A stretch of 64,000 nt of DNA from NCBI GenBank assembly GCA_028534125.1, contig CM052842.1, forward strand, positions 992,001-1,056,000, given 5' to 3'. Of the stretch, positions 1-64,000 are shown one piece after another. The position numbers were made by a program, and so were the translations under genes. Under the pieces are notes generated by a model. It saw nothing but the letters and a program-made list of their open reading frames with translations. It made no database searches and was not told the origin of the DNA. This stretch comes from Lama glama. Its lineage: Eukaryota. Within the stretch, counting starts at the first letter, position 1. Each line of letters starts with the position of its first letter.

Positions 1-667
1 GGATGGGGGCCTGGGAGGGGGCTTCTGGCTGTGTGCAGGAAGGAGTCAGTGCCCTCGAGAGCTCTAAGGAAGAGGAAGCTCCCTGCAATGGGGTGCCTCC
101 ACCCACCCAGTGTGAGGGGCTGGCACCCGGCCAGGCACTGCTGGGAACTGGGCAGTGGCCTGCCAGCCTTTGCCCTGGGAGGAGCAGGTCATTAAGATCC
201 TGGGGATAACCAGGAGAGTGCGGCAGGCGCAGGGAGCACTGAGACACCTTAGAGGAGATATGAAAGTGAACTTAGGGAAAGGAGGGAGGAGGGAGGTAGC
301 TGGGAGCCAGGCAGGGGACAGCAGAGACCAGGACCGCATGAGACCGTGGTGAGGGGAAGTCGTCAGAGGAACCCACCTATGCTCCATAAGAGGGCCCCAT
401 GTTCCCCACCCAGCCCCAGACCATCAGGACACAGGGGCATGCAGGGCCCGGGATCACAGGGCTGTGGGCCGCGGGCTTGGCTGGATCTGCGATGGGGATG
501 GTGCAGCCAGGACTGGCTCCACCCTGTGCCCTCCTCCGGTAACAGTTCGCGGGAGGGGGGCGGCTCCCAGGCTGCTGGGAAGTCGGTGCCCGGGATGCCA
601 CACCCTGCGCCACCTCCCCCATCCTGCCTGCATTCTGCCCTTGCCCTGCCCGCCCTGCCACCCAGAA

Positions 668-686
668 GCCCCTGCAGGTGGCGCCC
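668..686 (+). promoter_or_regulatory. Candidate CTCF site
   Basis: CCTGCAGGTGGCGC at 671-684 is one mismatch from the CTCF core CCASYAGRKGGCRC. Motif match only. Confidence 0.4.
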
Positions 687-1174
687 CGGAGCGCCCTGTG
701 TGTCAGAGCACCACTCGGCTGGGAGTGAACGCCCAGCTGCGCTGATGAATGCTGAGCGCTTGGAAGTCCTAGGGGCCCTTTCCTCTGAGGCGTGCGTGCT
801 CAGGAAGAAGGCTGCTTGGGGTAGTGTAGAGAAAAAGAGCAAAAGAGCTGGTGTGGGAGAAGCGGGGTGAGCAGAGGGGGGTGAGGGGGAGTGGAGAAAA
901 CGGCCCTGGCAGGGAAGAGAGGGAAAGGCCCTTGAAAACGGCCTTCCAATAACGGGGATGTCTGATCCTCAGCAATTGTGTGCTGCATGTGCAAACGGAA
1001 GTCCTTTCTGTGGCCCCAGACCTGCACTTGGGGAGCCCCTCGGGGAAGAGAGAAGCCTGGCAGAGGGCAGACTGCAGGGAGCAAGAACGGAGCCCTTGAG
1101 GAGGGATGGCCAGGAAGTAGTTGGCCCAGGTTGCCAAGGAGACTGGGGAGGGGGTGGCTATGCTGCCAGACTGG

Positions 1175-1300
1175 GGATGTGAGACTGACCTGCTCTGTGT
1201 TGGTCTCCTCATCCCTAGGACAGAAATGACACTTGAGAGGGTGGCTGTCAAGAGTCACTGCACGAATGTGTGTTAACACCACAGCGGGGCCTGGCATGCT
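1175..1300 (+). mobile_element. Degenerate MIR SINE fragment
   Basis: ctctgtgttggtctcctcatcc...gtgtgttaacaccacagcggggcctggcatg resembles the MIR core and 3' end. Confidence 0.45.
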
Positions 1301-1764
1301 GTATGGGCTAAAAGCATACTCAATATTTTTGTCCCGTGTATGCAAAGAACTCAGAACCTGGTATTTCCGTTCATAAGGCCTTGCATGTGATTCATTATTT
1401 CCTTTGGGGGAATCCCAAAAAGTGCATTTCCTCAAAAGGTATTCAGGGTCTTGGCACATATTGCAAATCGCCCTTCAGGAAGGCTATGCCAACGCTCAAA
1501 AAGTGAGTAGTGAAGTGACTCTCCGCCCCCAACACTGTGAAGGCAGATTGTTTTAATCGTTGCCAGCTTGATGGGTGTCAAAGAGTTTTAAGCGTAACTG
1601 TCAAGATCAGTTTTAGTGACTTACCCGTGGCAGCACTTACATGCCATTTAGTTTCACAGCTCCAGGAGACGAATCCACAAACCTTGTCTCCCGTCCGCCA
1701 CCCCAGGACTGAAGTCCAAGAGCAGAGAGCTTGCCGAGCACCAAAGCCAATAGGTTCTGTGCTA

Positions 1765-2110
1765 CACCCATGTGCTGTTCTAAGAAATCACCCCAAAACT
1801 TAGTGGCAGAAACAACATCTGCTGGTTTGCTCATAATTCTATGAATTTCTTTAAATTATAACACTTAGGCTCATCTCTGCTCCACGTGCTATCACCTGGG
1901 TTCACTGACTTTGTGACTAGCTGGCAACCAATGGCCTCATGTGTTTGGCAGATGGCTGACTGTCAAGAGGGTCAGTGGTATTAACTGAGCACATGCTGTC
2001 CATCTTCCAGCAGGCCAACCCTGACTCATTCATAAAGGGATGGTTGCAAGATTCTCAGGAGAAGCAAGACAAGTCCAAAGAAGTGCTTTTCAAGATCCCT
2101 AGTGGGAAAT
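1765..2110 (-). mobile_element. MLT1-type (ERVL-MaLR) LTR remnant
   Basis: tgctgttctaagaaatcaccccaaaacttagtggc and gctcatctctgctccacgtg are typical of MLT1 LTRs in reverse orientation. Confidence 0.65.
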
Positions 2111-2663
2111 GCCATTTCACTCATTCTCTGAGAACTCCCCTACCCCACCCTCAGAGATGTGCCAAGTCTTCCAAGGCGCAAGGATCTTACACAGTGTTCA
2201 GGTGTTAGGGCCGGGCCCATGGCTCACTAGGTCTCACAGCCTGAGTGCAGGGGGCCATTCTATTGCCTGGTCTTCCCAGCCTGGTGCCACCACTGTGGAA
2301 GAAGCCCCAGGGTGCCTCCTGATGTATGTGAAGTGGAGTAACACTAACCCCTAGGGCAGGTTCAAGTGCTAATCTGGGAGGCTGCCTGTGGCTGCATCTT
2401 CACCTGCAGGAGACACAGTGCACGTGACCCTTCGCCTCATTGCTGGCATATGCTATGAACCTACAGTTTTTATTATTTTTGCTGTAACTATTTGTCTTTT
2501 AGAGAAAATAAGAAGTGAGTTTTTTTTAATTACTAACGTATTTCCCATTTCCTGTTCTCTTTCTTCATGTAGGTGTTTCCGTATTGTACTCTTTCCTTTC
2601 ACCCTGAAGAATTCCTCTTAACATTTCCTGTTGTTCAGGTCTGTGGCAGACACATTCTGTCCA

Positions 2664-3295
2664 TTTTTTTATTGGGTAAAAATATACAACATATAAGTTG
2701 TCATATAAGCATTTTTAAGAGTCCAACTCAATGGCATTAAGTACATTCACAGTGTTGTGCAACGATTACCACTGTTTATTTAGGGAACTTTTTCCTCAAA
2801 CAGAAACTGTCCCCATTAAGCATTAATTCCTCATTTTTCCTTCCATCAGCCCTTGGTAACCTCTAATCTACTGTCTCTCTGTATATATTTGCCTATTCTA
2901 GACATCTCATGTAAGTGGAAGCTTACCATATTTGTCCTTTTGTGATTGGTTCATCTCACTTAGCATAGTGTTTTTGAGGGTCATCCACGCTGTAGCATGG
3001 GTCAGTACTACATTTCTTTTCAAGGCTAAATCCTGTTCCATTGTACGGATATAGACTGTTTATCCACTCATCCTCATGGACACTTGGGCTATTTCCACCC
3101 TTTGGCTATCGCGAATAACGCTTCATCCAAAACTGACGTACAAGTATGTTTGAGTCATTTTCTCACTTCTTCAGGAAATATGCCTGGAAGTGGAGTTGCT
3201 GGGTCAAACCGTAATTCTACTTTTAACTTTCTGAGGAGCCACCAGACCGTTCCCCACAGCGGCCATACAATTTTACACCCCTCAGCAGTGTACAG
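2664..3295 (-). mobile_element. Old L1 (L1M) 3' fragment: ORF2 C-terminus and 3' UTR
   Basis: Minus-strand peptide PLWGTVWWLLRKLKVELRFDPATPLPGIFPEE resembles the L1 ORF2p C-terminus; ggcattaagtacattcacagtgttgtgcaac is an L1M 3' UTR signature; T-tract at the left end. Confidence 0.85.
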
Positions 3296-3653
3296 GGGTT
3301 TACACACCTGTTTTTGTACCTGTTTCCACGAATAAACCAAAACATCTCACGTTTTCAGAGGTTAACAAGTCTCTGCAGGGCCTCCTCGTTCTGGGACGTC
3401 TCCTGTCCTGGCCCGCGCAACTGCAACAGAGCCCCTGGGGCCCTCGTGCCACCAGGCCGCCCCCGCGGAGCCCCCAGAACTTAACACTACGCGGAAGGAA
3501 CGGAGCTGCGGCGCGGGTGGAGTCTGGGGCTCGGTCCCCCGCACAGTTCTGCAAGGAACGAGAGCCCGTGGCGGAAAGGCGAGCCCAGCTCTCCAGGGCC
3601 GGAACCACCAGACGCAACGCCCCCTCCGCAGGCGCGGAGATGCGCCCTGCGGG

Positions 3654-3722
3654 CGCTCTGTAGTGATCGTACCCCCCGACCTTCGCTCTGCAGCGATCGT
3701 ACCCCCCCGACCTTCGCTCTGC
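3654..3722. repeat. ~30-bp tandem duplication in the promoter (about 2.3 copies)
   Basis: gatcgtaccccccgaccttcgctctgc at 3665-3691 recurs at 3695-3722 with one extra C; partial unit cgctctgtagt precedes it. Confidence 0.9.
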
Positions 3723-3928
3723 GCGTGCGTGGCCCCGCCTCCCCGGACCTTGCCAGGGAGACGGCGCAACTTCCATCCCTCCCCCATCATCCCCTGCAGC
3801 CGGGCAGTCGCCCGGGCCTCGCCGCAGTGCGCAGTCTCGGCTCCTCCCCCGCTCCGCCCCGCCCGCGGGGAAACGGTCGCTCGGCGATGACGTCGCGGGG
3901 GCCTGGCCGGGCGTCGCGGACTCCAGAG

Positions 3929-3974
3929 ATGGAGGAAAAGGAGCAATTACGGCGGCAGATCCGCCTCCTGCAGG
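3929..3974 (+). CDS. ZC3H3: ZC3H3 exon 1, coding part (MEEKEQLRRQIRLLQ-G)
   Basis: ATG at 3929 in strong Kozak context (gagATGG); donor CAGG|gtgggt at 3975; phase 1 fits exon 2. Confidence 0.95.
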
Positions 3975-6900
3975 GTGGGTCGGGCCGGGCTCGGGTCGCA
4001 CGTCCCCTTCTTTCCCTTCACCTCACAGCGGGCCCCCGTCCACCTCCCCGAGGGGGGTTGCTCTCCACCTGCGGTCTCGGCGGCTAGGTCGGGTCGGGTA
4101 GGGAGATAAGGTGGGGTCCGGCTGGGGCTAGGGAACCCGGAGGGTCTTTCGGACCGGCCAGGGAGAGCCGTCGCTCGGTTTCGTCCCGCGGAAGGTACGG
4201 GCGTTTCCCACGCTGCGGCAGGTGGCCGCGGAGCGGTCGCTTAGTAACCGGCGGGAGGCGGTTCCCCGCCCCCCCCCCCGCCCACCGGCGAGCAGGTCCT
4301 CTGCGCCCCTTTCCTCCCTCCCGGCGCCTGACCGTGGCGCGGAGGGCTGGTCCCTGGCGCTGCCGGGCATGGCGCACTCGGGGGCTGGCGTGTGTATTTC
4401 TTCCCTGGACACCCCGTTTTGACGCTCTTCTCTCCGTACAGCCACACTCTCCTTCATGTTCTGGGCCCAGATTCCCCAGGCGTCAGTTTCCAAACTTTGC
4501 AATTTTTTGACTCAAGTTGGCTTTCTATCCTTAAAAAAAAAATCTACTTTTAGTTATTCCCACAAAGACTTAAGGACTTGGAAAGTGTGTATGGGGGAGT
4601 CCAGGAGGGCTGAACCCGCCTTCCTACCGCTTCCTGAATCTCCATCATACCTGCCCTGATGTGTCACCAGGTCTGGATATGGCTCTCTTTGGGCCTGGGG
4701 GCGGGACCTGTGGTTGGGGAATGTTATAACTTGGGGGTTGGCTACTGGTTTGTTGACTGAGTTGTAACAGCTCCGATTGTTCCAGCCGAGGCCTTTGCCC
4801 CACCTGCACCAGGACAGCTGTCCAGGGGCTTCCCTGGAAAGGCCCCATGGTGGTCCACTGTGCTGGGGCTCCAGCTGGCCAGGCCTCTCCTCTCCTTAGG
4901 GGAGGGTGCTGTGACATTCTTGTCAAGTGGGGAGTGCCCAGAGGCATCAGTTATCTTACAGTCACCAGTCTGTGTGCCAGGCAGGGAGGTCATTAAGGTG
5001 CAATCCTGCGCCCTTTCTGTCCATGGGCAAGCCAGAGGGCCTCCATGACCGCCTGGACCCCTTCTTGTCAAGGCATTGCAGCATGGGGCCTTGCTGGTCT
5101 CTTCATATTGAGTGATATGTCCCCTCAAAGTGTTGTGGACCCAGTGTTGTATTCTCAGCAAATGGGAAATACTGTGCTGCAGATGTGCATTTTAAGGACA
5201 AGCAGGCAGAAATAGGACTGAAGTAGAACCGACAGGAAAAGCCTCATGGAAAAGATTGGCCGTGAGAGTTTGGGCTGAACTGTCAGTGGTTCTTAGGCCC
5301 TGGGGCTGCTCCTCCTGCACTGGAACCTGGCAGGGTCCAGTGGGGTCTGCAGGGTGTCTTGTCAGCGGATGCCCCTCTTGGGGATTCTTGCTGGTTTTAC
5401 TTACTCTCTGGTTAACTAAGCCTGTGTTTCTCTCTTCTCAGGTCTGATTGACGACTACAAAAACCTCCATGGCAGTGCCTCTGCCCCAGGCACCTTCACC
5501 GCTCCCCAGTGGCAGCCACCCACTTACAACAGCAGCAGGGCCTTTAGTGCCCGCTACCCTCGCCCGAACCAGAGGGGTTTCTCCCTGAACCATGGGCCTA
5601 CGTGGCGCAAGAAATACTCCCTGGTGAATCGGCCCCTGGCATCCTCGGACCCATCTGGCGACTGTGCTGCGCAGCCATCCCTTGGGGCTGGGGGCAGCCA
5701 GGGTTCCGAACCCCAGCAGTATGTCTTGGAGAGGCAGGTCCAGCTCAGTCCAGATCAGAACATGGTCATCAAGATAGAACCACCATCAGAGCCGGGTTCA
5801 GCCAGCGCTGCGGGGGTCTTGAGGGGCTTCGTGGATGGATATGAACACAGACCTCAGGGAGGTGAGGGTGAGCCCCCTGGTGGGCAGCGGCAGCTCTCTA
5901 GGCCAAGCAGAGCCAAAGGGAGCTACAGTGCCGAGGACCCCCTTCTGGTCTGCCAGAAGGAGCCTGGCAAGCCCCGGGTGGTGAAGTCTATGAGCAGCGT
6001 GAGCGACAGCCCCTCGGAGCCCCGGCGGACGGTCAGCGAGAGCGCGATTGCGGTCAAGGCCTGCTGCCTGCCCTCCAGCCTGCCCCAGCGGGGCTGCTTG
6101 GCCCTGGGCCGGAAGGTGGGCTCCCACTCTGTGGCCAGCTCTGTCACACAGCTCCTTGGGGACGGGAGAGCAAACGCTGGCTGCTCAGATCAGTCAGCTG
6201 CCTCTGGCTTGGTGACAGGCCCAGCGAGACCAGCTGCTGGACCCAGACAGACCCGGGAACCCTCGCTGCTCGTGTCCTGTCGAACCAACAAGTTCCGGAA
6301 AAACAACTACAAGTGGGTGGCTGCCTCGGCGAAGAGTCCCCGGGCCCCTCGGAGGGCCCTCAGTCCAAGAGCAGCAGCAGAGAATGTGTGCCAGGCTCCC
6401 TTTGCCACAGCAGAGCGGGTGGAGAAGCTGCAGCTCAGTGCCGACCTAGATGCCAAGCCCAGGAGGTCGGCTGTGTCCTCCATGCCTGGGGCGGCGCCCA
6501 GCAAGTACAAGTGGAAGGCCTCCAGCCCCTCGGCCTCCTCCTCGTCGTCCTTCCATTGGCAGTCAGAGGCTGGCAGCAAGGACCATGCCTTCCAGCTCTC
6601 CCCAGTCCCGTCTAGGTCCCCGCCGGGGGACCGACTAGCAGTCGGACACAGCAGCTTGAAGCCTGTCTTCAGTGAGACCCCGCTCTCAGCATACAAAGTG
6701 AAGAGCCGCACCAAGATCATCAGGCGGCGGGGGGGTGCTGGGTATGTGTCCCTGCCACCACCCCTGGTCTTGTCTGAGTAGGCAGGGTGGGGAGTGTGCT
6801 GGCCAGGCAGGCTCCCTGCTTGATATGTAGAGCAGGTGGGAGCTGGGAGGGCCCACCTGCAGAGGTGAGGGGTAGGAAGGAAGCATCGCCCTTATGGGGC

Positions 6901-9900
6901 CCACGGTGTGGTGTTAACATATCTGGTAGGGATGAGGCCAGGGTTCCTGCTGTTCCTTACAGCTGAGTGAGGGGGGCTCAGCATGGCTAGGGGCTGCTTG
7001 CCTGGGGCCGCCAGCCAGGCGGGAACAGGTGGAGGTGGTGCCAGCAAGCCTACTGTTTGTCCTGTTGGTGAGAGACTAGAGGCTGCCGGGCTGGCTTCCT
7101 TCCTGGGACCCTGGGGGCTGTGGACGGACTGCTTTGTGCTCGGGCCAGGAGCTCGGCAAGCAGACCCGGCTGCAGTGCACCTGCAGGAGTCGTCTTTCCT
7201 CTAGGGAGGAAGGCTGCCCCTTGGCAGCCAGGGGACAGGGTGAGTCATTGCCTCACTGAATGCCTGTCGCCTTTCCCACTCTCCGCATTCTCAGATCTTG
7301 AGGAGGCTGGAAGATGGAGTCACGGCCTGGTGCTCAGTCTGGGGTCAGGGACTCAATTGAGGTTGCTGCTAATGGCGGGGTCAGAGGGCCTGCCTGTGCC
7401 TTCAGACATGGTGACACTCGCCATCCTCCCAGCGAGTCCCACTCCAGGGTCCTTCCTGCTGTCTGGCCTTGATCTTGGGCCCTTCCTCCCAGACAGGTGC
7501 TGGCTTGGATTACTCGGGCTGTTTGCTTTTTCTGGCCAGTGGTCTATTTCAGTGAGGGTGGAAGGGGAGCCACGAGAGGGAGCCCCTCCTCCGGAGAGGG
7601 CAGGGGCGGCTGGGGGCAGCTCCACCTCGGATGGTGCCTGCCTCCTTTGCTCCTCCTCCAGGTCTGCTCAGGTTGGTGCTCATGTGGCTTGGGGAGGTGG
7701 AGGAGATGGCTGTGGACACGTCGAGTGGGCTCATGGGCTGCTGCCCTGTGCTCGCTGGTGCTGAGGTGGGGTGGGAGGGAGCAGCTGTCCTACAGCTGCT
7801 GAGGCTGAGTGGGTGGGAAAGCCAAGGGGGCAGGGCTGGAACCTGGGGGCAGCGGGGGAATGGCGGGGTGGGAGGAGAGGGGCTTGGCTGCCTCTCGGGG
7901 CTGCTTCTATGGCTCTGGGACCTGGGTGGTTAAGGTTGGGTGTGGGGAGCCACCCGCTGGGGGAGCCTGCTGAGAGCTGCCTGCCCTGTGTTTCTGCAGC
8001 CTTCCTGGGGACAAGAAGAGCAGCCCGCCACCTGCTGCAGCGGCCAAGAGTCAGTTCAGCCTGCGGCGGAGGCAGGCCCTCCGGGGGAAGAGCAGCCCCA
8101 TTCTGAAGAAGACACCCAACAAGGGCCTGATGCAGGTCACCAGGCACCGGCTGTGCGGCCTGCCTGCCAGCCGGACCCAGCTCCCTGCTGCCAAGGAAGG
8201 TACGACCACTGGGAGGAGGGGATCTGGGGAGTTGCCCGAGAGGGTCTGCGCTGGTCCTGCCCTCCTCTCGGAGTGCTCAGCCTGGGCAGTGGAGGGCAGG
8301 AAGGGCCGGGCTGGGCAGGGGTTGGGGTGGGGTTCTGTGCCCTGCACTCTGACTAGGGAAGATGCTCCAGGCAGGCTCCTGGAGGCCTTTTCAGCACATC
8401 CCTCCGTGTCCTGTCCCTGGGAAGTGGGTGAGACCTGGAGGGGGGAGGGGCGTGACTGGTGCCACCTGGGCTGCAGGTCAACCATCCCCTCCCTGTCGGC
8501 TCCTGCCTCTTCCTGGGGAAGCCTGAGCTGGCCTGGGAGGGGTGGGCTTTTCCCTCTTTTCGAGTGGTTGGTGTCCAGGAGAGAGGTGGGGAGCATTGTG
8601 GGCATGGTGCCCAACAAGGGTGGCTCCCCACTGTGAGGTGATGACAATGCCCTGAAGGAGAGCCAGGATTCCTGCAGGCGCACCTGGCCCTGGCGTGGCC
8701 CCTTTGGGCAGTGGGGGAATGAGTGGCCATGACTCCCAGGTGGCCACGTGTGGATCTCGAGGTGATAGGGGTTTGGGGCTGAGCAGGCCCTGAGAGCCCA
8801 GTTGAAGGCGCTGTCCTTGGCCCAGCCAGGAGGCTTTCAAGGCTGGGTGCCTTGGGCAGAGCTGAGCATCTATGCGGGGAGCCATGAGAGGGTGGTCCCA
8901 GGCAGAGGGCTGATCAGGGCACAGGGGAGACATGAGGAAGTGAGGCCGGAGGGCACCGGCTGCCACCTGCCCTCCTTTGGCCCGTGTGTCATGGCAGGTG
9001 TAGATTTCATCCCAGGTGACAGAGCGCAGGGAGCCTGACTGACGGTCCCTGCTGGCCAGCAAGGTGCCTGGATCAGGGGTTGGGCCTTGGCTGCAGGACT
9101 GACTGGGAGTGAAGAGGTCGAAGGTGACCGACCTATAGCCAGGCTGCCTCGATTGAATGGATTGGATGGGTTGAGAGACTGGTGGCGGCGGCTGAGCCCC
9201 CGGGGAGTTTGGGGGCAGGTGGAGGGTTCAGGTGGCCTCTTGAGGCATCTGGGAGAGAGGCCAGAAGACGGTGTCTATGGACATTGGGTCTCTGTGGGGA
9301 CTCAGAGCCCCTGTTCAGATCCTCTCCATCACAATGTTGTCTCAGCCGCCAGAGGCTGGATGTGCAGAGAAGCTGCAGATGGAGATCTGTCCCCACAGAT
9401 GAGGTGCCACATGGGGCTGGCAGCGTGCAGGCAGTGGCGGTGCTCAGGGCTGGCTGTGGGAGGTGGAAGTGGCCGTAGGCCTCTGCACATCCTGTCCAGG
9501 TGCTGGAGGTCCAGGAGGCCCGGGGCAGGGGTTCGGGGTCCCCTCCTGAACTCCTGTGGCCGGCGTTCCAGCTGGTCAGTGAAAAACAGACGTTTAGGGT
9601 GGCTGGCCGTGAGGAGGGTGTGTTGGGGTGAAGGGAGTCGGGGCAGCCAGGCAGGGCGCCTCGTGGAGGCGGTATTTCAGCAAGACGACGGGTGTGGTAA
9701 GAGGTGGCTCGTGGGAGGAGCTCCCAGGCAGGGCAGCGTGCTGGGGAGGCCCAAGGCCCTGTCCCTCCTCCTCGGGCCCTGCCTGGCCCCAGTGCTCTCT
9801 GGGGGGCGGAGTTCCTCAAGTGCTGTTGGCGTCTGCCGGGCATCAGGCCTCCATGCTGGGCCTGGAAGCGTGTGTTTGCAGAGCACCTGCTGGGTCGGGT

Positions 9901-12900
9901 GTTGAGTGTGGCAGGGTTGTAGCAGACAGGGCTGGGCCCTTTTTTCTCCCTTCCTGCCTCCCGGGGTGCTGTGTCCTGAGACAGGGCTGGGCGCTGAGGG
10001 GTTTGTGGGGTGACCCAGGCAGGCACACCCTGACCTCTTGCCGCATGTGAGCTGCTCTCCCAGCTTGGCGGAGCCTCGACCGTCCCTGCCGGGCCTGCGC
10101 AGCGTCTGCCGCCACGGAGCCTGGTCTGGGGGCCGACAGCTGAGACGGACTGTTGCCGTCCGTGTGGCGGACGCCCCCAAGGAAGGAGCACCACGTGGTA
10201 GAGGAGGTCGTTCTGTCTCACGGGCTGAGGGCTGGCTCGAGGAGCCCTCTCCAGATGGGGTGGGAGGCGGGTGACACCAGAAAGTCTCCAGGCAGAGCCA
10301 GACTTTCCTGTGGGGCTGGAGGGTGGTCCTGATTGCGGTCCACAGTCACCGGGAGGCAGGGCAGAATCTTCCTCTGGTGCGGCTGGGGGTAGGGGTGTGA
10401 GGGCTGCCTCGGGCACAGGAACATCCTGGCAGCAGCTTTGCTGCAGGAACCGCTGGCGGAGGGACCTCAGGGGAGCTGGGGAGCTGGGTGGGGGCCGTAG
10501 GGGCAGCGTCCTGGGCTTGTGGGCTGGGTGCATTCTAGGACAATCCCCTGGTTGCCAGGTGGATGGCAGAGGGGTGAGGGGCTGACCGGGACCAGACACT
10601 GGGCCTGTGGGTGTGCTGAGCAGGCCAGGTGGAGGAGGAGGGCACTTCCTCAGGCCCTGCTGGCTTGTGAACCGCCTGGTCCTTCTTCAGGCCCGGAGTG
10701 GAGTAGGGTGTAGGCTGGGGATGGTGGAGGCCGCCACTGCTGACAGGGCGGGTGCGCTGCTCTGTGGGCACCGTGGGGTGTGGGGTGTGGGGTAGGGGCT
10801 GCAGAGTCTACCGAGGGGGCTGACACAGTCCCTGTCTTCACATTTCTCTGCACTGGGAGGCAAATGAATAAGCTCGTAGTTATAGTTGAATGTGATAGCC
10901 ACGGAGAACGATGCACAGAAGCCCTGCGGGGGAAAGGTTTGGAGAAAGTTTCCACCCACCCATTCATCCTCCCCTCACGCACCCTCCATCCTCCATCCAT
11001 CCCCACCCTCCACCTGCCTGTTCTCAAGCCCACCCACCTGGCCTCCGTCCGTCCATCCCCTCCCCTCCCCCCACCTAGCCAAGGACAGTGTGTGGTGCAC
11101 CTCTGTGTGCAGGCAGTGTGCTGGCTCCTGGGGCACCGTGGGCGGTGGACGCAAATGCAGGTGCTTTAAAAGGTGGGAAAGTCGCTTTCTGGAGGCAGAA
11201 GCGCTCTGAGGAAGAGGAAGCAGGTGGCAGTATCGTGGGGGTGCTGCTGGGAAGTGGTCAGCTCTAGCCAGGCAGTTGGGGGCTTCTCCGAGGAGGGACA
11301 TCTTAACTGAGACCTGTGTGAGGAGAGGAGCGAGCAGGCACATCTGCGCAGGCAGGGGCACGGGTGGGCTGAGCACTGCCTTTTCCAGGGGCAGAGGGGT
11401 CCCGTGTGGCCGGCATCCCGGAGGGTGGGAGGGGCCAAGGCCAGAGGGCAGGTGGGACCAGAGGATGGGAAGGGTTATTCAGTGTTGTAGGTCTTGGGGT
11501 AAGGGAGTGAGGCCTTCCTGCCCTCCCTTGGTGGGCTCGAGCAGCTCTGTGTGCTTGTTGGGCTGTCTGTCCACATCGCCCAAGGTCGTGCTCTCCTGCC
11601 TCCTGGAAAGTGCAGACCCGAGCTAGGGCCTCCCTGGGAATGGGCGCAGGGAGCTTGGGTGGCCTCCTCACTGAGTAGCCTTGAGGCCTCTCATCCTGTT
11701 TCCTCACCCAAACTCGTAGTGCCAGGTGCCCCTCCTCTTTGAGCAAGGTCAGAGTTGACCCCTGTGGGCTCCTGCACTTCTGGGGATGGAGATGAGAGGG
11801 ACGGGTGGGGAGAGATGGGCTTCCCCCTTCAGCCCCGCTGTGCTTCTCAGTGGCCAGCAGAGGGCGCGCTTGCCCCTCTTATCCCTCATCCACCTTTTTC
11901 TGGTAATTGATTGCCTAATTTCCTCTTTATGTGAAAGANNNNNNNNNNNNNNNNNNNNNNNNNNNNNNNNNNNNNNNNNNNNNNNNNNNNNNNNNNNNNN
12001 NNNNNNNNNNNNNNNNNNNNNNNNNNNNNNNNNNNNNNNNNNNNNNNNNNNNNNNNNNNNNNNNNNNNNNNNNNNNNNNNNNNNNNNNNNNNNNNNNNNN
12101 NNTCTCCCTTGAGTTACCATTGCAGTGTAATTGCTGCGTTCAATCNNNNNNNNNNNNNNNNNNNNNNNNNNNNNNNNNNNNNNNNNNNNNNNNNNNNNNN
12201 NNNNNNNNNNNNNNNNNNNNNNNNNNNNNNNNNNNNNNNNNNNNNNNNNNNNNNNNNNNNNNNNNNNNNNNNNNNNNNNNNNNNNNNNNNNNNCAGCTCT
12301 GCCACTATATTGCTCAGCAGATAAGGGGACTAATAAAAAGAAAATTGAATTACTAATGATCACCAGGAACAGAGTATATAAAACCTGGCAATCGCCGGTT
12401 CAGGAAAAGGGAGAATCAATTTTCTTGGGACAAGGTGCGCTCATTTTTTATTTTGGCGCATATTATCAGCAGTTTAATTTGAGAGCGCAGAAACAGGAGG
12501 CAGCAGTTAGGGAATGACGAGCCTGGAGGTGTAAAGTGCCGCAGGGTGTATGCTGTACACAGTTTATTTGGCACAACAGATAATCGCTTTAATTGAACTC
12601 AAACCTGCATTGTTCAGCAGGCCTGCGGCCGCTGGTGCCTTGGGGACTGAGCATTGTGGAGATTCCAGCCCGACTCCTCTTGCTTTCCCTCCCCTACCTC
12701 TACCCTCGCCTCCACTCTCTGGTCCAGCCCTCTGACCCTCCCGCCTAGTTCCCTGGGCCTAGAGTCAGGCTTCGGCTGAGGGGGTGGGGCGGGTGTCCCT
12801 GGGGGGGGGGCCACAGGGTCTCCCCCTCTGCCGCCACAGGTCTTTCTGTCCTCCTTTTCATCCTAGGGTGGTCAGGAGCCAGGACCCTGAAGAGAGCAGG

Positions 12901-15900
12901 TGGGAGGAAGGAGGCAGGCTTCCTGTGGTAGGGAAGGGAGGACGCAGGACCAGGGCTGAGTGGCTCCGTGGTGTCCCCACCCTGCCCAGTGCTCCAGTCT
13001 GGGGCTCCCGAAGTGCTGGGGGCCCTGCTCTGAGCCTCCAGGCTGGTGCTGGCATTGCCGTGTTCCGTTTCCACGTCTGGGTGGGGGTCAAGGGTCATCT
13101 CCTGGGCATGGCTGTGTGGGTTGAGGGGGTGGGCGGGCAGGCAGGCGCTTAGGGTGGGCTTAGCGGGTGCTAGCCTGGGTGGCGCCTCTTGTCTCCGCCG
13201 CTCTTCTCGCTGCTGGAGTTCCCCGCTGTGGCGTGCTCGCTGGATGCGGGGAAGGACGTGAGAGCGGTTCAGTCTGGACCGTGCTTCCTAAGGGGAAATA
13301 GAGGGGCTGCCGTCTGCCCTGTGAGAGGCAGACGCGGCCGGCTCGAGCCTGGCATGGACTGTTCGGCCTGTCTTTTACGTCTGTCGTGGCCTTGCCAATG
13401 AATTATTCCACAAGGGCGGCGTGGGAGTGCGTGTGCCCGTCAGGTGCAGCTGGCTCAGAGCCTCGGGTTGGAGAGGGGGGCTACTGCGTCCTTCCCCGGC
13501 CTACCCACCGACTCCTGGCCTGGAAGGAGAGGTGACGTTCTCACGGTGTGGAGCACCTTCTCGCAGGCCTGGATCCCTAGGTTGGGGGCACCTTGGGCTG
13601 GTCTGAGTGGCACGAAGGAGTGGAGCGCCTGACCTGCAGCCTCTCCAGCCCCGGGGGCCGTTTTGAGACCCCAGCCCCTTTGGCCTCACCAGTCTGGCTG
13701 TGAGGCAGGACTTCGTGCGCTGCATCTCCACCGCCTCCTGTCACCTCTGTCCTCCTGGTCTCTGTTGCGCCCTGCATTGCTGCAGAGGAGGTGCCCGGTG
13801 AGCTCTGATCCATGCCTGATCCTGGAGAAGGAGGGGAAGGACACAACTTAAATTTGTTCTGGGCTCTGAGCTTGAGGTGACTGCTTCCTGGAGGTGGCAA
13901 GTGAGGCTGGGGAGGCTCGGGCCTCCCCTACTGTGGGCAGCGGTCTGCACCCGGCTGTGGGCCTGTGCACCCTTGTGTGGCCTTCAGAGCCACACCTCCG
14001 GGGTGTCCAGCCACTAGGCTGTGTGCAGATGCTGGGCATCACCTCTGAAGTGGGGAAGGGGTGGGAGGGAGCCTGGCATTCCCAGGCAGGGATGGCTGGC
14101 GCAGGGGCTGCTGTGACCAAGGACATCCAGATGGTTGAGGAGGCGGGCCTGGGAAGGGGCGCGGAGGCCAGCACTGCCCATCCAGGAGTCTGCCCCGTCC
14201 CTCAGTGAGAATCTGGTGCAGACTGATGGCCAGGCTGGCTGCTGTGTCTGTGTCCTGAGTGACAGAACCCCAGCGGGTTGTCCAGGAGCTAAGCAAGCCG
14301 GGCACGGAGACCCGGTGCCAGCTGCAGGGAGGTGCCCAGCTGGTAGGCAGCCTTGAACTGTGCTGGGTGACTGTGGCCTCAGCAGGCAGTTGGCCTCTCT
14401 GCCTCTCTTTCCTCCTCTGCAGGACAGGCTGATGACAGCCCTCTGCCCTGACTTTGAAACACCCTGGGAACATGCCCGAGCCAGGGCAGCCAGGCCATCA
14501 CTCAGGGACATGAGTCCTGGGGATGGCGCTGGGAGCTGCCTGGGAGGCAGGACCTGTGTCGGCCTGACCACCCTGGGTGGATCTCCTTCCTGCTGGGACA
14601 GCTGGGCAGGGGAGGAAGACCAGGCAGGCCATGGCAGGGGTGTCCCCAGGGTGGACCTTCTGGTCCAGGCTTCTGGGGAGGAGCAGTAGCTAAGATGGGA
14701 GAGGATGGCCGTCCTGTGGCCCGTCCCCTCCTGTCGGCTCTGCCACCTGAGGGTCCTTTCAGGGATTGCTCTGAGGCTGCGTCTTTGGTGCCCGGCCCTG
14801 TGGGAGGAGCAGGTGAGACACCGTCACTCCCCAGGGACCGTCACGGGGACCCCTGTCCCTCTCACCTCAGCCTGGGCCTGTGCCAGAGCCAGCAAGGATG
14901 CAATGGACCCTCCCTCCAAGACCGAGAGCCAGTGGTTTGGGCCAGAGTGGCTCTCCCTTGTTTCTCTGTTTGCGTGGAGCCTGGGGCCCCAAGGTGGGCA
15001 GCAGGCCTTGGGCCCAGAGGTGGCATCTCCAAAAGGAACTACAGAATCATGTTTCCCCAGGGAGCTCTGTTTAGACCAGCTCTCCCTACTCCCTGCAACT
15101 TAAAGGAAGAAGGTGCCAGGTGTGGTGGGGGTCTGTTGTCCGCATCTGGCTCAGGCTGCTGCCCCCACACGGTTGTCCACTCGGCTGGTGAGGGCAGGGC
15201 AGCAGGTGGAGGCATTACAGGGCCACATTGCCTTCCTGCTGCCCTGGACACGGGGCCGGCTGGTGTGTGCACGCTCGAGTCTGGGTCCTGAGTCAGTGCC
15301 CCAAAGGGCGACGAGGGGCACAGGCAGCCTGGGAGCGGGGGCCGGGGCGGGGGCTGCCCTTCAGGGTCAGAGCTGCCTGTGCGGGCCAGTGGGCCTGAGA
15401 TCAGACTGAGCACACAGGACGCCCGTTGTCCTTCAGGCTTTCCTATTTTCTAAAATATGCAGGTAAAAGGTTATAAGTTCCTACCTGAGCATAGCTTTAG
15501 CTGTCTTCTGCAAGTTAATTGTTTATGTTTTTCTCCGAAGTTTTTCTAGTTTTCATTTCGAGTTTTTCTTTGATCGAGGGTTATTCAGAAAGGGGTGCTT
15601 CATTTCCAATGCCCTGGGGATTGCGTGCCATCTGTGTGATTTCAGTCCTTTGAAGTCTGCCCAGACTTGTTTTAAGGCCCAGCTTAGGGTCAGTTTTGGT
15701 AAAGCTCTCGTGTCCACTTGGAAGGAATGATGCCGGTTGGTGAGTGTGGGGCTCTGTGAGGAAAATGGTGTTAATTGTGTTGTTCACACCTTCTGTATGT
15801 GCACTGATTTGATGGGCCGGGAGGGAGTCTGTTTTCCCCACAGTCATGGGGAGGCAGTGCAGAATCTTCCTCTGTGCCAGTGAATGTGTTCATTTCTCCA

Positions 15901-18900
15901 GCTGTCGCTCTTACATTAAATATTTTGAGGTCGCTTAACTGTGTGCAGACCGTTTAGAGTTGTTATATCTCTCTGGTGGATTGAATCTTTTACTGTTGTG
16001 AAATGTCCTCTTTTATCTCCAGTAACACTTCTTGCCTTGAAGTCCTCTTTCTCTGACATGAGTACAGCTACACTGGGAGTGTTGCAGAATGTGCGTGTGC
16101 ACACGTGCGCTCACACGCCATGCAAATGTTACGTGGCGCGTGGGAACGCGTGTACGGTCAGCCTTCCTGTAGTACGGCTATGGTTTTGGGGGGTTTTTTT
16201 TGTATCCAGCAAGTAGGTGGTTCTTAAGTACAGTTTGAGATTGTCTTTCTTTCGTTTTTTTTTTTAATAAGCAAAGGATTTTATTAGTAAAGCAAAAGTC
16301 AGTACACCTTTGAGAAGTGAAGGTGGTTCAACCCAAGAGTTAAAAATGGCCTGCGTTTGTCTGTCTAAGAGATTTTGCCTATTCACACGTGATGCAGCGA
16401 TCGATGTACTTGGGTTTAAACATGCATACTGCTGTGTGCTTTCGCTTTGTTCCACCTGTTCTGCTTTTTTCTCTTCTTTTTTTTTGTTTTTCTTGTTTTG
16501 GGTGTATTTTTATTGCATTTTCTCAGTTAGCTTATAATGCATTTTTTTATTCCTCTCCGCAGTGGTCTCCACAGAGGTGGTAGTGTGCATCCTCGACTCA
16601 CTGTTTCTGGACTTAGTAATGATCGTCTGACCCTCCGCTGACAGTGGGAGGAGCTCGGAGTCCCCAGGCCCCACTCTCCTCTCTTCCCTCGACACGAGCA
16701 CGGGAACTGTTGTGATGTTAACTCTGTGTGTCCTAGACCTTGCAAGCGCAGTGTGCAGTGGACTCGTCCATGTGTTTACTGCGCCACCCCTCTCCGTCCC
16801 TTCCTCTCCTGCGTTTGGGAACATGTCTTCATGTTTCCTTGGTGTCGCAGGGGTGCTGGGGACCATTGCTTTCCATAGATGTTTCCCTGAGACATCTGTG
16901 TCGCCGCTCTCTGCAGAGTGTCTTAGTTGGGAGCCGCTGGGGAGAGACTGTCCCGTGGTAGCCGGTGACGGGCCCCCGCCCTGGTCTGCGCGGGGCTTTG
17001 TCTGTCCCTGGTCTCCAGCAGTTGTGCTCCGGGCGCCTCCTGCAGGCTTCACTTACCCTGCCTGCAGTCGCCATACTGTATGGATTTGCGGCTTATCAAT
17101 TTTCGTCAAATTTGGAAAATTCCCAGCCATTCTGTCTCCAAGCATGGCCTCTGCTCCATCCCCACCTCTCCTCCTGCGATCTCTGCTGCGTCTGCACCGA
17201 ACCTTTTCACCGTATCTTACATGTTTTCTGTGCTCTTTCCTGTGTCTTCTGTGACTTTTCTCTCCAGGCTTAAATCTGGACAGTTTCCTCCTACCTGTTC
17301 TCAAGATTACTTATTGTCTGTCCAGTTTTGTATAATCTGTTGTTAAATCCATCCATTGAGGTCTTAGTTTTAGTTATTTTTAAGTTCTGAGATTTTCATT
17401 ATTTGTCCTTTAAAATGGTTACTGGGTCTCTGCCGAAATCTGCAGTCTTGTCTTTGAGTTCTTGAACGCATAATCATTTTTGAAGTCCCTGTCTGACCGC
17501 TCAGTTATCTGGGTCGCTGTTCATCCCATTGCCTGGCTTTTCCCTTCTTAGTTTTGGGTTAAGTGTGATTTGCTTGTGTGTCTGGTTATTTTGTATCGTG
17601 TGGCAGAAGTTGTGTATGGAATTCGGGAGATAACTTGTGGCTGGATGATGTCACCTTCCCCCAGACAGGGTGCGCAGTCCCTGGGAAGACAGACCTGCAG
17701 AGTCAGGGCAGTGTGGGGAGTGAGAAGGCCCAGGCAGGTCCCTGGGGGCTGTGTCTTGCCCAGGGAGGGGCTCTGCCAGGGTGGTTCTAGGTAGGCTGAC
17801 GGAACACCAGGAGGGCTGCTGACCCTGGCTGTCCTTTGACAGTGTTGCCCAAGATGCAGGTCTGTGCGGGAGGGTGATTGAAGGGCAGTGGGAGCCCCCT
17901 CCACCCAGCCCTGCATAGAGGCCCACTTTCCCCCCGCCCCCTGTGTGATTGGTTGGGAAGGAAGGGTGGCTCCTTGCGATCCCCAGTGACCTGTGCATTG
18001 GGGGAAAGGAGGGGCTCACTGACCCGTGGCCTCTGAGAGGTCTCTGGGTGTAATGTCAACAGGACAGCCTGTGGGCCTGTGGATGGTGGCCTTATTCCTG
18101 CAGGCTTCTCCCTGCCCTTGCTCCAGGCCTGGAGAGGACTCTGGCAGCCATGCTGCATCAGGATACCAAGCCTGGGGGAGGGCCTTGGCGGTGGAGGCCA
18201 GGTGGGGCCCAGGGTGCACCCTGCCTGGGGCGGAGTTGCTAAGTGGAGGTGAGGGACAGCCGAGGTGGCAGTGTTTGTGCTGACAGGGCCCTTGGGGGCC
18301 CCAGGGAGAGCCTCAGACTTTCACGTTGGCCGTAGGCAGTGGGCCTGGTGCACAGGGTGCTCAGGGAGCGGCGAAGTGTCTCTGGTTTAGCGCGGACCTC
18401 GTGTGGGGCTGACTGCCTCAGGGCACCCTCCTCTTGGCCCTTGAGGGCAGGACCACCTTGGCAGGGGGAGCTCTGCTGGTTTGTGCGGGCTGTTGATCCT
18501 GGCACTGGGCAAAGAGCAGGACCTGGTGACACCAGCACCCAGCTCTGTGTACCTGAGGTCCCCTGTCCCCTTGTGGGGTGACTGGAAGGGTCGTGGGCTC
18601 CAGGACACGGAGGCAGGAAGGGCTTGCTGCCCTAGAGCCAGCCGGCAGGTGGGCAGTGGACAATGGTGCACTTGCTTGGAGCCTCCAGGGCTGTGTCCCT
18701 TGGGTTGTCCCCCCATCCCATGTCTTCATGAGAGCGTGTTGGCCCGGATGGAGCCCACTCAAGACAGGCACCGAGGATGGGCCTCCCCTGGGGTCTGAGC
18801 TGAGACCCTCTGCTTCCCATCCTGCTGGGGCCCCCGCTGATTGCTCTGCCGATGGAGGGGCACTAGAGCTTTGGGCTCAGCTGTCCCGGAAAGCGTGGGC

Positions 18901-21900
18901 CACGTGGCCTTCTGCAGAAGGATTGCACCCTTCAGCCGTTGGAGCATCTGGGCAGATCCTGTGACCCTGGAAAGGCTCAGGTGTCTGTGGGGCCTTCCTG
19001 CCTTCTTGTTTCCTCTCATGTGCCTGGAAAGTGGCTCTTCTTCCCCTGAGACTGAACCTTCTCCAGGCAGATCCCAGGCTGGGCTGGCACCCCCGCCCAG
19101 CCCCCGCCCACGGGTTCTGGGGCTAGTGCTCTCTCCAGGCCAGGCACAGGCCGCTGACTGCCTGTGCCTGGTGGCCTGTTCCCACCTGCTACAGCTGTGC
19201 TGGGGGAGCAGCCTTGGGCCTGCTTCATGCTGGCCACCTGCTCTGGGGCCTGTTCTGGTCTGCACTGAGGGAGCTGGGATGCTTTGGGGTGTCTGCAGGG
19301 GCCTTGTCCCTTGCACACTCACTCCCTCCCCCATCTTGTCAGTTTTGGGTGTGGTGGCCACCTAAGGGATGCGCTGCCCCTCTCCCTCTCCTGCCCGTCT
19401 GTGGATGGGGAGCCTCCTGACAGCCTTGGGGCTGCCTAGTGCCCTCTGCGCGGCAGCCTGGAATGGCTGGCCCTGTCCCCCGGCTGGCTGTGCCCGGGAG
19501 GGAGAGCCGCACATCCAGGCAGGTCTAGGGGCACCCTCTGGGCTGGGCCCCATCCCGGTCCCGTCCCCCAGCATGTGCCAGCTCCTTTGTCGTCATTCCG
19601 CGGGGCCTGCGCTTTCTAAATTAATTCTGGAGCCGTTGTGTTTCCTTCTCATGGCGTGTTTCAAGCTACGCACCCTGTGTAGCTTCTGGCAGCTTTTCTC
19701 CTAATTGCCCTTTCCGCATCAGCGGCCTAGCGATTAAGTGGTGGTGTGCGCAGCTCTGGCTCTGGGTCCGCGGTAGAGGCGGCAGTCTGCGGAGAACACA
19801 CAGCGGTGTGGGCTGTGACAGTGGCCACTGTCCTGAGCCTAGCGTGTGGAGGTGGCTTTGGGACAGGCACAGGCACAGTGGCTGGCAGCACATGGCCCCC
19901 TGAGCAAGAAGGTGGTCCCCAGGACGCAGCAGGTCGTCCTGTAGAGCAGCCTGTGTCTGCAGTCGCGGGAGTCCCCGCGGGGCATGAATACCTTCTGGAC
20001 GGGCGCTGGGAGGGGCGTGAGGCGCCTCGGGGAGTGAGGTGGCTTGCTTCCGGGGTGCCTCCAGATCGGCTTGCTCCCTGCTCTGTGCACCAGGGCGCAG
20101 TAGGGCAGCTGCCTGGCCCCGGCTCGCCGTGGGCTGGGGAGGCATGTGGGGTGGGCATCAGGGTGCGCTGATGGCTCTGCCTGCCAGAGCGCTGGGCCCA
20201 GCAGGCAGATGTGGGAGATCCTGGGGTGACCGTGTGCACCTGATTTCTGTTCTCCCAAACAGCCATGCCCCAAGTGCCTCCTGCAGTGCCTGCCCTGCCC
20301 GGCCCTGGGGAGCGAGGCCTGGTCCGGGGTCGCCTCTGAGCAGGGCGCACAGCCAGCGGGAGGACATACTTCTCCCCGGCCAGGCCCGCGCCCTGTAGCA
20401 CCTAGACTTTCAGGACTGTGGTCCGTTCTTGTGTGCCTTCTGCCTGTACCTCTGTGGCCCTGGTACCCCAGGAGACAGGCAAGTACAGTGGGCGTGAGGG
20501 CTGGGCTGGGCCAGGCGGCTGCAGAAGTCAGAGGGCAGCGCGAGCTGGAGGAGGTGGGCCCTTGTCTTTAGGAGGAGCCCTATCTCCCACTAGCAGGTGG
20601 GCTGCATTGAGCCCCTTTCTCGGGGTCCCCAGGACAGCCGCTGGTCCTCGCCTGTGTGGCCCCAGGAGGGCCTCTTTGCTGGCTCTGTGCTTGGGATGTG
20701 TCACTGAGGCTGACACTGCTGCTGGCTCTGTGGCTGTGTCCTGTGCCAGGGCTGGAGGACACGGAGGAGAGGGGACAGGCCCATCCTTGAGTGTGATGGT
20801 GCCCATGCAGCTCTAGGCAAGGCCTGTGGTGCCCCAGCTCCTCCCTGTGGTTGCCCCTGAGCTGAGGGTGGGGGAGGCCCTCGCTCCCTCCCTGGCTGGC
20901 CAGTCTGTGCTGCCCCCTCGCTGCCTCCGCTCTGCTGGGCAGTTGTCAGGTGCACTTGAAACTGTAATGCGACCTGAAACGTTCTGAAACGTGGCCCTGG
21001 CGCTGCCCTCCTGCTGCCGTGGCGGGACTGTTTGTCCAAGAGGGCCCCGGGTTGAGTGAGGCTGGGGCACGCCCAGCACCAGGGGCCCCCCCACGGCTGC
21101 TCGCTGCCCCTGCGCTGCAGCTCTACCCGCACCCAGCCACCAGAAAGGCCAGAGGAGCCCCAGAGAGGAGCTGGTGAGTGGCCGGGAGAGTCTGGGCGGC
21201 CTGGCGCTCGGGAGGGACTGGTGGTTTTCCCTTCGTGGCCGCTGCCTTTTATAGAGGGGTTATTCCCAGGCTCTCTTGAAAGCGTCCGTCTCTGGCCTGA
21301 CTCCGAGAAAGCAGCGCAGGGATCCCGAAGGAGGCCAGGCATGGCGAGCAGGACGCACTGCCCTCGCAGGGACTGCCAGCTTTGGGCCACATAGTGAAGC
21401 TGGGACCGTAGGCCACGGGGCAGCCACCCAGCCCCTGTGGAAGCTGGCCAGACTCTGCCCCTGTGAAGTGGGGCGGGAGGGAGCTATGGTTCCTAGGGCC
21501 CCTGTGTGCTCCCGCCCTGGGGGAGAGGGTGGGGGTTCTTGGGGGTCAACAGGGTGGAGGCAGGCTCACCAGTGCCTGTCCTGTGGCACCAGTTAGCATG
21601 ACTGTCAGCTCCCATTGAGGGGGCTCTGCCCAACGCCCTTTAGCAGCAGTGGTCGTCAGGCCTGTGTCCAGGGGCCTTTTCCGTCTCCATAGCTTGGAAC
21701 ATGGGGTGTCTGACCATCTGAGACTGGTGGGCTCTTTCCAGCACTTTCCTACCCACCCAAAGCCCCCAGAAGGAGCTGCCAAGGTGGGTCAAGTGGGCCT
21801 TCACTTCACAGACTAGGTTTTGTCACCTCCCTGCGCTGGTGCGGGTCGCATGGGGGCCCTGGCACTGCCGGGGGAGCATAGCTGTGGCCCCTCGTCTCTC

Positions 21901-24900
21901 CTTGTTGGACTTGGGAGCCCTCGTTTCTCCCCAGGGCCCTGGCCTTCTGGAGTTTCAGCCTGGTCAGGGGTGAATACCCCTTCCAGGCCACCTCCTCTGC
22001 CCTCCTGGTGTGCCTGGGCCAGACCCCCGAATGAAGGGGCATAGTGATGACGGAGGGCTGCCGTCCCACGAGGGCAGAGACCACACAGCAGCAGACCCAG
22101 TGCGGGGCTGGGTGTTGGCTGGCACCTGATTCCCCCAGGCAGAGGCCTCTGGCCACTGCACCCCGGCACGTCAGCCCCAGCCGTAGTGTAGGTATGGAGG
22201 CCTTGCGTGAGGTCTTGGCCTGCCTCTCCTGCTGGGCCAGCTTCACTTCCTGTCCCCTGGCAGGTGGGGGCCGGGCTGAGCATGCACCTGCAGAGGGGCA
22301 CTGTGGCTGGCTCCACGTTTACCTGGACGGGGTTCCCGGCAGGCCGCCCCCACCTCTGTGCTTGGTCCCACCTGGACCACAGAGAGTTCAGGGCCCCCGT
22401 GGGCAGGCAGCACTGAGGCTGAGCCCCTGGGAACCCGGCAGGGAATGGGATCATCTCGAGATGAGCTGAGGTGCTTCCTGTGGTGCTGCCCCTGAGAGCC
22501 CCGGAACCCTGGGTGGGAAGGCCCTGCCCAGCCCAGGTGCCGGTGAGGACCCTGTCAGCCTTCTGAGCCGATAGCGCAGGTGCTGCTGCTGCCTCTTCTT
22601 GTGCGCCGCGAGGGACCCACCCTTCCCAGGAGGAGCGGAGGGGGCTCGCCTGACCTGAGCAGGGGTGGGGGTCTTGCTGTGCTCCCTGCCGCTTCCCCAG
22701 CACACAGTGGGCTCACCGAATGTCTGTTGAATGACTGAGCGAGCTCTGTGCAAGGGGCATACGGGTGTGGGTGCCGCTCAGGCGTCCTTTCCTCAGCCCC
22801 CTGGCCTCCGGGGTGGCTTTTGTTGAGCATGGAGGTCCACTCCCTCTCTGGCCTCTCCCGTGGTTTGCAGTCGCTTTTAAACACTGCATTTTCACTGTTC
22901 TCTTTCTAAGCTTTCTCACGTCCATGTTCACTTGACCTTGTGTGAGTAATAAGTAGACCTCAGACTGCAATAGCAGAAGAGGCAGTGAGACAGCAGGCCT
23001 GGCTTGGTGTCGGGCTGCAGACGACTGATAGCCCAGCACCGCGAGCTGCCGGCCAGGGTCTGGCAAGGGCCGGGAGGCCCGATCAGAGGGCCGCGTGAGG
23101 ACAGGAGTGGCCAGTCAGCTGCTGAAGAACTGAGGGGCCCCAAGGGTCACTGAGGTCAGGGCTGGGCTCCAAGAACAGGAAGGCCCAGTCCTGCCCCATG
23201 ACCCAGGGCCGAGGGGAGGAGGGGACCAGGGTTAGCCCCCCAGCTGTAAGCCCTCCATTTCTGGGAGGCTGGATCCGAGCCCTGGGACCTGCCACTTGGC
23301 AGCATCCTGTCTCTAACAGGCACCGGCCCCACCCCGCACACATGTGTGCATCCCTTCACCTGCTAGGTCCCGGGGTGCGTGCATCAGTACATCCATGGAC
23401 ACCTCGCCTGCTGTCCTGGACACAGGCACCCCTTGTACCTGCTGGAGTCCTGGCTCCCTGCGGGTTGGGTGCCGACAGGGCATGGCCCAGGCTGGCAGAG
23501 GATACCTGGTCTGCTGGGGGGGTGGTGAGCACCAGCTTTGCCCTGGGCAAGCCTGTGTCAGGAGGACATTGCTCATCAGCGTGTACTGGGCCTGGTCCTG
23601 TCTCTGGGGTGTCCTGGGAGGGCGAGCTGTCTGCCTGTGCTGTCTTCCCTGCCTTCACCTGGGAGTGCGTGGCTGGGGGTGCGGCTGCCTCTTACACATG
23701 TGGGCTCTGCTCAGGCTGTTTGCCCCCTACCGGGATCCCCCTCACTGCACATGTGCTAGCCTGTTGGCCTTCTGGGGTGCGCCTTCCAACCACCAAGGTG
23801 CGCTGGGGCTCCCTGCCCCAGCCCTGGCCCAGGGCCTGCGGGTGGGGCTGGGAGGTGTGCACTTTCCCCTCTTCCACCCTTCAGAGCGATGGGTGAAAGG
23901 GGAGGGAAGGCCTGCCCCTCATAACGTACAGCGCCTGTCAGGGAGCAGACTACTCCCGTCTCGTGCAGACGGGCCAGCGTCGGCGTGCGATCGATGGCTC
24001 GCGCACAGTAATTACAGGAACTAGCGGCTTGTGTTGCTTGAGTGAGTTTGAGCAGAGTAGGGTCTCAATCTTTCCTCTAATAGGGCCTGACAGCCCTGGT
24101 GCCGCGTGCGTCTCGGGCTGACAGTGTTGTCATCAAACACCAGGTAGTGTGAGACAACAGAGAATGCGGCCAGGGGGACAGGCAGCTGACAGCAACTGTT
24201 TGTCATCACCCAGCTGCCCACGCTCCTCTTGTGGCAGTACCGACAGCAGCTTGGTGACGTATGGCCCTGTTGGGCTGCCACAGGCTGCCACGGTGACTGG
24301 GTGGTCAGTAAATGTTTGTCAGAGGCTGGTCCCCGGGTCCAGATGATAGTGCTACTGGAAACCCCCACCGGTGCCCATCCTGTCTTCCTGTTGTGGGCGC
24401 GAGGCCCTGGGCCAGGCAGACCACTCCCTCTTGCCCGTCCTGCCAAGGAGGTGCTGAGTGGCCCATGCAGGGCCGTGGATTGGCCTGGGCTGTGATGCCC
24501 GTCAGATCCCCCCACTAGGGCCTGGGGTCTTCCCCCCACCCCTGGACCCCGGTTCTGTTACAAAGGTGTGCATGCCGTGTATGTGTGTGCATGTGCGTGT
24601 GTGTGCGCACGGGTGCACGTGTCCACTCATCCTTCCGCAGTGCTGGCCCCTGCAGATCCTGGCCAGGAACACATAGGCATGCCCCTGCGGCCATGTGCCT
24701 GAGGGATGCTGGTGGGGCCTTTCCACAGTCTGGCTGGTGAGTGGAGGGGAGACCGAGCTGCCCGAGCCATTCCTGAGGGGCCCATGGGTGTGCTGGCCTC
24801 CAGTGGCCACAGGGTGCAGAGCTGGTGTGTTCTGGGTGCCTGGGAGTGGCCTCTGGCTGTCCCGTCACCGCTGCCGTGGCCGCCTCCAGAGATGAGGGCC

Positions 24901-27900
24901 GGCTATCTGATTGCAGCAGGGCTTTTCCAGTGTCTGAAGTGCTGGGAGCCATCAGACACAGGAAAAGTGGAGTGATTTATTAGACTCATAAAAATTCATA
25001 CTTTGCGATCCCAGTCATCCACGTCTGAAGCTTGTTAGAGCGCTGTTTCTGGCAGCTCCCGCAGGGCGAGCGCAGGGCGGGGCGAGCGCGCTTCCTGCCT
25101 GGGCTGCCATCCCCGCGCCTGCAGGCACTTGAACCTTCCATGGGGCGGGTGCGGGGGCACTGAATGCAGTGGGCCCAGGGCTGGCACCAGGTGACCAGTG
25201 CCCCTGTGTGAGAGTGCTAGTTAGAGGCCTGCAGGTGCGGGGTGGGTCTGGCGCAGGGCAGCTGGCAGGTATGTTTCCAGCGTCTTTGTGGGGTGGAGTG
25301 GCGTGTGCCCCTGTCTTCCAGGCTGGTGTTGGTGAGAGTTGAGCCTGTTTTCCATCCTTCTTGAGAGACCCCGGGCAAAGGCCCCTTGGCCCAGCACCCA
25401 CTCTGGCCCAGCCTGGGCTCCATCCTGCTGGGCACCAGGGGCAGTCACTTTCCTTCTCTGGGCCTCAGTCTTCCCGTCTGCTGTGCGGCAGCCATTGTGG
25501 GTTCTGTGTGGAGGGGACGAGAGGACAGAGGCTCCCTGCTTCTCCTGATGGTGAAGTGTGACCCAGAGTGACCAGAGCAACCCTCCCGGGCCCTCCCCCT
25601 AAACAGCAGAGGGGCCTGGAGGTCTGGGCAGGGTGAGGGCCCAGCCTCTCTCAGCACCTGCTTCTGCTGCTCCCCTTCCCTTAGAGGCGGGGGATCCCAG
25701 CAGCCCATCTTGCCGCGCGTCTTGGCCGCGGGCCACCTGCAGGCTTTGGCGTCTGGCCTGCCACGGAAGTGATGCTCATTAGTGCTCGTTCCCGCAGCTC
25801 CTCCCCGGCGGGGGCGCCCCGCTGACGGCTGAAGGCAGGGACGAGAGCCCAGAGGCAGTGGTGGGAGGGTGGCAGCCACTCTTCTTCACATCTGTGAAAG
25901 AGGAGCAGCAGCCGGACGGCCCCGACCTGACCCTCACGTTTCCTCAGGGAGCCCAGGGGTGTTTGCTAAGCTATGAAGTCTAGGGCAGGAGAGGCCAGGG
26001 AGGTTCCCTGAGCTCCTCAGAGTCTGCACAAGGGGTGTGTGTCTGCGGAATGGTGTGGGCCTCCCCTCTCGGGAACAGGCAACGTATGGCTGCAGGTACT
26101 GTGGCTGAGCCTGGCCGTGGACAGGCCTCGGCAGATGTGTTGTGGAGGAGGTCAAGGTGCTGACTAGAAGGGCAGATAAGGAAGCCGCCCTGCTTCTGGC
26201 CTCACTGGAGAGGGGTCTGCGGCCTGAGGTTGGGGGAACCTGGCTGGTACTCAGGCAGTGGGACTGGTCCCTTGCTGGGGGCTCTGGGTCTCTGGGAGAC
26301 CCAGACACCACCTGGTAGCACTTGAGAGCACGCCACACAGGTGTGAGACGTGGATGTGGAACGAGACATCCCACTTACTGGAATAAATGTACGTGAACTA
26401 CATGCTTTAATTAAATGGAGGTTATCAGACTGGAGAGAGAAACTGAGCCTGCCTGTGTGCTGCTTTTAAATACCAAGACCCAGAAAGTAGCAGGCTGGAC
26501 ACCAGGCCAGCATTGTCCACCGTGGAGCTGGCATCGCCACTCTGAGGAGAGAAGATGCAGATTCTAAGGCCATTCGGAAAAGGGAAATCCTGGTAGTTGG
26601 GAGAGGCTCAGGCCACTAGGAAGAGGTGACAGACTGGAAGCTGGTGCTCTGCTGACGGCCTAGCCGGGTCCAGAACTCTGCCCAGCATTGACCCCTGCCC
26701 CAGCCCTTCGGTGAGAAGGTGGGGGCCAGCATGGGGCCAGTGTGGGGACTGCCCTCCCCCGCCCACCACCGTGAGGCCTCGTTAGCAATCATCTTGCTGA
26801 AGAACTGGCCACAGACCCAGGGCAGGTGAGGCCAGGCTGAGCGCCTGTTTCTTCCGGAAAATTGGCTGCCCAGAGGGCCGAAGTGGCCAGAATCCCGAGG
26901 GACTTTGAGCTGAGTGCAGACTCCTTCCTCTCCTGCCTGGAGCCCAGCCTGCCCTGAGGGCATCCACACCAACCCTGGCTCCAGCCAGCGTGTCCCCGGC
27001 TGAGTGGGCCCATGCCTGCCGGGCCTGCCTGTGCCCCCGACACACTGCCTGGGGGTCAGGTTGAGCTCCCTGGTCTGTGGGGAGAGCCTGGTGGGCTTCC
27101 TGGGGTTAAGCAACCATCTGCCCAGGGCCCTTTTCCAAATCTTTGCCGCCTACCCTGAGCCAAGGGAGACAGGTGGGGTAGCCTCTGGCCCCTACCTCAC
27201 CAGTGTCAGTGGACACTGGGTCGTGGGTGCCTTCCCCTCAGGTCCCCAGGCTGGAGCCCATTCTAGCTGCTGATTTCCCAGCGCCCCAGGGTCGGGCAGC
27301 TTCTGGAGTTTGCAGCCCTGCATCTAGACTTGTCCAGCCTGGCTCAGCACAGAACTGAAGGACCTGTGGTCATGTGGTGAGGGGCTGGCCACATTGGGTG
27401 TGTGTGCACATGCACACCTGTGCTGATATGTGCACATGCCTGTGTCTGTGTGCACATGTCTCGGCAGGGCGGGCCCAGCTACAGTCGGGGCAGGGCCCTG
27501 GGGGTCAGCAGGGAGAGTACTGGGCAGGCTGCAGACTCCAGGCCAGCTCTCCCTTGGCAGCTGCTGCAGAGACAGGAGAAACAGGCCTGAGGAGGCCTCC
27601 TGGGGACCCCTATCTGCAGCACCCGTGCCTCAGAGCCCACACTTCCCTCAGCTTCCTCCTGGCTGCTCCCTGCAAGTGGCGTGCCCCCTCGAAGCCTCTC
27701 GTGGTGTCCCCTGGGGTCTGCTCTCCCCTGCTCAGAACCCCAGGGCACTTTTCACCCCTCAGTGCAGTCATGGCTTTACTGTCTCCAGGACTGTGAGTGT
27801 CACCGAGGTGACCGCTCAGACGGGGCTGGCCCTCAGAAATGTCCTGGTGGATGGGCGGTGTCCAGAGAAGCCAGCTGTGGTCTGGACGACCCCCCCTGCC

Positions 27901-30900
27901 CCAGGAGCTCTGCTTGCGCCACCCTCCTCGCGAGACAACGTCCTGCTGACGCGGCTTTTGCTGCAGCTCCAGCAGTGGGCACTGCCGTCCCGCCAGCCCC
28001 AGGCTGCACGTGGCTCCGACGTGCAACAGGGCTGTCAGTGCTGCTGCGTGCTCTCAGAAGCATGTGTCTCCTGTTCTGTGGCTGGTTTTCCAAGAAGGCG
28101 GCTTGGCCACTGTTGCGGAGGGGCTGCCTGACCCCCGCTCTACTGGGCCCTGCATGTCTGGCTCCCGCACGCGGCCCCCTGTCCTGTGTGAGGCCCACCT
28201 GCTGCTGCCAAGGGGGCTGGGAGCCTTCTGGGCTAACCTGAACCTCGCCTGCTCCTGCCCACTGTGGGCCTGGCTTTCCAGGTGTGCGGGTGGGAAGGCG
28301 AGGCTCTGGAAGGGCCTGTGACGCATCCTGAGCTGGGTACCTGGAGCCTGTCTGGGCTCAGCCTCTCCTGCTGGCTCTCTGGGGACCCTTCCCCATTCAG
28401 GCTCTGGGCTTCTCATTTCCTGCCTGCTGTCCAGAACCCCTCGTCCCTGTTCCTGTGGTGGTGCAGAGTCTGGGAGCAAGCTGTGAGCCTTCCACCAGCC
28501 TCGAGGCAGCACAGAGGGGGACCCCAACTCCATACCAGCCCCCAGCAGCCCCCCATTCCACTTCCCCACTCCTGCCAGGAGAAGGTAGGGCACCACCAGC
28601 TCCTTGCTGTTTCCAGGCCTGTGGCCACGCTGTCCCCTCTGCCTGGGCCCCACCCAGGCCAGCTGGAGGTGCTTCTCGTGGATCCAGCCTGTGGCACACA
28701 GCCCCTGCACCACTGAGCACCTTGCATCTGATGCCGGCTCTGACCAGGCAGTTAGTCTGAGAGGCCTGCTTTCGTGGGAGCCGGGGGGCAGTCAAGGTGG
28801 ATGCCCTAGCAAGAGGCCTTGAGGGGGACGCCCTTGGAAACTGGTCTTTCGACCATAGAAACCAGAAGAGCAAGTTCAAATGTGTCAAAGTTGCTTTAGT
28901 TGGCAGTGCCCATAGGCTCAGGTCAAGTGGAGGTCCCCCCCGTGTGCTGTGCCCACCCGGCGTGGCGGCCATGGGGGGCCTGAGGGAGGCTGGCACAGTG
29001 GCAGGAGGTGGGGCGCTGACGGCTGACAGACCTGGATTCCAGGACAAGAGGGTGGCTTGAGGGCCAAAGAGCAGAAATCAGTGTGGCTTCTGAAAAGGCT
29101 GAGCAGCTTTTACCAGTGAAGTCAGAGGCGCTGACAGAGTGTCGAGGCAGCTGTTGTTGAAAAGCAGACTCGGCGACACTTGGGGGAAGTCAAATCACAC
29201 GGAATTGGGCCCAGGAAAGCCTGGGCTGGCACAGGGCCCTCTGCCCCGCAGCCCTGCCAGCCTGGTTCCTGCCCCCGCCACGGTGGCCCTGAGAGGCCAG
29301 GCACCCATGCCGCCCCTGCCCACGCCCCTCACCCATGGGCCTGGGGATCTGGTCTGGTACCCACCCCTCCTTGAAGAACGGGGCTTGGTTTCTAGGGTGC
29401 CCCACAGGCAGTCGGGATTCTCTGTCCACAGGCTCTGCCCAGCCCAGGCGCCTTGTGTGGCTGATTCTGGCGAGTTCTGTGCTCAGGCACTGGTCACTGG
29501 CCTCTGCTCAGCTGTCCTGCCCTCCAGCTGGGAAGGTCTGAGAGTGGCTGTACTCTCGGGCTATGCCTTCCCAGCAGTGCCCCAGCCGTCTCCTAGCCCA
29601 CTGGCCCTCAGATGCTGGGGGAGGGGCCCCTGGACGGGGTGGAAGCCCAGCTGTGGGCAGCTCTGCCATCTGGCACTTGGTCTGCCCATTTCTGGAGGCC
29701 CCAATGCCCCGCCTGTGGCCTGCTGGTGGGCGAGGCCCAGAGGCTGGTGGACAAGAAGCCGTGGGGCCTGGAGCACAGCCAGGCCAAATCCAGGGTGGCG
29801 GACCTTCTGGTCCCTGCTCCTTGGTGGTAGGGCAAGGTCCACTTCATGGTCCCCGCCCCGCCCCTCCTGATGGAGCCCATCCTGTTTCTGTGGATGCCGG
29901 GAGCCAGGAGGGAAGCCAGACAGCCCTGCTGGCTGTTCACTGCCCGGGCTCTTGGAACTTGTGCCGCAGCCTCCCCTCTCCTGGTGGCGGCCTCAGGCTC
30001 AGAGTCCTGGTTATCTTCTTTTCACTCGGTAAGCAGTTGTGAAATCAGCAGCTCGATTTCTTCCTAGTTATCTCCTTTTGAAGTTCCATAAAAATCTGAA
30101 CTCTCTCTCAACTCCCACTCTGCAGTAAAATAGAGTGAGAGCCATGACCTCCGCCTGATGAGCTCTGCCATCTGTGGTGGCTCTTCTGGGGGGCAGGGGT
30201 CAGCCGGAGGGAGCGTTCGCTGCAGACAGTGCCCAACAACAGATGGGCGGAGCCCTGCGCTTCTTGCTGCATGGCCTGGCCTGAGAGAGCTGGCACTCCC
30301 CTGCCTCTGCAGCCGGAGGTGGTGTGAGCTGGAGTAGGAGCCACACTAACCAGGCTCCGCCGCCTGCTGCCCTGGGCCTGGTGGCCTGCCTCTCGGAGAG
30401 GGTGTCTGTGCGTGGTGCACCCGTGCTGGGCCCCGGGAAAGCGCCCCCCACCCCGCGAGTCAGCCTGGGAAGTGGAGAGGCAGGCCGCCCCAGGCCCCGC
30501 GCCGGGCAGGAGCGAGGGCCCCGCTGATGGATGGGCTCATATCCCATTCAAATATGATGCCAGCAGTTTTTGTGCAGTTTGTCTTCTACTGCGGTAGTAA
30601 AGTTTTTAATTAGGGAAGCTAATGAGATCGATTAGTCATTAGAAGTGACCTCTGCATGGTGGGGTGGAAAGGGCTGTGTGTGTGGGCCTGATAACGCGGC
30701 GCCTGGCCATCGCTGGCAATAAAGGCGCGAAGGGTTTGATTTGAGTGAAATGTGCCACAGGGAATACATCATGCAGAGAAAAAAATTACAGCCCTGGGAG
30801 TCTGTAATGAAGGGAATTAAACCAACTTCCTATTTAAATAACATGATTATCTACACAAGCTCTCAGCCAGCCAGGAGGACAGGGAGAGAGGGCTGCTTGG

Positions 30901-33900
30901 CGGGGCCGCGCTGGGGCAGCGCTCCGGCACCACGGGGCCGGGTGAGGCCTGGGCGCCCGCGCGCACAAGGATGCCAGGCGGCAGGGCCTCTCAATCAGCC
31001 CACGCCTGCTGCTCTGCCTTCGCACTGGAGTCAGGGCTGCGGGAGCGGCTTCCACCCCAACTTTCTGGTCCCTGTGTGCCATGAGTGGTCTTAGGAGCCT
31101 TCACTCCCCCAGGCTGTCAGGGGCAATCCTGCTCCTCCGCCCGCCCTGCTGAGCTCTCTGTGACCTCGGCACGGGCACCCTGGCCAGTTCTCTCCAGGGC
31201 CGTTGTCACTCGTGCTGCCACCACCTGTGTCTTAGTTGCCCATCTGGGAAACGGCCCCACTGTGGGGCCGGGCCATGGGCTAGTATGCCCTCCCCTCTAC
31301 CTCTCGGGACCACGGGGCCTGGGTCTAGCAGGTGGTGATGTCTGGGAAGTAACAGTCAGCCTTTAGGGAGGGGTCTGCTTTGTTACTCTGCATTTTCTTA
31401 GAAGTGGTATCTGGGCACTAATAAGTAAAATGTAGTGAGTTAATGAAGTTGACTTCACAGTGGGCCTGCACTGCAAAGGAATTTGTTATAGATACTGATG
31501 CCCGTCAACAGGCAGGAATGAGGGCCAGGCCCAGAGGCGCTGTGTGCTAGGAGGAACTTTCTAGAATGCAGAGTCCAGTCCCTTGGGCATTGGGGGCTGG
31601 GGGCTTCCTGGAGGAGGTGACATCTGGCAGAACAGGGGTGGGGGTGGATGGGGGAAGGTGATATTGTGTGTCTGGGTGATGGGGGAGCAAAGCTGGCCAG
31701 GCCAGGGGGTCCCAGTGCTGGGGATGAACGCAGCCAGGTTTGTGGGGAGGGGCCTCTGCCTAACTATGCCCCCAAGCTGCAGAGCAGGGTTGTGGGGGCT
31801 AGGGTGCATGTCACAGCCCGGACTGGCAGATAGTAGTGGCCAAGGGAGGTCGAAACGGGGCTGTGGATGGTGACCCGGGTGGAGGGGACAGGCAGGTGGG
31901 CTGTCCAGGTGCAGAGGCCGTGGGAGAGGGAGCCTGGGGTGGGTCTGGAGGCCGTGAGGTCAGTGTGGGGCTTGGCAGTAGCTTAGAGGCATTCTCGTGT
32001 TCCTGAGCTCTTAGTTTGAACAAGATGTTATTGATTATCATTGGTCTCTCCTTGCTTGTAAGACCTTGAAAATTCAATTCAACAAACATTTATTTATTGA
32101 CGCCCCCTGTATGCTGGGCTCTCCTACATCCCAAATGTGCGGTACAGCCAGGGCTAGAGCTTCGCTGACTTTGGTCATTCAGCAAGATCGCATCCCAGGT
32201 GGTACCCTGTGCTTTCACTGAGCTTCCCTCCTTCTCCCCGACTCCCCCGAGCTGCTGCCTTTGAAGGGATGGGGAGAGAGACAGAGAGACAGAGATAGTG
32301 GAGGGAGACTTGTGCTGTTGCTGGGCTGTGCTGGCCTGGCACTGCCTGGACATCCGTGTCCCCTCTTCCTGGGCAGCTGGTGGGTCCCTGCCTTCAGTCC
32401 CGGGAGCAGAGGTGTCCCCTGCTGCCAGCATTGCACGTCCACCCCGACCCCAGCTGGGTGACGGAGCCTACAGATCCTCCTCCTCTAGTTGGAGGGCCCT
32501 GAGCCTGCGCTATGTCCTGGTCTTCCCGTGTGGGTGGCCGAGGGCACAGGGGGCTCCTGCAGGCTGGGAGAGCCTGGAGAGGCCGCAGGAGGCATCTGGG
32601 CCAAGGTGCTGACTGTTGCCTGGGGCAGGGCCTGGCTAGGGCCGGTGTTGTGCTGTGTTTAAGGCTCTGGAAGATGATCTGGCGTGGTTCATGGAGCAGT
32701 AACTGCTCTTTGTAGGGTTTGCAGATTCTGGGAGGACTCATCCTTGGGGCTCAGGGGAGCAGAGTCATGGAGCAGTGTTTTGTGCCGATGGAGAGGTGGG
32801 TGGCTGACCACAGCCAGGGCTGGCACTGAGCAGGTGGGCGTGAGGGGCCTGTGGGCCTGGCATTACTGTGCCCCTGCCGCTCCCTCTCCTGGGCCATCCC
32901 AGACTCCAGGCAGCCTCAGCTGAGGGTGAGCCAGTTCTTGCCCAGGGGTCATATGTAGGCCCATCCTGTGCCAAAGGTCAGGTGGTGAGACCACTTGTGT
33001 GTTTTCCTGGCCTTCTTGCCTGGCAGACATGCCCCCTTGTCTAACTCTAACACCCTCCGCACCCTGTCTGTGCTGCCTGCCTGCGGGCATCTAGGTGGGT
33101 GGGAACCCCAAGGAGCCACTTACTATACCAGTGACCTCCCTTCCAAGCAGAGCTCTGGGCTCTGTGCAGGCAGGTTGAAGGGGGCCACAAGGAGGCGCCT
33201 TTGGGAGCCTGGGTCCAGGCAGCCTGGCTGGAGGGGCAGGGCCGCTGGGTCAGTCAGGAGAGGCCGCGGTGGTGCCTGTATTCCTGTGCTGCGTTAGCTT
33301 TAATTATCTGGGCAGTTAGAGCTGTATATTATGAAAGTCAGGCAATTAGATGTGTTCCTCGAAGCTATGGAGAAATTGCTGGCTATCAAGTGAAGGGAAC
33401 TCGGGCAAAACAGATCCCTGTTAATTGCATGAAACGTTCAGCAAGAAGAGAAGCCGTGGTGTGTATCACTCAGCAAAATGTTGTGAAAACAGAGATGATT
33501 AAGTACGTAAATCTGTGTGGGCACGTGGTGGGGGTGCCAGAGAGGAAGGTGAGCGTGTCACACCCCCAGCCTCCTGGAGTCACAGGCAGGCCCCTCTTCG
33601 CTGCCCATGGGGAGGTCTGGAGGCATTGGTGCTGGTCATGGAGGGGACTGGCCTGCGATGCTGCCATAGTCAACCCCCGCCCCCTCCAGAAGCATTGCTT
33701 CTGCTCCCCTGCTTCCCCGCCGGCACCTCTCAGCATCCCTAGGGCCTGGCCACCCAACTCTTCGGGAATGGGCGAGGGCACGGGGCTGGGGGGTTGGATC
33801 AAGAGATGATGGGAGTCCCCACCAGCCTTTGCTGACCACTGTGTCTTGGGTTTCCCTGCAGCCTCCAGCCTGCACGGCCTGCGGCCCCCTCCCAGCAGCA

Positions 33901-36900
33901 AAGTGATCAAGACCCGCTATCGCATCGTCAAGAAGAACCCAGTGTCATCTCTCAGCACTGCCCCTGGCCCCGCGACCCCACCCTCCTGGCGGGCACGGCG
34001 CCTCTCCCTGTCCAGGTAGGAGGCCAGGCTGGTGGGCTCCAGAGCATAGGGGAGCCTGAGGGCCTCAGGGACGGAGCTCCCCACCAGGAGTGCCACGTCT
34101 GCAGTCTGTCGGCTGGGGGCAGGCTGCTTTTCCCGTCTAGCGGTCCTGCAGATGTGTGGCTGGCCTGCGTGTACCACACACTGTCTGCCCTGTCGTCCGT
34201 CTGCAGGCCGCTACCTGGCTGGGCATGGTCTGGGAGTAGCTGCCACCCAGGCCACACCACGCCTTGCATTCCTCAGGAAGAAGCTCCTGGTGAGAGAGGC
34301 TGGGCCCTGAGCAGCCTCTTCTGCGGGACCATCTCACTGTCCGTGTGGATCACAAGGGTAGGAGGGGAGGCCGCAGCCCTCCACCTGCCCACACAAGGGT
34401 CTGGCCTACACCCTGGGTGCCATGGCTTCGTTCCAGGCGTCTTCTGGCTGAGGGCACATGCAGTGTGGACAGCCCACCTTCTTTTCCGGGTACTCTGGGC
34501 CCAGGAGCAGGAAGGCTGCAGAAGCTGGGATGTGGCCCCTTCCTTCCGTGAGGCAGGGGCAGGGGTGGAGATCGGGGAGTGGCAGACGGCTCCCTGTGCC
34601 CTCTGGCCATGCTTGGGGAGCAGCGTGTGAGCGGCTTGGCCAGCGTGGGCTTTCGTTTGGGTGCAGTGGGCACTCCAGGGCACATGGCCTCGGGCCAAAG
34701 GCTGTGGAGTAGGGGGTCCTTGTGCCCTGAGGCGTGGACCACAGGGCAGAGGGCTGTCCTGCCAGCCCCCCACGGGCCCCGCCACCCTCTGGCTCTGGGG
34801 CCATGGGGGGTGGTGCCAGCTTACTGACCCCCATAGGCGTGCCTGGAGGTCAGCATGCCCAGGCGGTCAGACGTGCCCATTGCCCTCCTCCCTTCCCAGC
34901 AGGCCCTGCTGCCGACTTTCCTGGAGGCAATAGCTCGAAGTTTATTTTAGATTAATTTTACTGCACTTTTTGTAACATTTTTGTTTTAAATAGATTTATA
35001 AGCATCTTGGGGCTATTTCTACAAATTTATGAAGATAATTTTCACTCTCTCGATAAGGTTAAATTTACACCTGCTATTTCCATATTAATTCACAGCGCTA
35101 AGTGGGTCTAATNNNNNNNNNNNNNNNNNNNNNNNNNNNNNNNNNNNNNNNNNNNNNNNNNNNNNNNNNNNNNNNNNNNNNNNNNNNNNNNNNNNNNNNN
35201 NNNNNNNNNNNNNNNNNNNNNNNNNNNNNNNNNNNNNNNNNNNNNNNNNNNNTGAGGTTCAGATTTATTGATTCTTGCTCCTGCCTCCCCTCCTGCAGTC
35301 GGCATTCCAGCCCCACGTTGGCAGCCTGGCCAGGCCCCGCCTCTCCCAGGGGGCTCGAATCAGGGCAGGGGGTGACTTTTGTTGAGGGGTCACCAGCTGG
35401 TCTCTCCCTCTTGGCCTCTGAGAGCCAAGGAAGCCCCAGGTTTCGGTCCATCTGGGCCAGTGCTGAGTGTGGCGGGCCCAGTGGGGCAAGGGTTCCTGAG
35501 GAGGGAGGTGGCTGGGTGCCCCTCTGAGGCAGCCATCGCCTCGCGCTTTCAGCCGGAGTGTCAAGTCTGTCAGGCGGCAAACAGCCCGGTCAGTGGCAGG
35601 GCAGAGAGTGTGCCTTTGCCTCAGTTCTGGGGATGAGGGGCAGGTGGACGGCATGGGGGCCATTGGGAGAGACCCGGCCTGGTGGTGTGTCTATGCTGGG
35701 AGTGGACAGGCCTGGCCCAGCTGCCAGCCTAGCATGGCCACTGCATGTCTCAAGCTGCTCATCCCAGCGACGGTGACGGCCTGGCAGGGAGGGCATGACT
35801 ACAGGCATGGGGGGCAGGAGCAGGGAGGGTGCAGCCCTCGATGGCTCTTTGCAGCCCCCAGGGGCCATGCTGGACGCCAGACAGCTCAGGCTCCAAAGTC
35901 CTGGCTCACGCTTGGTGGCTGGGGGCTCTGAGGCAGATTCCCAGCTGCTCCCGGCCCCAGCGCCCTCCCTGTGTGTGGAGATGTGGCCAAGCCCACCCCA
36001 GGATGGCCCCACGTTAACTGGGGATGAGCATGGGGGCCCCTGTGGAGGGGCCGACCGGCAGGTCTCGGCAGTCCTCGGCAGTCCTGGGAATCTGTGGGCG
36101 GAGTCGGGGGCTAGTGGACACAGGTGGGAGGTGAGGCAGGTGGCCCAGCAGCCGACAGTGCCGGTGTTGGTGTGCGGTGGCCCTGGACCACCCCACCCCG
36201 CTACAGGTACTCACCGTGAGTCACTGCAGAGAGGAGACTGTGTGCGTTGAGGGCTGCCATCCAGGAGGAGCCCAGGGAGCCCCAGTGGGCGGCGCACACT
36301 GTGTGACCCTGGGCGGGCAGGGGCTGAGTTGGAGCCGGGGCTCAGTGTAGACCCGCACCTGATGGTCGTGGCCTTGCCAAGTCCCTCCCTGCCTGTGCCA
36401 AGGAATGACATGCCCCTCAAAGTGTAGAGGGAGCGGGTTGCCACACTCAGTCCCACACCGAGAGAGGCCTGGCTGCTGCTCACCTGCCCCGCCAGCCCAG
36501 GGCGGGGGAGCAGCTGAGCTCCTCTGCCTGCTGCCTGCTCTGCGGGAGCTGGGAGGTGGGCGCCCGCAGGCCCGGGTCCTGGTGTCTGGGCAGGGGAATA
36601 GAGTTGCGGGGTCCCTGTTCCCCTCTGGAAGCCCACATGCAGCACTCTGGCCCGAGACCACTGTCAGCACCGTCCTGGGGACCAGGGTGCACGCCTGCCT
36701 CACGAGGTGGCTTTGCCCTCTCTCCTGACTTAGACAGAAACCTACTCTCAGCCCCTTTTTTGGTTTTGCCCAGTGAGTGGGAAGCCAAGGGGCCACATGG
36801 GGCCTGTATTCACAGCAGGAGTCCTGGGCGTCCCCTTCCTGCCACCAGCTCTGTCTGTCTGGAGGTAGAGGAGGTTCTGGGGCTTCTGTGGTGAGGCCCT

Positions 36901-39900
36901 GACTCCAGAAGTACCCGAGAGGAGAGTCGATGGGACGCGAGCCCATCCAGTTCTTTCGGATGGTCTGCACTCGTCCACGTTGGGACAGACAGAAGGCGGG
37001 AAAGCGCTGGGCCGCAGCTCCTAGGCCCCGTGGGCGCTGTCCGCCAGGGTCTTTGGGGACGTGTCTGATGTCCTGTCAAGAGCCACGGCTGGATGAGGTG
37101 GCTGCTGCCCTGGCCAGCGGAGCGTGTTGGGGCTGGAGCAGGGGGGAAGCAAGGGACGGGGTGGGGCCCCTCCTAGAAAGGACGCTCGCCTGTGTGGGGG
37201 CAGTGGCTGATGGCCCTGGTGGGACTGGGTCCGGGGCTCGAGGACTTCACACCACTGCTGCCCAGAACCAGCCCCGGGGCTTGGGGTCTGTGGTGTAGGC
37301 CCAGGTCCTGGAGGCATCAGAGGGCCCCACGGAGCACCTCCCAGGGCTGAGGCTCATGCTGAGCGAGCATTCAATGTTTTTGTTCTGAGATCTGTGGACT
37401 TGCCTGTGTCCTCGCCGGTTTCCAGCAAGTTCATTAATCTGAGCTGAAGCTGAAATGTGACTTATGTCCCTAAACTGCCTGTCACTTTTTTTCTCTTTCC
37501 GAATTCATTTGACGTGAAAGTGCGGAGTAAACAGAAGCCGCCGTGCTTAAGCAGATGAGTCTGGAAGCTGCCCTGTCCCGACTATAGATGGTGCTGTCAC
37601 CAGGGCTGCGCTTGCTGGGCCGCCCTGTTTTATTTTATTTTTGCGTCTATGCAGTGAATCTTGAGTAATCTCTGGGTGGTTTGACGAGGTATGGGCTGCG
37701 ATTTTGAAGGCTCTGAGATGCTTCTCCAAAGTGACGACTGATTATTAAGGAGGAATTCAGCACGAGGCTGGGCATCCCTGCTGGTGGCCATGGCTCTACA
37801 CGCTCCCCTCGCCCCTGCGGCTTCCTGGTGGGCAGACGGCTCCTCCCTCCAGTTCCCGGAGTGTCGGGCTTGGACGGCAGACGTTCGTTTCTCACGGTCT
37901 GCAGGCTGGGAGTCTGAGGTCAGGGTGCTGGCAGGGCCTGCTCCCTCCTGGGGCTCGCGGTGTCCTCTCAGGCGGGAGGGAGAGTGGAAGGCTCTGGGGC
38001 CTTGCAGGGCCACTAAGCCCGTCTTGGGGCCCTGCCCCGACGATCTCACCTCACCCACGTTGCCTCCTAAAGGCCCAAGTCCAAGCACCACCACACTGGG
38101 GCCAGGGCTTCACCACAGGAGTTTGGGGGGACACAGCCTTCAGTCCAGAGTAGGGGGTGTCCTGCTCGTCCCCAGGCCTGCCCTGTGGGGTCCTCACAGC
38201 CTCCTGTCCTGCCCCAAAGGGTGTGGCAGTTAGAGGAGCACGGGGTGAACCCTTCTGTGAAGCAGTGCTCCCTTCCACGTCCCTTCCGCCGTGGCCACAC
38301 TCCAGGCCCTGCTGTCTCTGGTGAGGGCCTGGGCCTGGCACGGCAGACTCCTCCCAGCTCAGCCCAGGCCAGCTCCTGTGCCGGGTGCTGGCTGACAGGG
38401 CTCCCCCTGTGAATTCCTGGGTGCAGACGTCGTGGTGGGCGGTGCTCCGCCCACAGTGCTCGCCTCCCAGCCAGAGGTGGTCAGGAAGCAAGCGGACAGT
38501 GGGGTGCTGGGAAGGCTCCTCCGGGGGTGAGGCCTGCGAGGTGAGTGTGGGCTGCCTTGGGAGGGCCTTTCCTGTGGGCCTGGGAAGGAGCCCAGAATGG
38601 CTGCAGAGCTCACCTGGAGGCCAGCGCTGACAGTGGGACCTGGGCCTGCTGGACCGGCGGAGGCGTGGGTGGTCAGGGTTGGGGCAGCAGCCCGTGCTCC
38701 CCAGGCTGGTACTGCTATGTGCAGCCCCGGGCACACGCCGCTCACTGCTACTGGCTCCGTCCACCCCGTGCCTCTGCCCGCCCCACGATGGCCCTGTCTG
38801 TGAGCAGCCTGCACCAGCAGCTGAGGAGGGGGCCAGGCCAGCACTGCTCAAGCTGCCCGTCAAGGGGCTGAGGCATGGAGGCGAGTGGGCAGCAGAATTC
38901 TGAACTGGTTCTGTTACAAAGGGAGGTGTCCGTTTCAAGGGAGGAGAATGTCCCCTGCTTTCACCTGGATGCCGGCCGGGCTGTGAGTCTGGGATGCCTG
39001 GTTCAGGCCCAGCCTGCTCTGTCTCCAGCAGGCTGTGAGGGCTGCCCTGAGGAAGGGGGCACTTCCTCCAGGAGCCAAGCGTGGGCCCGGAGAGGAAGCC
39101 CCCCACCCGTTCTGCGGGGTCCGCCATGCCTCCTCTCTGCCTGACAGGGCTGTCCTCCGGGAGGCAGGTCTTCGACCTAGGTTAGAGCCTGGAGGTCTTT
39201 GGGTTGTGGCTCTTAACTGCTCAGGACCTGAGTGTGTCCTTTCCCTGGTTCATAGGTGTTGCAGGCTGAGCAGAGCAGGCCCAGGGTCCCCAGGCAGCTG
39301 GCTGTAGTGACTCCTCGCTGCCCCTGGGCCTGTGGAAGAGGACCCAGTCCTCTCCTGCCCTTTCACTTGTCTCCTCACCCTATAAGTGTCTGCGGATGGC
39401 CTGCCCTGTGTTGGGCCCCTGCGTGCCTGGAAGCTGAGGCCTAGTAAGGGACGGAGTGTCCCTGGGCCAGCGTGCCAGGGGTCCAGCAGGCCTGGGAGGC
39501 AGGCTCACCCAGGCCTGGCTGCAGTAAGTAGGAGGTAGCCAGGCAGAGGGGGTCACTCCTGCAGAGGAAATGATACACACAGCACAGGAGAGACTGTGAG
39601 AAGGCCCGGGCAGGGGGCAAAGCACGTTTGAGTGCAGAGGCTCCACCAGACCTGAGGCTTCAGGGGCGAGTCTAGGATAACTAGACCAGGCCTGCGCAGT
39701 GCCAAGCAAGTAGAGAGTGACCCTGACCCAGCTCCCTCTCCAGGGCCGCCTGGCTGCCCAGGGGCCCGCTGATCCCAGCACCGCCTCTCTCTCTGCCCAG
39801 CCCTGCAGATGGTCACAGGTGGGCTGCTCCGTGGCTTGTGGCCTGAGTGGACCCCAGGCAGCTCTCCCCACTTTATGTCAGCACGGTGGATGGGGGGAGC

Positions 39901-42900
39901 ACCCTGTTGCTGTGATCACTCCTCTGCCCCTGGAGAAGCTGCCCAAACAGTGAGTGGGCTGTCTTGGGGGAGGGGTGCGTGGAGTCAGGGCCCCCGGGCC
40001 AGGAGGAGCCGGGGGCGGTGACCATGGGCTCCTAGGCTCGCTCCTGTTCCCTCTCGTAATCAGTTTTTTAACATTTAATTTTTGGGGTAACTATTTTGAT
40101 CTGCGCTTGTACTTAGAGGAAAATTGCAGCAGTAGTAGAGGGAACCGCCAGGTATCCTTCAGCTGAACTCACCGTGGTTTGTACCTCGCCCCTCTGCTCA
40201 CAGACCACCGTTGGTGAGGAAGTCGGAGACTCAGTGCCCTTGACCAGGCACCGTGGTGTGGTCCCTGCTGCACGGGCGTGGCCTGGAGGCAGAGCTGGCT
40301 GCGGGGGTCCTGCCTCTTCAGCCCCATTGAGTCCGGGGCCGCCTTCCACAGCCGGACACCAGCAGCAGAGGCCTCCTCGTGTGTCAGGAGCCTCAGATTC
40401 GCGCAGCGGAGGTGCTGGGCGGCCCTCGGTGCAGCCTGGGGGACCTGGCTGATGTAGCAGGCTTCTCTAGGGTGTGGGTCCCTCTGGGTGCTGGTGGGGA
40501 GGTGCGTGGAGCCCGCAATGGCATCCTTTCCTGTTGGACATCACCCGGTGCTTCTAGACCCTCAGTGACTCCAGCCCCTCACTGTGTCCGTACTGGTTGG
40601 TTGCTGTGTTGTGAGGAGCCGCTGTCCGGATCCCCCGTTGCCTTGTACATTTGCTTGTTTGTAATGATGTGGACTCTGAGTTCTTGTTCTGTTTGCCAGG
40701 TTGCAGTCTGATATCATTATGGTTCATTTTGACCCTCCAGTGGCAACAGCCCTGGCCTGTGGAGGCCCCTGTGCTGGCCCTGCGTCCTCTGCACGTGGCA
40801 TCATCATCCTGAGCCTCGCTCACCTGCACAGCAGGAGCTGCAAGCTCTCCTGGGACTTGGCTCTCCGTCCCCCGTGGCCCCCACAGCCAGCTGTCTTGTG
40901 GACAGAGCTGCGGGGTGAGGGGACCGTGTGGAGGGGAAGGTCAGGCAGGGGTGTGTGTCCTTCTCCCAGGCCTTCCCAGCTCAGAGTCTGTGCAGCTGTG
41001 TGCACAGCTCTCTCTGGATTAAGACCTCGGGTTCATACTGATGCTGCCGGTTCCGTGGCCACACGACCTCTCTGGACTGCCTTTCCGTCGGAGAGACGCC
41101 TGGCCCCTCTTTTCTCTGCACAGCCAGTCACTAGAGCTCGGCATTTGCTAATAGTTTTTTTGCAGGTAGAACGTATATCCAGTGAGATGCACGAATCTAA
41201 GCGTACAGTTGTCTGAGTTTGGACCAGTGCAGACCTCTGTGTAAAAGCCCTGCTGTCATTGCCGGGGTTGAGGGGGGCGTCCCGCCACCTGCACGTCCTC
41301 TCAGTCACACCCATCAGTACCTCATCTGCCAGGAACCCTCTTCTCACTACTGTCACTGTGGTTTGTTTGGCTGGTTCCAGAACGTCGCGGATGCCAGGTG
41401 CACACTTGGCACCTCCATCTCCGACACCCTCAGCACCGTCGTGCGCCGGCCACGTTGCGCCCCCAGCATCCTCTGACGGTTGCTTCTCCTCCCAACGGAC
41501 ATCTGGGTGGTGGTGGGTGAGGCTGCTGGCTGCTCACACACGGCTCTGTGTCGGCCCGTTTGCTGTTCCTTGTGGGAACTTTTCTAGGAGTGGGCCATGG
41601 GGACCCGGGAAGAGGTGCATCTGACCGCGTGTGAAACTGCTGAGCCCCTTCCTCGGGGCAGTGCCCCCTCCTGTTCCTGTTGCAGCATTTGGTTTTTGGT
41701 TTTCACATTCCCAAGGTATGCTGGCGTCTCGCTGTGGTTTAAACACGTTTCCCTGATTACCAGTGATGTTGAACGCTTATTCGTAGGGTTATTTAAGGCC
41801 ATTCATGGTGTCAGAGCTGCTCGCATCCTTTGCCCGTTTTTTATTGCTGGTTTGTTTCCTGTTGTTTAGCCGCCGGGCTGTTTGCTTGTTTAAGGCCCTC
41901 TGCCCTCCCCTTCCCTGGCCAAGCCGACCTCAGCTTGAGTGGGGGCTCTGTTTCCTGCCCAGGAGGAGGAGTCTGGTGGTGGGCCCTCTGGGGGGCTTGT
42001 GTCGGCCCCCCTTCCAGAGCGTGAGGCCAGGGACAGCTCCCTCCGGGGGTTTCACCCGGCTCTGCTCTCTGCTGAACCCTGCCCTCCACCCTCTCACATA
42101 CGCCCCTCACCAGCCCAGGCCCCGAGAGCGGTCAGCGAGTGGCCCAGAGCACCCACCAGGGTGGAATGTGAAGAAACAGGGAAACAAATTGGAGCAAGAG
42201 GCTTGGCCTGAGGGTGGCAGGGAGTGTGTGCCCAGCACTCTTAGTGCTGGGGCTTTGGAAAGATGAGGGCGGGGCCTCCTCTGGGCCTTCTTCTGGGAGG
42301 ACTTGGTGGGCGCCTGCAGGGGTCAGGGAGGGCCCACGGGGTGCCCCGCCCTCTCCCCTCCCACCTTTGACCCCGTCCACTTCCCTGCGTGGTGCTGGAG
42401 CAGGCCTCCTCCGGCAGGTGTTGTAGGGCTTTGCTTTATGAGAGCAGGCGGCTGCGGCTCCCCAAGTGCTGTAAAAGGTAATGTGNNNNNNNNNNNNNNN
42501 NNNNNNNNNNNNNNNNNNNNNNNNNNNNNNNNNNNNNNNNNNNNNNNNNNNNNNNNNNNNNNNNNNNNNNNNNNNNNNNNNNNNNNNNNNNNNNNNNNNN
42601 NNNNNNNNNNNNNNNNNNNNNNNNNNNNNNNNNNNNNNNNNNNNNNNNNNNNNNNNNNNNNNNNNNNNNNNNNNNNNNNNNNNNNNNNAAGGAAGGAGCG
42701 CGGCTGTCGGCCCCTCTGCCTGCATCATCCTAACAGATGAGCTGAGGTGCGTTTCTACACGGGAGGCGCACAGGGGCTGCTGGCGGGGCCTGACAGCAAG
42801 GGTGCAGCTCTTAATCTGGGGGTCGGTTCAAAGCGCGCCGGGTTATTTATGTATTTCTCTGAGTCTAGCAGGCCTTTCAGCTGTCGGCAGCCCCCAGGCC

Positions 42901-45900
42901 TGAATGCCCGCCCGCGCTCCTCCATGGGGCGTGGGGAGGGCCTGGGGCTCGGGTGGGGGTGTGGGGCCTTGACGCCTCACTGCCTTCACCCCTCATGCCC
43001 TCGGCGGTTTTGGGGAGGTGGAGGAGGAGACCAGCCCGCCAAGGCACAGCCGTCCCCTGTCGGCCCCGGGACTGGGATGCTGAGGGACACCTACTCTCCC
43101 TCCGGAGCCTGGTCCAGAGGGGCCTCTCTTGGCGATGTTGGAGCCCAGCCCCTTACTGGCAGCACCAGGCCTGGGACCCTGAGGAGGAGTGCCCTGGGCG
43201 CCAGGGTCCAGCTGGTGTCCCAGCGAGGTGACCCCGCTGCTTCCTCCTCCTCCTCTGTGCTCGTTGTCAGACACTCCCATCCCGGCATGGGGTGGCAAGT
43301 TAGCTCCCCAGGGCCCCTCTGGCCTTAGGACCTCAGGAGCTGAGCTCCAGGCCAGCCAGTCTCTCCAGGTCCAGGTTCTGCTCGTTCCTTCATCCCTGTC
43401 CCCACCTGTGTGGGCAGCTCCAGGATGGCCCCTGTGACACCTCTGCAGAGATCAGAACTAAGGATCTGGAGCCCTGAGGGGAGGCTGTGTGCAGCTGGGC
43501 TGCCCCAGTGCCGCAAGACCCCTGTGCTCCCAGGCAAGGGTGAACCTGAGCCATCCTTCTGGCTGCCTCTTCCTTCGCTCTCTGTGCGCTGTCCCTGGGG
43601 GGGGTCGCTGGCACTGGGGGCATTGACATGGGGGTGCTTAGGTGCCTGTGGTGGGCGGGGTCGGGTGGGCTAACGTGCCACCTCCCTGTTGGCCCAGCCT
43701 CAGCCCAGCTCAGTGGTCACACAGCCCCTGTGACGGGCATCGCCTAGCATGGTATCTGTGCCATCACTCTTCCCTGGCCGTGGGGACTGCTGGTGCAGGG
43801 TCTGGGGTCACAGGTACTGTAGTCGGAGTGTTTGTGGTGAGAACACATGAGAGGTGGTACCCGGGCTCCATCTGTGGATGGTGTGGGAGCAGAGGGAAGA
43901 AGTAGCAGATACCAGGGCCCCCCATTTGCTCCGCCTCAGGCTGGGACCTGCCATCATATAGGCAGTTAGCTGCCCACAGGGAGCTGGCCCGGAGCTCTCG
44001 GGCCCTGGTGTGGCCCTGGTGTCTGTGTCCCTGAGGGCCGTGTGGGCAGGTAGGAGCTGCTGGGCAGGGCTAGGGCCAAGGTTGGGGTGGTGGGGCACAG
44101 CAGCCCCCTGAGAAGGCCAGCGTGCTCTGCCCTCCTGCCCTGGGCCCTGTCACAGGTCCCTGCCAGGACTGTCTCCCTGGTCCGGCTAGCCCCCAGGCCT
44201 GCTGGTCTCCCACGTCTGTGCAGGGTTCGGGCCCTCCAGCCCTTGGCCCTCTTTCTTCAGTCTCTCCCTCCTTTTCTGTTGCTGCCTCCACACTTGTGTT
44301 TTTCTCTCCCCTTTCTCCATAGACATCCCTCCTTCTGTCCTGCTCCAGCACCTGGCCCTCTTCCCCTTGGTGTGGGGAGCTGCTCTCGGAGCCTTGGGCT
44401 TCCCAGTGAGGAGGGAGGAGGGGCAGGAAGGGTGCTGGGCTCCGGGCCCGGAGTGCTGGCCGCCTCGGGCCCTGTGCTGTTCCTGCTCTGAATCTCCTGC
44501 CTCCGCCCTACTGCACCAGCCCCGCGGGTCAGCGCTCTCCCAGGCCACCCTCCATCCCTGCTGCATCCTTCACCTGGCCGGGCCTGTCTTGCCTGCGTGG
44601 TGACTGTGTCTTGATCGTGAGACACACAGGTGACTTCTCTGCTCTTCTGGAGCTGGCTGGGGTGGCCAAGGCCTTCAAACCGCCGTGTGCTTCTCGCAGG
44701 CCTGGCTCCCTATGGGCAAACCCTGACTGGACAGCATCCGCAGGGCCCCATGCGACGCTGCCACTGCCACAACCACAGGCCACAGTGTGGCCTCCCCATG
44801 TGCTTGGTGTCAGCACAGCGGCTCGTAAGGAAGAGTCAGACAGGCCAGGTTGGGTGTTTCAGGATAAACCCAGAGAGAGCAGCATCCCTTCTGTCTGCCG
44901 GATGGAAGCTTCGCTCTGAAGGCAGCTGGGAAGGGCCTGTGAGCACCTTCCCTGTGGAGCCCTGTGGGAGGTCTCCCTTGGCGATGCCCAGACCCTGACC
45001 ACACCTTGCACTGTGGGCCCTCGTGTGTCTGGGTTGGTGCCCCAGGTGTCCCTGCGAATGAGGCGCAGGGGAAGCTGAAAATACTGCCCCTGACAGGAAG
45101 AAATAAAACGTCCTTGTCACCCAGCGGTTCTTGGGTGCCTTACACAGTCAAACACCGTTTTAAATACCACTTTTATCCTGGTTTTAGAGGTGGTAGTAAA
45201 GCATCGTTCAAATAATCAATATCATATTTAACTCTTTGCATCTATCAACCCTCCAGCCTGATCTTACCCCAAAACATGATTCCTTTCTCAGGGCTGGACC
45301 AGGGCCTCTGGAGATGGTTGCGGGGAGGCGTTGTTCTAGGGGTCTGGGTAGCACGGGAAGACGGGCCCCCTGTGTTGGCTGTGGGGCCCAGGGACTCACA
45401 GCACAGAGGACCATATCCAAAGGTCTCCCACAAGCAAGTGCTTGCTCAGGCCCTGGTGGGCCTCAGGCCGCCTTAGTCACTGCCTCTTCCCAAGGCCCCA
45501 CCCTGTGGCATCTGCCTTGCCCCATGTCACCCTCAGGTTCTCTGAGCAGGAGGCTCCCTAAGGGCTCAGGAGCTCCAAGGAGGTGCTGGGCCCTCAGAGG
45601 AGGCATGTCCCCCCACCACCACCACTCAAGGCTCCGACCAGCATCAGGGTTTCTGAACCAGAATGCAGACCACCCACTGCTGGGAGGCTATCCATATCAC
45701 ATCTTCTCCCACCTGGCACCTCCTTCTAAGGCTGTCAGAGGGTCTCTTCGTGTGCAAGCTGCGGGACAGCTCAGGAATCATGGGGCATTTGTTTGCTTTG
45801 AGATGTCTGCTCCAGGTGGGAGGGGCTGTGGCTGCAGAGACTTCTGTGTGGGGGACGGGCCAGTGACTGCTGCCCTTCCCCAGCCGCTCCTGCTCGCAGG

Positions 45901-48900
45901 GCAGGCACCACGCCTGGTGGGACCCTGACCCCAGCTCTCCCCGTGCCTGGCTCTGGGCCTGCACTCCCGTCTCCCAGAGCCAGAGCAGCAAGCACAAGCA
46001 GCAGGCGGGTGCACAGCCGGTTTATTTTCTTGACTTTCCTCGAAGTCAGCAAGGTTTCCGTGGCTGCCCCGCCCACTCCCCAGAGTCAGGAGCCCCGGTT
46101 TAATTTGCGGTNNNNNNNNNNNNNNNNNNNNNNNNNNNNNNNNNNNNNNNNNNNNNNNNNNNNNNNNNNNNNNNNNNNNNNNNNNNNNNNNNNNNNNNNN
46201 NNNNNNNNNNNNNNNNNNNNNNNNNNNNNNNNNNNNNNNNNNNNNNNNNNNNNNNNNNNNNNNNNNNNNNNNNNNNNNNNNNNNNNNNNNNNNNNNNNNN
46301 NNNNNNNNNNNNNNNNNNNNNNNACCGCCTGGGCTCTGTTCCCTTGGCGGAGGGGCTCCTGGGTGGGGGACGGGGCCGAGCGGGGAGACGCGCCAAGCCC
46401 CGCCCTGCCCACCTGCCGCAGCGGCCCAGGTGGGCGTGCCGGGGCGGGGTTTGCATGCAGGCGCGCTGGGGTTGGCTGCACCCCTCTGCCCTCGGGGGCT
46501 CCCCCACGCTACCCCTAGCGCCTACTTGGGCCGGGCGCTGGGTGAGCGCTTTCCACTGGACTTCTGCTCAGCGGGTCCCTGCAAGTGCTGGCGAGGTCCC
46601 CGCTGTGAGACCAGGTCCGCGGACACTGCCGCCACCTCCTCTCCCCACCCCTGCAGACGGCCCCGCCCTGTGGTGTCTGCAGGGCGAAACTTTCTGGAGG
46701 GGAGCAGGTGACATTCGCCTGTGGGTTGTGTAGGCACACCCTGACCTGCGGGCTGCTGAAGTCGATCGATCCAGGACAGGACGGCCTGGTTCCCGGCTTT
46801 AGGGAGAGCACCTCCTGCTCGCTGGTTTGTGTCTTCCCATGTCCTTCCCAGCGTTAGCCGCCGCTGCCAGAAAGCTCCTGACATCTTACTAGGGGAGAAA
46901 GCTGTCTGATTTGTCATGTTCAACCGTTTTTATGTTTACTGTTCGTTTGCTTCTGGCCTGTTTCTCACAGGTTTGCGAGACTCTCTAATTATTGAGGGTG
47001 GCACCCTTTTGGCAAACTATACATTTTTTTCTCAGTTTCAATTTTGCGTTTCATTTTGTTTATAAGGATTTTTTAACACGGCTTTTTACTTTCCTCTGTA
47101 TTTAAATCTGTCAGTCTTTTAAGACGTGGTATATTGATTTGCTTAGAACAGCCTTCCTCATCCCAAGATTACATGAGTTCAATTATATTTTTTTCTAGTG
47201 CTGTCTTTTCAAGTTTTACATTTAAAACTGCAATCTACCTGGAATTTATTTGGGAACATGGTGCACGATTAAAGGTCAAATTTAATTTTGTTTAATGCTT
47301 ACCTGGTTGTCTCAGGACCATTTATTAGACATTCAGACTTTTTCCCAATATTTAAAAATGTCACCTTTATCATATACAAGTTTTGTTCCTGAATTTGGCC
47401 TCTGCAGAGACCTTCCTCTTGGATTTCCCTTTGAAATCGTCCGTGGCATGTTTGCATTTTCAGTGGTCGGTTCTGTGGGTTAGCTTGCGTGCCTGCCGCA
47501 GAGGTCAGGGTATGCCCATCTCCTGCCCCTTGAGGCCTCTGTGTGCCGCTCCCGTCGCACCCCGCCCACCCCACAGATTCCACTCCTCTGGCCTTTGTCA
47601 TTCTAGACTAGCTCTGTCTCAAAACTCAAGAACTTTATGTAAGCAGGTTTGTACAGTAGGTGCTCTTTGGTGTCTGACTTCTTTGCTCACCGTTTGCTGT
47701 GGGCTGAATCGTCTGAACAGTTTCATGGGCTGCTGCCAGGAACCCCAGTGTGGCTGTATTTGGGTCTTTGCAGAGGTGATCAAGGTTAAATAAGGTCATT
47801 GGGGTGGGTCTTGGTGTCCTCACAAGAAGAGGATGAGGCAGCAGGGCTTGCCCTGCAGATGCGTGGGGGAAGGGCCCTATAAACACTCAGCAGGAGGCCA
47901 GCAAAAGGGGCCTCGCCAGGAGCCCGCCCTGAGGCCACCTTGGTCTTGAACTTGCAGCCTCCGGAACTGGGAGAAAGTCAGGCTGCCCATCTGTGGCGCT
48001 TTACGGCCAGCCGCCTGAGCCGGTGCTGTGTGTGGTGGAAGCTCCTCTTCTCTCCTTGCTGAGAAGTGCTCCCGAAAGGGTGTGCCCCTGTGCTCATTCT
48101 GCTCTCATTGGGCATCTGAGTTGTTCCCGGTCTCTGCTGTCAGTCCTGCTGGGAGCCCTATCTCTGCAGAGCTCAGCCAGGGGATGGGTGCTGGGCTGTA
48201 GTGAGAAAAGCCGGTCCCCAGCAGGACCAGGCTGTCCTGGTCTGCACTCGAGCCACAGTACGGGGGCTCAATACCCGGTACTTACACTAAAAATAAATGA
48301 ATAAAAACCTAATTACCTCTCGCTGCCCAGAAAACACACAAACAAACAAACAAACGAACGAACAAGTAGACTACTGTCTCCTTCATGAAGCACCCCTGGA
48401 GTCTTTCATCCACTTTTGTATTAGTTTGTCTTTTTATTGACTTGCCAGTGTTCTTTGTATATTATGAATGTGTTCTTCTGCCAGGTACCTCCTCACAGTG
48501 TGGGGCTTGCTTTTTCAGGATGTCTAATTTGTCGTTTTCTTTTATGAGTAGTGCTCTTTGTCTTATTTAAGAATGAGTTTCCTACCCCAAGGTCATATTT
48601 TCTTCTAGAGGCTTGACTATTTTAGCGATCACATTTAAGCCTACGACCCCCTCATAAGTTAACTTTGACTTGTGGTCTGAGGTGGGGTCTAGGTCCCTTT
48701 GCCCCCCCCCAGCGACGAGCCCTCTGCCCTCGAAGTGCTTAGATGGAGGCAGTCCTCGCCTGACCTGTGGGTCTGGCGTCCTTGCCTTCAGTGTTTGTTC
48801 CTCCAGACTAACTGCAGAGACACTGGCTCAGTTTCTCAGCCGTGCCCAGCCAGCAGCCCCACACCAGCCCAGCTACACGTAACCTTCTCCCTCTGCCTGC

Positions 48901-51900
48901 TGCTCAAGACCCTCCCGCTCTCAGTGCTGCAGGAGCCGCATCCTAGGGCTCTCGCCTGCCGCTGGGCACAGCAGCTGTCTGTTTTACGTCTGTTCGCTTC
49001 TCTCGGTGGCCCCAGCCGGTCTTGCTGGTGTCTCCGAAACCTCTGATGTCGGTGGGTCACGGTACACTTAGCTGCCCCTCGCCCACTGACTCCTGGGAGC
49101 TTTTGCTGTTGAGCTCGTGGGCCTTTCTCTGGAGTTGGCGGGGATCCCGCCGTCTGCAGGACCACCACCCCGCTTCTGGGGGAGCTGGCAGGACTCAGTG
49201 TGATTCTAGGAGGAGGAGGAGCCATCTCCCCAAGTCTGTGTGGGAGGGGCACCTGCCCCCCCAGCTCCTCTCTTCCTCAGTCTCTTTAGGAGGTAGTGAC
49301 ATGCGGGCCCCTGAGGACCAGAGCTTGTGGCATTTTGGGGTCTTGAAGTGTCCCACTTTGTCGCACGCTTCAGCATCTCAGCCTGGCCGTGCCCGGGTCA
49401 CATACACATGAGGGCAGAGCAGCAGGCGGCCAGGGGCTAGACGAGCAGCATCCCGAGAAGGGGGCTGCAGGTTGGAGAGCGCAGCACAAGGGCGGGAGCC
49501 CTGAGGCGGGTCACCAGGCTAGTGACAGGAGGCCTTGTGGAGGAGCGCAGGCCATCTGCTGCCAGAGGTCAGGCCGCCAGGCTTCTGAGCGGGGCCTCAG
49601 TGAGACCCCGGCCTGCCAGGTGGAGGGCAGCTGGCGTCAGCTAGCTGGGCACTCTGGGCTGGTCCCCGCATCCCTGGTGATGAGGGTCAGGGCCACAGAC
49701 ACCAGAGTCACCTGGAGAGAGGACACAGAGAAGGGGTTGCTGGGAGGATGGTGTGCAGCAGGGGCTGATGGGCTGGCCCAGCTTCGGGGAGGGAGCTGAG
49801 GCAGTGCCCTCGGGGCTCAGGGGACAGAGCCAGGGGTCTCGGTTAGGGGTGGGACATGGAGAGGGTACAGTGGGACGTGGCGGGGGGGAGGCTTCAGGTT
49901 CAGGTGTCAGGGTCAGTACCCTGGGGGCGTCCTCGGGCTGCGAGGGGGGCAGGGTGAGCCAGGCGCTGGCACACGGCTCCCTCAGAGGCTGTCAACCTGG
50001 GAACCAGTGAGGCAGGTGGTCTGAGGCAGGATCTAGGTCCCTTTGCCCCCTCGACTTCCTGAGGTCTTCCCAGAGAACTTTGGGCAGGGGTTCTGCTGCC
50101 CGAGTCCCCTACCCCTCTGCTTATGGCTGGTATGGAGCCCCTGCCAGCTGCAGCCCTGGGGGAGCGGCCCAGGATGAGCCGGCTGGACTTGACGTGCTCA
50201 GTGAGCTGGGGTGGGTGGGTGTTGGTGGGCAAGGGGGGGGGGATGGGGCTGAGGGAGCAGAGGAAGGGCGGGCCCTGCCCTCACCTGCTGTCAGGGGCCA
50301 GGGGGATCCTGGGCTCACAACCCAGCCTGGGGGGGTGACACTTGGGCACAGAGGATCGAGGCCCTGCCCTGGGCTGCCCAGCCACATGGCTGCCAGGTTC
50401 TGGGCCCCGGCCCCTTTGCACAACGAGCTGAACTCCGCATTCTGCAGTGGGGCCGTTCAAGCCCGACAATACCTGTTGTCTGCAGCTAACATACGAAACA
50501 CCGATAGCTTCANNNNNNNNNNNNNNNNNNNNNNNNNNNNNNNNNNNNNNNNNNNNNNNNNNNNNNNNNNNNNNNNNNNNNNNNNNNNNNNNNNNNNNNN
50601 NNNNNNNNNNNNNNNNNNNNNNNNNNNNNNNNNNNNNNNNNNNNNNNNNNNNNNNNNNNNCCTGGTCCTGCAGTCATAGTGCTGGTATTGGGAGCAGCAC
50701 GGTGAGTGTCACCCACCAGATGCCAGCTGCCTGGGCCCCGAATCATTTCCACTCATTACGGGAGAGAGATGGGCAGGGGCCTTTGGGAAGGAGCAGAGCC
50801 TTCAGTGATGACGCCTTCAGGTGGCCTGCTGGTTGGGGGCGCCATGGGAGCCAGCCCCCGGCCAGCACCCCCACCCCGCCCCTCCAGTTCCAGAGTGCCC
50901 AGCCTCTGCCCTTGGTCGGCCAGTCCCGCTCCAGGGTCATCCTATCCCTGCTGCAACCCCACCAGGGCCCTCAGGCCCTCAGGCTCCTACCCAGGCCCGT
51001 GGTCCCCCATCCACTCCTGGAAGGTGTGGCCTGGAAAGCGACTTGGGCCTGCCCCAAGGTGGTCAGAGGTCGGCAGGAAGGCGGGCGCCAGGAGTGAGGC
51101 TGCTGCAGGGGAGCTGGCGGCAGGGCAGATGCCGCGGCCTGATTCTCGGGAGCCGGGGGCCTGGAACAGGCAGGGGCCCACGTTCAGGAGGAATGAGTTG
51201 TCTGGCAGGAGGAGGTCAGGTGGCCACGGTCATCACAAGGCCCGCTCTGTCCAGTGGGCCCCTGGCTTCTGCTCCGGCGACTCCGCCCTCCCACCCAGCT
51301 GGCCCTGCATGGGCCCCTCGCCCAAGGGTCTCTCTCCCACTCCCGAGGACCCAGAATGTTCTGTCAGCACCTGCACCACAGACCGCCCAGTGCGGCCTTG
51401 GCTGCCTGGTGTCTGATGCAGGAGCTGGGCACCGCTCTGGGCCCGGAGCCGCTTCCCCGGCCAGGCTCACGGGCAGGCGTGGTGCTGTCGCTGCCAGCCG
51501 GCCGAGCTGAGGTGGCGCCCGTCAGCGTTTCCGTGGAAAGCCCACTTAAGCAGTTTGCAGCCGTCACGGTGGCGGCTGAGCCTGACCTACTTGGGATTCG
51601 CTGTGCACAGCCGCCTCCCCCGGGCCCCCTTCTGCTGACGGCGCACTCCCTGCTCGCCTCAGAGCTTCGTGGAACCGCGCTCCATTTCCTGAAAAATGCT
51701 TCCCCAGTTGTTTTCTCTGCTCCCCAGCCAGCCTGCCCGCCTCCTGCACGGTCACCACCGGCCTGGGTGGCTGGCCCGGTGAGCAGCTGGATCCCCAGCC
51801 ACGCATGGACCCTGCCCCACGGGTTGTAGCCACAGGTCACATTCCGTCCCGGGAGCCTGGCTGCACCCCACTGCCCACAGTCCTGAGTCTTCCTGCCTCT

Positions 51901-54900
51901 GCCCACCCAGCCTCCCCAGCCTCAGTCCTCCCACTGTGCCTGAGGGCTTTTCCTCGTGTAAGTGCCTGTGGGTCCCCCTCTTTGTTCTCCGGCCCGCTAT
52001 GGCCCCGTCTCCCTCCCACGGCAGCCTCTTCTCTGCCTCTTACCTGACCCCTCCGCGGATCACAGTGCATGGAACCAGGTGGCCCCCCAGCCTCCCTCCT
52101 GGTGTGCATGACCCAGCACAGGTCAGTGGAGTCACACTTGCTGGCCCGGCCCTGCCCCAGGGTGCTTGCTCCCAGGTGTGACGCTGCACTTCGTCAGGGC
52201 CCGGGGCCTGTGACTGCTAGCTGTCGGAGGTCAGGAGGGCTTCCCGTGGGCCAGACCTGATGTCTGAGCTCGGTCTGAGCTGGAAGAAGGGTGTGGGGGT
52301 AGTGGCCAGGAGGGCCAGAGGGTCTCCTGAGAGGCGGGCATCAGTTGAACAGTGGGGAGCCCCTGCAGGGTGTTAGGTGGAGCAGAGGGAACTTACTCAA
52401 ACATGTAGTTTTCAAACCAGCTGATGGGACAGGGTGGGTGCAGGGAACCCACCAGGAAGTTGTGAATGAGGCCAGGACCACCCAGACACACCCAGCCTGT
52501 GTCTAGGGTGAGAGGGCAAGTGGCTCAGTGAGGCAGGTTCCTCGGTGACTGAGGTCTGGGCCTGCCATCACTGGAGAGGTGAGGGCCCCCAGGAAGGGAG
52601 CAGGGCATGCGGAGGAGGGGAGGAGACCAGGGGGATGCCCAGGGGGCTCCCCATGAGCCTAGGGAGCCCCGCCAGACCTCCCCCCTCCGAGGGGACTGGG
52701 AAGAACGTGCCAGCAAGATGCCTCTGTGTCCAAGAGGCCTTACTGTGGGAAGGAGCCATTAGCTCCACCAGCAACTTCTTGTCCAGGGGTGGGGGCCTCT
52801 GTGCCCAGCCTTTGTGCAGCCCTTGGGCCTGGCCTTGTCCCCAGGGGGACCTGTCCCGCCCTCTCTGGGTCGTTGCGCCCTGCACTGGCTGCTGTGGGAC
52901 TAGGTGCTGGGAGGCCTTGGGAGACCTGAGGATGGACTAAGCTGGAGGGGGGCTGGAGTCCCCGCCGCCCCAGTGTGGTCCTGCCGACCCTCCCGGCGGC
53001 CCAAGGATGAGTCGGGGCTGTGCTGGCGGCGTTAGTTTAAGGCCATTGGACCTGGCGAGGAGGCCGGGGCACCTGGGCACAGCTCCAGTGCGGGACTTGC
53101 AGGGCATCCGGGAGACTGGGGCTGCCCCCAGGGTCTCTAGGGCCCGGCTGGCTCCCTGCCCCTTGCCCACCTTCAGCTGATTCTGCCTGTGATCAGGAGT
53201 GGGCCTTCACACGATGTGGCCAGGCAGCCTGCCTGTCCTCCGCCCAGGGTCTTGGGGTGCAGAGGAGGCGGCCCACTGGTCCACAGCACTCACTGCGGGG
53301 CGGGGGGGCAGCCGGCCCTCAGAAGGTCATGGGCGGGTGAGGTGTGTGCGCACACATGTTCAGGAGCCCGCCTGCCTGTCCTCTCCGTGCCTGTGCGCTC
53401 GTGCCCCAGGCTGCCAGGCTGCGTGGCCGAGGATGCCCTGGGTGGGCCTGTCTCGGCCGTACGGCCTGAGAAGCAGACCCACGGCAGAAGCACCCTCCAC
53501 ACAGTGTTGGGGGCTCCACGGACCTGCTTGGACAGGATCCTTGGTGTCCAGGGCCAGCCTTCAAAATCCCTGGGGGCTGGGAGAGCCCTGGCAGACTGGT
53601 ACTCTTGGCCGCTGCCAGTGGCGCCCCTGCAGGCCGGGTGGAGGACTCATCACACTCATCCTGTCCCCCCCCAGACCCTGACAACCCCCTCCTGGGTCCG
53701 CTTGCCCTGGCACTTCCCACTCACTTCCCAGGCACAGCAGGTGAGAGGGGCCTTGGAGAGCAGAGCCCCTCGGTCAGCCTGCACGGCCTCAGGCCTGGAG
53801 CTCTCCAGCTGCTCCCCAGGCAGCGGACACGTGGACTGCTTTTCTTTTTAAACCTACTTTGCGGTGTGTGTGTCTTTCTCCCCATTACCACTGCTTTTCA
53901 TTTAAAACGTTATCTCCCTCCACCCATCCTTCGTGCCCCCGCAGGGGGCGAGGGGAGGCCCAGCCCTCACCCCATGTAGTCAAGGTTATGGTGATAAATC
54001 CTGGGGCATTGTCACTTCTATTCGGAGTAAATTGGCTGGCCGCTTTCGGGCTGAAGGAAAGATAATTTGCTGTAGTATTTCAAATGGATTAGAAATGGAT
54101 TTGAAGGGAAAGTTCATGCCTCCCATTACAAAGGCGAGAAAGAGGACTATCTTAAGGCACGGTTCCCTCCCTGGCCTTCATTATCCACGCTTAATACCTT
54201 TCCTATTTTCCAGCGTTAATGAAATTTCCTGGCGGCGTGGGCCTGCCGGACGGATGGGAGAAGCCTTTAGATCTGAGGCTCCTGTTGTAGAAAAGGAATT
54301 ACAGGCCCTTGCCGCGAGGGCAGGAGCATTCTCCGGGTCCTTGGCCCTACTATTATCTCATTAATTTTATCCCCTCTTTTCAATACAGTTCGTTTCCAAA
54401 GGCTGTCCTCTCCATTAGGGTAACAATTTACTGGAGTGCTGTGACACCCACAGCAGTGAAAAGCTACAAGGCGTTTGGGACGGCTGCCCCCCAGCCCCCC
54501 GTTCCAGACCTCGCCTGCCTGGCACTCACCCAGCCACAGGTCCAGAGTCAGCCGGACAAGCTGGTGAGGGAAAGGCAGAGGCAGCTCTGCAGGCCTGCAG
54601 GCTGGGCCTGTTTTCCATGGGCGACAAGGACATTCCTACCTGGCCAGCCCTCCCCAAATTCTTTGGGTGCATTCACCACCCCATCCCAGGCAGTCCCAGG
54701 ACACCATCTGGGAATACAGCTTCTCCCAGCCTGCTCCCGGGCTCCTGGGTGCGCCCCTGGAGGCTGTGGGCCCAGGGCACGTGGGGCCCTGGGGCACAGG
54801 TGTGTGCAGACTGTGAGCACCAAGCCAGGGCTTCAGAGCCGGAGGCCTGCTGCACCTCCGCTCCTCCCAGGGGCCTTGGCCGCCCTGTGATTGCCAACAG

Positions 54901-57900
54901 GGCCCAGGGGCAGGGATTTTTGGGTGGGAAAGGAGATGGATTGGTTGGTCCCAGTTAACCATGAGAATAATCAACGATGTCTCAAGAAAGAAGTGTCACC
55001 TGGGATGTAATTTTAGCCATGAGAACAAATTGCGGAAGGCTGTGATTAATGAGGCCACTTCTCTTGGGTGGGAGGTGGCAGCCCCAGACTGAGGCTCCTC
55101 TGTGCGCAGAGCTGTGGGACCAGAACACCCTCTGCCCTGAAGCTTCCAGTTCCTTTGGACCTGAAGCCCTGCCAGCCTCTACCCCGCTGGGCCCTCCCTA
55201 CACTGGGCCACCTCTGCAGGGAGGGAGGGGGCTGTCCCAGTCCGGCTTCAGCAAGGAGCACATGCCCATAGGCCCAGGGCTTTCTCAACCCTTGAGAGGC
55301 TGGGCTCTGGGGCATCCAGGGCCCCGCTTCCTCCTTCCCACCTTCTCAAGGGCGTCCTGCCGCCCGTCTCTCATATATCCTAGTAGCCAGCGCCGTGGGA
55401 GGAGGGAAGGGTGGGTAGGAATGGTGGCCCAGGAAAAGCAGGGGAGGCTCCTGCGCAAGAAGAGGCAGCTGAGAGGGTCCTTTTTCCCACCCAGTGTGTC
55501 CCATTGTCTGGATCCCAAATCTGCTGGGAGGTACGGGAGCTGCCCCGAGTGGCCACTCTGCAATGAGCACCGAGCTCAGCAAGAAGCCGGTGCTGCGAGT
55601 TGACCCTGGGTGCCCAGGTGGGCTTGCCACTGGCCCCCTAACAGTGCCTCAGCCCAGGCTGGCTTATGAGAGGACAGCTGCCTCGAGGGTGGGGAGACCA
55701 CTGAAGGCTCTGAGCAGCACGGGGCTGAGGCTGTCAGGGGCCTGTCAGCCTTGGGCCGAGCAAGCTGTGGTGACCACTGGCCTGGGCTCAGCTCTCAGCC
55801 ATGGGGATCAGGACTCAGGGCAAGCTGTGCCTTTCAGACAGTAGCCACAGCTCCTGCAGAGGGTCCAGAGTCCCCAAGGCTGACAAGGTTCTGCAGAGTG
55901 GGGAGGAGACCCCACTCAGCCTTGGTGTGAGCCCAGGGGACAGGGTGCCCTGGACACCCTGACGCCAGCGTGGGGCCCCAAGGACTGACGAGAGCCCTGG
56001 GGTTCTGGCTGCCTCCCCCAGAGGATGTCCACCCCACCTGGCCCTCCTGCCTAGACGTTCCTTGTGTGGGGGCAGCCGGAGCCTGTCTGGCATGGCCAGC
56101 ATGGATCGGGCCGCTGAGGACCCTTGGTGGGAGTTGTTCCCTCCAAGATTGGTGTTTGTGAACGTGTTTTAATTAAGGGAAACTGGGTCAAGTGCTTTCA
56201 GGCGGCCGCCTTGGCTCTTCCTGCCTGAGGAAGGTCCCCAGTGCCTGGCACACTCGCACAGTTGCTCCTTGTGAGCTGGTGAGAATTACCCCTCACCTTG
56301 CAGGTGGAGAGACGGAAGCCTAGAGGGGCTGCTGGGCTGAGTGGTGGGCCTTGGCGGCTGCTGCCATCTGCCTGGGCCAGCCTGTGCGCCAGGGTACCCC
56401 GAGGCCTGCCCTGTCCTGCCTGGACTCATCGGACCCGGTCTGGGGTGTCCCTCCCTGGCCCTGTGCAGCCAGGTGGAGTTGGGGTCCATAAGCTCCCAGG
56501 GGAAGGGACTGCAGGGCATGGGGCCTCAGGGGGAGCACACTGGAGGACCCCGGAGGGAGGGGGCTGTGTGTGCTCCCAGATGAGCCCTGACTTCAGCCGG
56601 CTCCTCTACTGGGCCCTGAGCGGCCCCTGGTGGCACTGCCTGCCCAAGGGCCGCTGTCTTCACACCCTGCCCCTCCCGCTGCTTGGGCCACTTTCAGGCA
56701 GAGATGATGCTCATGGAGATAGCAGGTGCTCGTTTGCCCAGATTTGCCAGTTGGGCCTGAATGTACACTCACTAAGTGGTGATAGCGGTGTGAGCAGAGT
56801 TGAGCTGATTCGGAAGTAAGCTCAATTTGCATAAACATATTACTGCTGAAATGCACCCTGAGGGCTGAGGCCATATCCTTCCGGAGTCCTAAGGTCCCAG
56901 GCAGCAGGAAGGCCCTGACCCTTCGTGGCAGCTGGGGGAGCAAGTTGGCCAGGGCATCTGCAGGCCCACAGTCTGTGAGGCCTGAGCCAGGGGTCCTGGG
57001 ACCGCTGCCCACCGCAGCCATGGTGTCTGTGGGGGGATCTCTGTCTGAGGGAAGTACTGGTGCCTTCTCACAATCCGCTCTGCTCTTGTGTTTCCTGGGG
57101 GGATGTGTGCGTCTGGCAGGATGGGGCCCAGGGCCAGGAGGGAGAAGAACGAGGAGGGAAGGAGTCAGCAGGTGGCTGTCAGGGCCGTGTGGCTGGCCCC
57201 AGGTCTGCACTTCTGGCCTGGGCATCTGCTCAGGTAACCCCCACAGGCAGCCCGGGTCTCTGCAGCCTTGGCCCTTGAGGCAACTCCAGTCTTTTTCCGC
57301 AGACAGCTTGCCTGGGTGGGGATCCGTAAGGTTCCCATCCCCTTCCTGGGCTCTGCATGCAGTGGAAGGAGGGGTGGGGCAGGGTGGGCAGTGGAGTTCT
57401 CTGGCTCCACAGCGCCGTGGTCCCAAAGCCAGGGTGGCGTGAGTTGGGGCAGCATCCGGGAAGAGAAGCCCCTGGGCAGTGGTGGTGGCTGCTGGCCTCG
57501 GCATGGACCCTCGAGGCCGCCTCAGCATGGGTGCTGGGCCTTTCCCCTCACAGCAGAGCTCTCTCGAAGCCCCCCATGGGAGGCCAGGGCCCGGCGGTCA
57601 TGTCCCAAGGGTGTGCCTGTTGGGGGGGGGCACCTTGTCCCCTGTCTGGGGCCTTTCAGGGGCTCACACGGTCCCAGCCTAGCTGGTGGGGTTGAGGGTG
57701 CCACCTCCTGTGACAGTGGGGTCAGAGGACAGAGGCCCTGGGGCTGGGCTGATGAGCACGTCCCTGTCTCTGCAGGTCCTTGGTGCTGAACCGTCTGCGT
57801 CCGGCTGCAGCGGGCGGAAAAGCCCAGACTGGCTCTCCTCGGTGGCGGAGCAAAGGCTACCGCTGCATCGGAGGGATCCTCTACAAGGTGTCGGCCAACA

Positions 57901-60900
57901 AACTCTCCAAGACCTGCGGCCGGCCCAGTGGTGACGGGGGCAGCAGGCCCCTCCTGCGCACAGGTGAGGCTCCTGGGTGGGGGCTGCGTGGTGCGCAATT
58001 GCTCCAGGCTTGCCGCCGTCCAAGGCTGTGGACCTGGTGCTCTCTGGGAGCCGATCCGAGTGAGGGCTTCCCTGGGCGTCAGGAGTTGCCCCTAACGAGG
58101 CTGGCTGCAGCCACCATGGGGAAGCCCCCCAGGGACAGCCGGGCGCATGCCTCTCAGTTGGCTGAGCCACCTCTGATTTTCCATGTTTGCTCCTGGACAA
58201 AGGAGATGAGCCAGGTACAGTGAACATGGCCTGGGCAAGCAAACACCTGGGGCCGCAGCTCCTGATCGCATTGGCAATGCCTCCCAGCTGTGTCTGGAGG
58301 CGCCGCCGCTGCCACACGCACCTCTGGGCCTGGGGAGGCAGGCGGAGGAGAAGGAAATGCTTTGGATTCGCTTATTGTACACATTAACTAGAAAAATATT
58401 TTGGTTTCAATCCATTTTTACTCCCATTTCTTTAAAAAAAAAAAAAGGTGAGGTTGCAGGCAGTGACTGTGGGGATTGCATGGGCCCAGCTGCCCTCAGC
58501 CCCCACCCCACCGCCACAGGGCAGGAGAGGGGAGGTGGGCACAGGGCCAGCTCTGCAGGGAGGCAGCCAGAATGCCCCTTCCGGAAGCCCTGCACTGCCC
58601 TCCCAGGGCCTCTGTCTGTGGGCCCGCGTACCCCGTGGCCCTCTTCTGGGCCCGGTGCACCAGATGCACCAGGCTCCCCAGGACAGGCTCTGTTCCGCCC
58701 CCAGATGCGTGCTTCCCACCTCTTCCTTGAGGTGATGGGCCTCGTGGCCTCTCAGAGCACTCTGCCTTGGCCTCGTGAGCTTGCCTGGTAGAGGAGCAGG
58801 TGCGGAGCACAGGCCAGGCTTCCTCAGGAGCCTTGGTGGGATTCAGCCCCAAGGGGCTAGCACCATACATCAGAGAACAGCCCTCCCTCTGCTCCCGGTG
58901 GGCCTCTAGCCTCAGCACACATGGTCTCTGGGGCCCCACGTGATCTCAGACCCCTCCTCTGTCCCTTGCCTCTTCCTGGACGAAGCAGAGCCCCTTCCAG
59001 CCTGCTGCTCCCCCTGAACCAGGTCCCTCACAGAGCTGCCCTGGCCAAGCTGCTGTGTGGGGTGGACAGAGCCATGGGCACCGGGGACCCCATCTGGTTG
59101 AGTCCACAAGGGGCTGGCAGCAGCCACTCTGCAGAGTGACCTCCTGGTTGGTCCCAAGTGACCAAGCCTCTCTGTGGGTCCTACCCTCTGGCCACAGCTA
59201 CCCTCCAGCCAGCTGTGGGGTGGGGGGTGCTCTTTGGCAAAGGGCACACCCAGCACCCACTGTCATTGTCCTATGCATCGTCCCCACTCCTCCTGCCCCC
59301 TTCTGAGCTGGCAGGCAGGACCCGGGCTCCACTCCCTGCTGTGGTCCCCAGACGCTGGACAGACAGGCTGTGGTTTGGAGCTGTCATGGCCCTCGCAGGG
59401 GTCTTGCTGCACGTGAGCCCGACCTCAGACGGGCTGGTGGGCCTGTGAGTGGGGCTACACCTACCACCTGGGCCCCTCACATCCACGTGGCAGGAGAGGC
59501 TGAGGGGCAGAAGCAGGTTTGGACTCAGCCTCCTCACAGATACCGAGTGGCCCCTTGTTAGAGCCTCCTGGGCACTGAGTCTGAGCGGAGGGGCCTGCAT
59601 CAGGGGCTGTGGGGGTGCCTCCTTTCTCCCCAGCGTGGCACCCCCACCTGCGCTGGCAGCCAGTGGGGAGGGAGCTGTTGCTCTCACTGGGGAGGACACC
59701 ATGCTGATCCCGCTCCCCTCCCAGGGCTGAGCTCCGCAGAACCCCGCCTCTGCTTAGAGGAGCGCAGCGGTGGCGTCTGGGCCTTCCCACTCCTATTCCC
59801 CCAGGCCCCCGGTTTCTGGGCAGTCAGATGAGGACAGAGGCCTCCAGGGACAGGGCAGGTGGGATCCCAGTAGGCCTCCTCCCTGCTGACCTGCCCCTGC
59901 AGGCCACCCATCTGACAAGCCTGCTGGCTGCTGAGAGGCAGCCCTGGGGCTCAGCCTTCCCACCTCGGTGTGGGGGCAGGGAGGTGGGGTCTGGAGCACA
60001 CCCCACAGGGCAGCTGGTCTTGGGGGCACGAGGCAGGGCCAACACAGCACCAGCTGCCTGGGCCCCAGTGCGGGTGGCCGACTGTCTGCAAGGAAGGTGG
60101 ATTGCTCCCGGCTGTGGGAATGCCTGCTGACCAGCAGCCCACTTAGATGAGTAATAATTAAAGAAATAAATTTTCTTCTCTGGTGTCAACAGAACTTTGA
60201 CTTCAGCAAGAAAGTGCAGCCCTCCTTGGGAGGGGGCAGGGGCTCCACCTCCCCTCCTCCTGGCTGCCCGTCTACGCTGGGCAGCTAATGCTCTGAGGCA
60301 GCATCAGCCCCTAGCTGGACCCTCAAGCCGTCCCAGGCTTTGTAGGGAAGAGAGGGGCAGAGCCTTGTCCCTGCTCATCTCCTGGCCCCCCAGCCCCAGG
60401 GGCAGGGCCTTCCTGCAGGCTGACCTCAGCCCCCTGAAACCCAGGGCTAGGTACTTCTCCCGGGTCTAAGGCCTGCCTGTGCAGCCTGGGACTCCTCCCC
60501 ACGTGCTTTGGCCTGGGACCTGGGGATACCCAGCGCAGGCTCGGACGGCTGCTCCACGGGTCTGGCATGTATCTCGACCCCGAGAGCCTGCCAGTCCCTG
60601 TGGTGGAACAAGGGCCCTGAATCCACCTGCCAGGGCCGCCTCCCTCAGCCTGGGCTGCCAGGCTGGCCCCTGGGCTTGTTCTGAGCCCCAGGTCCCAGAC
60701 TGATGCAGACTAGGCTGTGGTGGGCAGCCTCCCTGCTATTGACCTGCCACTGAGCGCCCCTGGGCAGGTAGTGGAGCTCTGTACCTCATCTGTGACCTGT
60801 GATCAGTGACCTGCGACCCCTCCCTAGGTTCTGTGTATTCAGTCTCACAGAACTGCATGTGAGAGGGCCCTGGCAGTCCGTCTGGGGCCTGCCTCCCTCC

Positions 60901-63722
60901 CGTCTAGACACCTCTTCCTGGGACTCCCTCTGTGCCAGGAAGCACCCAGTTTCAGTCTTCTTCCCAAGAGTGCATATGCCGGGCCACCTTGAGAGGTGGG
61001 GGCTACAGGAGCCCCCGACTCTCAGGGAGCAGCCAACCGCCTGGGCCGGGTGGGCGTTCTAGGGGGCTGCCTAGCTGGCTGTGTGTATTCCAGGAAGATC
61101 CCTGGGAAGTGCAGCTCCAGAAGGCTCTGAGGCCCCGTTTTCAGCTAAACTTTTTAGCGCCTCTCAAAGCCTCCACGGTCTCCTTTCAAGCCAGCTACTT
61201 TATGTGCATTTTTTAACACCGCAACACCGCAAAGCATTTGAAAAGGTGTCTCCTGTTCTTGTAAAAATTCCCACTACGAGCCCCACACTGGCATTTTTAT
61301 AAGAGCAAAAGTGCAAAGGGGAGTAAACCTGCCCTCCCCCCCAGAGGCCAGGCCTCGGGGCTGGTCTGACAGGCAGACACGTGATGACAGCGGTCCCTGG
61401 CGGGAGCAGGTGGCACCGCAACATCACGGCAGCCTGGGTGACAGCCCGGGGAGCCACGCTGACTGGCAGCTGTCAGACTGCTCTCTGTCACCCTCAGGCT
61501 GGCAGGTGCAGGGACACCACGTGCCATCTGGTCTGGCCACTCCTGCCAGCCACCCCCAGGATGGGTGTCCCCAGCCTAGAAACCAGACTTAAGTATGTCC
61601 TGGATTCTCCCTAAGACCACTTCCCACCGGCCCCTCACACCTTGAGACCCCTCTCTCCCCTCTGTGTCGCCATGTCCCCCTCCCCTGTTCACACACCATA
61701 CCAGCCCCACTCAGATCTCAGCCACCTGGGCCTAGGCCGCCGTGGAGGACACTTCCCTCCTGTTGGGGGTCTCACTGCTCAGGCCTGGAGCCACCTTTTT
61801 TTAACTTGAGGAGACTGAGGCTCAGAAAAGGGCAGGCCCTGGCTGGAGGGGCACCTCTAGCAGGGCCTTGAGGGCTGGCCTGGGAAGGGCACAGGGAGCA
61901 TCCGGGGGTGGTCAGGGCTTAGCAGAGGGTGGGAGGTGGAGAAGGGTGTCCAACGGCCCAGCCCCTGAGGCACAGAAGGGTTTGGGTGTGGACGGGCCGA
62001 GTAAAGTGTCGGGACATTTGTGTGACTGGGTGTTGGGCTCGGGATGGGCCCAAGATGAGCGGGCCCAGGGACAGCCAGGGAGGGGCTTGCAGGTGGCAGG
62101 AGGGCTGCCTGCCCAGGCTTCCCATGTGGCTCCAGTGGGAGTGGCTCAGAGCCAGGCAGCTTGGGGACGTCCCTTTTTAAACTTGGGATGCTTTATCATG
62201 GCCGCAGGTCACTAGAATTTCTGAGTGATGTCACTTGTGCCCCAGCCACCAGATCCATTTCAGCAGCTGCCTGTGGGAATCGGATCTGGTCTGGGAAGGG
62301 TCACACGTGTGTCTGAGGCACTGCGGAGCCTCTGTGGCTATTCTGAGCCGGCTCTCGCCTGCCCCACCCACCCTGGTCCTAGGCAGGAGCCTGGCATCTA
62401 AAAGGCAGGTGGGGCCGTGTGCCAGTCTGGACACCCCTCTGCAGGGCGGACTCCCAGTGCACACAACAGTGCCCCGCCTGGCCCGCGGCTCCAGCTCCGG
62501 GCCCCAGCTGCCCTGGCTGGGCAGTCACCTGCTCCCTCTCGGTCACCCTGGACCACTTCCTGAACAGCTCTCCTTCGGGCTGCAGCAGTGGTGTCAGAGA
62601 GGCCTTGTCTGGTCCACGCATGTGGGGCTCTGAGGAGCGTCTCACAAGGTGCCTCTGGCATCGTGAGGACCGGGCACCTGCCGGGGCTTGGGGCCACACG
62701 TGCTCATCGGGGCCTGTGCAGGCCGTGGTTGGCACACAGCTCTCTAGGGCCTGGGAGTCAGGATTTCAGGATTTACAACCATATACTTCTTTTTTCTTTT
62801 TATTTTACAACCCTTTGAATAAGCCATTCTTAGCTACTGCAAAGCCAGGTGGCATTCCCAGGCCCCGCTCAGGCCCACGTGTCCCTGGGTTCTGCTCCAG
62901 GCAGAGGGAGGCCCCACCACCCACTGTTCTGGGACCACCTGCCTTGAGGCAAAACCAGTGTGGCCTTGGGGAGCTGTGCCACCAGACCTGGTCCCTGCTC
63001 CTTGTCCCCGTGCCCATGTCTGCCGTCTCGCCTTGGCCTCCCACCAGCACGGGGTGGAGGGTGGCCCCGCAGCTTTCTGTCCTCCAGCACTGCATCCCCA
63101 GAGGGGCCTGGCAGGGCCTAGGAGGGCGAGCTGTTTCCTGGAGGGGGCAGCAGCGCCTGAGCTGAGGGTGGGGATCCCGAGGGGGCCGGTGCCACGCGGG
63201 AGGGCAGGGAGAGGACAGAGCCGGGGTGGGAGGCCTGGCGTGACCGGCCTTCTTCCCACAGGTCGGCTGGACCCTGCCAGCAGCTGCAGCCGCTCCCTGG
63301 CCAGGTACGTCCCTCAGGGTTGGATTGGGGGGGGGGGCCTCCCCATCCTCCCCTTCCTCCCTGGGGCTCATGAACCTCTGCCCCATCCCCAGCCGGGCCG
63401 TCCAGCGCAGCCTGGCCATTGTGCGGCAGGCGCGGCAGAAGAGGCGGAAGAGAAAGGAGTACTGCATGTACTACAACCGCTTCGGCAGGTGCAACCGCGG
63501 CGAGCGCTGCCCCTACATCCACGACCCCGAGAAGGTGGCCGTGTGCACCAGGTGCCCCCTGCCCCTGCCTCGGCCGTTGTGGGGGGCGCGCTGGCGTGGG
63601 TCTCGGGTCTCCCCAGGCGTCCCCACTCTCTCTGACCCTCCCCTTGGCGCAGGTTTGTCCGAGGCACGTGCAAGAAGACAGATGGGACCTGCCCCTTCTC
63701 CCACCATGTCTCCAAGGAGAAG
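3929..63722 (+). CDS. ZC3H3: Zinc finger CCCH-type containing 3, exons 1-8 of a spliced CDS, 3' end beyond the window
   Basis: Eight exons join in frame (46+1300+200+154+188+43+159+70 = 2160 nt) with GT-AG boundaries. The translation MEEKEQLRRQIRLLQGLIDDYK...KEYCMYYNRFGRCNRGERCPYIHDPEKVAVCTRFVRGTCKKTDGTCPFSHHVSKEK matches mammalian ZC3H3 as I recall it. Confidence 0.97.
5442..6741 (+). CDS. ZC3H3: ZC3H3 exon 2 (1300 nt; S/P/R-rich low-complexity region)
   Basis: Acceptor tttctctcttctcag|GTCTGATTGAC; open frame LIDDYKNLHG...RKKYSLVNRP...RKNNYKWVA...KSRTKIIRRRGGA, same frame as ORF 5624..6781; donor GG|gtatgt at 6742. Confidence 0.96.
8000..8199 (+). CDS. ZC3H3: ZC3H3 exon 3
   Basis: Acceptor tgtttctgcag|C; LPGDKKSSPPPAAAAKSQFSLRRRQALRGKSSPILKKTPNKGLMQVTRHRLC...AKE; donor AAG|gtacga. 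Confidence 0.95.
10945..11140 (-). mobile_element. Probable L2 3' end with degenerate (CCAT/CCAC)n tail
   Basis: ccacccattcatcc...ccatccatcc followed by tgcacctctgtgtgcaggcagtgtgctgg, like the reverse L2 terminus. Confidence 0.4.
11851..11869 (+). promoter_or_regulatory. Candidate CTCF site
   Basis: TGGCCAGCAGAGGGCGC fully fits the CTCF core CCASYAGRKGGCRC with the TGG 5' flank. Motif match only. Confidence 0.55.
11895..12610. promoter_or_regulatory. AT-rich TAAT-dense island, candidate conserved enhancer (contains N-runs 11939-12102 and 12146-12293)
   Basis: Abrupt AT-rich block with many TAAT/ATTA cores (gtaattga, ctaatt, gaattactaatga, ttaattt, ttaattga); no recognisable repeat or ORF. 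Confidence 0.55.
15440..17640 (-). mobile_element. Decayed L1: ORF1 and ORF2 endonuclease region
   Basis: Minus-strand peptides VAVLMSEKEDFKARSVTGDKRGHFTTVKDSIHQRDITTLN and HESFTKTDPKLGLKTSL resemble the L1 endonuclease; MAGNFPNLTK resembles the ORF1p ENFPNL motif. Confidence 0.85.
16251..16356 (-). mobile_element. Short polyadenylated retro-insert nested in L1, with 10-bp target-site duplication
   Basis: T11 at 16255-16265; TTTATT (AATAAA on minus strand) at 16280-16285; flanks ttgtctttct (16241-16250) and ttgtctgtct (16357-16366). Confidence 0.7.
22697..22739 (+). mobile_element. L2 3' terminal fragment
   Basis: cagcacacagtgggctcaccgaatgtctgttgaatgactga resembles the L2 end ...ctcaataaatatttgttgaatgaatga. 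Confidence 0.5.
24576..24611. repeat. 36-bp perfect alternating purine-pyrimidine tract (TG/CG/CA)
   Basis: cgtgtatgtgtgtgcatgtgcgtgtgtgtgcgcacg read directly. Confidence 0.85.
26380..26590 (+). mobile_element. Very decayed L1 ORF2 5' fragment in sense orientation
   Basis: taaatgtacgtgaactacatgctttaattaaa...ttatcagactgga...tgtgctgcttttaaatac resembles the start of L1 ORF2. Confidence 0.5.
27398..27459. repeat. Degenerate (TG/CA) repeat with three gtgcacatg units
   Basis: gtgtgtgtgcacatgcacac...atgtgcacatgcc...gtgtgcacatgt. Confidence 0.7.
30540..30860. promoter_or_regulatory. AT-rich TAAT-dense island, candidate conserved enhancer
   Basis: tttaattag, gctaatga, gattagtcattag, gtaatga, gaattaaa, palindrome tatttaaata; retained CpGs. 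Confidence 0.5.
32071..32125 (-). mobile_element. L2 3' terminal fragment
   Basis: attcaattcaacaaacatttatttattga...ctgtatgctggg is the reverse complement of the L2 end. Confidence 0.6.
33290..33515. promoter_or_regulatory. AT-rich TAAT-dense island upstream of exon 4
   Basis: ttaattat, caattag, ttaattgcat, gattaag and two TCAGCA motifs. Confidence 0.45.
33862..34015 (+). CDS. ZC3H3: ZC3H3 exon 4
   Basis: Acceptor tttccctgcag|CC; SSLHGLRPPPSSKVIKTRYRIVKKNP...SWRARRLSLS; donor CAG|gtagga. Not represented in the ORF track. Confidence 0.95.
34930..35275. promoter_or_regulatory. AT-rich island (contains N-run 35113-35252)
   Basis: Very AT-rich non-repeat sequence: agattaatttta, gataattt, atattaattca, ctaat. 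Confidence 0.5.
37880..38150 (-). mobile_element. MLT1-type LTR remnant
   Basis: tttctcacggtctgcaggctgggagtctgaggtcagggtgctggcagg and gagtttggggggacacagccttcagtcc are MLT1 hallmarks. Confidence 0.75.
41150..41870 (-). mobile_element. Decayed L1 3' fragment
   Basis: Minus-strand peptide KRSTSLVIRE resembles ORF2p KRCSTSLIIRE; L1M 3' UTR-like sequence at 41155-41260. Confidence 0.65.
42486..42688. other. N-run, 203 nt
   Basis: Undetermined or masked bases; left flank gtaaaaggtaatgtg. Confidence 0.99.
46112..46323. other. N-run, 212 nt
   Basis: Undetermined or masked bases; left flank ggtttaatttgcggt. Confidence 0.99.
46900..47640 (-). mobile_element. Decayed L1 ORF2 fragment
   Basis: T-rich block with ttttacatttaaa...acctggaatttattt and gttgtctcaggaccatttatta, typical antisense L1M ORF2 sequence. 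Confidence 0.65.
47695..48020 (+). mobile_element. MLT1-type LTR remnant
   Basis: tgggctgaat...gtctttgcagaggtgatcaaggttaaataaggtcatt...accttggtcttgaacttgcagcctccggaactgggaga follows the MLT1 LTR layout. Confidence 0.8.
48331..48365. repeat. (CAAA)n/(CGAA)n microsatellite
   Basis: aaaacacacaaacaaacaaacaaacgaacgaacaa. Confidence 0.8.
48400..48700 (-). mobile_element. Decayed L1 ORF2 fragment
   Basis: tttgtcttatttaaga...cctaccccaaggtca...tttcttctaga...tcacatttaagcct resembles antisense L1M. Confidence 0.55.
50513..50660. other. N-run, 148 nt
   Basis: Undetermined or masked bases; left flank gctaacatacgaaacaccgatagcttca. Confidence 0.99.
53985..54470. promoter_or_regulatory. Long AT-rich TAAT-dense island, candidate conserved enhancer
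   Basis: gataattt, ggattag, ccattac, cattat, ttaata, gttaatga, gaattac, cattaattt, ccattag within ~480 bp; ungapped. Confidence 0.5.
57776..57963 (+). CDS. ZC3H3: ZC3H3 exon 5
   Basis: Acceptor ccctgtctctgcag|G; SLVLNRLRP...WRSKGYRCIGGILYKVSANKLSKT...RPLLRT; donor CAG|gtgagg. Confidence 0.95.
61785..61840 (-). mobile_element. MIR core fragment
   Basis: ttttaacttgaggagactgaggctcagaaaag resembles ttttacagatgaggaaactgaggctcagagag. Confidence 0.5.
63262..63304 (+). CDS. ZC3H3: ZC3H3 exon 6 (43 nt)
   Basis: Acceptor ccttcttcccacag|GT; RLDPASSCSRSLA; donor CAG|gtacgt. Confidence 0.93.
63393..63551 (+). CDS. ZC3H3: ZC3H3 exon 7: basic stretch and CCCH finger 1 (C-X8-C-X5-C-X3-H)
   Basis: Acceptor ccccatccccag|C; RAVQRSLAIVRQARQKRRKRKEYCMYYNRFGRCNRGERCPYIHDPEKVAVCT; donor CAG|gtgccc. 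Confidence 0.96.
63653..63722 (+). CDS. ZC3H3: ZC3H3 exon 8: completes CCCH finger 2 (C-X7-C-X6-C-X3-H)
   Basis: Acceptor ccccttggcgcag|G; FVRGTCKKTDGTCPFSHHVSKEK; donor AAG|gtgagc. Confidence 0.95.
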
Positions 63723-64000
63723 GTGAGCTCCTGGCCGCTCCTGGCCTCCCTGCTGGCTGGGCCCAAAGTTTTCCCCTCCCTGTGTCTGTGTGAGGAGTCG
63801 AGAGGGTGACCTGAAGGCTGTGCCCCATCATCCCCACGCAGGTCCTGCCTTGGCCGCCTCTGACCCCGGCTGGAGGCTGCGCCTACCTGGAGGCTGTCCC
63901 TACACCACCCGGGGTCACCACCTCCATCCCTGTCACATACCCGGGGGCAGTGGCCCCACAGGTGTGCCCTGGCGGCCCCGGCCTCACCCCTGTCCAGCCC

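What the first reader, a model, noticed from the sequence alone, without database searches (positions are those of the whole stretch)
11895..61320. Array of homeobox-motif islands in ZC3H3 introns: probable long-range regulatory block for neighbouring MAFA
Seen: against a strongly GC-rich background, a dozen or more sharply bounded AT-rich islands, most rich in TAAT/ATTA, that match no L1/L2/MIR/LTR pattern I recognise (about 11895-12610, 19610-19740, 30540-30860, 33290-33515, 34930-35275, 37370-37760, 42430-42860, 45100-45280, 53985-54470, 54940-55050, 58350-58450, 60140-60200, 61140-61320). They lie in introns 3-5, while exons 6-8 are packed with 88- and 101-nt introns. Knowledge: from memory, human 8q24.3 has the order GSDMD-ZC3H3-MAFA with MAFA just 3' of ZC3H3, and developmental transcription factors often keep enhancer arrays in the introns of a housekeeping bystander gene. 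Inference: these islands resisted GC drift through purifying selection and act as enhancers of MAFA rather than of ZC3H3.
Basis: partly seen in the sequence, partly recalled or inferred. Interest (0 to 1): 0.7.

Follow-up and report, generated by a model that had tools for sequence, protein, structure and literature searches.

The report
MAFA enhancer array inside ZC3H3 introns
Short AT-rich patches in the introns of the housekeeping gene ZC3H3 are likely control switches for the neighbouring insulin-cell regulator MAFA, an arrangement already catalogued in humans, so this is an ordinary new-species example and the individual patches remain untested.

Summary
This camelid ZC3H3 has sharp, single-copy AT-rich islands in introns 3-5. 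MAFA lies 7 kb past ZC3H3 on the same strand. The published mouse MafA Region 3 enhancer probe maps into ZC3H3's last intron, inside an island of the same kind. Mouse islet super-enhancer peaks are reported 30-38 kb upstream of Mafa. TAAT clusters continue 3' of MAFA, which argues for DNA-level action rather than ZC3H3 RNA processing. Not shown: cross-species conservation or MAFA targeting of any island inside the window. ZC3H3 is itself 3.5-fold higher in beta than alpha cells, so 'MAFA rather than ZC3H3' is too absolute. The scan had not noted this before. Verdict: known block, low interest.

The parts
3887..3974 (+). ZC3H3 exon 1 (coding part), in a CpG island
   Evidence: tblastn of P0001; donor GT at 3975; CpG o/e 0.90 in 3001-4000
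5442..6741 (+). ZC3H3 exon 2
   Evidence: 100% identical to a Vicugna pacos ZC3H3 protein; ends
8000..8199 (+). ZC3H3 exon 3
11895..12610 (.). AT/TAAT island, intron 3 (partly N); candidate MAFA enhancer
   Evidence: GC 0.41 visible; TAAT/ATTA 10 vs 5.3, p 0.021; single copy
15394..17665 (.). AT-rich block with interspersed-repeat matches; negative control, not part of the array
   Evidence: many matches elsewhere in the genome; TAAT below expectation
19610..19740 (.). TAAT island, intron 3; candidate enhancer
   Evidence: 4 vs 1.0, p 0.006; single copy
30540..30860 (.). AT/TAAT island, intron 3; candidate enhancer
   Evidence: 9 vs 4.0, p 0.012; no match elsewhere
33290..33515 (.). AT/TAAT island, intron 3; candidate enhancer
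   Evidence: 6 vs 2.5, p 0.016; no match elsewhere
33862..34015 (+). ZC3H3 exon 4
34930..35275 (.). Strongly AT-rich island, intron 4 (partly N); TAAT no more than its composition predicts
   Evidence: GC 0.29 visible; 6 vs 5.6; no match elsewhere
37370..37760 (.). AT/TAAT island, intron 4; candidate enhancer; a repeat fragment follows at about 37870-38150
   Evidence: 5 vs 2.0, p 0.044
42430..42860 (.). Weak island, intron 4 (partly N); not clearly AT-rich in the visible part
   Evidence: GC 0.57; 2 vs 0.9; single copy
45100..45280 (.). AT-rich, TAAT-poor island, intron 4; unexplained
   Evidence: 1 vs 2.8; single copy
46859..48695 (.). AT-rich block with interspersed-repeat matches; negative control
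53985..54470 (.). Largest fully visible AT/TAAT island, intron 4; candidate enhancer, 37 kb from the MAFA ATG
   Evidence: 11 vs 5.2, p 0.017; no match elsewhere
54940..55050 (.). TAAT island, intron 4
   Evidence: 4 vs 1.1, p 0.012
57776..57963 (+). ZC3H3 exon 5
58350..58450 (.). AT-rich patch ending in an A run, intron 5; TAAT-poor; weakest candidate
   Evidence: 1 vs 1.9; sequence
60140..60200 (.). Short TAAT island, intron 5; borderline
   Evidence: 3 vs 0.9, p 0.058
61140..61320 (.). AT-rich island without TAAT, intron 5; roughly where a human beta-cell T2D methylation region projects
   Evidence: 0 vs 0.9; proportional projection 61031-61359 of the region, approximate
63262..63722 (+). 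ZC3H3 exons 6-8 with 88- and 101-nt introns (63305-63392, 63552-63652); exon 6 start by codon arithmetic, approximate

Best explanation
The TAAT-rich islands are likely conserved non-coding enhancer elements of the already catalogued MAFA genomic regulatory block, with ZC3H3 as the host (bystander) gene. Shown here: they are single-copy, sharply bounded, enriched in homeodomain core motifs on both strands equally, and such clusters surround MAFA on both sides. Shown in the literature and mapped here: one island of this kind, in ZC3H3's last intron, is MafA Region 3, where Isl-1 binds a TAAT that the reporter activity needs. Inferred: the islands in introns 3-5 bind homeodomain factors, loop 30-80 kb to the MAFA CpG-island promoter, and keep their AT content because selection on binding sites resists the local GC drift. 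Those nearest exons 5-8 would be the islet super-enhancer peaks; the distal ones would serve other MAFA-expressing tissues.
For: (1) MAFA ORF at window-equivalent 91803-92882 (G000:C27:1,083,803), same strand, 7.1 kb past the ZC3H3 poly(A) signal at 84687. (2) Akalin 2009 supplement: MAFA target, block hg18 chr8:144,528,864-144,731,628, ENSG00000014164 bystander (that id is ZC3H3); targets were defined as TFs under an HCNE density peak in human:zebrafish synteny. (3) Positive control: the mouse Region 3 Isl-1 probe matches 25 of 30 nt at 83110, TAAT intact, next-best match 20 of 30 in 224 kb; Region 3 projects to 82814-83182 and my GC-only caller had marked 82818-83168. (4) The human last intron holds a region overlapping peaks in four islet TF-binding columns. 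(5) 34 GC-called segments from intron 3 to MAFA: TAAT/ATTA 103 vs 59.0, rank 1 of 136 4-mers; 32 upstream segments of equal GC: 41 vs 40.9, rank 49; repeat-bearing blocks 75 vs 93.7. TAATTA 14 in 7,668 nt vs 2 in 6,517; TAAT[TG][AG] 40 vs 7, p 1e-5. (6) 13 of 15 TAAT clusters in GC-rich context fall between intron 3 and the BRO1-domain gene, 5 of them 3' of MAFA (p 0.015 against eligible bins; the zone was drawn after seeing the data). (7) AT-richness, sharp edges and TAATTA are the described signature of vertebrate CNEs (PMC5728398). (8) Mouse SE1-SE4 at -30 to -38 kb carry ATAC, H3K27ac and beta-cell TFs (PMC13049674).
Against: No island inside the window was aligned to another species, so conservation is borrowed from the block-level listing. 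Only 7 of 13 islands are individually TAAT-enriched, and Region 3 itself is not significant alone (5 vs 2.8, 138 of 1000 shuffles). ZC3H3 is 3.5-fold higher in beta than alpha cells (727 vs 209; MAFA 3438 vs 34), so the bystander is not deaf, or its counts include enhancer transcripts. MAFA and ZC3H3 gave 0 hits in the four supplementary files held for Harmston 2017 (I did not check whether these files hold gene names). SE1-SE4 have no coordinates in the passages I saw and the supplement was unreadable, so their match to specific islands is unproven. Other motif classes tried (MEIS, MEF2, POU, SOX, FOX, E-box) showed no clear excess.
Confidence: 0.75

Rival explanations
1. The islands are shared enhancers or general chromatin elements that act on both MAFA and ZC3H3 (and perhaps the gasdermin gene), so the target/bystander split is only quantitative.
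For: ZC3H3 is 3.5-fold higher in beta than alpha cells, adjusted p 6e-28; the intron 3 islands are 8-30 kb from the ZC3H3 promoter but 58-79 kb from MAFA.
Against: MAFA changes about 100-fold in the same data; clusters flank MAFA on both sides and are nearly absent upstream of ZC3H3 (1 in 64 kb).
Confidence: 0.12
2. The islands are neutral remnants of old AT-rich repeats or slow-drifting patches in a GC-rich subtelomeric isochore.
For: Short AT segments are equally common upstream (32 vs 34); five islands have no TAAT excess; the genome search misses very old or very common repeats (tool caveat).
Against: No island matched elsewhere while neighbouring repeat blocks did; repeat blocks are TAAT-depleted (ratio 0.80) and islands enriched (1.75); an island of the same kind is a proven enhancer. 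Plausible only for the motif-poor subset (45100, 58350).
Confidence: 0.08
3. The islands are RNA-level elements of the ZC3H3 pre-mRNA (poison exons, intronic poly(A) sites or structured RNAs) used for autoregulation of this nuclear RNA-decay factor.
For: ZC3H3 is named in PAXT/exosome papers (search listing only; its PAXT role is recalled); 6 sense AATAAA lie in the 33 intronic segments.
Against: No Rfam match in 64 kb; TAAT 52 vs ATTA 50 and AATAAA 6 sense vs 16 antisense; no island holds both a consensus acceptor and donor in a simple scan; like islands occur outside the transcription unit, 3' of MAFA. No RNA reads were examined.
Confidence: 0.05

Closest known systems
MAFA genomic regulatory block (Akalin et al. 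2009, PMC2688929, supplementary target and bystander sheets)
   Same: Same locus, same target and same bystander; the human block spans all of ZC3H3.
   Different: The paper lists the block only; I saw no element-level map or function for introns 3-5. Here the species is a camelid and the elements were seen by composition, not alignment.
MafA Region 3 beta-cell enhancer (-8118 to -7750; PMC2731519, PMC9033020)
   Same: AT/TAAT island of about 350 nt in a ZC3H3 intron, recovered by the same caller; bound by homeodomain factors.
   Different: It lies outside the window in intron 11, 8.7 kb from the MAFA ATG; the window's islands are 30-80 kb away and untested.
Mouse Mafa SE1-SE4 (PMC13049674)
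   Same: Cluster of ATAC/H3K27ac/beta-cell TF peaks 30-38 kb upstream of Mafa, a distance that falls inside ZC3H3 in this genome.
   Different: No coordinates seen, no functional test of SE1-4 in the passages read, and one-to-one orthology with these islands is not established.
WWOX-MAF block (PMC2745767)
   Same: Paralogous large-Maf gene regulated by HCNEs in a neighbouring bystander gene.
   Different: Megabase scale and gene-poor; the MAFA block is about 0.2 Mb in a gene-dense GC-rich region, which is why its elements stand out by eye.

Membership tests
Genomic regulatory block (GRB) | Target is a developmental transcription factor with a long CpG island | tested here: met
   Single-ORF MAFA; CpG o/e 0.83-0.98 across 91-94 kb window-equivalent; feature as defined in PMC2745767.
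Genomic regulatory block (GRB) | Conserved synteny of target and bystander | tested here: met
   Camelid order gasdermin, ZC3H3, MAFA, BRO1-domain gene; ZC3H3 adjacent to MAFA in human; human:zebrafish synteny is taken from PMC2688929, not retested.
Genomic regulatory block (GRB) | [quoted passage not shown] | not testable with these tools
   No non-camelid genomic DNA could be aligned; the block-level HCNE peak is from the paper.
Genomic regulatory block (GRB) | Bystander unresponsive to the elements | tested here: inconclusive
   Published table: ZC3H3 3.5-fold, MAFA about 100-fold higher in beta than alpha cells.
Vertebrate conserved non-coding element (sequence signature) | AT-rich with sharp compositional borders | tested here: met
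   12 of 13 islands; signature per PMC5728398.
Vertebrate conserved non-coding element (sequence signature) | TAATTA/TAAT enrichment | tested here: met
   As a set 103 vs 59 with a null control region; individually 7 of 13.
MAFA enhancer | Drives or is needed for MAFA transcription | not testable with these tools
   Shown in print only for Region 3, outside the window.
Interspersed repeat | Similar copies elsewhere in the genome | tested here: not met
   0 of 13 islands matched elsewhere; control repeat blocks did; limited sensitivity for very old repeats.
Known structured RNA (Rfam) | Match at gathering score | tested here: not met
   0 matches in 64,000 nt against 4227 families.

The most novel reading that the evidence does not exclude
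The distal islands in introns 3-4 (37-80 kb upstream) and the matching islands between MAFA and the BRO1-domain gene are an unmapped set of tissue-specific MAFA enhancers beyond the islet Region 3; the host ZC3H3 is co-driven by them in beta cells; and four of the six textbook 'MafA promoter conserved regions' (R1, R2, R4, R5) are simply the last ZC3H3 exons and poly(A) site, which would explain why only R3 works as an enhancer.
Probability: 0.45. Interest if true: 0.4.

Novelty: already known. Interest (0 to 1): 0.22.

Why it matters
MAFA sets beta-cell maturity and falls in type 2 diabetes, so its distal enhancers are places to look for non-coding variants, and deletions or edits of ZC3H3 could disturb MAFA as a side effect. 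The block itself has been listed since 2009, so the gain here is a short list of candidate elements and the reminder that the classical MafA 'promoter' regions lie inside ZC3H3.

Tried and rejected
Cross-species conservation from public reads: the one run search (Hi-C libraries, window 29900-33800) listed 2 runs, neither shown to hold the stretch, and no reads were laid, so conservation of the window's islands stays open. Raum 2006 and 2010 were not held, so Region 3 is cited through PMC2731519 and PMC9033020. Supplements of UCNEbase and PMC13049674 and one large file of PMC13121032 (MOESM6) could not be read; they may hold element coordinates in ZC3H3. Tandem repeats: 2 rows, neither in an island. 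Rfam: none. Hidden ORFs: the list of 116 ORFs of 150 aa or more gave no reason to read the islands as coding; these ORFs were not searched against families. Other motif classes showed no clear excess over control, except modest GATA (22 vs 8) and Maf half-site (12 vs 5) counts that were not tested. A number search for the R1-R5 coordinates returned only the review already read as relevant. Earlier scan notes: none on this locus.

Full report
Locus. Exon 2 of the gene in the window translates to a protein 100% identical to Vicugna pacos ZC3H3 and 97% to camels, so this is a South American camelid. tblastn with five full-length relatives (of 120 listed) and splice-site inspection place exons 1-8 in the window and exons 9-12 beyond it. 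I fetched 80 kb on each side; positions beyond 64,000 are window-equivalent (add 992,000 for G000:C27). The ZC3H3 poly(A) signal is at 84687 and a single-ORF MAFA starts at 91803 on the same strand in a CpG island. A gasdermin gene lies 4-5 kb before the window on the minus strand and a BRO1-domain gene at about 130 kb on the minus strand; the names GSDMD and RHPN1 for these are recalled, not returned by a call.

Observation. The 13 islands are in introns 3-5 and the 88- and 101-nt introns are exact. Twelve are clearly AT-rich with sharp edges. Low-GC segments number 28 in 49,496 nt against 3.0 (max 9) in 100 Markov simulations. From intron 3 to MAFA, 34 segments hold 103 TAAT/ATTA against 59.0 expected (0 of 1000 shuffles; rank 1 of 136 4-mers). 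The 32 upstream segments, of the same GC, hold 41 against 40.9 (rank 49). The 22 segments 3' of MAFA hold 39 against 27.5 (12 of 1000). The 8 repeat-bearing segments hold 75 against 93.7. Three islands are partly N; those bases were excluded and not interpreted.

Not repeats, not known RNAs. Own-genome searches covering 8200-64000 found multi-copy matches in the blocks at 15.6-17.5 and 47.1-48.6 kb and in a few small fragments, and none in any of the 13 islands. Searches scored only 39 of 82 and 39 of 183 candidates, so I repeated those ranges without the repeat blocks. The tool skips very common words, so old decayed repeats remain possible for the motif-poor islands. Rfam gave 0 matches. Motifs are strand-symmetric (TAAT 52, ATTA 50) and AATAAA is commoner antisense (6 vs 16) in 33 intronic segments, which argues against intronic polyadenylation. 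TAAT clusters in GC-rich context fall 8 between intron 3 and MAFA, 5 between MAFA and 128 kb, and 2 in the remaining 104 kb; the zone was chosen after seeing the data, so the p of 0.015 is descriptive. The array is therefore centred on MAFA rather than bounded by the ZC3H3 transcript.

Positive control. PMC2731519 (passages) gives the Isl-1 probe at -7822 to -7793 in mouse MafA Region 3 and shows that its TAAT is needed for reporter activity. The probe matches the camelid at 83110 with 25 of 30 bases (next best 20 of 30), inside ZC3H3's last intron (about 82596-84291). Anchored there, Region 3 projects to 82814-83182, and the caller had independently marked 82818-83168. In human, supplementary rows of PMC13121032 place a 706-nt methylation region in a 1,953-nt ZC3H3 intron next to the gene's 3' end, overlapping peaks in four TF-binding columns (I did not see which factors); it projects to 82710-83322. 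So at least one AT/TAAT island in a ZC3H3 intron is a proven MafA enhancer. It is outside the window.

What is known. The supplement of PMC2688929 (rows seen; methods passage) lists MAFA as target of a block at hg18 chr8:144,528,864-144,731,628 and ENSG00000014164 as a bystander; that id is ZC3H3. PMC13049674 (passages) reports four ATAC/H3K27ac/beta-cell-TF regions 30-38 kb upstream of mouse Mafa; in this genome the islands 53985-61320 are 30-38 kb from the ATG, but mouse distances differ and no coordinates were visible. A beta-cell T2D methylation region in a 6,738-nt human intron, which I take by size and order to be intron 5, projects proportionally to 61031-61359, over the TAAT-free island 61140-61320; this is a rough projection. 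PMC5728398 (passages) states that vertebrate CNEs are AT-rich, sharply bordered and TAATTA-rich. PMC2745767 (passages) defines blocks and treats WWOX-MAF. PMC9033020 (passages) gives R1-R6. PMC8137853, PMC13359618, PMC9101179 and bioRxiv 10.64898/2026.05.29.728759 (passages) added nothing on these introns. Harmston 2017's four held supplement files had 0 hits. Searches (mostly listings only) showed no functional test of elements in ZC3H3 introns 3-5; subscription papers, including both Raum papers, were not available.

Against the reading. No island in the window was aligned to another species, so purifying selection is inferred. ZC3H3 is 3.5-fold higher in beta than alpha cells against about 100-fold for MAFA, so strict exclusivity is doubtful. 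Region 3 alone does not pass the motif test, which shows that the test is weak per element in both directions.

Mechanism and verdict. Most likely (0.75) the TAAT-rich islands are homeodomain-bound enhancer elements that loop to MAFA and lock it to its host gene; shared action on both genes (0.12), neutral remnants (0.08, higher for the motif-poor islands) and RNA-level ZC3H3 autoregulation (0.05) are the rivals. It works like, and by synteny is, the published MAFA block; element-level membership as HCNEs was not testable. Already known; interest 0.22.

Noticed in passing
L005-L006, window-equivalent 81430-84900 (G000:C27:1,073,430-1,076,900): Projected without indels from the Region 3 probe, mouse MafA 'promoter' regions fall on ZC3H3 features: R1 (196 nt) overlaps exon 10 (185 nt), R2 the 3' end of exon 11, R4 exon 12 and R5 the poly(A) region (R4-to-R5 spacing 405 nt vs exon 12-to-AATAAA 395 nt). 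They may be conserved because they are ZC3H3 exons. I could not read the original papers to see whether this was noted.
   Followed up: partly
L007-L010, window-equivalent 99.6, 102.8, 104.8, 112.7, 120.5, 125.1 kb: TAAT-rich islands continue 3' of MAFA up to the BRO1-domain gene; candidate downstream MAFA enhancers.
   Followed up: partly
L004-L005, window-equivalent 64394-64731, 66633-67076, 78305-80332: Further AT/TAAT islands in ZC3H3 introns 8 and 9, just beyond the window.
   Followed up: no
L004-L005, window-equivalent 69800-75600: A 5.8-kb AT-rich, TAAT-poor block in intron 9, probably a LINE-type insertion (not searched).
   Followed up: no
window 63248-63304 vs G000:C2:49576648-49576704: A 57-nt, 86% match to the exon 6 region elsewhere in the genome; chance or a small processed fragment.
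   Followed up: no
window 3654-3722: 2.3 copies of a 31-nt unit in the ZC3H3 promoter CpG island.
   Followed up: no
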